NCBI GenBank assembly: GCA_965645245.1
Contig: OZ287082.1
Coordinates: forward strand, 248,001 to 312,000
Reading direction: 5' to 3'
Length of the DNA: 64,000 nucleotides
From: Massalongia carnosa
Taxonomy: Eukaryota
Made by a program: the position numbers and the translations under genes
Shown: positions 1 to 64,000 of the stretch, piece by piece
Position numbering within the stretch: the first letter of the stretch is position 1
Layout: each line of letters opens with the position of its first letter
Notes under the pieces: generated by a model
Databases searched by the model: none
The model's input: the letters and a program-made list of their open reading frames with translations, nothing else
What the model was told of the DNA's origin: nothing

Positions 1-3000
1 ATGAATGGCCACAGCATCTCTGACTCCTCGTTATTGAGGTAAGCTCGAGCTGGCTCCTGAGAATGGTTATACTGCTTGGAAGGGTAAACAATACACACGA
101 TCTTCCTTGACGGCCTCATGACCTTGGACTCTATCGCCGCAGCGAAATCTTGAAATTCGGGAAACCCATTGAAAAGATCCTCTAGCCAAAACATCGCCGA
201 GCAGCTGAACTCAATATTGTACATCTTCACCTGGAATTGTGCAAAATTAAACGTTGGTTGGTTAGATAGGTCGATCATGTACCGGAAATTGATGTTTGCA
301 CCTTGAGCGATTAAGGCTTTAGTGGTTTTCCAAATATCATCTAAAGTGACTCGATGATCGTTGTGATCAAGATGAGTTGAGCAGTGGATTCCAAACAGGG
401 TGCGCAGTAAAGGGTCGAGAAGCGGACCAATGTAATTGACCGAATTGAGTCTGGCTGAAAGAAATTTAGAGTCCTTCCATGTGAGAAACATTAAGAAATC
501 CAGCCACTTGCCCCAGAAACAAGAACGGTAGGGAAAGTCTGCTAGTCCGAACAAGCCCTCGGCCGGCTTGACTTGCACCATGGGATTCGCGCCTGCCTTT
601 AGGAGGACTCGGACAAAAGTGAGGTTAGCTGCAGGGTTGATTTGCATGTTAAGTGGATGACAACAAGCAAGCAGATACGTCTCGGCTAGCGCATTGGAAT
701 CTACTTGGATCTCTGTCTGCTCGGCTACTTGGTCATTTCTTTTCCACTTGAGATGTTCGTTAAGCTGTTTGTGGTAGCCGGAAGGGTGCAATTGATGATT
801 GGTAGGAGGAACCCACGATAGGCTCTGAACGACGGTTCCATCGTTAGCATGTAATTCCCGAAGGCCATAGAAACTTGCAGGCTCGACAAGTGGGAGATCG
901 AGCACTTCGCAAACATATCGCACCACTCCAAAGTGTGCAGCCATACCGATTAGATCAATCAAGCCCTCACGCAAACGATGAGTTACAAAAAGGTCTAACG
1001 TCGAGCTCTGCCCTTGGAGTTTTGTGTCCGCTGTGATGCGGTGCTTCGGTATGAAGGAATAGGCATGCAACGATCGCATAAACTTCGCTTGAGCAGCGCC
1101 AACCAATTCTTCTATTATCGATACTTGGAGCATTACATATTGCAGGGGCAAGTATACTGAGAACATGAAACTAAAACGCTCGAGAGGCTCGCCGTCTTTC
1201 TGGGAGAAATAAACCAGGTGAGCAAATGTCCCTCGGGCAATAGAAAGGCGTAGATGTTGCTCCAAAATCCCTGTATTAGCCATAAATACTTTTGCTGCTG
1301 CGTTGTGTAAGAGAAAATCTCGGACAGTTCTATGATGGACTTGAACTTTAGTGAATCCGATCTGGTCATAATTTTCTTTCCCAAAATACGGATAATTTTC
1401 TTTCCGAAGATTCGACTCATCAATCTCTTCGGATGGCGTAAGGTCCAACAGTCCTACAGTGTGAGAGAGCAATCGGGTCTTTAGATCATGACAAGCTTTG
1501 ACTATCTCATGCGCATCAATTCCATCATAGGCTAAAGGTAAATCTTCGACTACTCGCTGTGAATCTATAAAGTATAGCTTATAGAGATCTAGACTAGACG
1601 AATTTGGAACCGGAAACTGCTGACATAGAACAATCTGGATGAGTCTTGCAGCTTCTCGTCGATATGCAGGCTTTATCCGATCGAGCATCTTTATGTAAAG
1701 ACTGTCTACTCCAGCAGGGAGCTCTTCTATCGCTCGTGCAAGCTCGTGCAAGTCGGCAAAATCCTGCAAGCCATCGCGAACATCCCTAATGGCAATGACA
1801 ACCCAAAGGAACACCCCTTCCGCCCGCCTCACTATCTTGTGTAATAAATCGTTGGCTTTTTCCTGGTTATTCGAGTCGCTTGAGAATCGCTGCTGGATCA
1901 AGTCCATGAGCTGACCATGAGCGTACGCATTAATGCTGTCGGATGTCATATCCTGTAACCTCAAACCTGGCTTGTCGGCGAATGCTTTCTCGAAATCCAA
2001 TAGCGGCCTGCTAGATAGACAGATCTTAACATGGGCTTGGTTGGCCAGGCTGTTGACTGCCTCGATAACAGCATTGTATCGTCCATCAAACTCGTCTAGA
2101 CCGTCAATGAACATACAAATAGCAAGCGGGATTTTTTCCTGGGTCAATAGAGTGACAAATTCGTTTAAGAGACGCGTCTCATTCCAACTGTGCAACGGCT
2201 CGTTCTACGTTGTAATTAGAGAGGCACTATAAGGGCTTTAGATGCGAGATATCTAGCTCACCTTGAAGCAAGCAATCAGCTCGGAACACTCCTCCAGCAT
2301 TTGATAGATTATTGATCGGAGGAGGCCATCTACAGTCTTTTGCTGGCGAGTACCCGCATTCCAGAAAAAGAATGTGGGAGTCAGTAGCCGCCTTTCGGCA
2401 CTCCACTGTTTGAGAAGCTCATCTTTTCGATTATGATTACAAATGTAATTCATAAGAGTCGACTTGCCCGAGCCAGCCTTGCCGTTGATCCAGTAAACTG
2501 CATTCCCAGATCTCAGCCATTCTGAAAAGTTGCTCCAACGTTGTTTCTGTTGAAACTCGTCAAAGACCCAATTATAACTATCTTCTATCCCGTCAAATTC
2601 CTTCTCGATTTGTGCTTGACGGGAAGTTATGTCGGGGTAGAATAGGCTTCTGATGACATCTTGATACAAGCGCTCATTTATGTGAAGCTGCACTAGACGA
2701 TCGAATCCTGCAGTGATAGATTGACGAGTTTGCTCTGACTCCTGCACGACAAGTGTGGAGAGATCTGTTTGCGATCTAGCGAGACATGTGATAATGTGCT
2801 TTAGACTTTGATCTAGATCGATAAAGCGTTCATTGGCGCTCAAGCTTTGAACGTCAAACCGTTTGCTAGAAGCTCAGGTCAGTAATGGCTCTAGGTTAGT
2901 TTTAAATATCTAAATTGGTGAAGAACATTGTTTGAAGAGAATTGATAACATCAGAAGGGTTCCGATAGTGCTGAGATCTAGTCTTTGCTGATCTTAAAAA

Positions 3001-3865
3001 ATTTTAAAGGCTTGATAGACCCATTCATAAGCACTTCCGCCAATGGATGGGAAGTATGCAAAGGAATTTGCTTGTCCCTGAGCGCATTTACACACCAAAA
3101 TCGTGGTAATACACCTATCTTCAATGATTCTTAGTTCATTGTCGCTTGTTGTTTGATGGAGTGCCGTTTACAGTATGCCAAAGGTACTCTATAGCGATCC
3201 GACACATTTTTCCCAACCAATTTCTTTCGTTATGACGAGCGTGCTATCCATTTGTAAGGGGTCATATAGAAGTGCCCATCAAGCCAAAGTAGGCGGCAAC
3301 GGACTCTTTGTACAATAGGGCCGATCGCCGCAAATAAGAAAGTGCTGGCAGTCGAGATCCAGAGCAAAAGGCATCCAAGTCCACCACAAAGAGAGCAACT
3401 AATGACAGGAACGAGCAGAAAATCTCACCTGAGTCGACAGAGTAATGAGGTCTCTAACGTCTTTGTATAGGTACCCAATTGCTCTTGTATCTTCATGATG
3501 CTACTCTTTTTCAAGATTGAGCGAGCAGCTATACGCGCAGTTTCTAGAGCTGATGCCTGCGGTCGCGCTCGTAACTTGCGAAGTTCATACTGTAGTTTAT
3601 TGGCGCAATCCTCGCATTTACGTCCAAGGTCTACAAGGTCCTTTTCTTCCTTCGATAGCGCATCGGATTTCGTCCGTGAATGATACAGTGACTGCTGGAG
3701 TGAGCTGGTGAGGCTAGCTAGTTGACCTGCTACGTAGTCTGCATCAATATTTTCGCTCGTAAAGCCTTGCCGATAGATCTGCAGACAGATTTCAGCAGCG
3801 CTGATACCGAACTGTACGAGCTGTACGACTGATGCCGCAAGACCGATGCCTGTAATGGGATCCAT
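1..3865 (-). CDS. NLR-like STAND protein: fungal N-terminal HeLo/SesA-like domain + NACHT NTPase + helical C-terminal region; 3 exons (3865-3429, 2865-2262, 2204-<1), runs off the window
   Basis: N-terminus MDPITGIGLAASVVQLVQFG is typical of fungal STAND N-terminal domains. Walker A WINGKAGSGKSTLM, FFFWNAG, Walker B MFIDGLDEFDG, KICLSSRP and AEGVFLWV read manually. Introns 3428-2866 (GTGAGA..CTGAC..TAG) and 2261-2205 (GTGAGC..CTAAT..TAG). Exon 3 read open to position 1. Confidence 0.88.
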
Positions 3866-4123
3866 GATGAACTGCTGAGCAATGTTGACTGTTGATGTTA
3901 GCCTGTGTTAGCCTGTGTTAGCCTGTTTTAGCCTAACAAGATTGGGTCAGGCGACTGCGATTAGTTATTCTACCCAATTAGGCTAGCTTGAATTTTAGGA
4001 GTTCAGGTAAAATCTCTGCAGATAGTAAACAAATGAACTATCCCTTCTAAATATTCGTATCATGCACCAAGGTGATTAATTCTCCCTCCAATATTGACAG
4101 AAGAGGCCTATTGACGCGAGGAC

Positions 4124-4242
4124 TGTTAAATAAACAGTTGACGGCATAATGTTGAAATTACTACGGAGGTGACTGCTTATAGCAGTCATGGCAGCCTGCA
4201 GGGCTGAGCTAGAACTAATGGGGCTAAGCGAGTATTCCAACA
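4124..4242 (-). mobile_element. Solo LTR (119 bp) of the TRIM-like family found at 35759-36648
   Basis: TG...CA ends, flanked by AGGAC at 4119-4123 and 4243-4247. Reverse complement of the LTRs at 35759-35877 and 36530-36648. Confidence 0.95.
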
Positions 4243-5248
4243 AGGACTGCATGGGAAGTGAAAGGCTGTTGAACGTATGTACTCGTAATACCGAGTTCGG
4301 CAGCACCCCGCGATCGTGTCAGACTTGCATACATCGTAGATAAGGTCGGATAAACTCTCATTACGGCTGACGACTTCCAAAAAGACAATTTGAGATGTAT
4401 TAGATTAACATTAAGCGTGAAAGACTTTACATATATTGAAGAATCTTGAACATGTCACATTTCTTACCAAGGCTGTGGAAGTTTGTTAACCAAAATGGAT
4501 CGATGAGCAGAGAAGTCGGGACTTGATCTTGCTTCACTTTTTTTATTTTTTATATGATTTAAATTCTTCGGCGGATGCTAGACTGAAGAGGATTGAATAG
4601 ACGGCATGCTGCAAAAGAGCTATGAAATAGCTTTAAATCAACGTTTACTGAAAACTATTTGACCGAATATACACCCAGAACCTCGTTATCTGGATTCAAA
4701 TGCTTTGCAGTAGGATGCATCCGATCCCAACATCATACTTTCTGACCAGTGTTTGCGCGATAGACTGTGAGTTCAAGATGATCAAAACCGTTCCTGAACT
4801 CTTCTTCCATGCAGATATTATCGATGTCATGATCACTAACCACCGCCCCTCTGTCGCCGGATGCTCCTCCTTGATTTGTCACTAGAATGTCCGAGATGCT
4901 CTTGGCGTAAAGCACCATGGTATTGTCGTCAGTCAGTGGATTCCTTGATGTCGAAGGCCTTGCGTCGCCACTGATAATCCCGCGGTTGGAAATAGGCCCC
5001 AGTTCGCCGGATGCTTCGTCCAGCGTCCTTTCGCGAATTTCCTCGCGTCATCGAGAAGCCTTCACTCAAGGTGCCCGCTACGTAGTGAGAATTGCACGAG
5101 AAGACTCGGGACAGTCCCCCCCCCATCCCCCCAGCGAAAATCATTGCAAATTTACAAGCCACCTCCCCATACTAAATATGTGCACGTCCACCGTCTCTCC
5201 GCAAGCTTCCTCTAGCTGATTTAGCTTAGCCTTGCATTCTGAAAAATC

Positions 5249-8200
5249 TGTTAAAACGGCAATCGATGCCAAGTACCGAAACCAGCTGACAAAGCAATTT
5301 GCATCTACCTCGTCAAGGAAAGGCTTGTGGCGGTGGCAAATTTGTATGAAGTCAGAAATCGCATCGGAAGCGGGAACCGATGAGATGGGAATGGAAGCTG
5401 CTGGAATCGCTGGGGGACGGGCATAAATAGGAGCAATTTTACCTTACGTAGTGGTAGAAAGTCAATTGTTTCTCCCAGTTTGTTTTGCATGTGCAAGAAC
5501 TCGTTTGTCGAACTAGTCATATCAATTGCCCAGTGCTACCATTCCGCCTGTTGCAGTCACAGTTCCAACAGGTTATGAGCCCGGTCAGCTAGACTGAGTG
5601 ATTGATTTGTTCCACCAAACCCCCACCCCAGAAACGATTCCGATGGAGTCCACGCCAGAGAGCACCACTGGGGGCCGTGAAGGTCGGGCGACCGAGTCGC
5701 CGTTCACTACCATCGAAAGGGAGGGCGGCAGGTCGATGTCGCCCGGTGGTGTCAGAAATAGGCAACCACCTCAGGTGTTGGATAACACCTATCTGAAGGG
5801 TCTCTTGAAGGGAGACATAAAAGTTACCAAGCTGAACAGGGACAACTATCAATCTTGGGCCAGGAACATGAGAATATCCCTCGATTCCAAGCTGCTATGG
5901 GACCTGGTGAAGGGGACCATACCAGAACCTGATGTAAGGATCAGACCGAACGACCACCTGGCATGGTGGATCGACAACAACCACGCCAAGATGTGGATCA
6001 ACAACAACTTGGAAGAAGATCAACAGACACACTGCAGTGAGGAGGAGAGATACGCCCACAATATCTGGATGACGTTATACAAAATACACGGGGTGGATAG
6101 TCAGGGTCGAATGATGATGCTGAAAAGAAATTTTTACACGTACAAGGCCAGAACGGATGAGACCATTGACGACATAGCTAGCGAACTAATCCGAATCCGG
6201 TTACTTATTCGGAACATTCGATCATCCGAGGCACCCAGTGATTTTGATTTGGCCATGTGTTTAATGAACGCGGTCGACCACGAACAGTATGAGTTCGTTA
6301 AACTACACCTCGAGGAAGATAACAACCTCACTCTCGAATACGCAAAGCAGCAACTAAGAACGGTCGAGCAAAAAATCGTTGATAAGGGACAGAAGGAAAT
6401 TGCTAACAAGGTTCTCACCACTTTGCATGGTTTGTGTTTTCACTGTCACAAGCCCGGGCATTTCAAGACCGAGTGCCCTGAATGGCTGAAGACTGACGCT
6501 GGAAAAGCATTCAGCGAGAGGAAAGCAAAAGAAGGTAGCAAAGAAGGTGAAGAAGGCACCAAGGCAAATAAGTCCGAAAACGGCAGCGGAGCACCCCCTC
6601 GGAAAAAGCCCGGAAAGGCAAAGCATAGGCGGAAGGGAAATGCTCGACAAGCTCAAGAAGAGCAGGAAAATGAGGCCTCGGAGTCGGAAGATGACGAAGA
6701 GATAGGCTTCATGGTAAAGGAATGGAACGGGAGGAGTGAAGAAATCCTGAAGACAGAGGTCTCGGAAGAAATCCTGGAGACAGTGGTCTCGGACGAAAAC
6801 CTGGAGACGGTGGTCTCGGATAAGGCCAGGAAGGCGGAAATCTTCATTAAAACTCCTCGGGGTGACAGAGATTTGGGCAGGTGGATTATCGACTCAGGGG
6901 CGAGTCGGCACATGACGCCCGACAGGAAACTGTTCACCAAGTTCCGGAATATGCTAACCAGTGTCACCATTGCAGATGGGACAAAGCTATCGTCGCCTGG
7001 AAGGGGTGACATCAGTGTGGACCTTGGAGGAAAGAAGGTCCGGATGGAAAATGTTCTGTGGGTACCTCGGCTTGATTCGAATTTGCTGTCCATAAGGGCT
7101 CTGAATCGGAAAGGGCTCAGCATTCTTTTCCGCCCAGAAGGGGTGGAAATCACCAGAGACGGTACCTCAGTCGCCACCGGTTTCTTTAAGGGCAACATGT
7201 TTCTACTCCGAAACTCGGAAATTGCATTGGAAACTGGAGTGCATGAAGACCAGGAAAAACAGGAAGAACAGGAAGTTCCGCAGGAAGTCCAGGGTCGGGA
7301 CTCAGCGAAGCGAGCCAAGGGCAGGACCGAGTAAGTCGAAGTCAGAACAGGCTAAAATAAGCGCATATTTACTCTGGTACTCTCGACTGGGGCACGTCAG
7401 CGCTCAAAGGATTCAACTTTTGTCCAAGAAAATTCCGGAAGCAGGGAAAGCAATGGTCATTGAAGGCACCCCTTTATCTTTCTTTGACAAGGTGGAGTGC
7501 TCAGTTTGTAACTATACTAAGATGACCAGGGCCGTTTACCGCGTACCTCCTCGCCGAGTTGATAGGAAACTAGGGAGGGTATATAGCGATGTTTGGGGGC
7601 CGTATCGAATAACTAGCCTGAACGGCTATCGATACTTCATCAACTTTGTGGACGAGCTCACCAGGAAATCCTGGTTGGAGCTCATGAAAAGTCGAAAGGA
7701 AGTCTAGGGAAAAGTACTAGAATAGAAGAAGGTGGCAGAAGTGGACTCAGGTGAAACTCTCGCCAAACTACGAACTGACAATGCAAAGGAGTTCGAGCAC
7801 ATGGCGAATGACCTCAGAAAGGAGGGGGTCATCATGGAATTTACTACCCCACACACACCGGAAGAAAACGGCATGGCTGAACGATTAAATCGAACCATCA
7901 TCCAGATGGCTCGAGCTATGCTACATTGGGCCGAACTACCGAAGACCTTCTGGGGGGAAGCAGCTAAGACAGCAAACTACCTCCGAAACGTGCTTCCATT
8001 GGCCAACAATCAGCCTTCACCAGATGAACAATGGTATGGTTATGCACCTGCCATCGACCACATTCGAACCTTTGGGTGTTTAGTGCATGCGCATGTACCA
8101 AGCGCTAGCAGAGCTAAACTAGATCGGGTATCGTTCCAGGGGATTTTCGTTGGCTACCATTCGCATCACCAATTTAGGATTTATAATCCAAATTCTCGAC

Positions 8201-10724
8201 GAATCGAAAGGCACACCTCAGTAAAATTTCTGGAAGACACACATGGAGGCACCCTTCTAAAATCACCCACTAGGCCTGAACAGTGGGGGTCTGACCAGAG
8301 CAATGATGATGATTCAGACGACTCCGACCAGAACGAGTCTAGCCAATCACATCACAGTCCCTCATCTGGCCCTATAGGAAGAATAACACATGGACAATCT
8401 CCCGGAGAAGACGTTCCCGGAGCTGTGGGAGATAGAGAAGTTTTCTCCACGACTGACCCAAATAACACTGACAAAAGAGCAGACGTGCTCCCAAACGCAC
8501 CAAAAACAGGTGCAACTCGGAGCAACAATGCTCCAAAATCAAAAAGTGATGGGAAAATCTCGGTCCAAAAATCCAAACCGAAAGGGAGGGAAATTGAACA
8601 ACCAATTAACGTAGCACACGGGCAACTAAGCCGTATGACCGTTATGCTTTTGAAAAAGAACAGGGCCGTTCAGCAATCACCAGTTCAAAGGACCTTCAAA
8701 AAATTCAGAAAATATCTGAACCCCAATCATTCCAGGAGGCCATTCAGTGTCAATACAAACGCTGGTGGTTAATATCCATTAAAGATGAACTAGGTGCACT
8801 AACAGCAAACGGCACATGGGAAATTGTGCGACTACCACCCGGCCGAAGGGCAATCACCTCCAAATGGGTGTTCAAGGTGAAATACACCCCCACCGGCCTG
8901 ATCGACCGATTTAAAGCAAGGCTAGTCGCTCGAGGATTCACCCAGATGTATGGTTTCGACTATGAGGAAACCTTTGCACCCACACTAAGGATGGAGTCTC
9001 TCCGCATGCTATTCTCATTGGCTATTCGTTTCGGTTTGCATGTTGAACAAATGGACGTACCAAACGCCTATCTTCGAGGTAGTTTGGACGAAGAGGTTTA
9101 CATGGAAATTCCTGAAGGACTAGACCTACCCCCTGACACCCCAAAAGGTATGGTACCACGCCTTTTGAAAGGACTATATGGCCTGAAACAATCCGGTCGA
9201 ATCTGGAATAAGAAAGTAAGAACCTTCTTGATTTCGATCGGTTTCAGCCAATTAACAGCCGACAATTGTGTTTTCATCAATCATCCAACAAACGTCATAA
9301 TATCACTATATGTCGATGACCTGCTAATTTTCTCTAAGACAATGGGGCCCATCAACTCCGTCAAGAAACAACTGCATAAGGAATATAACATGAAGGACCT
9401 AGGCCCAGTTAAGCAAATCCTAGGCATTCGTTTCCGGAGGGAAGACGACCGATTGGCCCTTGACCAGACCCAATATATTGACAATTTTCTGAAAGAATAT
9501 CAAATGGACGAAGCACGGACCGTACAGACCCCAATTGACGGGTATGAAGCCCTAACACCTGCTCGGCCCGAAGAGGAGCGAGCCAATCAACTGGCATACC
9601 AGAAACGGATCGGTAGTGTTATGTATGCTATGATCGGCACTAGACCTGATATCGCTTTCGCCGTTGGAAAATTGAGCCAGTTCAGTCATGATCCGACTAC
9701 TCGACACATGAATGCATTAAATCGAGTACTCCGCTATCTGAAGGGAACTGCTGACCTAGCGTTAATATACGAGTCTGACACTGCATTTAGCACCCCAATA
9801 TGCTATGCAGATGCAGCATACGGTGACGAAAAAGTGGATAGAAAATCCACTTATGGCACAACAATGATGATGGGAAACGGGGCGGTCATGTGGACTAGCA
9901 AGAAACAACGAACCACATCGACCTCCACAACTGAGGCTGAGTACGTAGCCCTATGTTACGCAAGCAAGGACATCGTCTGGGCGACCAGATGGATAAAAGA
10001 ACTGAGGTTCAAGGATGTCCTTACCGAACCAATGGTGCTGGCTGGAGACAACAAAGGTAGCCACACCTGATCAAAAACCCCGAACATCACAGCCGGACAA
10101 AGCACATTGATGTCCAATATCATTACATTCGGGAGGTCATTGAAGATGGAACCGCTATCATAAAGTATGTCCCTACCAAAGAGATGGTAGCAGACATCTT
10201 TACCAAGCCACTGACCCCAGCAACCTTCAATGACCTGCGAGGCAGGCTAGGTCTAAGGGAATGGTAGGAAGGTAGGCTAGCTTTTCAGCTACCCCGTCTC
10301 ATTGGATAGAAGGACCAATGGACATGCACAATGGAGGTTTCATTTGTCACCACTTTCTTTTTAGTTAAAAGGGAGTCCATCAGCTACTTTCGGAGTGGGA
10401 GTGTTAAAACGGCAACCGATGCCAAGTACCGAAACCAGCTGACAAAGCAATTTGCATCTACACTCGGCAAGGAAAGGCTTGTGGCGGTGGCAAATTTGTA
10501 TGAAGTCAGAAATCGCATCGGAAGCGGGAACCGATGAGATGGAAATGGAAGCTTCTGGAATCGCTGGTGGACGGGCATAAATAGGAGCAGTTTTACCCTA
10601 CGTAGTGGTAGAAAGTCAATCCTTTCTCCCAGTTTGTTTTGCATGTGCAAGAACTAGTTTGTCGAACTAGTCATATCAACTGCCCAGTGCTACCATTCCG
10701 CCTGTTGCAGTCACAGTTCCAACA
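5249..10724 (+). mobile_element. Ty1/Copia LTR retrotransposon A, full length but defective
   Basis: LTRs 5249-5570 and 10402-10724 with about a dozen differences. TSD AAATC. PBS GGTTATGAGCCC at 5571. PPT GGAGTGGGAG before the 3' LTR. Domain order gag-PR-IN-RT-RH. Confidence 0.96.
5598..10267 (+). pseudogene. gag-pol: Copia A gag-pol polyprotein with frameshifts and stops
   Basis: Zinc knuckle CFHCHKPGHFKTEC, protease WIIDSGASRHM, integrase LRTDNAKEF/ENGMAERLNRT, RT LYVDDLL, RNase H YADA. Split across ORFs 5598-7334, 7222-7707, 7732-8772, 8826-10070 and a final frame to 10267. Confidence 0.93.
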
Positions 10725-13700
10725 AAATCCTCATCTATTCATACTACTACTATTACTACTACTCCTACCACTTATTGCGATGATCTTAATTCCGAAAATG
10801 TATTACTTAATTGCGAAACATAATCCTTTCTAGGCTTCATAGTCTTAGCAACCTTTCTTGCAGCTGCGTTTTTCCTCTCCTCAGCCCTTGCTTGTTTGGC
10901 CGCTTGGTCGGCCCTCTGCTGAGACTCCAACTCCAACTGAGCCTTCGATTTTTTGGCTACCACACTCCGTGACCCTCGTGTTGATGTTGCAGACGATGTG
11001 GATGGTGTCTGGCTAGCGCGGATGTTTTTCGACTTAGGCTATAAAGGGAAGGAGCTTTTGAAGAGGGAATTGTTTGGGAAAGAGCCTTTTGGCTATATTT
11101 CGCCAGCACTTCATCAATATCTTCAAATGAATCGGAAGAAGATGCCGGGATGGAGGGATAAAACCATATTCTCATTCAGAGGGAGTGGAGGATCGGGGGT
11201 AGGCTGAGTTGCTATATATTGCAGGTCATCGTCGTCAGATACGATGATAGCATCTCCGGAATTTATACCGAATATTAGCCGCGCTACATCGATCGATTTG
11301 CTGATATCGCGGGTTTTTTATCACTAATCATATCCTTGTCTTCATCACCTGCCCGCAATTCATCCTCATGCCTTCCTTTCCTTACTTCTTCAATCGAGTC
11401 CTTACGTTTAGCACGTCGCTGCTTAGCTTCATTTGCCTCAGCTGCCTCACGGCCAGTGTAAGCCCGCCGGCGACTCCCACTCTTTTTATACATGAGGTTG
11501 TCCTTCGGTCAGATTTCGTCGGAGAAAGTTGTAGGGATAAGTGGCCTCCCCAGCTCCTTATCCTGCCATTTTTTATTGAAAATAGCAGTGAGTTTGGCGA
11601 ATTCACGAGCGTATCCCTCCCTTCTATGCACATTTTCTATTGATTTACGGAAATCAATAGATTGATGTGCGGCCGCATGCAGCAAATAATCACCCCCGCG
11701 ACGTAATCTATCCTCAGTATTATTGTCAACTACCTTCTCGATCTCCTCTTCCGGCTCAGATTCTTGTCTTTGTTGAGCATTCTCCCCCTCATCCGCCTCC
11801 TCATCCTGCTCTTCTGTGGTCTTCCTGTGAGCTGCTCTCCGAAACATCTCAGCGAAACTTATGGTGGGGTCGAAAACCATTCTCCACGAGATCACAAAAG
11901 GCGGGCCATCGAAAAATCAGCGGGGATGAATTAGGGAGATAGGTATGGGGATAACATTAATGACGCAATGATACAACTAGCATCTGCACGGAAGATCGTA
12001 TCGTGGAGGCAAATCACAATCATACATACAATCCTCATCGGTTGGTTCGATTAATGCAGTCCCTTCAACTTCAAAAGAAACCTCTTGATTGAAATCTTCT
12101 GCTAAAAGATTAGCTGCATCCAACTCTCTAGATATGAGGTCAATAGCATGATGAGTTATTAAACCTATAAGGTCTTTGAACGCACATCTATTCATTAGCC
12201 GGGGGTTGTTGATTCGTTGTGATATTTCGTAATCAATCTGAACCCTTTGCACTGTTTCGCATATTTTCCGTATCGAGTCTTTAATAGATGTATGCCTATT
12301 TGTCACATTCTTTACCAACGGATGCAAACCTTTCACCCTTTGTGTGTTATGTGCACCTAAATTAGAACTTTTTGGTGTATGCGGAAACAAACCGATAATT
12401 TGCCTAGGTATACAACGTTCTCAGCTAGAGGAAGAGACGGTAAATGCACTTAATTATTTAGTATGGGAGGTTGCTTGTAGCTAGTCCTAATTTGGAATGG
12501 TTTTCGCTGGGGGGACGGTGGGGGGACTGTCCCGTGTCTTCTCGAGAATTGCATAGTGAGGAATAATAAATAGACCAATGCTTTTAATCACCGCTCTCTT
12601 TCGTCGTGGGGTTTTAATTAAACTTACTTCGAGAAGTAGACATCGAATTCAAAACACCTTTCAACCTGTTATCGAAGACATCAATGTCAAGAAAATGACT
12701 GCAAAGCGGAACGTGAAGTATCCAAAGACACTCCATGAAACAAAATTGAAAAGCAAATAGTCATGGAAGTTTGTTCCGAAAGGGTGTAGAATTATGACGC
12801 CAAGATATGTAAACTGTCAGTCAGAAGAGCAAAGTGAAATGGGGTACGAGACCAGTAAGCTAATCACGAGCGACACTGATCTCGAAATGGGAAATGCTCA
12901 GCGTGAGAGGTGGACGATAGCTACTACGTGCTGGTCTCCGAGAGTATACGTGATCCAAAGAACTAATGGATGTGGAAGTGCTTAGACCAAGAGATCTCGT
13001 CCGAGACCCAAACGTAGGTTGTTCATAGAATAAAGACTAATTGCTAACGAATACTACAGGATTCGTTCTGGTATTTATCCTACTCACCCCAAGCCTATAG
13101 CCTTGGGAGCCTTGGAACCTTAGGAGCCTTTAATTCATTTCAAAAAGTGTAAAATATTAAATTTATCAACACAATAAAACTGAAAGAAGAAAGAAAAACG
13201 TCTGAAATTGAATCATACCAAAGATCTTGTGAAGAAGTGATGGATTCATTCAATCAGTAAAACGAGTTCTTGAATGAACATAACGAAAAATAGGAAAGCT
13301 TCCGTGAGTAAATCAAGTAGTACTTAATCGTGTGAGCATTGTGAATGACCCGATAACGTTACAATTGTTGAAAATCTCAGCGAAGCTTTTGTAAACGCAT
13401 AAGCAGATCGACTGTGACGATTCAATCAGAATGTGAAATTGACTATCTACTGGGAAGTTATGCACTAGAAAACATCAAAGATGCAAAAAGGAAACGAGCA
13501 AAAGGTGTCCTCTTCAGGGAGTCTATACAAATAATCGCTCGACTCGATCCAATTTCTTGTGTCTTTATCATTAAGTGATTAGTTTGATCAAACAGTCGTT
13601 CTGTTCTTTGTTTCTTTCAGTCATTTATGTTTGCTTAAAAAATTGTTTCGATGCGTCTTTTTCAGTTCTTTCAGATCTTCGTTGATTGTTTTTATGATTG

Positions 13701-15299
13701 CTTGATGATGATCGACATCTCGTGAATGAAAATAGAAGGCAAGCGCTTCCTGCGATCGCTTCGACGAGGCCCTCATACTCTACACTCTGTTTCTTCCATT
13801 CTTGCGCTTTCCTTGTACGCGCTAGGTCGGCCGCAGTTATAATGCGTTGATAAAAAGCTCTAGCAGTTTTCGCGAATATTGCGACTCGGTGAAGTAGCGC
13901 TCTGCAAAGCATCCTTTCACTGGATCATCGAAGATAGTCATACGGGAGCCATTGCATGCCGTATGCTAGTCTTGAAGATAAGCTTGGATCTTCTGCAAAC
14001 GACACATATCCTGATAACGAGGTAGTTTCAAGACATCTTGGATCTCGGGTAGAATGCCAGGATTATATTCCCTCAATAAACCAAAAAGTATAGTGGCGCA
14101 CTTATCGATTGACATCCAAAGTTCCATGACTGTCAGAAGAATCATACACCTCTTCTTGGAGTTGGAATCATAGGCGCCCGCTACAGCACTCAAATATGTG
14201 ACAATCTTCTTCGCAAGCTCCCCATACCGTCCCTCGCAGCTGGTTTTCGAGGCCGGTTCAGCCACACGACTACATTCAATTTCTGTTTCGAGTTCTGAGA
14301 GCGAGAAATAACGATTGGAGGAAGTGTTAAATATAGATTCCGTTGGTCTGCATAGCGTGGCAGAAGCAGAACAGGTCTTTGTATGGTCTTCTTGAAATCA
14401 GTCCAAGCGACTTCTATATGATTAATAGTAGTTTGTGCTCCCTTGTGGAGCAGTGGCCCAAGGGTAGTGAACATATAGTCGTAGACCGGACTGACAGTGG
14501 GTGACGCTCTATCCATGTCGACTTCCAGCTTGACAAGACGGCGACATAACTTTGCTTTAAGGAAGGCCAACACCTCCGGACAGAGATGATTCAAGGCTTT
14601 GTCTATCAGACGCGCAAGAATATGACAAATCAGGAATTTGTAGTGTGCTCGTCCCGTTTCCACACCGAGCAGCGGACACAGATGCATCTGATTACCCACA
14701 CGTAGCACCAGCCAGAATGCGCATCTTCGCCACGGCCTTTCAGCTCCATCGGTCCAGGAAACGCCATCTCGCACGCGTTTGCGCAGCAGCGGAGGAAAGA
14801 TGCGGTGACCATTAGCTTCGAGTAACGTCATCAGCATCTGCGTGATTGTAGCGGGATTGATAGTGTCACGGCTTTCGAATGCAAAGGATCCAGCGCCGCA
14901 AAACGCTTGACTGATTCCGTGCTAACTTGCTCCAGAAAGACGGCAAGGGCATCTTGAAAAGAGGAGTTGTTGAATTCCCGGAGTGAAAGAGCGACGGCTC
15001 ATTCTAGAAAGTCCCATTGTAAAGCATTCTCTGAAGCAAGAACCCTCTCGGAGAGTGGAGACGCTTTGTCAGGCGATTAGGGGTCACATGACCCACGAAC
15101 CCCTATGAGATATCCCCCAGTTAGCTAGCCTAGACCTCCCATATAGATCAATACACACCGCTCCTTTTCACCCATATTCCACATTAGCCCATACAGCTTG
15201 ATCGTTATGAGCCCGGTGAGCATAGAAGCTTCAAATCCCTACTCATTGATCTAGTTGAATAAAACCCTCTTCCCAAAACGATCCAACAAAACGATCAAA

Positions 15300-18200
15300 A
15301 TGGAGGAGACCAAAAAAGTAACGATGATCGCCCTAACTCCCAAGAATTATCATCTATGGATTAGGGAATTACAAGGAATATCCGAGAAAGCGAAGGTATG
15401 GCAATATGTGGACCCCAATGGTTCAAAACCGGAGCCCGAAGAGGGAGAATATCCGGAAGTTTCACAATATCAAGTCCCTATTCAAGCACAGCCAGCAGGT
15501 GGAATTGCTTACCCCATTATAGAAGGTGGAGTTGTAATAGCCACCAAATCGGCTGAGAAATACGGCGATTTATCGGCTGAGCAAAAGGAGGACTATAAAA
15601 TGGAGATATCAGCCTATAAAATGAAGGAAAAACAGGCGGAGAAGGTCACCCAAGGACTCAGAATAGTGGACAATGCACTAAAGAGCTCCGCACGAGCATC
15701 CATCCCCCCCAATAAGATGGCTTCATCGGTTAGGGAAATAGTGAAAATTCTGGCTGCAAGATATAAGCGGTCAGATGACCAAGTTATAGAGCAATTGCAT
15801 GAGCAATTTCTAGCCCTAAAAACCCCGCCCATTAAAGGTAAAATAGAGGCATGGGTAGCTGATTGGGAGAATATTAAGGGACAAATTGTTGAGCTCAATG
15901 TAACGGGCCTATTTGGCTCCGAGACCATATTCATCAATGAATTTCTCCAATCAGGGAAGAAATGGGCGCCCAATTTCTGTGAAAAGTGGGTAATGCAGCA
16001 TAGGGATGCTAAGACGACGGTTGAATTTTACGAGACAACCAGGGAATATCGTTTAGCCGTGGAATCATTCCTGAATGAGGCAAAATCAACGTCTAGAAAT
16101 CAAGCTAATGCAGCGTCGCTGCAGGGGCAAATGCAAGACGAAAATAAAGGTCCGGGGCCTAGCCAATCAAGTCAATGGAATGGCCAATCAAAAGAGGCCA
16201 GATTCAAGGATAGAAAGTGCGTATGTGGGAAAATACACCTGTTTAGGCTATGCCCATATATCGTCAAATCAGCTCGCCCCCCTGCATGGAAGGAAGATAA
16301 AACCGTACGCAATGAAATGCGTCAGAAAATTCAGTCAAATATTCGGTTTTTCATGGCTATTAAGAAGGTCACCGACACCAACATACTAGACGGAATAACT
16401 GAGGAGTCAGTCAAAAAGAGCTCCCAAAAAGCAGAGAATGATCAACATAATCAGGGCAATCACATTGAATTGCCTGGTCAATCCTTCTCGTTTGCGAACG
16501 TTACATCTAGGGCAAATAACCTCTTGCATAAAAGCGTCATATTTGACTCTGGATGCGATAACCCTCTAACCTATGATAAATCACGGTTTATAGGAGAAAT
16601 AACCCCAACTTCGTCAGACATGTGGGTGGACACCCCCGACGGGGAGATGAAAATCCATGGTCATGGCACAATGAGGGTAAATGGCCTATTGAATGGCCAG
16701 AAAAGGGAGCTATTATTCGAAGGAACAGCTTATATTCCTGATTCATCAGTGACGTTGGTTTCGGCCAATAAGTTGAAAAAACGAGGCTTTTTCTGGGATA
16801 TGTTCACTGATACCCTTATAGTTAAGGAGACAGGAGGGCAACAAATATGTGAATTAAAGGAGCACTATGGGCTCTCAATCATAGAATATAACCCTGAATC
16901 CATAGATATAGGGTTTTCTAACTCAGTGCAGCCACGCGATACGTCAAAAGCAACTCCATGGAAATGGCATCTTCGGCTCGGTCATTGCCGACCAGAGGTG
17001 ATTGACCAGCTAAAGAAGATCGATGAGGTAACAGTTTCAAAAGGCGTAGGGGGTGAAAACGCACCTAGGACCATTCAATGCGAAACGTGTGCAGTCTCCA
17101 AAATGTATAGAGTCATCAATAAAGCTCCGTCAGGGCGTGCCATCAAGCCATATCAGGTGCTTCATTTTGACCTAACCATCAATGATAAGGGGTTCGATGG
17201 AACGAGCTGTATGGCTCATTTTACGGACGAATTTACCTCATATGTATGGGTTTATCCATTGAATGATCATAAGGAAAAGACCCTATTGCCCATCTTCAAA
17301 AGTTTGATCAATCAATGCAATAGGGCTGGCATTTCCATTAATTCAATGGTAACCACGATTCGCACGGGGCAAGAAACATCAATAGGAAAAGCCCTAGAGG
17401 CATGGATCAGTCAGCAAGGCATAGAATGGTCATGGTCAGCAAAGAATACCCCTGAGCAAAATGGCGTTTCGGAGCGTTTCGGAGCCCTATTAACTGAAAA
17501 AGCTCGATGCATCAGGGAATATGCAAAAATGCCACAAGACCTGTATCCGGAGTGCTATTTAGCTGCAGCCCATCTGATGAATCGAACCCCCAATAAAGCT
17601 CTGGAATGGGACTCCCCATTGGTCAAATTGCAGAAACTGACCAATCCGGGTCAATCAGTCAGATACGAGCTGGCTCATCTAAAAGTGTTTGGTTGCAAGG
17701 CGTATCCATTGCTAAAAGGGGCCGATGCTCCTCCCAAAAGCAATAAGTTGAAACCTAGGGCATTTGTTGGCTATTCGGTTGGCTATGATTCAACCAATAT
17801 CTTCAGGATATGGAATCCAGAAAAGGGAGATGTCAGCGGTTATAGAGACGTCATATTCAACGAAGATGAGCTTTATAGCGCCTATACGTCGAATAAGGAG
17901 CTATTGGCTAAAGGAGACTGAAAAAGCGAGCTTTATAGAGTTTCATGTAGTTGAACCACGCCCTGCATTTCAGGAGATAGATAATGAGGAAGAAGAATGG
18001 CTAGACTTATTAGTCAATAAGCGTATAGAGCAATTGATCATAGAAGATAACTCACCTAGCCAGGACGAAATATAGGAGAAAATAACTCCCTCATCAACGC
18101 CCATGCAACTAGAAACGCCGATAGAAACACCTGAACCAGATATCAGCCCTAATGTCTCCATAGATAAAAGAAGGGCCAAAAAGGTGAGGGCATCAACAAT

Positions 18201-20320
18201 TGACCCTCCACAACTCCCGCAAACGGGCCGAACGCCCCTCAATGTGACGGAAATAGAGCAATCATCAGGAAAAAGGAGCGATGGGATAAATGAGGCAAAC
18301 GTTATAGAGGGAAAACGTACTAGGAAACCAAACCCTAGATACGCTGCAAATGGAGCTTGGTCAGCAGAAGAAATGTCGAAATTCCCTCAATTTCATACAG
18401 CGTTTATGGCGGGGACGGCGAGAATGACTAATCAGCTCCGAACTGATGATTTGCCCGACCCCCCATCTCATTGGCGAGCTCTGCTAAGGCATCCCTATGC
18501 AGATGAGTTCATGAAAGCAGCTAACGTTGAATGGGAGGCACTTTTCCACAAAGAAACATGGGAAATAGTTGATCAAGATGAGGTTATACAGCCAATATTG
18601 CCCCTCAAATGGGTTTTCACCTATAAGACTGATTCGGACGGCTATTTGGCAAAGTTCAAAGCACGTCTAGTGGTTAGAGGTGACCTACAGCAAGATAATG
18701 CTCAAGATGTTTATGCAGCTACACTAGCCTTCAAGGTGTTTAGGGCATTAATGGCATTAGTTGCTGCATTCGGGCTGAAAACGAGGCAGTTGGACGCTAT
18801 TAACGCCTTTCTAAACGCTCACAATGACGAGCCTATTTACTGTTTTTTGCCTGATGGTTATAAGCTTAGAAAGAAGGTGATAAAAGTGAAAAAAGCGCTA
18901 TATGGCCAAAGAAAATCACCCCTTCTATGGCTACGAATGCTAATAGGCAAATGCATAGAACTAGGGTTAAAACAGGTGCCAGGCGAACCATGCCTATTCT
19001 ATACGGAGGGAATCATACTATTCTTCTATGTGGACGACATAGTAATGGCGTATCGGCCCGAAAAAGAAGCCGAAGTCGAGGAATATGTGCAACGTTTCAT
19101 GAAGATGATCGAAATACGGGATATGGGTCCATTAACCTATTTTCTAGGCGTACGGGTCATTCATAACATAGAAGAAAAGACGATCCACTTGATTCAGGAC
19201 TCCTATATGAACAAATTAGCCAAGGAATATGACATAGATGAAAAGTCGGAGGCTAAAACACTGTTAGTAGCACTAGTAGATAGAACGGGCTGTGGGCACG
19301 ACTAGAGGCTATTAAGGCCTTCGTCACTGTTAGGCACGGGACGCCTAGCCAGCCACGTGACCCCGAAAAGGGGCACACGCCTATATAGCCCACGCTCGCT
19401 ACTAGCTAATAGAACAACTTTACCATCCGACTCAAGCACTGACGTAGTCATACGTCTGGTGCCACGAGTTGGGGTAAACCCACAAACACCTCTAACGCCC
19501 ATATTCAATGAAGAACTGGCGCCATATGAGGGGGAGGTGGATCCGGCCAGAATGCATCTATATAGGAAGAAAGTTGGATCAATATGCTACCCAGCTATTA
19601 TGACTCGGCCAGATATAGCAAAATCAGCTTCAAAATTAGCGGAATATCTGACCAACCCGGGACTTAGTCATATGAGGGCTGCAGACCATTGCCTACGTTA
19701 TCTATATGGGACGAAATATCTGGGAATCCAGTACTCGGCCAAAGGGGGCGGTGAAATCACTACTATGGCAAATCATGGACCGGTCCCGGCTAATAAGCAG
19801 GTTTTTGAGGCAACGGCTGATGCATCCTATGCAAATGACCCAGATAAGGAAAAGCTCCGAGGGCTATACATTCAAGCTATTTGGTGGGATGATTGACTGG
19901 GCCGCTAGGAAGCAACTGACCGTGACCACGTCAACCACTGAGGCCGAGTTATTGTCTATGCTTCATGCGGGTAAAGAGCTCATATGGTGGATACATCTAT
20001 TTGAAAAGCTACAATTTAACCCGGATCAAGATATAGTTATCTATAACGATAAGCTACAGACAATTCGCATTTTAACCTCCGAAATGGGAAAAACTGACAC
20101 TAAATTGAGGCATATAGACGTCGCCCAATGCTGGCTTAGGCAATCTGTGCAAAGGGGGGAATTATGTGTTGACTATGTGCCGACCAATCAGATGGTCGCA
20201 GATGGTTTAACCAAGATCCTACCTCCTCAAAAGCATCAACATTTCGTCAAGCTATTAGGGCTAGTCAATGCCATGGACCTGGTCAACAATCAGAAGAAGG
20301 GAAATACGGCCACAAATTGA
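15300..20320 (+). pseudogene. gag-pol: Copia B gag-pol polyprotein, frameshifted and interrupted by a solo LTR
   Basis: Protease IFDSGC, integrase WHLRLGH..CETC and EQNGVSER, RT FYVDDI, RNase H ADAS/TTEAEL. ORFs 15255-17921, 18103-19305, 19357-19896, 19706-20320. Confidence 0.92.
19262..19484 (+). mobile_element. Solo LTR (223 bp) inserted in the Copia B RT region
   Basis: TGTTAG...CCACA flanked by AACAC at 19257-19261 and 19485-19489. Removing it rejoins the RT frame (EAKT|PLTP). Contains TATATAG. Confidence 0.9.
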
Positions 20321-21384
20321 ATCGGCCAAAATCACTAGAAATCAAGGTAAAACATGGAAATTTTCACCTAATATAGGTTTTTCGGTCATGGCAGCTTTGG
20401 TCAAAGCTGGGGGGGGTGTGTCAGGCGATTAGGGGTCATATGACCCACGAACCCCTATGAGATATCCCCCAATTAGCTAGCCTAGACCTCCCATATAGAT
20501 CAATACACACCACTCCTTTTCACCCATATTCCACATTAGCCCATACAGCTTGATACGCTTCAAATACTTCGAAGACGACGCTTTCGCCTTGCACACTGAA
20601 AGCCGAGCAAGACATTAGCTATATGGGTCATGTATACAGCAGGCAGACTTTGGGGTACTCGCTCATGGTGCCGCCGAATGAGTAGGCCCGTATTCTGTTC
20701 CGCAGTATGCAGGATGAGAGGATCTCTGCGCTCAAAATTTCGACATTCAGTCAAAAGAGATGTCTTGTTGAGTTTGCCACCAACTTTTATGCTCTTGCAG
20801 GTCTGCAATACACGCCGAATACCTTCCCAGTGAGCACCAAATTCATTTTTCGCCAGGTCTCCTAAGGTTCGACTAGCATCCAGTAGGCATTCTGTCAGGT
20901 TGGACGCAATCCGGCCGATCCTGCTTTCTTGTTTGCCTGGAAGCCGCGAAGGTAACGCGACGTGATCGAACAATGACTCTAGTATGGAAGATGTCGATTC
21001 AACAGGATTATTCATGGGAGCGAGAAGTGCAGAATGGAAAAGTGGAGGATGAAGAATGTTTTCTTGTAGAAAAGAGAATATTAGAATCGTTCACTTGTCG
21101 CAAGCGAGTGATTACCCCCCCCCGCCTTTAAGCCTAAAAACTTATAGCTTCGGATTTGGTGGAAGACAGCAGAACATCCTCATGGACTGATAGAATGTGC
21201 GAACGGACTCTGCGACGCATATTCAATTGCCGCTTTCATTGTTGCATCTCGAACAGGTTTGCGTGGTCATTCCAGCTTTGGCAGATCAGCATCAGTTTAC
21301 AGGAAATCAAGACCTTTCACCCAGCAAGCGTACTTGTCCATCGGAGAGCATCCCACTAGACTCTATTAATAGGGATCATAACGG

Positions 21385-22157
21385 GGTAGGCATGATACTT
21401 ACTATGAGCGATGACCCCTGACATTTACTAATCATTAGATGAACAAAGCTCTTGCCGCTAAGCTGAGATCGCAAGGGTATATACCCATGAGTACCGCTAA
21501 AGGCACGAAGCTGTATGATCGGAAGGTGAAGACGCAGAACCGGCTAAACAGCTTGAAGGTCAGACTGCGAAGAAAAGGCCCGGAAGCAACATTTCCGAAA
21601 GGCAGATACGATCGCTTTTGACTCACAGTTCTCGAATCACTCGGCCCAGAAATCGCCCATGGGCGACAAACCTGTGAAGCCTCGTGAATACGACATTCCT
21701 GAGTGGGCCGAGGTTGCACGGTGGATATGCTAACCAGTGACTGGCCTCACAGATCGAGAACTGCTTAAACGAAGGATCAAGGGAGTTGAAGCCATGGCAG
21801 CTATGTGTCGTCGACAGGAGATTCGACGTCACCGCAAGCCAAAATCTCAAGTCAAGCAGGAAGAGCCAGACACACCTTCAGAGGATCCCAATGACGACAT
21901 GATAGAAAGCCCCTAGGACACTGTAAAAGATATTTTTTTCATTGGTATGCAAGAAATCCCAGTGGATCTTTTGTCTTGGTGATGAGCGTAAGCCTTATAT
22001 GGAGCGGATGTTTGAGTATAGCCGACAGATTAAGATGATGAACGAGGTGGACAAGCATTTAAGGAAGTTTCCACCCAACGACAAGGTCCAGCCAGTGTCC
22101 TCATCCGATGTGCAAGTCAGCGGCAATGGTTTTACCAGGCGTCATGGCTGTGAGTAG
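21385..22157 (+). pseudogene. Decayed C-terminal fragment resembling a DUF3435 tyrosine recombinase (Starship captain-like)
   Basis: Collinear peptide blocks in shifting frames: LAAKLRSQGY..AKGTKLYDRK..RLNSLKVRLRRK, FRKADTIAFDSQF, RRIKGVEAMAAMCRRQEIRR, LVCKKSQWIFCLGDERKPY..MMNEVDKHL and CPHPMC. These match my recollection of the C-terminal zinc-finger-like tail of DUF3435 proteins. The catalytic core is not seen. Confidence 0.6.
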
Positions 22158-22287
22158 CTTAGATCTGTTCCATAACATTTTATGTAGTTTCTAGAATAAA
22201 TCAAATACATTTTGTACCTGACCCTAAGACAAGTAGTAACGGAAGGGAGAGGCGTTTTATTATCCTAAAGCTTTTTGACTGCCGAAC

Positions 22288-24777
22288 TCACCCTTCAACG
22301 AGAGCCCGTGCGACAGAAATTTTCGACTTCTTGCCCTTTTTGGTCCTTTTATACCCACTGTCCGGAGCCTCTGGAGGGATGGCAGGAGCAAGAATTTCCT
22401 CCTCGAACACGATCTCACGCTCGGGTCTTTCAATAGTTGGGCGCCTTACGGATTCGAATGAAAGTCTAGACGCCTCATCAGAGTCATTTGACTCATCGCT
22501 TGCAGAGTCATTGTTGAACTCGGAATCGGATTGAGTTGCGCCATCATCTGCACCTACCCAGGATATAAGCAACTACTGAAATGGAACAGGCAGGGGCCTG
22601 CCTTACCAAGGAGTCTAACGCCGATGAAGCGCTTACAGGTATCAGAGCCTTTAGTGAGGACGTCAAGCTGCTTGATTAGTTGTCCACGCTGGGCACGGTT
22701 CTCCTCGGATTCACCAGCCATGCTCGTCACGAGCTCGGCTGACATAGCAGAGACAGCTACGGGAGTGAAGAGACCGCCGAGTGGGGAGATGAGCTTCGCT
22801 TCGATTACTTCGATGGCGATGTCGTCGATGAAGCGTTTCAAGGCAACCTATAATCACACGATGGGGTTAGTAAGGGAGATAATGGAAGTAGGGGCAGGAT
22901 ATAAATAGAGAGTTGACCTTGTAATAAGCCTCCATACAATCTAAAGCTTCGGAACAGGCGAAGCGATTCATGTCTGGTTCTGTACGTTGCGCCAAAGCGG
23001 TGACGAGTTGGCGGAGGTCATGGTTTTGACCACAATAATGTAAAGTTTCAAGGGAAGAGACGCCAAAGAATTGTTTTACGATCTTGGAGTATTCATTCTG
23101 GTTGCGTTCGTAACGGAGCTTTTGGAGAGTTTCCGTGAAATAATGGTTGTACGTGATTGGATGGCTTTTCTGATGGGGTGTTAGCAGCTCGGTGGTCTTC
23201 TCATGCAAAGTTTTCAAGAGTTGGTTCAGAGCAGGCTCGAAGATTTTTTGAAAGAGTGCTTTGGAGGTTGTGACATCAGCGACGTAGGCGGTTGCATGGG
23301 CAAGGAATTCCTTAACGGCCTTCCAGACTTTGTCAACGTGGCTCCGAGCGATGGCTTCCCAGGAAGTTGATTGCTCCAAGAACAAATCCGACACGATCAT
23401 GGGATTGAAGGTCCCTGGCAACTCTCGGCCCTTGGTCCTCTTCATCAGGTGCTGTATATGGTCAATGAATTTATCTCTGGTGATAGGAATCACATCTTTA
23501 GAGATGTGACTTGTGTCTTTTGAATCGGTGACCTCGCGGCAGTGCCCTCGTCTAGCAATGTTAACCGCAAAGTTTGAATTGAGGTTCTGCATCACAGCTC
23601 GTATACGTTTTTGATAGCCGGGTTCTGACTTGGCGTCTCCAAAGAACGGATCGTTATATGTACCATCCACAGCAGCTTTGACCAGAGATTGGAATGATTG
23701 ACTTAAGTGGAATAGGTAGAGCTGCTGCTCTGCTAAGGTAGCTCGAGGGTCCCCAAACTTATCCAACCGGCTGCGGCAAGCGCCTGACTTGATTTCAATC
23801 TCATCAATCAAACTGGGTAGCTCGGCAGCGATTTGTCCAAGCAAGACCTTGCTGAGCCTACTCCGTAACTTTTCGACGCCTAAGAGCGACCGAGACATGT
23901 CTCCCCATATCCCTTGGGAGAAGAATTCCTCTTCCTTGACATCGCGATCCGCTAATGACCACTCTCCTGTTTCGGAGTCCATGTTTTTCAATACATGCCA
24001 CCCAAGACGGAACTCCACGTCCTGGTTTTTGGCAAGAGAGACGTACATGGCTTCACTCTCGGAACCTGCAATCAAAGTATCAGGCTTTGTGATAACACCC
24101 AATGTCCGATTACCCTTTTTATCAGCTGCACGGGCGAGCTTCAACACGATTTGGTTCGAAGCATCATTCTTTGCCGAGACCACGGCGAGAATGATACTTC
24201 TCGGTTCTTTCATATAGGATTGAACGACATCTTGCACGAGCTCAACATCGGAAGCAGACTGCTGTTTTGTTTCGGAATGGATGAGTCCAGGTAGGTCCAC
24301 AATTGTCAGGTGAGGCCGATCAGGACCCGAGACCTCCACTCGAAGGAGGTCTTTCGAGAAAGCTTTGCCATGGGTTGAGATTCCCATAGCCGCTTTCGCG
24401 TTCTCAATCAAATTCGGAAGCCCTTCGAAGCACTCCAGCTCTTCGTGAAAGCTGCTGAGAGCAAGTTGTTCGGACTCACTGCGAGCTTGATGCGGGACGA
24501 TCGACACGCTTACACCCATTTGCGACGTCTTGCGGAGGACTAATTCTGTCGGAAATCGAGTGCTCAGGTTGCTTTTGACAGGAAAAGATACCCCAGAAAT
24601 TGCCTCCAGCACGGAGCTCTTTCCAGACGACTGGTCGCCGCATACGATGATCTGTGGCAATGAGACATAATGACTAATGCCTTGCGAACGGAGACAGTCT
24701 ACGGAGTCCAGCAAATCTAGTTGATCTTTGGAACCAAACCCATTTAGGGCATCTGTCTGGAACGATGTCAACCCCAT
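22288..24777 (-). CDS. Dynamin-like (Mx-like) GTPase, 3 exons (24777-22918, 22847-22607, 22553-22288), apparently intact
   Basis: G1 LPQIIVCGDQSSGKSS, G2 STRFPTE, G3 DLPG, G4 TKPD, stalk GRELPG, GED-like YYKVALKRFIDD. Introns 22917-22848 and 22606-22554 keep the frame. Confidence 0.92.
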
Positions 24778-26147
24778 TTTGAATGTTGACAGTTGAGGTA
24801 GATTTGATGAAGATAGGATTGAAGGCGGGAAGACCAGAAAGGTGATAAGCAAAGTTGCAAACGCATTAACCCGCACCGTGGAAATACAGGCTCCAACGCA
24901 AAGGTGTGGTAGCACAAGTTAGCTTCTTTCCATTCTGATGCCGAGAAGTGAGTCATAGGAGAAGAGAATAACACGTCGCATTTTAGGTAAATAGTATGGT
25001 TGGGTAGGATAATGCTACAGCTCGGCCAGATGTATACTAGACGTGGGTCCATGACTCTTGGAAGAGCTATCATTGGGTGCAAGCTGCACTGGGCGCTTTA
25101 GGAATATGCCCCTCTTGCTCAATTGGTTCACCGACGCGGGACCCTGAAACATCTTTCTCCTATACTTTTACACCCGCTACAACCCCTATGCAGGAGGCTT
25201 CTGGCTTCATCTAACGGAAACCACCCATTATGTTCGGGGAAGCGGATGATCTGCAATGGAGTCTGGACGAAAGTGGCAACCAATCGGTGCAGTCTTAATG
25301 ACTAATTAGTTCTTAGTCACCAAGAAGTTCTTAGCATTACGTTCTCAGCACTAGTTATTCTATTGAATTGAACTGGGACTCACCAATTCTGATACTTCCC
25401 GCTGCACTGACCAGAAAGCTTGCGCAAGTCAGCGAGCCATGCTCGAAACCCTGCTTATGGAGATACGCGAGTCCCTCTAACACCTACCTCGGTCAACTTG
25501 CTGGTCCAAGATAATTCATATGTAGTTACCTCTTTTCAGTCTTGACCGTAATATGCTGTACTTTGAGCGACTTTAAGGTATTGTACGGTCGGGAGTACGG
25601 GAGCAATGAATGAGCGATTAATGACCAGTGATCTATGACAGACGCAAGGGATTCTTAGTAGCAGTCAAGCTTAGTGTTGGGCGTAAGGGTCGGAGACAAT
25701 CAATAAGGTTTGACGGAATTAATTCGAGTATATTCGAAGCTGGGACACATTGAAACGAAAATTCGTTCTTGGAGTTTTGGTGGTTCTGCTTATGAGGACT
25801 AAATGTTATGGCTTGTTGCTAGAATGTGTTGAGTCGCTCCGCAAGTCGCTTTGACAGGCTCTTCCTTTTCTGCCATACCAACCAAATGAGGTGGGCGTTG
25901 TGAGCTGGTTCCTGGGGCGAAACGGCGTTGGCCAAGTGCTTCGCCATTTCGGTCGCATCACCTTCCATCTGCAACCCCCTTCCTGTGCTATGTGTAGGTA
26001 GCGCCTGCATTCCGGTTGGCATGAGGTATCAGAAGCTTTTAGAAGGACATTAACACACGAGCTGGGCGAAATGTTCGACGAGTGTAATAAATTATTTGCG
26101 CTTGCGTCTCCTCGTTGTTTGTAAGATACAAAGAGCGAATGCCCGAC

Positions 26148-27142
26148 CTATCCCAAACTCCCCTCTCCGCTGGCTATCTTAGCTATAGCCTCATCGAAAG
26201 CCTCAAGGATAGGTTCATATAGCTTCTCCGGATCCGGCGGGGTTCCAGTAAACAATCCATCCTTATATGGGAAGAGGATACCCCGTATCTCTTGACACAA
26301 AGGCTTAAGGTGATCGAATATTGAAGGAAATTCCTCCAAAATGTCCTCAAACCCGTCAACACCCATATCGCCTCGTTTACTTCGAGCGATATCATCATAA
26401 TCGCCCGTGTACCACTTCGTTAAAATGCTTTTCCTGGGTCTATCCACCAACTTGCACCCAAATTCCCTTTCCCACGCACGACGAGCGCAGATCCATAGAA
26501 GCACATAAAAGAATGACTCGAGGTCATGCCGATAGGTATGAGCGACTCTGCGTAGCACTTCAATCGCCATAAACTCCATTGTGCCTGTCTGATGCCGTGC
26601 GCCGGTTCGCCCGCCACCGACTATTTTCGCAAGATCTACATCGATCAGCATCCCCGTGAAGCCATTGGCCTGCTTTGGATTGGTTATTATGATGTTGTTT
26701 TCCGAGATGTCTCTGTGCAGAATAGATCCTTCCAAGTACAAAGATCTATGCGCCTTGATCGCATCACGAAGTGCCATTAACAGCTATAGGATCGAGTAAA
26801 AGTCTTTGATTGCTCGTCCGGCCGTCGACATAATTAAGCAGCCGAACACGCGATTGTCGAATGATCTGTCGCTTGGGCCACAGAAACTCGAGGCTTGTGT
26901 ATTTTCAAGGGCTTGTGACGATTCGTTTTCTTGAGATAGGTCTGATCTTTGGCTGTTGGATCTCGACCGCTTCGAAGACTTTTCTTCGCTTTCCTCGGAT
27001 TTTCGTTTCCTTGTACCGGCATTTCCCGGGGCTTGCGATACTTCGTACTCCTTGCATGACTTCGACTTTTGACTGATGGATACGGGCTCATTAAGCAACT
27101 TTCCTTCGTGGTCCACAGACTTCGGCCCTGACCGTTGAGCAC
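26148..27142 (-). pseudogene. Fungal-type protein kinase (FunK1/Pkinase_fungal), 5'-truncated with an in-frame stop
   Basis: LRDAIKAHRSLY..ILHRDISENNI..GMLIDVDLA..TGTMEFMAIEVL..HTYRHDLESFFYV. TAG at 26784-26786 separates in-frame ORFs 26784-27116 and 26148-26777. The upstream part is replaced by a gag fragment. Confidence 0.88.
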
Positions 27143-27520
27143 ATTGTAGTGCTCAAACTCCTCAATAGACTCGGCAGTTCATTCAACACCTACCTCACCA
27201 TCCTGAACGAACAAGCCCGGCGGGAGGACAAATTCCCGGCGTTGGATGACTTACCAGAAACCTGGAAGACGAGGAGGCTCGTATGCGCCAGGACCCTGTC
27301 GCCGTAGCTAACATGCTGAAGACAAAGGGTAAGAAGAACCCCACCGAAGAGGGTAAGAACAAATGCAAATGCTGGGGTTATAATCACTCCGGAAAATGCA
27401 GGCATAGCAACGCTACATGTAGGAAGTGTAGTAAGATTGGCCATCTGGAACGCGTTTGTGAAAGCAAAGAAGGTAATGAAACCTCAAAACCCCAAATAGT
27501 CTGTGCAACTATCATAGTGA
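27143..27520 (+). mobile_element. Copia-type gag fragment
   Basis: IVVLKLLNRLGSSFNTYLTILNEQAR and zinc knuckle CRKCSKIGHLERVC. No LTR attached. Confidence 0.65.
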
Positions 27521-27557
27521 CAGAGGGTTGGCTGCCTATACCTATAATATTATTAAT

Positions 27558-27651
27558 AAATGCACCTAATTATTTAGTATGGGGAGGTGGCTTGTAGCTA
27601 GTCCTAATTTGGAATGATTTTCGCTGGGGGGACGGTGGGGGAGTCTTCTCG
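27558..27651 (-). mobile_element. Isolated MULE family 1 terminus (matches 12443-12544) abutting the Copia D LTR
   Basis: AAATGCACCTAATTATTTAGTATGGGGAGG...GGGGGAGTCTTCTCG, with a short deletion relative to the 12544 end. Confidence 0.85.
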
Positions 27652-30600
27652 ATAGAATAGAGCTTGGTCTGCGGACTATTGTGCCTTTTGGTCGGGAGGA
27701 CAGGTGGCGCAATGGTAGAAATCTATTCACTATCTCGCTTCGTCACACTTTGCCAGGTACCTCCCGGGGCTCATGATGGATGCCCATATTGATGGTGGCC
27801 TCATCATCTAACATCCAACACTCCCATTCAGCCATCTTGAGACTATCCGGATATTTTTGCCTCTTTGGGTTTATCCCATGCCAAGCATTGACTAAAAGTC
27901 CTCAAAGGGTTTAGCGGCCAGTGGCTTTGTAAGCCCATCAGCCACCAATCTCTGTGGTAGGGATAAACTTGATGCTTACCCTTTCCCAATTCAACCACCT
28001 CCCTGATCCAATGCCGTTTGATTTCGATGTGCTTGGTTCGACGGTGGAACTCGGGGTTTTCAGCCAATGCAATTGACCCTTGATTGTCCCCTCGAAGTAG
28101 GTCAGGGGTGTCCTTCTTCCGATATCCTAACTCTGCCAGAAATCGCGCGCACCAAATTGCCTCTTTAGCTGCTTCCGTCAGGGCCATATATTCGGCCTCG
28201 CAGGTGGATAGGGCGACGGTAGGTTGCAGCTTGGAATAGTGAGAAATTGGGGCGCCTGCTAACAAAAACGTATAGGCCCCGGTCGATTTTCTCCCATCTT
28301 TCGTTCCAGCATAATCGGAGTCCGAGTACCCTACAGTGTCATCCTCGGTGTCTCTTCTGAACACGAGGCCTTCGTTTAAGGTACTGGAAATATAGCGCAT
28401 AATTCGCTGGAGGTATTTACAATGAAGTGGCCTGGGTTCGAACAATATCGGCTCAGGACTCCCACTGCATAGGCGATGTCGGGGCGTGTATGCATGGCTG
28501 GCCACATCAGCGAGCCCACCACCGACTGTTACCAGGTAATTGTTTCCTTGTCGGCCTGGTCATCCGACGGCATGAGTGTGTTTCCGGCACCGGAGTCCAT
28601 AGGGGTGGAAATGGATTTGCAATCGAGTATGTTAAATCGATGCAGCACCTTCTTCAGATAGGTTGTTTGCCGGAGAGTTATGACTGATTTTTCGGTGTTG
28701 ACGTTCACCTCAATTCCCAAATAGTGGGAAACTTCTCCCAAGTCCGTCATGCGGAATCGAGACTTAAATTCGTGTTGCAGCTGCTGTAATTTTGAAGTAT
28801 CTTTTCCGAAGATGAGGAGGTCGTCAATGTAAATCGCTATGAACATATCGTCCGAAACGAAGACTCCATAGTCGGAATTTTTCGTTTAGACACCATCTTT
28901 TGCAGAAAATCCTGCAAGGTCTGATACCATACACGAGGGGATTGTTTCAGGCCATATAGGGCTTTTCGAAGTAAGCAGACCTTGTCCTCCCCCTTTTCAA
29001 ACAAGGTGGGTTGTATGACATATATAGCTTCATCTAGGAAGCCATATAGGAAAGCAGTCACCACATCCATTTGATGAATGGTTAGGCCTTCCTTTTGTTT
29101 ATAGCCATGAACTACCCATCTTGCTTTATATTTCAGTACTTTTCCCGTCTCTGTCTTTCTTTATTTTGAACACCTAGCGACCTAGCGACCGGTGATCACA
29201 TTTCGATCGAGCGGTGCTGTTTCCAGTGTCCATGTTTCATTTTCCATTAGGGATTGATACTCGGCCTCTATGGCCTTTTTCCATTGTTCCCAGTGGGGTG
29301 AGGACACTGCCTCCTTCAGAGTCAAAGGTTCATCGAGGCCCTCGTTGTCCTCGCCTATTGCCAGGGTAGCCAGCACCCGTATCATGTGTTCGTGGGATTT
29401 TGGGACCTGGTCTGACCTATATAGATTGATGATGGGCCGAATGTTCTCCAGCGCTCTTTGGCTGGGGACCCTTATTCGTCCAGACCTCCGAGGCTCGATG
29501 GGCTGGCGAGGAATGTCCTCCACTTCATCGGAGTCATTCTCGCCCCCATTCTCCTCGGCTTGGCCTCCTCCCGAAGCATCTACTCCCATTGGTTGGAGCA
29601 TTATTCGTGGTGCTGGTGGGGCCATGTCTTGTTGGACTTCCGGACTTCTCGATATTTCAGAGCTCGGAGTTACTGGAGATAACGAACTTGGATGTCCGAC
29701 CTTGTTTTCATCAACGAAGTCGTCTGGATCATCAAATAAACCATCATCGTCCTGCTCCCATGGAATGTCGGCGAGGTCCCAGGCATTTTTGTCCTTGAGA
29801 TCATATGCATTGCCTTCATCGACAGTGATATCGCGACAAACATGGACCTTTCCGGTAAGAGGATCGTAGATTCGAAATTGATTGTTTCCATCGTACCCGA
29901 CAAATATTCCCTGCCAGGAACGGTCATCCAGCTTCTTTCTTTTCTCTTTTGGGATGTGTACCCACGTCCTTTCCCCGACCATTCTCATGTGGCCGAGGAA
30001 GGGTTTCGCATCGTTCATGCGTTCATAAGGAGTGACCTCGTCGACCCCGGGACATCTATTCTTAATGTACCCGGCCGTCTTCAAAACCTCCCCCCAAAGG
30101 GATTTTTCTTAGCTTTCATCATGGACCGGGTGGGGACCATGAGGGTATAATTTTGCCTTTCGGCCTTCCGATTCTGTTCTGGCACATTTGGTGCCCGGGC
30201 CTCCCATTGGATTCCTTCCTTCTTCAGGAATTCCTGGAAATCGCCACTGGTGTACTCCCCTCCTCCATCAGCTCGAAGACTCTTTATTTTCTTTCCCGAT
30301 TGATTTTATATCCATGTTTTGAACTGCTTGAAACATTCGAAGGTTTTCAACAGATAAACTCACACTACCCCGGAATAATCGTCTTTTATCGTAACATAAA
30401 AGCGTTCGCCAAACCTTGTCAGCGGGAATGGTCCCCCAAGATCGCTATGCAGTAGGTCCAGAAATCCTGTTGCTCGGGTCCTTGGGGTGCGATTTATTTT
30501 CCTTTGTTGTCTACCCATCATGCATGGGCCGCATACTCCTTTCGGTATGGGTCCCTCGATGGTGACTCCTTTGGCCAAATGGTTTAATTTTAGGAGTTTG

Positions 30601-31292
30601 GGGTAGCTGAGGTGGCCGAGTCGTTCGTGCCATGTTTGGATAGGGGCCTTTGACGAATTTGTGGTGGCGAGGGCCCGTAGTGGTTGTATGCAAAACATAT
30701 TGGTCGTTTATTGTTTTGGTCAGTCCAACCACCCTTTCTTTGTATATCAGTTGGGCGGGTTTGTCATCCGCCCTTAGGTACGTTGATATGCCCTTCTTGC
30801 CGAGTTGTATTGTGCTGATGAGGTTGAATTTTAGATCGGGGGCGAAAAGGATGTTGGTTAGGATGAGGTCCGTTGCGCTTCCATTTCCATCGTTCACTTA
30901 TAGAAGCAGGGAACCTCTTCCTTCCGTTGATAACACCTCTCCGGAACCTGTTTCCAGGTGGTTGTGTTCGATCCGAAAGGTCCCCTTCTTGAAAAGGGTT
31001 TTATTGTAAACAATGTGCGCGGTGGCACCGGAGTCGATCAATAGGTCGTGGGTGATTTTGGGGCCTCGGTACAGATTTGCCAGGCAAATAAGCGGTGTTT
31101 TCTGGGTCATTGTCCGGAAACATTCCCTTCGTAGACCGCACTTCTTCTCTCCCTTATCTTTTTCTTTGCTATGGCCCTCACATCAACGTCCCTGGATGCA
31201 CGTTTGCAAAGGGCTATAGCGAGTTTATCGTCGTCTCATCGTCTTCCTCCGAGTGAGAGTGAAATCTTTATCTCCTGGGAGGAGGGAAAAAC
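27652..31292 (-). mobile_element. Ty1/Copia element D, 5'-truncated and degenerate; partial 3' LTR at 27652-27820
   Basis: Protease LLIDSGATAHI, integrase WHERLGH..CGPC, RT IYIDDLL, RNase H YSDSDYAG. PPT GAATGGGAG followed by TGTTGG at 27820 on the minus strand. Many frameshifts. Confidence 0.9.
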
Positions 31293-32439
31293 TAGATTTC
31301 GTCGCGGGGGTGTTGATTTGCTGCATGCGGCCGCACATCAATCTATTGATTTTCATAAATCAATAGAAAATTTGCATAGAAGGGAGGGATACGCTCGTGA
31401 ATTCGCCAAATTCACTGCTATTTTCAATAAAAAATGGCAGGATAAGGAGCTGGCGAGGCCACTTATCCCTACAACTTTCCCCGACGAAATCCGACCGAAG
31501 GACAATCTCATGTATAAAAAGAGTGGGAGTCGCCGGCGGGCTTACACTGGCCGTGAGGCAGCTGAGGCAGATGAAGCTACGCAGCGACGTGCTAAACGTA
31601 AGGACTCGATTGAAGAAGGGAGGAGAAGAAGGCATGAGGATGAATTGCGGGCAGGCGGTGAAGACAAGGGTATGATTGATGATAAAAAACCCACGATATC
31701 AGCAAATCGATCGATGTAGCGCGGCTAATATTCGGTATAGATTCCGGAGATGCTATCATCGTATCTGACGACGATGACCTGTAATATATAGCAACTTAGC
31801 CTACCCCCGATCCTCCACTCTCTCTGAATGAGAATGATGATTTTATCCCTCCATCCCCGGCATCTTCTTCCGATTCATTTGAAGATATTGATGAAGTGCT
31901 GGCGAAACATAGCCAAAAGGCTCTTTCCCAAACGGTTCCCTCTCCAAAAGCTCCTTCCCTTTATAGCCTCAGTCAAAAAAACATCCGCGCTAGCCAGCTA
32001 CCATCCACATCGTCTGCAACAACAACACGAGGGTCACGGGGTGTGGTAGCCAAAAAATCGAAGGCTCAGTTGGAGTTGGAGTCTCAGCAGAGGGCCGACC
32101 AAGCGGCCAAACAAGCAAGGGCTTAGGAGAGGAAAAACGCAGCTGCAAGAAAGGTTGCTAAGACTATGAAGCCTAGAAAGGATGATGTTTCGCAATTGAG
32201 TGATGCATTTTCGGAATTGAGATCATCGCAATGAGTGGTAGGAGTAGTAGTAATAGTAGTAGTATGAATAGATGGGGATTTTTCAGAATGCGGGGCTAAG
32301 CTAAATCAGCTAGAGGAAGCTTGCGGAGAGACGGTGGACGTGCACATATTTAGTATGGGGAGGTGGCTTGTAGCTAGTCCTAATTTGCAATGATTTTCGT
32401 TGGGGGGACGGTGGGGGGGGACTGTCCTGAGTCTTCTCG
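31293..32439 (+). mobile_element. MULE family 1, 3' fragment with TIR; inverted relative to the 5097-12544 copy
   Basis: Reverse-complement homology to 10725-11710 and 5097-5248 without the Copia A insertion (empty site ..GATTTTTCAGAATGC..). Ends GTCTTCTCG. Confidence 0.9.
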
Positions 32440-32568
32440 CCCTACAATGACCACCGTTTTGCCTGTTGCCGACATGGAGGGCTTGGTGGGAGAAAGTCCT
32501 TCGTATGGTTTGTAATGAAAGGTCTCGGTAAAGGAGTGGGTCATGTCAAGTGCAGACATATCTCTCAT
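32440..32568 (-). pseudogene. 5' fragment of a short-chain dehydrogenase/reductase cut by the MULE terminus
   Basis: FTETFHYKPYEGLSPTKPSMSATGKTVVIVG matches a common fungal SDR N-terminus. It breaks at the Rossmann glycine motif exactly at the TIR, and the remainder is not in the window. Confidence 0.7.
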
Positions 32569-33000
32569 AACTTTATATTCTCATCAAAAATATATATATA
32601 TATAATTCTCGAATTAAAACAGCTCGATAACGACAATGCTTCTTAGCTGAAATGATTGGTGGGAGTTTGCGTCATAAGGACAGAAAGACGTATATAAAGG
32701 ATGGGAAAAATCCCAGTTGGGGCTGGTCAGGGACGGAATTAGTTAACATTTCTTTCTAGGGAAAATTCAGGTATGAAGTCGTTACTCTAAGATGTTTAAC
32801 GCCTACCTGCTGTCGTATCGGGGTCGATTTTCACGTTTCTGCATGATTCAGTATCTAAGGCACGATACAGTGCTTGATGAGGGACATCTCGTTAGTGTAT
32901 CAGTAGTCAAAGAAGATCTGTTGTTTGTTCGCTTTCTCCATAAGGATTTAAGCTGAATGAGAAGTTGCCCGAAGTTTAAGAATTAAAACCATTGCCAATC

Positions 33001-35377
33001 TCAATCAACATACTCCGACGTGTCCGCATACCCGGCGCTCTCGGGCATTGCACCGGGAGATCCAAGCCTAACCTGCTCTATCAACGACCTGAACAATTTG
33101 ATCCAGTCGGTATCGCCCCCGTGGTGCTTTTCAGCAATCTGAAGCGCACTTAGTTTCTGTTTCGTTACATCTTCAACATTAATGCCACGAAGATCATACG
33201 AATCCACGCTCCGAAGAATCTCATAGTCGCCATTTCTCTGGGCAAGAAAGTGCAGCAATGTCTCCCCGTTGGCCGTTTTGAGTAGATGATTAGCTCCTTG
33301 CTTCAGGAGATGACGAACGACTTGATGATCACCGGACATGGCCGCATGATGAAGAGCACATCCTCCATCTTTGCCCTGGATATCGAGGTCTATATGGCTC
33401 TCGATTAGAAATTCGGCAGTGGCCGTATGAACATTAAACGTCGCGATCATGAGAGGCGTATGACCCAATCTCGTTTTTGCATTTCTATCGGCTCCTCGAT
33501 TGAGAAGTGCCTTGATGATGCTGATATCGACGTCGTAACGACAACAATGATGCAGAGGTGTATATCCGTCTTTCTGTTGGTAGTTAACGTTAAAGCCGGT
33601 CTCGAGAATCTTCCAAATACATTCGGTATTACTAGACATGATCGCCGCAGTCAGTATTGAAGTCCCACGGTTGTTTTTGCTGTTCCTATCAGCCCCGGCT
33701 CCGAGAAGAAGGGACACAGCCTGAACATCGCCACGCCGCGCTGCCCAGTAGAGAGGTGTTTGGCCCTCCACATCTTTTTCATCAATGGCATGATAGGGCA
33801 TGTCGTCGAGCAAAGGCTTTATTTCAAAACGGCTTATACCCAAAACGCTTCTATGGAGAAGACTCAGATTGGACTCCAATGCATAGTTGTCGCTGGACGA
33901 GAACGCCACAAGCAGTTGGAGGTTCTTTGCTGCTTTATTATTGGTCAAGACAGCCTCCCATGCAATGTCGACTGCAGATCTATTTGAATTAGCCAATAGG
34001 AGTATCAATAGTCACTCAGACGCACCTATTTTGGTAGTCTACAAAAAATGGATCAGCCCCCTCATGTAGTAGAATGTTACATATTTCCCCGTGTCCTCGA
34101 GAAGCCGCAACCTAAGAAAGAAGATTAGCGAAGGTGGGCCTCGCCATAGAAGAAGATCATACCCCGAGTAATGATCGTTGGAGTTTAGACATCACATCAA
34201 AAGGAGACCCCAACCTAGCTTTGAGCAGGGCTTTCATTCTGGCGACATCTCCTTCATAAGCATAGCGGAAAATGGGCGACGAATACTCCACACAGTGAAA
34301 GATTCTAATCTTGTGATCGAACCCCCTTATAGTTGTTGTAAGTGCTAAAGTAAATCCCCACGCGAGAAGCCACAGAGGAAAGAAGTAACTCAATGAAAGC
34401 ATAATGTCTGAACTTGCACAGGACTGTGTACAACCCAGGTTGTTGCAACGAGGTACTACAGATGAAACATCAGAATATCCAGCAAATATAGTGCCAAAAA
34501 CTTGGTCAAAAACTCGAGATGACCTCTTTGAATACCTGTGATGGCAGCAGCAGTCACATCTAGGGGCTAGGTTGGAGATATATAAGGTTTTCATTGCCAT
34601 CGTCAAGGCTTCGTTCTTATATTCTAGTGAAGATTCTTCGACTGCCTTTTGTTCATGAATGGAAAATTTTCGAGTCATTGGCTCCAGCAAAGCTTCCAGC
34701 TTTACACAATGCTTCTCATTGGACTGTTCTAATTTTGCTTGGACTTCTTGAAGTTTCGCCATATTGTTGCTTAAAGATTGTGCTAATGTTTCGAGACGCA
34801 TGGAAGTATCCCTTCCAAAATATTATTGTCAGCACATGAGTTATCTCTAACTGATGACGAAAAGTACAGTACTGATGTCATGCGACGAAGTGGAAAAGAA
34901 TCTGGTTGAGTTTCAGAAATCTTACAAGTCGAGAGCTCCGAGCGCTATGTTCAGTCTGGATCTGACATCAAACAGGCCCTGTTTGAGAAATTTCAATTTT
35001 TTCTCCTCTTTCATCCACTTGACCCACTTTCTTGGAGCAAGAATGTCCGAGCAGGACAACAACACACGTAATTGGCTAAGTGAGCGATGTAATTCGATGA
35101 TAAGGGCTTCGGCTTGTGCAAGGCAGCTAACCACGCAGGCGGTCGTATCACGATCTAGAGTAACATGATCGCTGCATGATATAAAACCTTTTGATTGTCT
35201 GTTGAACAAAGTCTGTACGACAAGGACATCAAGTCGCAGGTGGGAGAGCTCTTCGTCGAAGGCTACGGCCAGACGTGGGCCGTTTCTGAACGAGGCAATT
35301 GTTTCTGAGAGTTGGATACATGTTGAGATTAAACTTGCCAAAGTAATGATGCTCGCCGTCAGTGATAACGGATCCAT
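33001..35377 (-). CDS. HeLo-like fungal N-terminal domain + Cys/His linker + ankyrin repeat protein; 4 exons (35377-34926, 34811-34163, 34111-34026, 33979-33001)
   Basis: MDPLSLTASIITL N-terminus, RCDCCCHHR linker, and repeated GQTPLYWAA/GYTPLHHCC/GHTPLMIA/GGCALHHAA/GETLLHFLA ankyrin motifs. Three GT-AG introns (114, 51, 46 bp) keep the frame. Confidence 0.85.
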
Positions 35378-35758
35378 GAGACCGACTGCGCTGTGAAAAG
35401 GAGGTCAAGTTTTACATCGCGGGGATTCAGCTCTATTATATCTCAGATATTCAATTGCAGGTCCAGGTCGTGGGCGTAGCCCAAAAGCCGCGTCCACCTC
35501 GCAAGGCTATGACTTGAAGGCGAGTCGATCTGACAAGGCTATAAATTAAAGACGACTTGATCTAACAAGGCTGCAACACGAAGGTGATTCTGAACATGCT
35601 ATTTAATCTTGTACATGGCTGCCAAGTAGCCTTCCCAGCGTGAGTTGAAGTTTAATCCTCGTGGCCTGACGTAGAAAAAGGTTGGCATAAATCAATTTCT
35701 ATAACTTCTTCATTTACCGAGAGGGCCGCTCTGATGGAAGCAACTGTGAGGTTTGCAA

Positions 35759-36648
35759 TGTTGGAATACTCGCTTAGCCCCATTAGTTCTAGCTCAGCCC
35801 TGCAGGCTGCCATGACTGCTATAAGCAGTCACCTCCGTAGTAATTTCAACATTATGCCGTCAACTGTTTATTTAACAGGTTATGAGTCCCGGGTTTGTGC
35901 TTTGCGCCCCTCCGACGGCATCCTTCATGCATAGACTACGTACTATCATGTCGTATCAAGAAGATGATGAGGTGAAAGTTCAGCCGTGGAAAGCGCGAAA
36001 ATGAAGCGGAAACGACATCGAAAGGGATGAGAAACGAAGCGGAAACGAAGCGGAAACGTCATCGAAAGTGGTGTACGTACGAAACGTGCTGAGGAGGACA
36101 TCTACAATGGGCGGTGCCTCGAAGACTTCACATCTTGCATTACTGGTCAGATCAGCAAGGGGAGATAAAAGCCCTGCGATCAGGCCACCAACGTCAATGG
36201 TCTGCGGGAAAATGTCTAACAGAGACATCGAGAAAAGCCCTGCTCAGGCCATCAACAAAACACGTCCATAGTACTCTTCCCATCCACCCATACACTCACA
36301 AAAGCTACGTCTCGAGAGATGGTTATGGGTTTAATGAGGCTACAAAGCAGGACAACAAAAGACATAAGAAAGAACTACATGCTTAGGGAAAATGGAGTCA
36401 GAGGGAGCTAGATTCGTTCCGCAAGGGGAGCGAATCGGACACAGCTGGATGAATCACTTCGCAAGGGGAGTGATGAAAGCTGGATAGTTCAATTTTGGAG
36501 GCGAAAGGGGAGCCACGCTCGAAGGGGAGTGTTGGAATACTCGCTTAGCCCCATTAGTTCTAGCTCAGCCCTGCAGGCTGCCATGACTGCTATAAGCAGT
36601 CACCTCCGTAGTAATTTCAACATTATGCCGTCAACTGTTTATTTAACA
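35759..36648 (+). mobile_element. TRIM-like non-autonomous LTR element (890 bp)
   Basis: Identical 119-bp LTRs 35759-35877 and 36530-36648, TSD TGCAA, PBS GGTTATGAGTCCC at 35878, PPT GAAGGGGAG at 36521-36529. No recognisable pol domains inside. Confidence 0.93.
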
Positions 36649-36797
36649 TGCAAGATGTGGTACTGACAAGTTACTTTCCTGCCTTGGTGCTTCGTAAGAC
36701 CCGATGACCTCAGCTTCTACGTTGGGGTCGATGCAGGGCGGGCGGTGCTCATTTTGCGTTCTTCTGGACATGCCTTGATATAATATATAGGGGACTA

Positions 36798-38967
36798 GAA
36801 AGATTTCCCGAGGAAATGCCGCGCCCGGCGAAATGCCGCACTTTACAATTCGGCATTAGAATATTGTTTTCGTCGTTAATCAACAACTACAACGATTAAT
36901 GGAATGTGTATTAAATATAGTATAAATAGAAAGTATATACACGATATCCGACCCTAAAAACCTTACATAGCAAAACGCCCTGGGCGCTGAACCCTTCTTC
37001 CAGTCGAGGTAGTTAAAACCACCTCCTCTACCTCTTTAGCGATAATAACACGAGTAGGCGGCTTTACCTTCTTCTTTCGAGTCTTTTGAACTTTAGTAGA
37101 CCCTGTATACTGCTTCTGCTGCCCGAGCTGTCCCTTAGGATATCTGTTTGCTGCTTTACGTAACTCCTTCTGAGCCTGCTTCTCAGCGGCCTTTGCTACC
37201 TTTGCTTCTGCAGTCAATCGCCGCTTCTCTAGAGCGATTGCTACCTTTTCTAGCTTCTCCTCTTCTTTCTGTAACCTTTTAGCAGTAGCTTGTCATCGCT
37301 TCTCGCTAATATCTAGCTGGCGTTGTGCTTCTTCTTCCTCTTTTGCTGCTTGAAATTCCCTGGCAGCCTGTACTCGCCTAGGACTAAAGAATTGAGGGCC
37401 TGAGTCCTCTTCCCCAACTAAATTAAGCCGTTTACCTCTCTTCCTCCTCTTCTTTTCGTCCTGAAGGGTATTGCAGAGCCTTTTGATCACGTGTTTGTTG
37501 ATAGAGTCCTGGGCAGCAAGGCGTTCGTTAGCCCGGAAGATCTTTGCTAGTAATAACTTCGTAGGCACAATATCGTACGCTCGCTGCGTACGGCGAATAG
37601 CACGGCTTGTCATTGGTGTTTTTGGCGACTGAGAAGGAGCCTCGATTATCTGTGGTGTGATAACATTTAGTATAAGGCTCGGATTGTAAGGCCAAATACT
37701 GGTTTTTTCGAAGGCAGAAGTAATTTTTTCCTCCGAAAATGCCTGCTGCCATGCAGGGAAGAAAACGCTCCAAAAGGCTCTTTTTGACATGCTTATCATG
37801 CCTAGACTATCGAACATTAGTCTATTCAGCCCGTTGGTATAGAACGTTGCTAACGGCGCGAATAGAGAAACGTCCAGAGACTGTAAACGATGCGTAGAGT
37901 GCGAAGGTAGAATCAGGAGAAGAATACGTAAGTTATCGCATTTATCGATAAACTTAAGATTCACGTGGCTAGAATGACCGTCTACTATCAGTAAACGTCT
38001 TCTATTTCTAGCCTTTTGCTTCGTATAACGCTGAAAAACCTACTCTAGCCAATTCAGGCCAAGGATATCACAACTCCATCCTTTCGCCGATACTGCAAAG
38101 AACGCCTCGTCATTAGGATTTACATCCTGAACCCATGTATCCTGGAGTATGCCAGAGTCGTCTTTATAGATCAAGGCAGGAGGTAAAGCAGTTCCGTCGG
38201 TCCCGATACAAGCAAGGAGGCTGATAAACTCCCTATTCCCGTCCTGGCTTGCATGTGTGATCCGCCCTGATTCGAGGGCCTCTAGCGACATGATACGTTG
38301 CGTGGCACTTACTTGGCCAATCACAAAGCCCTTTTCGTCCCAATTGTAAAGGTTTTCCCCCGTGATATTGTATTTTTCGACACCGGCGACTAGCTAATAG
38401 AAAAATTAGTTATTTTCGATCATAATTAATATTCAACAAATAGGAATGGATAGTTAACACGCTACCAAATCGTAGAATTGCTTAAATAAAGGCGGATACT
38501 CAGATTTTATACGCTGGCTATCCATATTTCGAAGATAAAGACTTTTAAGCCTATCCTTGTATCGGCGGACAAAATCCCCTGTCCGGTTCTTTCCTACAGG
38601 CCCTCCTATCACCTCCTCCGCTAGGTTTCGTACAATTCTGGCGGTTGGGGGCAGTCCACGATCGACAAGGCGATTGATTTGCTGAATTAAGGCCTCTTCC
38701 TGGGCCAAGGTAAGTCGTTGCTTGTATTTTGACGCGGCTGCCTTTTGGGACACCGTTTGGCCTTCCCAGCGCCTCCGGAGGGTACTTTCGACTAGGCTAA
38801 ACCTTTTAGCTGTACCCCTGAGGTTAGGCTCATCTTGCTGATTCAGATCAGCAATTGCGAGCTCGATACGAGCGTTGAGGGTGGATTTATTCATATTTGA
38901 AAGTAATGGTTGGAAAGTGAGAAGATGCGGCATTTCGTCGGGTGCGGCATTTCCTCGGGAAATCTTC
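36798..38967 (-). mobile_element. Tc1/mariner pogo/Fot1-like DNA transposon with defective transposase (38894-36963)
   Basis: TIRs containing AGATTTCCCGAGGAAATGCCGC, flanked by TA. HTH/CENP-B-like N-terminus, YNWDEKGF, LIVDGHSSH and HRLQSLDV. Stop at 38040 and frameshift near 37293. Confidence 0.88.
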
Positions 38968-38989
38968 TACCCCCCAGCTAGCGCCCTAA

Positions 38990-40298
38990 AACGCCCATTT
39001 ATACCTTGTAAAGAAACAACTGATGCAAAAACACTTGCAAAGTTGTATGTCGAGAACATTTGGAAACTTCATGGCCTACCCGACTCCATTGTATCTGATC
39101 GAGGAGGACAATTCGTAGCTGATTTCTGGAAAGCATTATGCGAACGACTAAAGATTAATAGTCATCTATCCACTTCCTTTCATCCAGAAACAGACGGACA
39201 AACAGAGCGATACAACTCGGTAATGGAACAATATCTTAGAAGCTATGTGTCATATCAACAGGATGACTGGACCGACTGGTTACCTATGGCCGAATTCGCG
39301 AGCAATAATGCTGACTCCGAGACTACATCAGTCAGTCCGTTCCTTGCCATTTATGGATTTCATCCTCGCCTCGGTTTTGAACCCATTCAGCGCGAATCGC
39401 CTAATGCACAGATCCTTAGTGCTGACGAATTCGCCAATAAGATGAAAGATATTAGTGAACACCTTGGAAACGAAATGCGTTTAGCTCAGGCCAGATATGA
39501 AGATTCCGCTAATGCAAATAGACTGCCCGCTCCTATGTTTCAAGTCGGTGATGAAGTATGGTTAGACGCCCGGCACATAAAGACCAAACGACCCTCTCGA
39601 AAGCTAGATTGGAGGAAATTTGGACGATTCACCATAAAGAGAGTGGTCAGCAAGTATTCGTACGAGCTGAACCTTCCCGCTTCCATGAAGATACATCCTG
39701 TGTTCCATGTGTCTCTTTTAGAACCAGTGTCTCAAAACCCACACGCCGATCAAGTGCCCGCTCAATCACCTCCCGTTGAAGTAGAAGGTGAAGACGAATG
39801 GGAAGTCGAAGAAATAATGGACTCGCGTTTCTTTCGAAGACGTCTACAATACCTGGTGAAATGGACCGGGTGGGAATCTCCAGACTGGACAAAAGCCGAG
39901 GACGTTACTCATTGTGATGACTTGTTGAAGGACTATCATCGGCTAAGGCCTAATAAGCCTGGTGGTCCTCGCGGAGCTCGGACCTAGAAGGAGAGCTGGT
40001 GTCACGGAAGTGAAGAAGCACGTGTCACATCGGAACGGGAAGAACTAGCATTCCGAAGGTGCCAGGAACAGCCATGAGGTAATGACATTGCGGAAGTCCA
40101 TGCCGAAAGTATGACGACGTCAACATGGTAGTCAAGAGGCTACGCCCGAAGGTGGACTAGCTTAGTTATCGGGGTTATAGGCGTGTCTTTTCGATCTCCT
40201 GTTTCTTTTCTCCTTGTCGAACGTCTTGTCCATTTAGCCAGACAATCAAGCCTCACGTTTGCACCACCTGAATCACTATACGCCCTCGCACCGTGACA
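38990..40298 (+). mobile_element. 3' fragment of a chromoviral Ty3/Gypsy element: integrase + chromodomain, PPT, 3' LTR 40000-40298
   Basis: IVSDRGGQF, HPETDGQTER, IHPVFHVSLLEP, EWEVEEIMDSR..QYLVKWTG. LTR TGTCACGG...CCGTGACA preceded by AGAAGGAGAG. Confidence 0.92.
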
Positions 40299-40544
40299 TA
40301 TAAGAATTGAAATATTCAAATCGATACGAAAAGAAATTTTATCTATAATAATCACGTCCGACAAAAACGAACAAGTATTGAGATTTCACGTCGAAGTTAC
40401 ACAAAATAACTTTGATTTTTAATTAGAATACAAAAACTCTGACGATTGTCGCGATGCGAGGTTAGTTAAGAAGTCAGGTGATGTAAACGTATTACTTAAT
40501 TTTTTAACTAGATGAACAAGACGTTCGACAAGGAGAAAAGAAAC

Positions 40545-40792
40545 TGTCACGATTCTACTCGGCACGACCTCGGCACGACCTAGAGCAATCAATCGTAGAT
40601 GGAACACGCAGGCAGTTTCGATTTCGTTCCCGCAGCTACTAGATGGTTCCATGACGACTATACTACATGGGTACTAGCGCAGTAGAGGATATATAGGGGC
40701 AGGTTCTGGTTGTCGATTGTCTTTTTCCTTCTTCATCTTTATTGTATTCGTTTATAGTGTCCCTATGACTTGTCTCTAGGTAGATCATAACA
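40545..40792 (+). mobile_element. Solo LTR (248 bp) in AT-rich relic DNA
   Basis: TGTCAC...ATAACA flanked by GAAAC at 40540-40544 and 40793-40797. Contains a TATATAG box. Confidence 0.85.
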
Positions 40793-41550
40793 GAAACAAA
40801 AATCAAACGTGAACGAGTATAAGACTCTGACGAACCAAACTAGATTCAATTCAACTGTTGATTCAATTTTCTTCAATTTCCTGATATGAAATTATTGTCA
40901 TGTGTTGAATATCCAATTCCTACCAGCACAATGAACACCTATCAGTTGTTACAGCGCCGCCGTATAAGGCTGATTATTACTAAGCCTGATGACTCAGCGG
41001 TGCTGAACACAGTCATACTATAGTCAGGTCAAGCGATGACTAATGGGACGGGACAGAAGGTCTGAGCCCACGGAGGAACGTCCGCCCTTAGTTGGCATAG
41101 TTGGCAGAGTACTGAAGAAACTCGACCTCGACTATTCCCACTAATCTATATAATAGGGGTTTTCAGAGTAGAAATTTTCGAGTCTATAAACCATTATTCC
41201 CGTTTTCCCGTAAATATTAGTAAGCAAACTAAACCTATATAGGTTTAACTCTACCCCTTTTTTTTATAAATACGGGAACACGGGAATAATGGTTTATCGG
41301 TCAAAATCGACCGATAAACCATTATCTCATAAACCCGTATCTCATAAATCCTTCAATCCACTAACCTCATTCATCAGAATTATAAGGTAAATGATCAACG
41401 GCATCAACGAATCGTACAATTAAGGTAAGAATACTACTACCTCGTCTTCTTTCATAGCTGACCACTGTTCTTGTCAGGGTGTTCTTGTCAGGGCTCAAAA
41501 TCTAGTTAATAGAAATTCTCAGAATCAGCCCCAACAGTTCTATAATAAAG

Positions 41551-42519
41551 ATGACGTCCACACCCCCTCCTACTCGTATCGTTCGAACTCGCCAGGCTCC
41601 CAACATCAGATGGAAAGATGAAGACATTCAGCAGATTGTTCAATGGCTTTGCTTTCGAGATGGCGATGGAGTCCTTACTCATCTAAACACCTATCAAAAG
41701 AGTAATAAAGTGGAGGCATCCAGACGTTTGTTGGAAGAAAGTGGATTGGGACTGCAACGACCGGACATCTCAAAGGAAAAGACGAGGGACAAAATCGGTC
41801 AGATGATAAAGACTTTCAAAGAGACGCGGAGTCTGGCCGATACAACTGGATGGGGAGTGGATCCTACCAATCATGATGTTGTCGCCGACAACACTCGCGG
41901 GGAGACAATCAAGGAGGTTATCTTGAAGAAATGCGCATGGTACTATGAATTTGAAGAGATCATGGGGGATCTACCTACTATTACCCCTCCATTTCTCATA
42001 GAGTCCACTCAGCCTGATGTTACTATAGAATTGATGACAGGCGGAAAAGAACTGAACGATGATTCAGAAGATGATAACTTCGAGATTGATCTTAAGGATA
42101 AGACTACAGATGAAGATAATCAATCCGAAACGAATTTGTTGAAAGAAGGTCCGATGAAGAAGAAGACGGTTAAACATTTAAAACCTTCTACCCTTAACAA
42201 GAAGATGGGATCATCCACTAAACGTCCCTGGAATGTGGACAGCGACAGCGAGACGTCTCGTCCCAAGCTAAGTAAGCAAAGATCTATAAACAAGTCCGTG
42301 GGTGATGCAATGATTGAGGTTCAACTCATGAAATCTAAAGATTTCGAGATTGATCAGGCTAGACTGCAAAGGAATAATGATCTAGAAATCAAGCAACGAG
42401 ATCAGCATCATCAGGAGATTATTTTGAAGCATGAAGAATCCATTATCATGACTAAAATGCAACATGAGGAGACCATGCGACGACTACAAATCGAGCTGGA
42501 GAAGACGTCCCAGAGATAA
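41551..42519 (+). CDS. Harbinger accessory DNA-binding protein (Myb/SANT/trihelix-like N-terminus, coiled-coil C-terminus)
   Basis: 322-aa open ORF inside the TIRs. IRWKDED..QWL, TGWG and ILKKCAWYYEFEEIM motifs. Convergent with the transposase. Confidence 0.8.
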   Translation: MTSTPPPTRIVRTRQAPNIRWKDEDIQQIVQWLCFRDGDGVLTHLNTYQKSNKVEASRRLLEESGLGLQRPDISKEKTRDKIGQMIKTFKETRSLADTTGWGVDPTNHDVVADNTRGETIKEVILKKCAWYYEFEEIMGDLPTITPPFLIESTQPDVTIELMTGGKELNDDSEDDNFEIDLKDKTTDEDNQSETNLLKEGPMKKKTVKHLKPSTLNKKMGSSTKRPWNVDSDSETSRPKLSKQRSINKSVGDAMIEVQLMKSKDFEIDQARLQRNNDLEIKQRDQHHQEIILKHEESIIMTKMQHEETMRRLQIELEKTSQR

Positions 42520-42568
42520 GATTTTATTTCATTGATGTCTCAAAGATGAGATGCATCTTGCTTAATAG

Positions 42569-43825
42569 TCATCTGCCAATATCATTGAGAACTAGATCTT
42601 TTACCTGTTCCCTTTTCAAAATGCCCTCCATCATTTGCCTTGTAGCCAAATGTTTTAATTCTTCATCATGAGCCTCCTCTTCTGATGTCCACCATCCTTC
42701 TTCTTCTTCCCATTCATCATGCATGTCCAACAAAACGTTATGCAGTACTACACATGCAGTAATCCAACGAATGGCGTAGATGTAACCTTTTTTGTTTCTA
42801 ATTCGAAGTCTCAGCCCGGTTAAACTTTTCCATCTTCCTTTCAAAATTCCAAAGGTGTGCTCGATGTCAATACGAATTCGAGACAGTCTTCTATTGAACT
42901 TTCGAACATTCGCATCTCTGGTATGAGGGGCCTTGTATGGAGTCACCAAATAGCGAGAATTGGTGTAGGCACTGTCGCCGAGAAGATACTGCCCTTCCGA
43001 GAAGTAAAGATGAGGATTTCTATTCAAATCTCCCGCCGCGAAGATTCTCTGATCGTGCTGAGAGTTTGGCCAACCACTGAGGAAGTAAATGAATCTTTTG
43101 TCGGAATCGCATACGGCACATAAATCCAGGGCGTATCTTTTCTTTCGATTAAAGAATAATTCGCCGTCATAACGACCTCCAGGTTTGGTACTGAGCACTA
43201 TATCCGTCCCATCCACCTTTCCTACTACTCCGATAAATCCTGATTCTCGAGTATCATTGGCTAAGCTTTCTCTTGTCCTAGCTCTTGCAGTTGGCCATTT
43301 GATGAAGCTATTCCTCAACCGACATAAGGCCTCCACCACTCGCTTGGTACAATCGAAAACGTGTCCCTCGGATACTCCCCAAAAGGTGGCAGTTGAAAGA
43401 AACCCGCTTCCGCTACCATCATGACCAAGCTTGTATAAGGCACATTGAAGTTGACTTTCGACCGGTGCCTGTTGAATATTGGAATTGTTTTGGAAGACCG
43501 AATCGGATCGAATTAAATCAACTATTCGTTGAACGGAGATACGACTCATTCGTAAATAGCCTCGATATCGATCATCTGAAAGAGTGGGAAGGACTCGAAC
43601 GGCCCAATTGGACTTGAGAATGGAAGATCTGGAAAAAAGATATCTCTGATCCTTTAATCCTTCAGAAAGAATAAGGTATTCCAAAGCGTCATCGGCCTCA
43701 TTGGAAGAGGTGGCAAGAGTACTACTGGCTAAGAAAAGGTGGTACAGATCTCTTTCTAAAAGAAGCTTGTTGCTGTATCGAGGCATTTCAGAAGCTTGAT
43801 AAGATGATGCTTTAGAGAATTTCAT
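42569..43825 (-). CDS. Harbinger-type DDE transposase (DDE_Tnp_4/HARBI1-like)
   Basis: YLRMSRIS, GKVDGTDI, GWPNSQHD, YLLGDSAY and RIDIEHTFGILKGRW in a 418-aa open ORF. Confidence 0.93.
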   Translation of the reverse strand: MKFSKASSYQASEMPRYSNKLLLERDLYHLFLASSTLATSSNEADDALEYLILSEGLKDQRYLFSRSSILKSNWAVRVLPTLSDDRYRGYLRMSRISVQRIVDLIRSDSVFQNNSNIQQAPVESQLQCALYKLGHDGSGSGFLSTATFWGVSEGHVFDCTKRVVEALCRLRNSFIKWPTARARTRESLANDTRESGFIGVVGKVDGTDIVLSTKPGGRYDGELFFNRKKRYALDLCAVCDSDKRFIYFLSGWPNSQHDQRIFAAGDLNRNPHLYFSEGQYLLGDSAYTNSRYLVTPYKAPHTRDANVRKFNRRLSRIRIDIEHTFGILKGRWKSLTGLRLRIRNKKGYIYAIRWITACVVLHNVLLDMHDEWEEEEGWWTSEEEAHDEELKHLATRQMMEGILKREQVKDLVLNDIGR

Positions 43826-44192
43826 GATGATTGATTTTTGATGATGATCAGATAAGGCGATAAGCAGTTTATTAATCTTTTTGAAATTTAAGGTGATAGG
43901 GGGACTCAGAGCAAAATGGCAAATACGGGAATAATGGTTTATAGAATAAGAAATAATGGTTTATTTATACAAGTCGAAATTCTACTCTGAAAACCCCTAA
44001 TATGGTGTTAGGCCCACCTAGATAGATCATCTTACAATTTAACTACTCCGTACTAAATTGTTCTACTCTTAACCCACTACACTACTCCTAGTCCAGAGTC
44101 ACTCTCACATATTGTAAGATCCATTACGACGAGTGGTCCAGTGGGAACTCTACCCTATCCTGTCCTCTCAACGACATTTATCGTCTATTATT

Positions 44193-45558
44193 ATGACCTC
44201 TTACACCCTCCGAAGTCGTTCCGTAGGCGTCCAACCCTCGGAGTCTGAACTGGAGCCAGAGGCCCAACATCCTAGTATAGGGATTGTGGTAGACAGCCAG
44301 ATGGACATCGGGCCAGACATCGGCACCGTGTCGGGCTTAACTGACTCAAGCCTAAGCATTCCTTCTCCTGGGATAACGTTAACCAAGGAGCAGATGCAAG
44401 CGCGTATAGATACCATCATGGCAAAGAAAGCTGAGGCTCACCTTAGCCGACAGCTTGCCATCATGGAGCAAGAAGAACAGGACGGTTTTCCTCTCGCTGA
44501 TACCAGTCCAATGACGTTGTCTCACCGGGGCCGCAGCAGCAGGTTGCCGTCCAGTGAAGAGATACTCGAGAAGAAGCTAGAGAACAATCGAAAGGTTGAG
44601 GCTCGGCTGAACGTCATCAAGGTAGATCTGTACACAGCTGATACGTATGCTAAATGTGTCATCTTTATAGCCCAGTGTCTCCAGGCTTTTCAGCAAAAGC
44701 CTGCCACATATGATACGGCCAAGGGACAGATCCTTTTTGCCAAAGCCTTCAAGCGAGGAGACGTCGTTATCAAGTGGCAGACCCACGAGGAAGCGGTAGG
44801 TCTCGATAATATTACCTGGGAAACATACGTTACATGGTTGAGAGACGATGTATGGCCGCCACACCTCCGAATTCATGACGGATTCTTGAAGTACCGCTCA
44901 GTGCGACAACGGGAAGGACAAACCGTCGCCCAGCTGATCGCGTACATCAGGAGCATAGAAGACATCCTACCCCCACAAGAGCCATCCATGAGAATGAACA
45001 CACTCCTAGGAGCTCTGAAGCCTACCCTCCGGGAAGAAATAATCAAGCACAATTCTTCGGTAACCACCCGGGAACTCCTTGAACCCTTAGCTCAGAAGCT
45101 CGAGGCCATTGACAACAACTATAACCGTACCAAGGCGAATGGCCGAAGAGAGGCACCATCGCGACCCACACGGGATAGCGATGCCACATCTGGATGGAAC
45201 GTCTGGAAATCGGACTCGGGGAATGATTACTGATCTGGCTTTCATCAAACCCCTACTCATGACAAGAGGAACAAGGACGGTTTCCATCAAGGTCAGCGTC
45301 GCAAGAGGTCCGTATCTTCCCATCGCACATATAACGAGGGAGGAAAGTATAATCGACACGGATCAAACGGTAAGGAGCCTATGAGGTCCTTCAATCGTGA
45401 CAGGATAGATCCGGGCCGTCAGCGGGAACGCCGTGGCAACAATGGTAACAACGACAGTACCATCAAGTGCTATAACTGCGGCGATTACGGCCACAATGGC
45501 AAAGACTTGTCTCAAACCCAATAATCCAAAGATGGAGGGAAACGGCAGGGGCCAGTAG
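44193..45558 (+). CDS. gag: Gypsy gag, with small frameshifts near 45200 and 45494
   Basis: Capsid-like ITWETYVTWL..VRQREGQTVAQL. Zinc knuckle CYNCGDYGH at about 45468 in a shifted frame. Ends EGNGRGQ-TAG. Confidence 0.75.
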
Positions 45559-48500
45559 ACATCGCAACCCTTCTATTGACCCGTTCTGCTAGGGGGCAAA
45601 ATGTCAACCACATAGTGACGCCGGTTACTATGATATGCGGTAAGTTCAAGTTGACGGTAAGAGGTCTCATAGATTGTGGTGCAACTTTGAACTTTATCAC
45701 CCAGATCCTAATTAAGAGGTTGGGTTGTGAGCCTGGCGTTGATCTCCCGCATGGGGTTCGGACCATTGACGGTACTGCGCTCAGGACCTATCAACTTCAT
45801 ACTTTGTACGCCAAAGTTGTGGACTCGATAGAGAATGAGCGTGTTACCAAGGCGGACTTCATCGCAGCAGACTTCGCTGGATTCGATGTTATTCTGGGCC
45901 TACCATGGCTAATACGGGAAGATCCCGAGATAGCATGGGGTCAGCGGAAGTGGTGGTATCGGCTAGGGCCTGCGTTACCACCGATCCCACTTTCACCGTT
46001 GCAAAAAATACAGGTTCATAAAGCCACGGAGTTGCCACCGGTACCTGGAAGTCATTTAATGAATGGACCCACGCTACCTAAAGGGCGGTACAAGCTCGTG
46101 AGGCAAAGAGCCTTGGCAAAAAGAAGAAAGCAACTGCCCATACCTGCTCCGCTTAGGAGCCGTAGAAGTTCAGTCGGACGCTCTGTGAGTCCAGAGAAGA
46201 GGTCAGCGACATCGATCGTTGCAAAGAATGTACAGTTGTCATCGGAGTCTTCTTTCGTGAACCCGAATAATGTACATGAGACCAAGAGAAGTCTTACTTC
46301 GGAAGATATCTTGATGAGTTCTTCTACTAGGAAAGAACCGTATAATGCGCGTGACGAACCCGTATCTATAAACATAGCATTACTTAGTGCAGAGGAGTTT
46401 GATGAATGTATCACAGAAGTTGGTGCTTATCTCTTTGCCATCGAAGTAACGGATGTGACCCGTGATAGTCCCGTACTCGGTGCGACCGTTGAAGTCATTC
46501 TTCCTGAGGAGTATCAAGACTTCCTCGATGTCTTTTCTGAAGAGAAAGCAAACAAGCTTCCCGCTCATGCATCTCATGATCATGCAATAGAAACGGAAGG
46601 TAGTCAACCCCCGTACGGGCCTATCTATCCTCTTTCCATTGTAGAATTAGAGGTCTTGAGAAAGTACATAGACGAGCACCTCGCGAAAGGCTTCATCACC
46701 CCATCCGTGTCTCCAGCGGGAGCACCCATACTCTTTGTAAAGAAGAGCGATGGAGAGTTGCGTTTATGCGTAGACTATCGAGGACTAAACTCCATCACCA
46801 TTAAGAATCGACATCCTCTGCCTTTAATCGCAGAAGTATTAGATCGACTGGTGGGAGCAAAGTTCTTTACAAAGATAGACCTGCGTGCCGCATACAATCT
46901 GATACGCATCCGGGCAGGTGACGAATGGAAGACGGCGTTTAGAACCCGTTATGGACACTTCGAATATAAGGTCATGCCATTCGGACTAGCAAATGCCCCA
47001 GCGACATTTCAAGCATATATTAATAACACGCTGCGCGAGTTTCTTGATCTGTTCGCAATTGCATTCCTAGATGATATTCTCATCTTCTCGGAGACGTTCG
47101 ATGAACATGTGGAACACGTACGAAAAGTACTCGGGAGGCTGCGGAAGTTCAAACTCTTCGCGAAGTTATCAAAGTGCGAGTTTCATGTGTTAGAAACCCT
47201 GTTCCTTGGGTTCTTAGTAGGCGCGGATGGAATTTCTATGGACCCCAGCCGCGTCGAGACTATTCGGAGCTGGCCTGAACCGGGAACACATAGAGACGTG
47301 CAGGTCTTTTTAGGCTTTGCCAATTTCTATCGCAGATTCATTGAGGCGTTTGCCCGCATAGTATCCGCACTATCCGATCTGTTGAAAGGAAGTACGAAAG
47401 GAAAATTTACAACCAAATTTATCCTAACAGAAGAGGGTCGAAAGGCCTTTCACCGTCTAAAGGCCGCGTTTATGACGGCACCCATGCTTCGTCATTTCGA
47501 TCCCAGTCTGAAGATAAGGATTGAAACGGACGCATCGGGATTTGCTGTCTCTGCGATCATTACTCAATTAAATCCAGAGACAGGACAATGGCATCCTATT
47601 GCATACTGGTCCAGGAAAATGACTGATCCTGAGAGAAATTATGGCATCGGCGAAGCCGAAATGCTGGCCATCGTAGGAGCGTGCCGGCAGTGGAGACACT
47701 ACGTAGAAGGCGCGGCTCATCCTATTGAAGTCATTACCGACCATGCAAACTTGAGAACTTTTCTTACTAGCAAAAATCTCAATAGAAGAGAGGCTAGGTG
47801 GTGGGAGAGACTCTCCGGCCTAGATCTTCAAATAATATACCGCCCGGGGAAACTTAATCCTGCGGATGCGCCCTCCCGACGGAGCGACTACGCCCCTCTC
47901 GGTGAGGCAGAGACGCTTCTGGCCACGCTGTCAGGAAGCAGTCAAACAATAATTATTCCATCCCTTAATACAGGGGGAGGAGCGTTGCTGACCGCAACAA
48001 GCAGGCCCCATCCTAAGCCCGGCATCGTATCGGAGGAACTGCTTAGGAACGGTGCTCAAACACCGTGGGATATATCCCGAAGCGCATTTGCCTCGTTAGT
48101 TCCGAAGGAAGGATCTTCTGTGCCTTCTGCGGGCACTACACGGAGTCCTTCCGAACTCACAACGAGAAGAGATTCCAGTCTTAAGGGAGAAAATTCCACT
48201 ACCCTGACTGATCTTCGCGAGCCCGCTGAGGAAGCGTGGTCGTTCCAGCTCGCGGACGTTGCAGGACCGCAGACCCTGGCGTCAAAAGATACTGTGAAAG
48301 AAGTAACTCAGTATGAAACGGCCTATGCTGTGCCCTCTTTAGAATTGCGCACCGTTTTACAAATCTTACAGGAGGCTGATCACCTTGTGCAGGAAAAACG
48401 GCCCCTCACCGCACAGTCGGAGTTGTGGGAGCGTGAGGACAGAGAGAGTACGGACGATAGACTGGTAAGAAGAGACTCTGTGCAAAGCGACACACCGCCG

Positions 48501-49958
48501 GCCCAGCTCAGGCAACCCGAAGGTGCAGAGACGGCTAGGCAAAAATATGTTAACTCCATGACCAAAAGAAAGTGGCATATGGATGGAGAACTCTTATGTT
48601 ATAATGAGAAATGGTATGTTCCTGCTGGTCTTTTGAGAAGACGCTTACTTGAACGTAATCATGACGATCCCTTTGCGGGCCATTTCGGATTCGATAGAAC
48701 TCTTGACTTGATAAGAAGAAAGTATTATTGGCCAGGTATGTACAAAGACGTAAAGCATTATGTCGAGACGTGCGCAAAATGTCATCGGGCAAATGCCGTA
48801 AGGCACAAGCCCTGGGGACAATTATCTTCCCTTCCCCTTCCTAGAGCCCCATTCAGTGATATGACAATGGACTTTATCACCGATCTTCCGCCCAGCATGC
48901 GGAGAGGCCTCGTATCAGACTCGATACTTGTGGCCGTCGATCGTTATACAAAGTTCGCCATTTATATTCCCTCAAGAATGGACTGGTCAGCCGAAATAAT
49001 GGCCGATGCTGTGTTTGACCTAGTCTATGGTCAGCATGGAATGCCTGAGAATTGGGTCACTGACAGAGGCAGTCTGTTTACCTCTCATTTCTGGGAAACT
49101 TTTTGCGCACACCTGTCGATACTGTGCCGCTACAGCAGCGCGTTTCACCCGCAAACTGACGGGCAGACAGAAAGACAAAATCAGACCTTGGAACAATATC
49201 TTCGTACCTTTGTCAATTATCAGCAAGATGACTGGGCACAATGGTTAATTGTTGCTGCATTTGCTTACAATAATAGCGTTCACACGACTACCGGGGTGAG
49301 TCCATTCTTCGCCGCCTATGGCCGTCATCCCAGATGGGAAGAAGAAATCAAGGACGTAAATACAGACATCCCGGCGGCCAGGGTGCGGGCAGAGGGACTC
49401 ACAGAGATGAGACGCATGCTCGAAGCAAGATGGAAATCCATCATGGAGAAACAAGCCAAGAATTATGACAAAAAACATGTCCCTCACAACTTCAACAAAG
49501 GAGAAAAGGTATGGTTGAATGGAAAGAACATCCGCACCATTAGACCTTCCAAGAAGTTGGACTTCAAATTCTTTGGACATTGTGAAATCATAGAACCCAT
49601 AGGTAAGCAGGCGTACAGGCTCCGGCTTCCCACCACAGCGAAAGGCATACATGATGTTTTTCATGTGTCTCTATTGGAACCTTATAAGGTATCCGCCGAT
49701 AGAGAAGAGCCTCAGCCGCCGCCAATGGAAGTTGACGGCGAAGAACAATGGGAAATAGAAGATGTACTAGACAGCCGCTTCTATTATGGGAAAATACAAT
49801 ACTTAGTAAAGTGGTTGGGTTACCCAGATACGGATAACCAGTGGCTACCGGCCGGGGAAATGGAGGGAGCAAGAGAATTGACCTCGTCGTTTCATGAGAG
49901 GTATCCAAATAAACCACCAAGTGGTGGGCCACCCAAGAAACGACGACGACTCAACTAA
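45540..49958 (+). CDS. pol: Gypsy pol (PR-RT-RH-IN-chromodomain), uninterrupted
   Basis: LIDCGAT, LCVDYRGLN, FLDDILI, IETDASG, HDDPFAGH..CAKC, VTDRGSLF, WEIEDVLDSR..QYLVKWLG and terminal PPKKRRRL in a 1460-aa ORF. Confidence 0.96.
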   Translation, partial: KRQGPVDIATLLLTRSARGQNVNHIVTPVTMICGKFKLTVRGLIDCGATLNFITQILIKRLGCEPGVDLPHGVRTIDGTALRTYQLHTLYAKVVDSIENERVTKADFIAADFAGFDVILGLPWLIREDPEIAWGQRKWWYRLGPALPPIPLSPLQKIQVHKATELPPVPGSHLMNGPTLPKGRYKLVRQRALAKRRKQLPIPAPLRSRRSSVGRSVSPEKRSATSIVAKNVQLSSESSFVNPNNVHETKRSLTSEDILMSSSTRKEPYNARDEPVSINIALLSAEEFDECITEVGAYLFAIEVTDVTRDSPVLGATVEVILPEEYQDFLDVFSEEKANKLPAHASHDHAIETEGSQPPYGPIYPLSIVELEVLRKYIDEHLAKGFITPSVSPAGAPILFVKKSDGELRLCVDYRGLNSITIKNRHPLPLIAEVLDRLVGAKFFTKIDLRAAYNLIRIRAGDEWKTAFRTRYGHFEYKVMPFGLANAPATFQAYINNTLREFLDLFAIAFLDDILIFSETFDEHVEHVRKVLGRLRKFKLFAKLSKCEFHVLETLFLGFLVGADGISMDPSRVETIRSWPEPGTHRDVQVFLGFANFYRRFIEAFARIVSALSDLLKGSTKGKFTTKFILTEEGRKAFHRLKAAFMTAPMLRHFDPSLKIRIETDASGFAVSAIITQLNPETGQWHPIAYWSRKMTDPERNYGIGEAEMLAIVGACRQWRHYVEGAAHPIEVITDHANLRTFLTSKNLNRREARWWERLSGLDLQIIYRPGKLNPADAPSRRSDYAPLGEAETLLATLSGSSQTIIIPSLNTGGGALLTATSRPHPKPGIVSEELLRNGAQTPWDISRSAFASLVPKEGSSVPSAGTTRSPSELTTRRDSSLKGENSTTLTDLREPAEEAWSFQLADVAGPQTLASKDTVKEVTQYETAYAVPSLELRTVLQILQEADHLVQEKRPLTAQSELWEREDRESTDDRLVRRDSVQSDTPPAQLRQPEGAETARQKYVNSMTKRKWHMDGELLCYNEKWYVPAGLLRRRLLERNHDDPFAGHFGFDRTLDLIRRKYYWPGMYKDVKHYVETCAKCHRANAVRHKPWGQLSSLPLPRAPFSDMTMDFITDLPPSMRRGLVSDSILVAVDRYTKFAIYIPSRMDWSAEIMADAVFDLVYGQHGMPENWVTDRGSLFTSHFWETFCAHLSILCRYSSAFHPQTDGQTERQNQTLEQYLRTFVNYQQDDWAQWLIVAAFAYNNSVHTTTGVSPFFAAYGRHPRWEEEIKDVNTDIPAARVRAEGLTEMRRMLEARWKSIMEKQAKNYDKKHVPHNFNKGEKVWLNGKNIRTIRPSKKLDFKFFGHCEIIEPIGKQAYRLRLPTTAKGIHDVFHVSLLEPYKVSADREEPQPPPMEVDGEEQWEIEDVLDSRFYYGKIQYLVKWLGYPDTDNQWLPAGEMEGARELTSSFHERYPNKPPSGGPPKKRRRLN

Positions 49959-51028
49959 GATGCAGACTCACTTCAGGTCACAATCAATCCAGCTTAAAGC
50001 GAGCAATGATGGAAAGTAAGATTGTTGATGTTACTTGGAAGAAGATTCTACGGGGAAGCGGGGTAACAACACTTGTACGTCTGGCGCGAAATGGCGTACA
50101 GTCCGGCTTAAAAAAAGCGGAGTTGTTACGAGAGTTAGGATTTTAGTCTTCTAAGAGTGAGGTTATTCCCAACTCGCGATAATGCGGCTCCTGAGGACAG
50201 TAGCCCTAAGGGGAGGCCTATTGTTACAGCGCCGCCGTATAAGGCTGATTATTACTAAGCCTGATGACTCAGCGGTGCTGAACACAGTCATACTATAGTC
50301 AGGTCAAGCGATGACTAATGGGACGGGACAGAAGGTCTGAGCCCACGGAGGAACGTCCGCCCTTAGTTGGCATAGTTGGCAGAGTACTGAAGAAACTCGA
50401 CCTCGACTATTCCCACTAATCTATATAATATGGTGTTAGGCCCACCTAGATAGATCATCTTACAATTTAACTACTCCGTACTAAATTGTTCTACTCTTAA
50501 CCCACTACACTACTCCTAGTCCAGAGTCACTCTCACATCAGTTCAATAAACATAGCACCTACGGCTGCCCTAGATTGACAGATCATCTATGGAAACCGTA
50601 GATGCCGCATTAGGCTTAGTCCCAAGATAAGATAAGATCACTTCGCTTAGAAGGGTGACCAGTAATAGGAAAAGATTGCTGTATAGCAACTCTTCATCCT
50701 TAACATAACGGTCATACATACATTTATTATGATATAGCCATATAGCCATAGTCATATACCTATTTTAACAGGTTTTGAGCCCGGAAGGGTGCTATCGATT
50801 TAAAACGAATCGAAGCTTTTAATCCGCAACATCGCAGTGCAATCAGCTAAGCATCGTTCCTATTCAATAAATCGTAGACATATGACTAAAATCTTTCTGT
50901 GTCTTTAGAAACGATCCCTCAAATCACATCAATCAGTTCTCTCTTCTGTACACAGCGATTTCTTGTCAGAAGCACAAAAATTGCGTGTTAGATAGAGCAT
51001 GAACACATTGATTGTTCTACACCGAAGC

Positions 51029-51420
51029 CCTCGGACACCAAAGAGCTTGCTTAGCTCGATGGTCGAAGGCACCCAAGTCTTGGACACCAAAGAGCTTGCT
51101 AAGCTCGATGGTCGAAGGCACCCAAGTCCTCGGACACCAAAGAGCTTGCTAAGCTCGATGGTCGAAGGCAATCAAGTCCTCGGACACAAAAGAGCTTGCT
51201 AAGCTCGATGGTCGAAGGCACCCAAGTCCTAGGACACCAAAGAGCTTGCTAAGCTCGATGGTCGAAGGCAATCAAGTCCTCGGACACCAACGAGCTTGCT
51301 AAGCTCGATGGTCGAAGGCACCCAAGTCCTCGGACACCAAAGAGCTTGCTAAGCTCGATGGTCGAAGGCATTCAAGTCCTCGGACACCAAAGAGCTTGCT
51401 AAGCTCGATGGTCGAAGGCA
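51029..51420 (+). repeat. 50-bp tandem repeat, about 8 copies, in the Copia C 5' leader
   Basis: Unit CCTCGGACACCAAAGAGCTTGCTAAGCTCGATGGTCGAAGGCA(CCC/ATC/TTC)AAGT. A degenerate extra copy lies near 51522-51565. Confidence 0.95.
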
Positions 51421-51915
51421 AAAAAGTATATTGCTGGGCCTGAGCGCCCCATTGGTACAAATATCATCAAAGCGTCAGTTTCAACCGCGATTGAATTCTG
51501 GACACGCAAAAATACAAAATCCCTCGGACATCAAAGAGCTTAGTAATCTCATTGATCGAAGGCACAAAGACCTTTCTTTTTGGCAATTATGCCTCATTAA
51601 GGCACTAGGTGAGATTGTGCGGCAGTTGCCTCTTATTATTTAATCGGCCCAAGGCCGGTTAAATCAAATTGGAAGAACCCTGCGCTCAATTTCCTTTTGG
51701 TCAATTGGACCCTTGAAAAAGCCTGAGTTGAAATTCTCATCATGGCAAATAAGCATGTTAAGCAAACAGGTTTCTCTGTTGAGACATCAGAGTGGACACT
51801 GGCTAAGGAGGGACATTCTTTTCCTTGTCTATAAGAAAGGTCACAGATCCACAATCTTTCAGTCACTACTTATACGAGTTTCTCGCCTTGTTCAATTGCT
51901 CCCCATTCTCCCATT

Positions 51916-54900
51916 ATGTCTATCATAGATACGTCACATCTTTTGGAGAAGGCCGAAAGACATTCGGCATGTGCAAGCTATTCGAAGGGCATTCTGCTCA
52001 AGAATAACTGCGAAGGAGCCATTCTAGAGAATCAATCACAAATCACCGCTGAAACCATCAAGGAAGGTTTAATACAAGCAGGCTTCGACGCAAAAGGTCT
52101 TTCTGTCAGCATCTTGGTAAAAGAGCTGCGTGACGAGAAGAATAGACAGAAGGCCGAGATGACCAAGGCTATAGGAATTATTCACGGATTAGTTGCGGAG
52201 TGCCATTACAGCCTCATCGACAACAAGAATGCGGCAGAAATGTGGAAAATCCTGAAGGATAGATTCCAAGATATAGCACCAATGAGCATCAGCGACATCA
52301 TCCCGAAGGTTAGTTCTAAGAAGATGACTGACTTCGAGACCACCAGCCTATACTGTGCAGAGTACGAGAGCGCTTTAAACAAAATTAAAGGAATGCTGGA
52401 CGACAAGGCCAAAGTGGATGTGCATACCGTGGAGTTCATGCTTCAGGGAATGATGCTGGGTAACACCACAGACGTCTATTCCCCATTGATAGCCCAACTA
52501 CGACGAGATTGGACACACGAAACCACAAACCTGTCGGAAGCAATGAAGACCATTGTTGCTTATTCTGTTAACATGAAAAACACCAAGGCACTTCATATCA
52601 GCACACCTGACTCGAGAGGTCGAGCCCCATTTGGGACCTGCACCTTCTCTGAATGTGTCGAGAGAAAGAACACTCGTCATTGGCCAGATAACTGTTGGCA
52701 GAAGTTTCCACAGCTAAAAAGACATAGAAGTTCGCTCGAATCCGGAAGAGCAAAGAAACAAAAGACTAACTCGTCAGAAACGAAGGCGGACTTACCTCAT
52801 ACATCACCCAACATTCCAACGGTGAGTAGTTGACTCACACAGGTCATGGCCACAAGAGTGCAAAAAGTCATGACCATGACGAATCTGAACAAGAACTCGT
52901 GGTTATTGGACAGCGCTGCAGATATGCACGTATGCAACCACAGATACTCGTTCACTGACTATACGAGCTACTCCACTGATCTAGCAGGGTCAACGTCCAC
53001 AGGAACGTCGCCAGGAAGAGGAACCATTCATAAGACATTGATCTTGGAGGACGGCTTACTCTCGTCGATACTGATTCTTAACAATGTTCTCTACATTCCT
53101 CAATGTCCGGTGAACCTTGTAAGTTTGGGAATGCTGAATCAACAAGATATCTTCTATGACAATTCAAACTGGAGACTGTTCATGGGATCCACTGCAAAAG
53201 TCATAGGGCACGTACCGAGAGTTGACAACTTCATGCTACAGACCATTGACACCCCAGATATGAGGATGCATTTGAGCAAAGTGGACGAGGACACCTATCA
53301 AGGACTGGACGTCACTATCTGTCAAATATCTGTCAAATCAAAACTCACTACATGGCATGCAAGGCTTGGTCATCTCAACATTCCGACGTGTCAAAAATAT
53401 TTGAAAACGCTAGACATAACGTACGATGACGATATCAACCACGATTGGTTTTGCCATGCATGCGAAATGGGAAAAGCCAAAAAGATATACAACCGAACAC
53501 AGCAAGAGAGGGCCACAGAGCTCTTTCAAAAGATAAACTCTTACCTAGTGGGGCCAATCAAGCCAGCAGGACTTCTTGAAGAACTTTACTTCTTCACTTT
53601 CACCTGTGATGCTAGCAGATACACTCATGTCTATACCGGACACAAGAAGAGTGAATGGTTTGATCACTTGTTGACGTACTACAGCATGGCCCAAAACAAA
53701 TCTGGAAAGGCTAAACCCATAAGCAGTTTTCGCACTGACTTCGTTACGGAGCTTCGCAGTCACAAGTCAGACGTTTTGTTCCTGGAACAAGGCATAAGGT
53801 TTGAACCAGCTGCTCCATACTCTCAAGAGGAAAACGGAGTCGCGGAACGAATGGGCAGAACCATCATGGACATGACAAGATGCAGTGTCATTGCCGGGGA
53901 CATTCCCGACTACTTGTGGGCAGAAGTAGTTCTAGCCATGGTTCACACCAAGAATGTCAGACCAACCAACGCCTTGGCAGGTAAAACCCCGTATGAGATC
54001 TTCGAGAAGAAGTCACCTTAGCTGGATCACCTGAGAATTCTCGGATCCACAGTCTATGCGTTGATTCACGAAGAAGAGCGAAAAGGACTAAACAGCAAGG
54101 CTGCTAAATTTTCTCCGAGGGCTCAGAAAGGAATCCTGTGTGGATATGACGGAAGCACCATCTATCGCGTCTTTATGGAAAAAGACTACAAGGTCATCAG
54201 GGTCAAGGACTTACGGATTCATGAAGACGCCACATTCAAGGATGGGACCGATCTACCCACGTACGATTCCATAATGATTCAAAACGAGAAAGATACCACA
54301 CTCGAAATCAGTCTCACTCCTTCAAAAGACCAACCAGAGTTGAATTCCAAGATAAGTGAAATCCCTAAACGTGGACGAGGTAGACCCAGAAAACACGCCC
54401 ATGTCGCACAAGTGCTGAGTCTCCTGTCAAATGAGGCATTAAGTGAACCAGAACACATCCCCACACTGGCAGATAGAGACGAAGAAGACCCACTCATACT
54501 TCTGGCCAAAGAACTGGAAATAGAGGGAGCAGCATACCTGAACGACTACGATGCGTTGATTCAGTCAGACACAGCTGAGCCACAAACATATCATCAAGCA
54601 ATGAACTCCAAATACGCAAACAAATGGAGTCTGGCAATGGATGAGGAGATGAAAAGTCTGCTAGAGAACAACACCTGGGATACATTATCCACCGAGTCCA
54701 TGGAACCCGGACATATAGTCTTGAGTGGCAAATGGGTATTCAAGCTGAAACGGGACGTAAATGGAAAGATCGTTAGCTTTAAAGCCAGATGGGTTGTCAA
54801 AGGATATCTACAACAATACGGAGTAGATTTCGATCAAACCTTTGCATCTGTGGTCAAACCAATGACTTTTCGCTTGCTATTCGCGTTAGCTGCCCATCAC

Positions 54901-56165
54901 GATCTGGACATCGAGCAACTGGATATAATGACAGCTTATCTGAACGGTCTCATCGATCAACTCATCTATGTCCACATGCCGAAAGGATATGACACAGCTG
55001 GCATGGTGTGCAGGCTGAATAAAGCCCTGTACGGTTTGAAACAGTCTTCGCGTCTCTGGTATGAACGACTATCAGCTTTTTTATTGAGCAAATTAGGACT
55101 GGAGAAACTCCACGAAGATCATAGCATCTTCGTCACACCTCAAGGGATAAAAGGACCCATTGTTACCTCTTTCGTTGACGATTTGAACATCTTAGGTCCA
55201 AAGGGTTCCCCGATGATCACCGAAGTCAAGAAACAGCTCAAGCTAGCTTTCAAGATTGTAGACATGGGACCAATCAGCTACTATTTAGGCCTCAAAGTCG
55301 AACGAGATCGAGTCAACAAAACCATAAAGCTATCTCAACCAGCCTATATCGAGAAGGTATTGGAAAGATTTCATATGCAAACCGCAAAGACAACAAACAC
55401 TCCCATGCGAGAAGGCTGTCTCTCATCAATGAATCTCAGGCATCCGACAAGGACATAAAGCAATATCAAACCATGGTTGGATCCATCATGTTCGCAATGA
55501 TAGAAACCAGGCCAGACATAGCTTTCGCAACGTCCGTAGTCAGTCGCCATGCAAAGAATCCAGGCAAAACACATATGGAAGCGGCCAAACACATTCTCAG
55601 ATACCTTAGCGGTACCAAGAATAGAGGCATCACCTTCGGTGGGGGAGATTTATTTATACAAGGATATTCTGACTCTGACTGGGCCGGAGACAAAGAGCAG
55701 CGAAAATATACCTCGGGTTATGTGTTCATGCTGAACAATGGACCAATAAGCTGGTGTTCCAAAAGACAAACGACCGTCGCATTGCCATCAACCGAAGCAG
55801 AGTATATGGCACTCACCTTAGCAGCAAAGGAGGCTACATGGCTACGTTTACTGATGACTGAACTCGGATTGATGACTTCTGATGGCGGATCCCCGACAAT
55901 AAACGTGTTAAGAGGAGAAGGCACAATTGCATTGAAAGGCGACAACCAAAGCGCCATAGCACTGGCCAATAATCCCGTATTACACTCCAGGACCAAGCAT
56001 ATCGACATTCAGCACCACTTCATACGAAACGAGGTGCTAGAAGGAAGAATCGACCACACCTATGTTCCGACCGAAGACATGTTTGCAGATGGACTGACAA
56101 AACCCCTTACGCACGTCAAGTTCTTCTCCTTTATCAGACAGCTCAACATGGACAAACAGACATGA
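51916..56165 (+). pseudogene. gag-pol: Copia C gag (51916-52833) and pol (52834-56165, stop at 54021, frameshift near 55430)
   Basis: Protease WLLDSAADMHV, integrase WHARLGH..CHAC and ENGVAER, RT FVDDL, RNase H YSDSDWAG. Confidence 0.92.
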
Positions 56166-56459
56166 GAGGTTAAGAAGTTCAATCACGGTTGAATCTAGGA
56201 TGGAAACAAGTACTGGTAGGACTTGAGGGGGGTTGTTGAATATCCAATTCCTACCAGCACAATGAACACCTATCAGTTCAATGAACATAGCACCTACGGC
56301 TGCCCTAGATTAACAGATCATCTACGGAAACCGTAGTCGCCGCATTAGGCTTAGTCCTAAGATAAGATAAGATCATCTCGCTTAGAAGGGTGACCAGTAA
56401 TAGGAAAAGATTGCTGCATAGCAACTCTTCATCCTTAACATAACGGTCTTTATTATTAT

Positions 56460-59224
56460 GGGTGCGGATACGGGCACACCCTATTAGCTACCTTAACACC
56501 CTACTTTGCTACCTTCACACCCTACTTGGATACATTCACACCCCCGAAAAAGTAACCGCAAAAGGGAAAGTTTCCGCCCCTTTCCCTTTCCCAATTAGGG
56601 TAAGCGGCGCGAAATTTTGCCGCACCTGAAATTTCGCTGCATCTTTCGCAAAATTTCGTCGCATCTTGGAATTTCGCCGCAACCTTCTTTCTTACTCCTG
56701 CAGAATGTCATCTTCCGATGACACGTTCAATGGTTTTGATACCGAATCCAATTCTTCCGCTCCCAATCTCATCATCTTCGAAAGAGTCGCATCTGCCTCC
56801 CCTCCGCCAGCTTCTCCCCCTCCGCCAGCTTCTCCCCCTTCGTCAGCTTCAGCACCTCTTGCTGCTCTGGAAAAAGGACAATCCTTTGAGTCTTTGGAAG
56901 ACTTGATTCAACGAGTCAATGAGCATGCTGGCCCGCGCGGTTATGCAATTGTTCTCGCTCGTACGAAGAAGAATATGGATGGAAATACGCGCAAAGCTTG
57001 GTTGATTTGCGATCGAGGAGGCAGAGTGAGAGAACCTCGCGGACAAAGTCGTCGTCATACTGCCAGCAGAGCCATTGCTTGTCCCTTTTCAATGATTGCG
57101 ATTCGGGAAAAAGAGTCTGATATCTGGTTTTTGGAACTGGTCAAATCGGAACATAATCATGCCTCGAGTTTGGCAGGGGCTCATCCAGTGCATCGAAAGA
57201 TGGCTATTACCGCCGAGGTAAAAGATGAGATATCGCGTCAGCTAACTGTTCAGACTGCTCCATCGAAAGTGATTTCGAGTCTGCGCATACCTGATCTTAC
57301 CACCGGAATCAATTGGGACGATCCGGCCAATCCTCGAGTCGTCAATCCCATGATCAAACCTCGAGACATCTACAATCTCAAGACTCAACTTCGTCGCGAG
57401 GCTTTGGGACCGTTGACTCCCATACAGGCATTGATTCGAGAGCTTGATCAGAGCGACGATTGGTTGTATCAAATGCAAAAGAATGAGGAGGATCGCAATC
57501 AGATAACTCATTTATTCTTTGTAAAAGGAAGTTCCCGAACTTTTTTAAAGTCTAACTATGAGGTTCTGATCATGGATTGCACTTATAAAACCAATCGCTA
57601 CAAAATGCCTCTTCTGATCATCAGCGGTCAAACCGCATTGCATACCAATTTCTATGTGGCTTTTTGCTTCATGGCCAGTGAGACAAAATTTGCCTAGACC
57701 TGGGTTTTGAGGCAAGTCAAAGCTCTATATTTGCAAATGGAGCTTCCAGATCCGACCGTCATTGTCACCGACATGGAAAGAAGTCTGATGCTTGCTCTTC
57801 GTGCGCAATTTCCTCGTACCAATCATCTGCTTTGCATTTGGCATATCAATAAGAATGTCGTCGCCAATTGCAAAAGACAATTCAGCAAGGAAGAATGGGA
57901 CACCTTCTTTGCGGAATGGAAAGCGATAACTTACGCCTCATCGGAAGTCATACTATGGGAGCTCTGGGGTCAGTTTTCGATCAAATACAAGGACTATGAG
58001 GTAGTGGAATATCTGGCTACCACCTACATTACTCATGTTCAGCATTTCGTAAGATGCTTTACCAATCGAGTACTGCATTTTGACACCACCACTACTTCTC
58101 GAGGTGAGGGAGGGCATGCAGTGATCAAACGTCAATTAGGAACGTCGACCGGAGATCTGAAAACGGTGGTGGACGGAATCAGTCTTTTATTGATGAACGA
58201 GTATCATAACTATTGGATCAAATTGAATGAGGACAAAACGCGATATCCGCTAGATCTTCGGAAATCAATTTTTCAGCAAATATCTCCATTCATCAGTACT
58301 AAGGCAATCAGAAGAAATAATTCTCAGTACGATTTACTGACCGGGAGACCGACGGCTCTGCCAGCATGTACGAATTCTTTTACAACCAGCACCGGACTGC
58401 CTTGCAGTCATAGAATTCAGGAATGATTGTATGGCGAAGGAAGTTTATTGCTGGAAGACGTTCATCCACATTGGAGATTTGAAAGAAACGCTCCCGCCAA
58501 TGATTTCAATCTGCTGATAGTGGAAGAACCAGGCATTATTCGACCTCGTGGACGACCTTCGGGAGCGGAAAACAGAAGAACTCAAGCTTTCAATGCCTCT
58601 ACGGGTCGACAACCTTCTCAATTCGAGCGAGTTATTATGGAGACGGCAGAAGATGAAGAGGTGCCAGCGGATGTGGAACGGGTCATTCGTCGGGCGGATC
58701 CAGCCCCGACAAGGGCGCGAGGCAGAAGAGCTCGAGCTGATCAAGCTGATCGAGGTGGTGGAGATGCGCGGGGGACGCGGGGGACGCAGGATGCGCAGGA
58801 GACTCGAGGGACTCGAGGTGCGCGAGGGATTCGAAGAAGTGCTCGGAATGCGCGAGAGAATCAGGGAGGTGAGGGAGATGTCAGAGATGGAGACGGCGAA
58901 AATGAGGGTTGAATGAAGCAGCGATAGATCAGGCAGGAAATGAGGTAGCTAGTCTGCTTTAAGTTTAGTAGCTTGAAATCAAGGTGCGAATGGCCAACAT
59001 GGTGCCAATCGACTCCGATTCCTGAGGTTCGAAAACATGGAATTTCTTCCTTCCCCATCTCAGGCGACAGAATTTCGCACCGCTTACCCTACTCGGGAAA
59101 GGGGGGGCGGAAACTTTTCCTTTTGCGGTTACTTTTTCGGGGGTGTGAATTTATCAAAGTAGGGTGTGAAGGTAGCAAAGTAGGGTGTTAAGGTAGCTAA
59201 TAGGGTGTGCCCGTATCCCGATGC
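56460..59224 (+). mobile_element. Mutator/MULE family 2, full length, inserted in the Copia C 3' LTR
   Basis: TIRs over 110 bp (GGATACGGGCACACCCTATTAGCTACC...). 9-bp TSD TATTATTAT at 56451-56459 and 59225-59233. Confidence 0.93.
56705..58912 (+). pseudogene. MULE transposase (FAR1-like DBD + MULE DDE) with two in-frame stops
   Basis: CDRGG..CPF..HNH, IMDCTYKTNRY, IVTDME, LLCIWH, TSRGEGGH, GLPCSH. Three same-frame ORFs separated by TAG 57695-57697 and TGA 58424-58426. Confidence 0.92.
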
Positions 59225-59367
59225 TATTATTATATAGCTATATAACAATACAGTGCACCCTGGCTATAACGATCTTGGTTATAACGGTAATCTGGTTATA
59301 GCGATTTGACCTTGTGGAAGCGATTATTTTGTTAGACAATTAACGATAACTTATTTGTTCCGATATC

Positions 59368-59475
59368 GTTAGCATACTTAGTCCGCAGACCAAGCTCTAT
59401 TCTACTATAACTGGGACTCCTGCTATGTTCGCTGTAGGTCCTGCCGTCCGCACCACGCTTGGTCGAACCGTTACA
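59368..59475 (+). mobile_element. Probable short solo LTR (108 bp) inside the pogo element
   Basis: GTTAGC...GTTACA flanked by ATATC on both sides. Shares 26 bp with the Copia D LTR. The first T of the canonical TG is missing. Confidence 0.55.
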
Positions 59476-60486
59476 ATATCAGCCAGTAATGGCCTCAGGG
59501 CCTCCATTTCATCTCCTCCACTTCGTAAAAAACGTCGCGCTATCACCGATGCGGAGCGAAAAGCTCTTTGTGATTACTATTTTGATGAATCAAATGGTAG
59601 ACCTCCCCATATGCAACTTCGTCAGTGGTTCGAGCAGCAGTTTCATCATTTTCCCTCTCAATCGACCATATTCGAGTCACTTTCTTCCACTTTCGCTCAC
59701 TTGGACAATAAGGTGCAACGTTTAGAGGTCAGAAAAAACCGTGCAGCACAATGGCCAGATCTCGAAGACGTTTTATTCGAGTGGCAGCAACGAATGATGC
59801 GAAAAGAAGCTACAATAACAGGAGAAATTCTTAAAGAGATAGCCGCTATCTTTTGGAGTAAGCTTCCTCAATATGCTGACGAAGAACAACCCAAATTCTC
59901 TACTGGCTGGCTAGATGGCTTCAAAAATCGACATCAGATCAGTAAATAAAGAAGACATGGCGAGGTCGGTGCCGTTGATAATATAGTCGTAGAGACTGAG
60001 CTGAAGAATATACGTGAGCATCTCAAAGAATATGATAATCGCGATATTTTCAATATGGATAAGACAGGTCTTTTTTAGAAGATGAGCCCGGATGATACGC
60101 TTGCCACTCAGCAAACACCTGGAGGTTAACACGAAAAAGCCAGAATATCTGTCAATTTCGCTACAAATCTGACCGGCACGGATAAACTTCCTCCATAGTT
60201 CATTGGAAAAGCCGCAAATCCTCGCTGTTTTAGACGATCTGGCATTAACATCCACAATTTCCGAATAGCCTGGCGTTTCAATCAAAAGGCCTGGATGACT
60301 GGACGAATTTTCAAAGAATATTTGCGTTGGTTTGATAATCGAACGACTGGACGCAAGGTAATTCTTTTGATAGATAGATTTTCAGCTCATAAAGCAGGTG
60401 ATTCAGCTATAACGCGATTTGATGAATCATTCACTCACTGAGTTAACAGGAATCGATTTATTGTATAAAGAATTTTCCGCTGGCCT

Positions 60487-60976
60487 TGTCATGGAATTAC
60501 CTCGCACCCTCCCACGTTTCCTGATCGGGTTAGTATTTAACAGGCTCTCTTGCCGTGAAACCTGCACTGCATGTTGAATAGAACCGTGGCCCGTTATTCC
60601 GAACTATCCTGAAACCTCGCCCCATGTGTTCAGACGTTCTTCCGCTGCCTTCAGTGCACTCCCAAACTCCTATATCCCGAATCCAATCTCAACGTCTCCA
60701 CTATCTAAGCCTACGACTGGGATTGCCCAGCAGAGAGAGATTGCTTCGGCATGGAGAAAGGCGGAACAGGTCAAAGCGATCATGGTTAGGAAATTAGAAC
60801 AGGAACAGAGATGAGGGCAAGTCAAGAATAGGGGAGTTGGAAGCCATGGCTATAAAACCTATGTGGTTTCTCAGGTGTTTGGAGCTCTTCGTCGGACGTC
60901 TTGTACACTATCCCTAGACCTAGCTTTCTTAATAGTAACTCTTGTATATCTCCCTATCTGGACCTTGTCCGTGACA
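60487..60976 (+). mobile_element. Solo LTR (490 bp) inside the pogo transposase
   Basis: TGTCATGGA...TCCGTGACA flanked by GGCCT at 60482-60486 and 60977-60981. The transposase resumes GLTNTKILFLPANAT. Confidence 0.9.
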
Positions 60977-62550
60977 GGCCTTACAAACACGAAAATTCTT
61001 TTCCTTCCTGCGAATGCAACCTCTCTATATCAACCTCTCGATCAAGGCATTATTCATGCCTGGAAGGCTCATTATCGAAGAAGATAGCTGCGTTAAATTA
61101 ATTCTTAATACGAAAAAGACATTGATCCCACTAAAACAATGAATGTTTTACAAGCTATTCGTTGGGGAGTTGACGCATTGGAGCAGGACGTTACTGAGAC
61201 AACAATCAATAATTGCTGGGTGAAATCTCGGGTATTGAGTGCTAAATATGGTCCAATGAACAGAGAGGAGGCGGAGAATATGGGCTGGCATCAAGAGGTG
61301 AAGGAGGAGAATTCTTCATATGACGCTGTCATTTCGAGTATGGCTCACCAAATGCATCATCTGGTTCATCAGGATAGAATCGCAAAGGCGATATCTATTA
61401 CTCAGTTTTTAAATCCACAAGAGGAGGATGTTTATGACACCGAGGAAGTCTTGATCGACGACATCGTCAATTCGTACAGCAGAGAGGAAAGAGCTTATGA
61501 GACCAATAAGGAGGATATAATCATGTCTCGAAGTCGTCATAATAAGGTTATTTTGGCTCTACAAACTCTTCGTTTGTATGGAGAATAGCAGGATGAAGGT
61601 GATAGTGAGCTCATTTCACGTATAAATCGACAAGAAAGGGTTATCAGAAAAAGGACCAAGCAGGGGCTTAAACAAACCACAATTGATAGCTATTTTACAT
61701 AGTAAATAGGGGGAATTCAAGCTTTCTTTGGGTATAACGATATTCTCCTTATAACGATTTGACGTAATAGAAAATCAAAATCGTTATAGCCAGGATGTAC
61801 TATAGTCATATACCTATTTCAACACTATAGCCCTACCTCGATTAGGCCACGTTCGTCAAACTAATTACTATTACATGATTGGATCGGTTGAGACTATCGC
61901 ATAGCTGTCTTCCCGTGCACCCCCTGCAGACGTATGCCACCGCTTTATGTCTTGTAGGAAGCTATCCTAAAAAATGCTTGAAAATCAGAACGAAATTTGT
62001 TTTTGTATCAAGATAAGATGAACGATAATGCAGTAAAATTCAGATTGAAATCTGCTTTTGAATTAAAGTAAGATGAATATTAATACAAAAAAAGTCAGAC
62101 TGAAATCTGTCTCAGAATTAACGTCATCCTCTGAAATGTCTTAAAATCTTCGAATAAAAAGTCTGTCAAGTGTTTAAAATCTTTAAAAATTGTCTTTGAT
62201 ACATGCAATCTGACAAAAGATCTTTTGAGAATTTTGCCTATGAGGCACGAAGGCCAGCAGGACTTTAAAGTTTTTCTATGGGGCACGTAGACCAGCAGGA
62301 CTTTGTAGTTTGCCAATGAGACATAATAAATCCGAATCTTTACAACTATTTCTCATGATTATCAATATGAGAAGTCTTGAATAATGTTATGCATGAGATA
62401 ATATTTCATGATATAGATACGATGTTTAATTTTGCATAAAGATAATATCATACTGTTATTGAAAGAGAATTAAAGTCCATTCTGCAGCACACGTTTCGCA
62501 AACCTACTTTAATTCTCATCCCCAAATCGTCATATTCTTCAACTATCGTT

Positions 62551-64000
62551 TCACTCTAGCCACGCGTTCGCCGCCGATAGAATATCCCGCAACGTCCCGT
62601 TATCATTATCCTCATCTCTCATAGCCCGAAAATCAAAACCACGACGACGACAATGACGATCGCGATTCAGAAACATCGCCCGCTCGAAATCGATCAGCAT
62701 GAGGCGATCCAGTTCGCGGTTCCAGAGGACGTTGGGCGGGCGCAGGTCTGCTTGATTGATTCCTGCGAGTGTCACTTCGGCGACGGTGCGGCGGAGTTCT
62801 GCTTGGAAGGATGGTCTTGTTTTGACCTTCTCGTAAGATTCGGCCACGTCTCCTCCCCAGGACATGAGGAGCATGTGCACGATTCGAACCTCGACGTCGA
62901 GATGGTAGGGTTTGGCGAGGTCAATGTTGCCAAGATAGACGGGAACGGCCGCGCCTTGAAGATGTTCCAGATGGCGGTACACTCGCCCTTCATGTCGCAA
63001 GTTGGATACGAATGCGCGGATGGTGCCTTTGGCCACGAAGACATAGCCGTGCGAGGTCAATCGGATTCGGAACAATGCCCCTCGAGCACCTCGTTGGCCT
63101 AAGGGTTCGCAGTTCCGGTCAAGGGTACGGTCCAGCTGCCTGTTAACCAACGCCGTGAACTCTGGCAGGCTGATGGCGTGGCGATCGCTCTTTCTCCGAT
63201 GCTTGGACACGTTTGGACAGCGCTCGTCCAGCGTGGATTTCTGCCGGATCCCGAGCAAGCACTTCTGACTGCAGTACCGTTGTCTTTGGTGCTTGCCTTT
63301 ATCCTGATCCTTGCACAGAGACTGTCGCTCTTCCTCATTGGATCTATTTGACAGCTGCCGCACTTGTCCGTTTTTTGGATTCTTCATGGAGGACTCTGTC
63401 TCGGATAAATCCGACGATGATTCTTCAGGAGCAGGATCGATCTTAGGGGGCTCGCAGCGCTTCCTTCCTCGCAGCCGAAGCTTGATCGGAGTTCGATCGG
63501 AATTCTTCGAAATCTTGAGTCCACCGTTGGCCTTGAAGAGCGAACTAGGCGTTTCGACACGTTCTCGATCTTCGTCCGATTGACTCGAAAATCCGGCATT
63601 CTTTTCCCATCTTTCCAGCTCATCCATCATTTTGTTCCGCCAACCCTGGTTCCTCTCGGTGAACTGCTCCGACTGAAACGCCATGAGACACAGGCCAAGC
63701 ACCTGAGCAACAGCAGTGCGTTGCCAGTCGTAGCCATTCCTGTCCACGTCCTCGTTCGGGATGGCCAAGTGATAATACACCGTGGCTGGGTTTTTGGCTC
63801 GCACCCAGAGGAAGACGAGTGCAACTCCTGTCGTGATGTAACTATACTCCAACCCGTTCTCGATCATATCCGAGTAAGCCTGCGTGACCGCGCATCCTAT
63901 GCGCCAGTCCGCTTTATGATCTTTCTGTTCCTGCTCCGTCGCAAATATGGACACGTTGATGACATCGTTAGCTACGTTCATGGGCCGCAGACGTGTTTGC
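62551..64000 (-). CDS. Spok-family-like protein (nuclease-region C-terminal half, Cys cluster, C-terminal kinase); 5' end lies beyond the window
   Basis: AVTQAYSDMIENGLEYSYITTG..FLWV..VYYHLAIP..TAVAQV, Cys cluster YCSQKCLLGI..DERCPN..H, kinase GARGALF..VAKGT..HEGRVY..LQGAAVPVYLG..DLRPPNVLW..LIDFERA. The frame stays open to the window edge (QTRLRPMNV). Confidence 0.8.
   Translation of the reverse strand, partial: QTRLRPMNVANDVINVSIFATEQEQKDHKADWRIGCAVTQAYSDMIENGLEYSYITTGVALVFLWVRAKNPATVYYHLAIPNEDVDRNGYDWQRTAVAQVLGLCLMAFQSEQFTERNQGWRNKMMDELERWEKNAGFSSQSDEDRERVETPSSLFKANGGLKISKNSDRTPIKLRLRGRKRCEPPKIDPAPEESSSDLSETESSMKNPKNGQVRQLSNRSNEEERQSLCKDQDKGKHQRQRYCSQKCLLGIRQKSTLDERCPNVSKHRRKSDRHAISLPEFTALVNRQLDRTLDRNCEPLGQRGARGALFRIRLTSHGYVFVAKGTIRAFVSNLRHEGRVYRHLEHLQGAAVPVYLGNIDLAKPYHLDVEVRIVHMLLMSWGGDVAESYEKVKTRPSFQAELRRTVAEVTLAGINQADLRPPNVLWNRELDRLMLIDFERAMFLNRDRHCRRRGFDFRAMRDEDNDNGTLRDILSAANAWLE

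What the first reader, a model, noticed from the sequence alone, without database searches (positions are those of the whole stretch)
21385..64000. Possible derelict Starship: captain-like relic followed by typical cargo
Seen: collinear frameshifted peptides at 21385-22157 resembling the C-terminal half of a DUF3435 recombinase on the + strand. To their right lie a dynamin-like GTPase, FunK1 kinase, SDR fragment, HeLo-ankyrin gene and Spok-like gene, and no housekeeping genes. Established: Starships carry the DUF3435 captain first, and NLR-like and Spok-like genes are recurrent cargo. Inference: this is the wreck of a giant transposon that lost its captain and accumulated nested TEs. I could not identify element boundaries.
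Basis: inference. Interest (0 to 1): 0.72.

Follow-up and report, generated by a model that had tools for sequence, protein, structure and literature searches.

The report
Starship captain scrap, accessory-like fungal chromosome
A small dead piece of a giant-transposon (Starship) recombinase gene really lies here, but it sits in the middle of a duplicated, transposon-choked patch of what looks like a dispensable chromosome of a lichen-type fungus, not at the head of one recognisable giant element; such wrecks are common, while the chromosome itself deserves a look.

Summary
The captain relic is real. Window 21442-22149 (+) aligns at 74-93% to the C-terminal end of DUF3435 proteins. It covers only about residues 544-775 of a 789-aa captain: no catalytic core, two stops, three frameshifts. 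Dynamin, FunK1, HeLo-like-ankyrin and Spok-like genes are confirmed; the SDR is a 40-codon stub without a Pfam hit. The single captain-first element from 21.4 to 64 kb is not supported. The relic is wedged 427 bp from a DUF6606 gene's start and 139 bp from the dynamin's stop. It lies mid-way in a block (window -646 to 38999) duplicated 159 kb away at about 98%, with an NLR and DUF6606 on its left and without the Spok-like gene. FunK1 and Spok-like genes are dispersed families. No other captain sequence was found in 640 kb of contig C16 examined, and no boundary was found. The lack of housekeeping genes is chromosome-wide: 0 of 157 core-family loci fall on C16 (1.96 Mb; 5.9 expected). Best reading: Starship-type debris reshuffled on an accessory-like chromosome of a probably lichen-associated fungus, which carries four near-identical Spok-like copies. 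Starship wrecks are known; the chromosome is the interesting by-catch.

The parts
3..3865 (-). NACHT-type NLR gene (SesA-like N-terminus, NPHP3_N/NACHT, DUF7791); runs off the left edge; inside the duplicated block, left of the relic
   Evidence: Pfam; start codon; 98% copy at C16:88294-93165
5249..10724 (+). Copia LTR element (322-bp LTRs 3.4% apart, AAATC target duplication) inside a TIR-bounded unit at 5097-12544; only a solo LTR in the sister copy
14193..21015 (-). DUF6606 gene, broken: start codon at 21015, 5' part to 20563, continued at 14921 after a Copia insertion (15056-20554); head-to-head with the relic, 427 bp away
   Evidence: Pfam PF20255 E 1.1e-17 and 3.7e-27; LTRs
21442..22149 (+). 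Captain (DUF3435 tyrosine recombinase) relic: internal piece matching residues ~544-775 of a 789-aa captain; 2 stops in the middle frame, 3 frameshifts; no catalytic domain; last ~15 codons also missing
   Evidence: further copies at C16:114979-115721 and C7:2386989-2387521
22288..24777 (-). Dynamin-like GTPase; three-exon model gives an open 788-aa product; stop codon 139 bp from the relic's end
   Evidence: Pfam; splice model; relatives
26148..27129 (-). FunK1 kinase, 3' part only, broken; member of a dispersed family with 92-95% DNA copies on C1, C3, C10, C14, C15
27114..32439 (.). Copia fragment and TIR-element pieces; 27547-31129 is inverted relative to the sister copy
32440..32559 (-). 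40-codon stub resembling the N-terminus of a fungal short-chain dehydrogenase, cut by a transposon end
   Evidence: translation; no Pfam hit; resemblance recalled
33001..35377 (-). HeLo-like N-terminus plus ankyrin repeats; four-exon model gives an open 721-aa product; found only in the two C16 copies
35759..38999 (.). 890-bp LTR-bounded mini element and a pogo-type DDE transposon; the duplicated block ends at 38999
40903..56448 (.). Triple nest: Copia containing a Gypsy element (40948-50536, LTRs identical over 318 of 318 bases) whose left LTR contains a PIF/Harbinger-type element (41159-43997)
56466..61812 (+). MULE transposon (56466-59218) and a second pogo/CENP-B-type transposon (59241-61812)
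62323..64000 (-). Spok-like gene: open 749-codon frame (stop at 62551, start about 800 bp beyond the window's right edge) in a 2.6-kb unit present four times on C16; outside the duplicated block

Best explanation
The window is a mosaic of Starship-type debris on a transposon-rich, core-gene-poor (accessory-like) chromosome, not one element with readable ends. Inferred history: (1) a Starship of the captain clade seen in lichen fungi once lay here; (2) deletions removed its 5' end with about 70% of the captain, including the whole recombinase domain, and also the captain's last codons, leaving a 0.7-kb scrap between a DUF6606 promoter and the 3' end of a dynamin gene; (3) this junction is old, was copied to C7 and decayed; (4) Copia elements inserted; (5) a block holding NLR, DUF6606, relic, dynamin, FunK1 and HeLo-like-ankyrin was duplicated 159 kb away by a captain-independent rearrangement, and each copy then gained or lost its own transposons; (6) FunK1 and Spok-like genes spread separately as dispersed families. 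The relic cannot mobilise anything. Shown: relic identity and extent, neighbours, copies, divergences, absence of core loci. Inferred: order of events, Starship origin of the neighbours, accessory status of C16.
For: Relic covers HMM positions 535-767 of 780 only; motifs I assign to the catalytic set lie at residues 181-481 of P0008, upstream of the relic's start at 544, and the tested captain HhpA has its Cre-like domain at aa 39-431 (PMC10104507 passages). Only 427 bp separate it from the DUF6606 start, too little for the missing ~540 codons. Duplicated block C16:88294-147132 versus window -646..38999, 0.7-3.6% apart in 5 segments; LTR pairs of three Copia elements are 3.4-5.4% apart. Control: another Starship family in this genome shares an edge about 1.2 kb upstream of its DUF3435 match, against about 22 kb here. 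No further captain sequence in C16:1-500,000 and 14 more 10-kb stretches, while the same HMM finds the C2 and C21 captains; none on C16 among 69 PF11917 matches. A 6.6-kb contig of a lichen metagenome from another study spans 20563-22261 with 92 differences and 40 gap letters. A run of organism C has the dynamin at about 95% with a loose end where the relic would be; the C16:724.8-kb paralogue also lacks the relic. 0 of 157 core-family loci on C16, while each of C1-C15, C17 and C18 has 3-15. For Starship ancestry of the neighbours: related captains on C2 and C21 have FunK1 (2 of 2) and an ankyrin gene (1 of 2) downstream; the dynamin tree mixes fungal classes.
Against: No boundary, direct repeat or empty site was found, so Starship origin of any neighbour is unproven. 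DUF3723, an auxiliary marker, is absent from C16 (0 of 9 matches); FRE and PLP were not searched. Among 32 metagenome loci of 37-53% identical captains the neighbourhood is not conserved: dynamin downstream in 2 of 32 (one a 62-aa hit), ankyrin downstream in 3, FunK1 upstream in 4, DUF6606 and Spok-like in 0 (many flanks are short). Only 640 of 1,962 kb of C16 were read; family searches score capped candidate lists (DEAD 42 of 203; P0008 57 of 67). C16 has a telomere array at the right end only and a scaffold gap at 138 kb, so it may be an arm rather than a chromosome. Presence or absence of C16 among individuals was not shown. In the control family three copies also share flank beyond the edge, so not all of its copies are captain-made.
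Confidence: 0.6

Rival explanations
1. One reading: one Starship began just left of 21442, lost its 5' end by deletion, and its cargo runs rightwards through dynamin, FunK1, HeLo-like-ankyrin and the Spok-like gene; the DUF6606 and NLR genes belong to the host region or to an outer element.
For: Relic orientation points into these genes; one 5' deletion would explain the DUF6606 junction; dynamin, FunK1 and HeLo-like-ankyrin keep their order in both copies; NLR and Spok genes are recurrent Starship contents (passages); nested Starships exist.
Against: The Spok-like gene is outside the duplicated block and has three more C16 copies with different flanks in two of them; FunK1 is dispersed; the relic is cut at its 3' end too, so the link to the dynamin is itself a junction; the dynamin occurs without the relic elsewhere; the whole contig looks the same.
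Confidence: 0.18
2. Stray scrap: the captain piece was captured as filler at a rearrangement on an accessory chromosome, and the neighbours never rode a Starship; they are simply the gene types that pile up in accessory DNA.
For: The relic is an internal piece cut at both ends, not at an exon edge; no DUF3723 on C16; no conserved neighbourhood in 32 related loci; NLR-like genes recur along C16 and near the C7 copy.
Against: The dynamin is 93% identical to a Peltula protein and groups at 100/100 with lichen fungi of two classes, which suggests a vehicle (class labels recalled; paralogy or MAG contamination not excluded); the genome is rich in Starships and related captains lead FunK1 and ankyrin genes.
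Confidence: 0.19
3. Assembly artefact: the two C16 copies are alternative haplotypes scaffolded in tandem, or C16 comes from a second fungus in the sample.
For: A scaffold gap lies inside the sister copy (C16:138035-138234); lichen samples hold several fungi (PMC13486527 abstract).
Against: In run X3 the three relic variants have similar contig depths (about 880, 920 and, by subtraction, 1060; the tool warns that depth is no copy number, and X3 is of the same study as the best holder). The window's PIF element is 99.4% identical to a copy among core genes on C2, so C16 shares a nucleus with the core contigs.
Confidence: 0.03

Closest known systems
'Derelict' Starship regions of Macrophomina phaseolina (10.1101/2021.12.13.472469; passages)
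   Same: Starship-type genes persisting after loss of the captain.
   Different: Those lack DUF3435 altogether but keep FRE, DUF3723 and OCH1 genes that group with Starship homologues; here a captain scrap survives, DUF3723 is absent from the contig, and no such phylogeny ties the neighbours to a Starship.
Starship remnants in Verticillium adaptive genomic regions (PMC12289983; passages)
   Same: Most captain-like genes (79%) lie outside bounded elements; regions rich in duplications and inversions; transposons with little RIP, as here (56 of 152 transitions at CpA).
   Different: There the regions were tied to reference Starships by synteny across strains; here no reference element is available.
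Tangerine and other lichen Starships (PMC13486527, abstract and sections 6, 8; Peltigera preprint 10.64898/2026.06.16.732702, abstract and passages)
   Same: Lichen-type host, over half nested transposons, NLR and ankyrin genes, truncated captains.
   Different: Tangerine has defined ends, an empty site, DUF3723 and PLP, and its short captain keeps the catalytic domain; this relic keeps only the tail. Captain family not assigned here; the paper's supplements were not seen.
Spok genes on Fusarium accessory chromosomes (PMC12693581, abstract and sections 15, 19; 10.64898/2026.10.04.756499, abstract)
   Same: Spok homologues enriched on core-gene-poor chromosomes, with Starships as a proposed route in: 7 of 17 Spok-like loci, and the 5 closest, lie on C16, C19 and C21 (my grouping).
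   Different: Host is probably lichen-associated, not a plant pathogen; dispensability of C16 and activity of these alleles are untested.

Membership tests
Starship captain (DUF3435 tyrosine recombinase) | Homology to DUF3435 proteins | tested here: met
   74-93% to PF11917-bearing proteins, E down to 1.7e-58; direct Pfam hit of the relic's frames 0 of 3
Starship captain (DUF3435 tyrosine recombinase) | Catalytic RKHRY set in an open frame | tested here: not met
   Relic starts at residue ~544 of P0008, after all candidate motifs (my assignment); stops and frameshifts
Starship captain (DUF3435 tyrosine recombinase) | Assignment to a named captain family | not testable with these tools
   No starfish family HMMs; nearest named full-length relatives are four lichen-group proteins at 41-52%
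Starship element | Captain is the first gene, near the 5' end | tested here: not met
   Copied unit starts ~22 kb left of the relic with NLR and DUF6606 first; control family edge ~1.2 kb from its captain. A deleted 5' end cannot be excluded.
Starship element | Terminal direct repeats or TIRs, and an empty site | tested here: inconclusive
   Both ends of the duplicated block abut smaller transposons and show no shared motif; no related genome to align
Starship element | Auxiliary genes DUF3723, FRE, PLP, NLR downstream of the captain | tested here: inconclusive
   DUF3723 0 of 9 matches on C16; NACHT NLR upstream only; HeLo-like-ankyrin gene downstream has no NACHT hit; FRE and PLP not searched genome-wide and not seen in the window
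Starship element | Presence/absence or new loci among isolates | tested here: inconclusive
   Junction shared with an independent lichen metagenome; dynamin without relic in organism C; short contigs only
Spok family | N-terminal coiled-coil repeat, nuclease domain, cysteine cluster, kinase domain (PMC6660238 passages) | tested here: met
   Repeat, C-x3-C-x13-C-x5-H-x6-H (x7 in the paper) and kinase-like motifs present; SPOK2_N clusters 0.97-0.99; no direct alignment to a Podospora Spok was made
Spok family | QxxxY nuclease motif | tested here: not met
   Absent in the window's copy and the C16:859-kb copy, present in the 362-kb and 509-kb copies and the C19 paralogue
Spok family | Killing and resistance activity | not testable with these tools
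   needs an assay
Fungal accessory chromosome | Few core genes, many repeats | tested here: met
   0 of 157 core-family loci, 5.9 expected, P about 0.002 if uniform by length; most long ORFs in 500 kb plus 10 samples are transposon or NLR-like, with a few metabolic genes
Fungal accessory chromosome | Dispensable: absent from some individuals | not testable with these tools
   Run search gave too few independent samples
Fungal accessory chromosome | A whole chromosome with two telomeres | tested here: inconclusive
   TTAGGG array at the right end; none in 1-400 kb

The most novel reading that the evidence does not exclude
Contig C16 (and probably C19-C25) is a megabase-scale accessory chromosome of a lichen-forming or lichen-dwelling fungus, built largely from wrecked Starships and held in the lineage by a small array of Spok toxin-antidote genes with naturally differing nuclease motifs. 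This would extend the Fusarium Starship-Spok-accessory chromosome model to a mutualist, with the dynamin as a cargo gene passed between lichen fungi of different classes.
Probability: 0.25. Interest if true: 0.72.

Novelty: new member of a known kind. Interest (0 to 1): 0.4.

Why it matters
As a Starship wreck it is ordinary: remnants are described in Macrophomina, Verticillium and lichen fungi. It is a useful caution that a captain fragment followed by cargo-like genes does not define an element when the whole chromosome is accessory-like. The by-catch matters more. Three searches (listings only, plus term checks in two papers) showed no paper describing accessory chromosomes in a lichen-forming fungus; the library lacks most subscription papers. 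A 2-Mb core-gene-free contig with four near-identical Spok-like copies would make the proposed Spok-based maintenance of dispensable chromosomes testable outside plant pathogens.

Tried and rejected
Direct Pfam scan of the relic's frames and of the three frames upstream of it: 0 of 6 hits. PF11917 genome search missed the relic, which keeps only the domain's last part in broken frames. First metagenome scan with a single protein: 0 of 77 stretches confirmed; the alignment scan gave 32 of 77, all too distant to show the ancestral neighbourhood. Search for the missing 5' part of the captain on C16: none in 640 kb; pieces on C13, C14 and C19 at 43-59% to P0008 were not followed. Ends of the duplicated block: no shared motif. 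Terminal repeats or target duplications around Spok-like and FunK1 copies: none recognised, so I do not call them autonomous elements. RIP as cause of decay: rejected, only 56 of 152 transitions at CpA and 107 of 259 changes are transversions. Rfam on the window and five loci: 0 matches, so no 5S rDNA target seen. SDR family hit: none. Two runs of organism B without the stretch and the small-share runs are not used as evidence. Earlier scan findings: none returned in 3 look-ups. Papers on DUF6606/3638/3645: 7 listed, none on Starships by title or abstract start. The extent of the multicopy control family was read over 10 kb at four loci only.
Full report
1. Setting. The window is G000:C16:248001-312000 of a 52.16-Mb, 25-contig genome. 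GC is an even 39-54% per kb. The host is a filamentous ascomycete, probably lichen-forming or lichen-dwelling. This is inferred: the four named full-length relatives of the captain come from lichen-group fungi, the named relatives closest to the dynamin do too, and the best holder outside the two coded organisms is a lichen metagenome.

2. The relic is real. The middle frame 21554-21937, stops read as X, found 4 proteins among 47 candidates (E 1.7e-58 to 3.4e-28; 50-79%), all with PF11917. Against these, four collinear pieces lie at 21442-21570, 21557-21937, 21936-22088 and 22096-22149, 74-93% identical. On a 789-aa captain (P0008) they cover about residues 544-775; on an HMM of eight family members, positions 535-767 of 780. 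The motifs I assign to the catalytic set lie at residues 181-481, and the tested captain HhpA has its Cre-like domain at aa 39-431 (PMC10104507, passages). So the whole recombinase domain is gone, and so are the last ~15 codons. The piece cannot drive transposition. The relic's own frames give no direct Pfam hit.

3. Its neighbours. On the left, head-to-head and 427 bp away, starts a DUF6606 gene (start codon 21015) split by a Copia element at 15056-20554; further left is a NACHT NLR. The missing ~540 codons cannot fit in 427 bp. On the right, 139 bp away, ends a dynamin-like GTPase with an open 788-aa splice model. Then follow a 5'-truncated FunK1, a 40-codon SDR-like stub without Pfam support, a HeLo-like-ankyrin gene with an open 721-aa model (N-terminal Pfam hit below cut-off), 25 kb of transposons including a triple nest, and a Spok-like gene. 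That gene matches SPOK2_N clusters at 0.97-0.99 and shows the repeat, cysteine cluster and kinase motifs described for Spok3 (PMC6660238, passages). About 72% of the flagged interval is transposon by my coordinates.

4. The unit that was copied is not captain-led. Window -646 to 38999 has a collinear copy at C16:88294-147132, 0.7-3.6% apart in five segments, with different transposon insertions, a 6.2-kb deletion and a 3.6-kb inversion. The relic is in the middle, about 22 kb from the left edge; the Spok-like gene is outside. As a control, a separate multicopy Starship family in this genome has a shared edge about 1.2 kb upstream of its DUF3435 match, although three of its copies also share flank. 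A third, 91-92% copy of the DUF6606-relic-dynamin-tail junction (1.8 kb) lies among transposons on C7. A 6.6-kb contig of a lichen metagenome from another study spans 20563-22261 with 92 differences and 40 gap letters, so the truncation is old; a contig of organism C holds the dynamin at about 95% with a loose end where the relic would be (4 of 23 listed runs were laid). A dynamin paralogue at C16:724.8 kb also lacks the relic.

5. Two 'cargo' genes are dispersed families. FunK1 has 92-95% DNA copies on five core contigs (40 of 51 candidates scored). The Spok-like gene sits in a 2.6-kb unit found four times on C16 at 94-97%; two copies belong to one larger duplication, two have their own flanks. 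Their presence near the relic is therefore weak evidence of shared carriage. The HeLo-like-ankyrin gene occurs only in the two block copies (2 of 2 candidates).

6. No captain and no core genes on this contig. The family HMM found only the two relic copies in C16:1-500,000 and nothing in 14 further 10-kb stretches (640 of 1,962 kb), while finding the C2 and C21 captains. None of 69 PF11917 matches (60 of 60 candidates scored) and none of 9 DUF3723 matches is on C16. Four core families gave 157 loci after grouping 256 matches: 3-15 on each of C1-C15, C17 and C18, none on C16, C19 and C22-C25, and 1-2 weak DEAD matches on C20 and C21. On C16 5.9 are expected (P about 0.002 if uniform; core genes cluster, and only 42 of 203 DEAD candidates were scored). 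Ten samples along C16 show mostly transposons and NB-ARC/TPR genes, with a few metabolic genes (P450, lactamase-fold, rhodopsin-domain), and a telomere array at the right end. Shared transposons (99.4% to a copy among core genes on C2) place C16 in the same nucleus. So 'no housekeeping genes' describes the chromosome, not an element interior.

7. What speaks for Starship ancestry of the neighbours. Related captains on C2 and C21 have FunK1 13 and 18 kb downstream and, on C21, an ankyrin gene. The dynamin is 93% identical to a Peltula protein and 88-90% to several lichen fungi; in a tree of 26 rows (22 named hits, 3 unnamed, the window; the other 95 listed hits left out) it falls in a 100/100 clade joining Peltula with Wetmoreana, Gyalolechia, Imshaugia and one Xylographa, while other lichen fungi fall outside (class labels recalled; paralogy and MAG contamination not excluded). 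A dynamin homologue is listed among Gaeumannomyces Starship cargo (PMC12134995, passage). Against: among 32 metagenome loci of 37-53% identical captains, dynamin lies downstream in 2, ankyrin in 3, FunK1 upstream in 4, DUF6606 and Spok-like genes in none.

8. Mechanism, committed. Shown: identity and extent of the relic, its neighbours, its three copies, the duplication and the census. Inferred: an old Starship lost its 5' end and most of its captain by deletion; the scrap became fixed between DUF6606 and dynamin; Copia elements inserted (LTR pairs 3.4-5.4% apart); the block was later duplicated without a captain (mostly under 2% apart); transposons, FunK1 and Spok-like genes kept arriving on an accessory-like chromosome. 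Decay was not by RIP.

9. Comparison and novelty. It works like the captainless Derelict regions of Macrophomina (passages) and the Starship remnants of Verticillium (passages), in a host type where Starships are now described (PMC13486527, abstract and two sections; Peltigera preprint, abstract and passages). It fails membership as a Starship element: captain not first, not catalytic, no ends (defining features from PMC11162782, passages). The relic is a new member of a known kind. The bolder reading links C16 to the Fusarium model in which Spok genes on Starships stabilise accessory chromosomes (PMC12693581, abstract and two sections; preprint abstract): 7 of 17 Spok-like loci, including the five closest, lie on C16, C19 and C21. 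Searches for accessory chromosomes in lichen fungi showed no such report in their listings. No supplements were read; those of the Tangerine paper may bear on the captain's family, and those of the bioRxiv preprints are closed. Interest 0.4.

Noticed in passing
G000:C16 whole contig; also C19-C25: No core-family loci on C16, C19, C22-C25 and only weak DEAD matches on C20, C21: the genome seems to split into 17 core contigs and up to 8 accessory-like ones of up to 1.96 Mb.
   Followed up: partly
L146:1987, L149:1829, L003:45 (C11, C7, C13) and about a dozen other loci: A separate multicopy Starship family: captain followed by a convergent NB-ARC protein with 126-bp repeats, copies 90-99% alike, shared edge about 1.2 kb upstream of the DUF3435 match; many captains carry stops. 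Only 26% identical in protein to the relic's family.
   Followed up: partly
window 62323-64000; C16:361911-365352, 508335-510881, 858712-861256: Four Spok-like copies; two are open frames, one is interrupted by the 890-bp mini element, one has stops. The QxxxY motif is present in two and absent in two. The window copy and the 859-kb copy end at exactly the same base at the 3' side with different flanks.
   Followed up: partly
window 26031-27129 and copies on C10, C14, C15, C3, C1, C19: FunK1 kinase behaves as a dispersed repeat (92-95% on five core contigs); no terminal repeats recognised.
   Followed up: partly
window 22288-24777: Dynamin-like gene unusually conserved across distant lichen fungi (93% to Peltula) with a tree that mixes classes; candidate horizontally moving gene.
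   Followed up: partly
window 40903-56448: Copia > Gypsy > PIF nest; the Gypsy LTRs are identical and its 1477-aa frame is open; the PIF is 99.4% identical to a copy on C2, so both moved recently.
   Followed up: partly
window 35759-36648, solo end at 4124-4242: 890-bp element with identical ~120-bp terminal direct repeats; a 99.3% copy interrupts the Spok-like gene at C16:363005-363896.
   Followed up: no
window 51020-51420: Eight copies of a 50-bp tandem repeat in the Copia leader.
   Followed up: no
C2:785-809 kb (L128-L130) and C21:380-404 kb (L133-L135): Two decayed captains related to the relic's family with cargo-like genes downstream; the C2 one abuts core genes about 25 kb away, so its ends may be findable.
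   Followed up: partly
P0012: A 99% identical dynamin is on record on a 2.02-Mb contig of another public assembly, a possible counterpart of C16.
   Followed up: no

Follow-up and report, generated by a model that had tools for sequence, protein, structure and literature searches.

The end of the 64-kb window (the whole stretch of DNA analysed here) carries the 3′ two-thirds of a gene that is almost certainly a member of the SPOK (Spok-like) family and that is likely, by homology, to be an intact 749-codon gene with a SPOK-like mechanism. Among single-gene toxin–antidote drivers in fungi, Spok genes are the best understood, and they are now tied to accessory-chromosome maintenance and to Starship transposons. 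The host is probably a lichen-forming ascomycete. In the mechanism that we propose, the nuclease-like domain of the protein would be toxic through damage to DNA or a different phosphodiester substrate, as its homology with SPOK3 and FuSpok1/2 suggests, and the protein's own kinase domain would neutralise that toxin in cis as well as in trans. Nuclei or spores losing the gene would be killed, so the gene would be favoured in meiosis or its chromosome region would be retained in vegetative hyphae.

The gene lies on the minus strand (62551–63999), where a single stop-free frame of 482 codons, open at the window edge, runs from position 63999 down to 62554 and is closed by a stop codon at 62551–62553. 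There is no intron within these C-terminal 482 codons, and all 482 encoded residues are identical to residues 268–749 of the predicted protein P0124 (749 aa); the first 267 codons, at the 5′ end, are outside the window and are known from that database gene prediction. The ORF has a GC content of 0.543 (GC3 0.624), compared with 0.461 for the whole window and 0.343 for the spacer downstream of the stop codon (61813–62550). The earlier note had described an intact-looking, GC-rich, uninterrupted Spok-like gene beside AT-rich DNA, a description that is borne out by the open frame and the base composition, by the identity to P0124 and by the family matches and motifs set out below.

Database proteins matching the ORF at E ≤ 1e-3 number 639, the top match having 98% identity, and at the same threshold the family comprises 2,522 representatives at 50% identity. 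The precomputed Pfam annotation PF27653, for which the Atlas name is SPOK2_N, is found on 119 of the 120 homologues listed among the 639 matches, including the 98%-identical paralogue P0002, and, in the three nearest clusters, on 95–99% of members; this is annotation of close relatives and nearest clusters and not a score of P0124 itself. Similarity to a SPOK profile is therefore present by way of relatives. Against a Pfam set that did not include PF27653, the ORF gave only a sub-threshold APH match (E 0.0088; 16.3 bits against a cut-off of 23.2) and P0002 gave no domain match. Among the named relatives are Microsporum canis and the Fusarium solani complex, and the ten representatives that we looked up came from Microsporum, Fusarium, Metarhizium and lichen fungi, with no Podospora among them. 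Microsporum canis and F. oxysporum have been described as rich in Spok-like genes (Grognet 2014, PMC4022471). None of five names or genera taken from the named relatives was found in the supplements of PMC6660238, and a literature search for PF27653 found no paper naming it. Conservation was counted over the columns of a MAFFT family alignment of 121 rows. Because 96 of the 121 relatives keep the full canonical residue set, intactness is the norm for the family; and because the quoted motifs fall on its invariant or near-invariant columns, with 639 matches behind them, they are not chance occurrences. The window gene is an ordinary new member of a large, already known fungal family.

From the N terminus, P0124 consists of a coiled coil, a PD-(D/E)XK nuclease-like domain, a disordered linker, a Cys3His2 cluster and a RIO/Kdo-like kinase. 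An AF2 model (pLDDT 81.6, pTM 0.77) has folded blocks at residues 1–218, 228–417 and 506–716 and a disordered stretch at 418–505, which parallels the SPOK3 layout of three domains and two unstructured regions (PMC6660238, partial text). The coiled coil, which is off the window, is modelled as a helix over residues 2–58 with pLDDT above 90. The nuclease-like domain occupies roughly residues 60–417 of the model; its second half (residues 268–417) is encoded in the window at 63550–63999 on the minus strand, is mostly modelled with pLDDT above 90 (228–417) and has restriction-endonuclease-like fold matches. The strands bearing D237, E255 and K257 are off the window, in P0124, where the motif reads P236-D237-x17-E255-Y-K257 and fits the P-D…E-x-K motif filling the span 219–240 given for SPOK3. 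The K257 column holds Lys in all 112 rows that have a residue there (9 of the 121 rows are gaps), and the other two columns hold Asp in 106 and Glu in 110 of the 121 rows. The catalytic nuclease lysine had been predicted to lie just upstream of the window end, and K257 is in that place, the window ORF beginning at residue 268; as predicted in P0124, the upstream part is neither broken nor devoid of a nuclease motif.

The model supports a restriction-endonuclease-like fold for the N-terminal half. Seven of the top nine VIA-align matches to the N-terminal model were restriction-endonuclease-like, with middling Z scores of 5.7–8.0, and the nine also included two mitoribosomal chains; the nuclease fold rests on these scores, since Foldseek gave 0 matches to the same model at E ≤ 0.001. 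Vibrio vulnificus HsdR (3h1t), EcoR124I HsdR (2w00) and BpuSI (3s1s) resemble the predicted N-terminal fold (Z scores among the three: 8.0, 6.4 and 5.8), and matches to the nuclease-like domain gave Z 9.8 and 8.0 for BpuSI and Z 6.4 and 5.8 for HsdR. An HHpred search by Vogan 2019 had also found V. vulnificus HsdR for SPOK (PMC6660238, partial text). Type I and IIG restriction nucleases share with P0124 the arrangement of D…ExK and Q-helix but differ from it in sequence, with an identity of only 16–17%, and P0124 has no helicase or methylase partner. Searched against the PDB, the family profile matched kinases only and no nuclease, the best match being Cdc7 kinase (E 1.6e-5).

Downstream of the nuclease-like domain, a low-complexity linker that is predicted to be disordered (residues 418–505, pLDDT below 50; 63286–63549, minus strand) is the counterpart of the unstructured region at 400–490 of SPOK3 (PMC6660238, partial text). 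It is followed by the Cys/His cluster C510-x3-C514-x13-C528-PN-x3-H534-x6-H541 (63178–63273, minus strand), in which C510, C514, C528, N530, H534 and H541 are invariant in all 121 rows; its last spacing is x6, unlike the x7 of the SPOK pattern C-x3-C-x13-C-x5-H-x7-H. The atypical, RIO/Kdo-like kinase domain (62653–63168, minus strand) has a G-loop (G568/G571/G574) and retains K591 and E604, both kept in 121 of 121 rows. Its assignment comes from the family-profile match to Cdc7 kinase and from fold matches: the best structural matches of the C-terminal domain are Archaeoglobus fulgidus Rio2 (1zar), which is also the top Foldseek match (E 1.4e-6), and Rio1 (1zp9), and kinase matches in the structure comparison reached Z 9.4–12.4. 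A PDB search with the single sequence returned weak MAPK14 matches only (E 0.2). The domain resembles RIO/Kdo-type kinases in its short core, D-x4-N motif and D-F-E/G motif but, unlike them, is joined in one protein with a nuclease and a Cys cluster.

The kinase catalytic loop reads Q683-A-D685-L-R-P-P-N690 (62731–62754, minus strand), and D704-F-E706 (62683–62691, minus strand) is the family form of the DFG metal-binding motif. Asp and Asn of the loop are each present in 120 of 121 rows, and the D-F-E columns hold these residues in 120, 113 and 118 rows, respectively. By its position in the motif, D685 appears to correspond to D667, the residue for resistance in SPOK3. The earlier note had pointed to Gln in place of the usual His at the start of the loop. 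The Gln is there, but it is neither an oddity nor a defect, with Gln in 44 and His in 75 of the 121 rows. Every motif quoted in that note was found in the translation, where the sequences read TQAYSDM, ITTG, YYHL, C-x3-C-x13-CPN-x3-H-x6-H, QADLRPPN and DFE. In all, P0124 keeps D237, E255, K257, the Cys cluster, K591, E604, D685, N690 and D704, and the kinase, or antidote, side of the protein is on this evidence somewhat more probably functional than defective.

The motifs given for SPOK3 (Vogan et al. 2019) are all present in the window gene and P0124 except for the Tyr of QxxxY, a motif that reportedly matters to the nuclease activity of HsdR (cited in PMC6660238, partial text). At 63868–63882 on the minus strand, the window copy reads Q-A-Y-S-D (Q307…D311), with Asp encoded by GAT; a Tyr codon, TAT, is one G/T transversion away. 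Tyr is kept in the paralogues P0002 and P0122, in the 64%-identical relative P0003 and in 109 of the 120 relatives that have a residue in this column. The remaining 11 have another residue and 7 of these are otherwise canonical, so the site tolerates change, and because those 11 relatives also lack the Tyr we take the Asp as bearing on activity and not on family membership. Since it stands for a conserved Tyr, the toxin side of the window copy may be weakened, with the antidote side kept. This is the sole unusual change to a catalytic motif in the window copy, and the first reading of the sequence had overlooked it.

The gene belongs to a set of at least four near-identical loci, of which two are intact, a third appears to be split and a fourth is fragmentary. 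Five members cluster at ≥90% identity, each on a 2,023,447-bp contig, and three of the five are fragments. The two intact paralogues, P0124 and P0002 (728 aa), are 98% identical and their coiled coils differ by three heptads, P0124 having 21 extra residues in the form of three EEAxQRR-type heptads. Within the window they differ at 12 amino acids, at least 8 of which require transversions, so repeat-induced point mutation (RIP) was rejected as the origin of these differences. No second Spok copy or duplicated flank was found within the 64-kb window. The locus adds intact, recently amplified Spok copies in a probable lichen-forming fungus, and the intact paralogues, which differ in nuclease motif and coiled-coil length, offer a natural contrast for the residues that specify killing and resistance.

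In SPOK3, K240A abolishes killing and D667A is toxic unless the wild type is co-present (PMC6660238, partial text). That the window copy is an active killer or driver is a tentative proposal, to which we would give clearly less than an even chance: activity does not follow from conserved catalytic residues, because four of six Fusarium homologues (FuSpoks) had no effect in yeast despite conserved sites and only two of six were toxic (PMC12693581, partial text). The strongest alternative, to which we give a little under an even chance, is that the copy looks intact but does not kill, either as an antidote-only (resistance) allele or as an inert paralogue that has begun to decay, the family being one in which expansion is followed by pseudogenisation. 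The change Y311D is derived, Tyr being kept in P0002, P0122 and P0003, and in nature a Spok2 allele altered in its nuclease domain kills poorly yet keeps resistance (PMC6660238, partial text). The fragmented state of three of the five cluster members also fits, as does the frequency of pseudogenes among Spok-like genes (PMC4022471). Against this alternative, no stop interrupts the frame over its 482 codons here or 749 in P0124, every other catalytic residue is retained, and relatives that are otherwise canonical also do without the QxxxY Tyr.

The DNA around the gene bears on a second alternative, in which the gene would be cargo of an Enterprise-like Starship and would stabilise an accessory block. 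The gene had been placed at the edge of a transposon nest, and Copia, Gypsy, pogo, PIF/Harbinger and MULE domains do occur across much of the window; other genes in it are a NACHT/NPHP3_N NLR-like gene, an ankyrin protein and a FunK1 kinase fragment, of types typical of variable regions. In Podospora, Spok3 and Spok4 are carried by Enterprise, the first ORF of which is the DUF3435 gene Kirc (PMC8092012, partial text), and a spok gene on a Starship of F. oxysporum limits the loss of a dispensable chromosome (bioRxiv 10.64898/2026.10.04.756499, partial text). A DUF3435 captain was not found, however, in the scanned ORFs of the 64-kb window, which comprised all 73 ORFs of ≥110 aa and 184 of 195 ORFs of 65–109 aa (the other 11 overlap the Spok ORF), the DNA upstream of the gene, beyond the window end, being outside the scan. 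Moreover, neither the gene nor its flank has a second copy in the window, and known Starships hold only 33 of 408 FuSpoks (PMC12693581, partial text). We therefore regard carriage by a Starship as unlikely.

Slightly less likely still, as a single joint reading, is that P0002 and the window copy form a natural killer-plus-suppressor pair that arose by duplication and could act mainly as a vegetative addiction system. P0002, with its short coiled coil and canonical QxxxY, would then be the full toxin–antidote, and the window copy, with QxxxD and three more heptads, would be an antidote-only or altered-specificity allele. If true, such a pair in a long-lived, rarely sexual thallus could work chiefly by vegetative addiction and less by meiotic drive. 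A host-serving nuclease–kinase, active in non-self recognition, defence or a DNA-damage response and not as a selfish toxin–antidote, is comparably improbable: the very large size of the family and the NLR-like, ankyrin and FunK1 neighbours would suit it, and Sandell 2025 raise a separate co-option of selfish behaviour that they deem unlikely (PMC12693581, partial text), but Spok-like genes are patchily distributed, frequently pseudogenes and close to transposable elements, deletion of Podospora Spok2 has no phenotype (Grognet 2014, PMC4022471), and the copies here were recently amplified, with decay, at a site in a transposon nest.

A SPOK-family gene with a SPOK-like mechanism, our preferred reading, also agrees with the published cases. 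Podospora anserina SPOK1–4 have the same part order, as judged by published motif positions: a coiled coil of variable repeats, the PD-(D/E)XK Lys, the QxxxY helix, a linker, the Cys/His cluster and the kinase D-F-E (PMC4022471; PMC6660238, partial text). Like them, the window gene is of similar length, has no intron seen in its coding region, is adjacent to transposons and has several paralogues, some of them decayed. It differs from SPOK1–4 in the Asp that replaces the QxxxY Tyr and from the Podospora setting in that the 64-kb window holds no Enterprise or Kirc and that the host is probably lichen-forming and not one of the Sordariales; unlike SPOK1–4 and the two of six FuSpoks that are toxic, it is known from sequence alone. 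With the FuSpoks it shares highly similar multi-copy paralogues, a TE-rich region and conserved catalytic residues (Sandell 2025, PMC12693581, partial text). The FuSpoks and the F. oxysporum Starship spok sit in TE-rich, possibly accessory regions, and the role proposed for them is the keeping of dispensable DNA. The family, its architecture, its association with transposable elements and its copy-number dynamics have all been described before, and no concept is changed by this locus.

The spacer between the stop codon and the neighbouring transposon had been described as AT-rich mutated DNA. It is AT-rich, but it has no RIP signature: over 62001–62500 the TpA/ApT index is 0.59–0.73 and the composite index −1.09 and −0.94, and RIP of the flank was rejected on these negative indices. 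Broken frames occur only in the neighbouring pogo copy, a degenerate pogo/Tc5-type DNA transposon on the plus strand (59241–61812) that forms the edge of the nest and is recognised by its domains and by 40-nt terminal inverted repeats at 59241–59280 and 61773–61812. Its coding frames are in pieces, with HTH_Tnp_Tc5, HTH_ABP1_N and DDE_1 on separate ORFs, and two short high-copy inserts are nested in it, contigs skipping 60476–60976 and 59375–59473. Run X8 gave no match anywhere in the 6 kb compared, the high-copy transposons included, and its blank is taken to carry no information on whether the gene is present. Among the differences listed for this copy (40 of 102 rows), 10 of the 15 positions with A in the window and G in other copies are in a TpA context, a modest excess.

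A single stop-free frame of 482 codons runs along the minus strand from 63999 to 62554, with its stop codon at 62551–62553, and is not closed at the last base of the window. Its GC content is 0.543 (GC3 0.624); that of the 738-bp spacer at 61813–62550 is 0.343 and that of the whole window 0.461. The motifs that had led the earlier note to a Spok-like spore-killer gene are all found in this frame (TQAYSDM, ITTG, YYHL, C-x3-C...CPN-x3-H, QADLRPPN and DFE). Searching 5.8 billion proteins at E ≤ 1e-3 returned 639 matches, led by an intact 728-aa paralog, P0002, with 98% identity across the entire ORF. The sole Pfam match in the Pfam copy used was a sub-threshold APH. Precomputed PF27653 annotations are present on 119 of 120 homologs among the matches listed, and the same entry, named SPOK2_N in the ESM Atlas, is found on 95–99% of members of the three nearest clusters (52, 422 and 2593 members), which together place the gene in the Spok family. 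HMMER over 1.84 billion representatives brought the number of relatives to 2522 at E ≤ 1e-3, of which 715 pass E ≤ 1e-30. Relatives known by name come from Microsporum canis, the Fusarium solani complex and Metarhizium, and several are lichen fungi; Grognet 2014 (PMC4022471) counts M. canis and F. oxysporum among the fungi rich in Spok-like genes. The gene belongs to a large family that is already well described.

The window's 482 residues match residues 268–749 of a 749-aa database-predicted protein, P0124, exactly. Because this identity is complete and the remaining paralogs differ from the ORF (5 residues different in 211 or more), P0124 is, by sequence comparison, most probably the product of the window's own Spok locus. 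Its 267 residues off the window are predicted to comprise a long helix and P236-D237-x17-E255-Y-K257. The catalytic nuclease lysine expected just beyond the window end is thus present, as K257, in the database-predicted protein rather than in DNA.

The architecture is intact. An AlphaFold2 model of P0124 built from 101 sequences (pLDDT 81.6, pTM 0.77) has folded blocks at 1–218, 228–417 and 506–716 and a disordered stretch at 418–505, a layout that mirrors Podospora SPOK3, for which three domains and two regions lacking structure are described (PMC6660238). The C-terminal domain matches kinases (VIA Z 9.4 to 12.4), with A. fulgidus Rio2 as the top Foldseek match (E 1.4e-6). The N-terminal half was modelled from a paralog fragment, P0122 (pLDDT 86.7), and its best VIA match is BpuSI (Z 8.0, 127 residues aligned), followed by DrdV and a restriction-endonuclease-like protein (both Z 6.5) and HsdR from V. 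vulnificus (Z 6.4) and EcoR124I (Z 5.8). V. vulnificus HsdR is also the template that Vogan et al. report from HHpred (PMC6660238). Restriction-endonuclease-like proteins make up seven of the top nine VIA matches, the other two being mitoribosomal chains. Since these Z scores are middling and Foldseek gave no match to the N-terminal model at E ≤ 0.001, the modelled nuclease fold is supportive, not decisive.

We compared motifs in a 121-member family alignment and a 101-row alignment with those described for SPOK3, namely a variable-repeat coiled coil, PD-(D/E)XK at 219–240 with K240 required for killing, QxxxY at 294–298, C-x3-C-x13-C-x5-H-x7-H, and D667 for resistance (PMC6660238). The coiled coil corresponds to helix 2–58 and is three heptads longer in P0124 than in P0002. 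PD-(D/E)XK occupies the same 22-residue span as in SPOK3, with lysine in each of the 112 rows not gapped at that column. The Cys/His cluster is found as C-x3-C-x13-C-x5-H-x6-H, its final spacing being x6 versus x7 in SPOK3, and each of its five residues is present in 121 of 121 family members. Catalytic residues of the kinase are kept: D685, by motif position the equivalent of SPOK3 D667, is shared by 120 of 121 members, and none of N690, D704-F-E706, K591 and E604 is lost. The glutamine before the catalytic Asp, which the earlier note took as a departure from the usual His, is an ordinary family state (Q in 44/121, H in 75/121). The sole unusual change, not remarked there, lies in QxxxY, where Q307 is retained and tyrosine is replaced by Asp311 (Tyr in 109/120). 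Y311D, requiring a G/T transversion, is derived, because P0002, P0122 and a 64% relative, P0003, carry Tyr. Residue 311 is not strictly fixed: 11 of 120 relatives are non-Tyr, 7 of them otherwise canonical.

The gene is multi-copy. Clustering at 90% groups P0002 with four further proteins, and for each of the five the recorded contig is 2,023,447 bp long. P0002 (728 aa) and P0124 (749 aa) are intact, P0123 is an internal fragment, P0122 extends from residue 1 to about 343, and P0125, behind a spurious start, from about 342 to the end. P0122 and P0125 look like two halves of one paralog broken near residue 343; counted as one copy, they leave at least four loci in the genome. No second gene copy or duplicated flank occurs within the 64-kb window. 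Repeat-induced point mutation (RIP) was rejected as the origin of the copy differences, at least 8 of 12 in the window part requiring transversions. The copy pattern is one already published for the Spok family, in which copies that amplified recently, their decay, coiled coils of variable length and neighbouring transposons have been described (Grognet 2014, PMC4022471; PMC12693581). The main curiosity is a natural pair of intact paralogs with unlike QxxxY motifs and coiled coils of different length.

By analogy with SPOK3 and its Fusarium homologs (FuSpoks), the nuclease domain would act as toxin and the kinase domain as antidote, both within one protein; this could drive the gene through meiosis or keep the region from being lost in vegetative hyphae. 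Of 6 FuSpoks with conserved catalytic residues, only 2 are reported to be toxic in yeast (PMC12693581). Because of this and of Y311D in the window copy, an active killer seems rather doubtful, and a working antidote side somewhat probable.

Carriage as Starship cargo, raised by the earlier note, finds no support here, judged from the window side only, as no DUF3435 captain domain was found in the scanned ORFs (73 of 73 of at least 110 aa and 184 of 195 of 65–109 aa, the 11 unscanned all overlapping the Spok ORF); the gene's upstream side lies beyond the window. The window is a transposon nest plus a few host-type genes. Copia elements lie at about 5.6–10.1, 15.3–19.3, 28.5–31.2 and 51.8–56.2 kb, Gypsy at 38.8–40.0 and 45.5–50.0 kb, PIF/Harbinger at 42.6–44.0 kb, MULE at 56.6–58.4 kb and pogo at 37.3–38.0 and 59.2–61.8 kb. 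The plus-strand Gypsy ORF at 45525–49958 encodes a stop-free pol of 1477 aa (protease, RT, RNase H, integrase, chromodomain) and was possibly active recently. Host-type genes, all on the minus strand, include two adjoining ORFs of an NLR-like NACHT gene (NPHP3_N/NACHT P-loop plus DUF7791; 3–2873) that extends past the window start. A dynamin-family GTPase ORF of 683 aa (22867–24918), fragments of the fungal-specific FunK1 kinase (Pkinase_fungal; 26151–27152) and an ankyrin-repeat ORF (33001–34011) are content typical of variable fungal regions. A DUF6606 gene (14193–21090) appears split, with its C-terminal part (profile 172–266) at 14193–14921, its N-terminal part (profile 1–104) at 20563–21090 and a plus-strand Copia (15255–19305) between them.

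The pogo/Tc5-type copy adjoining the Spok gene (59241–61812) has 40-nt terminal inverted repeats (59241–59280 and 61773–61812) and broken coding frames. Contigs from other samples skip two short nested inserts in it, 59375–59473 and 60476–60976, whose word depth exceeds the flanking depth by a factor of tens; the two resemble a MITE-like high-copy element that inserted into the pogo copy. RIP indices are negative nearly throughout the window, the AT-rich spacer at 61813–62550 included, in keeping with the persistence of paralogs as similar as 98%. The only clearly RIP-like 1-kb stretch, 37001–38000 (TpA/ApT 1.46, (CpA+TpG)/(ApC+GpT) 0.96), overlaps a pogo DDE_1 fragment at 37296–38039. Public sequencing runs, together with the many relatives in lichen fungi, suggest that the DNA comes from a lichen-forming ascomycete. 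Among the nine runs listed, five that belong to three studies, one of the five labelled lichen metagenome, contain 0.62–0.68 of the window's words, and their contigs span the Spok gene at about 99% identity (12 of 1145 and 18 of 1425 bases differ).
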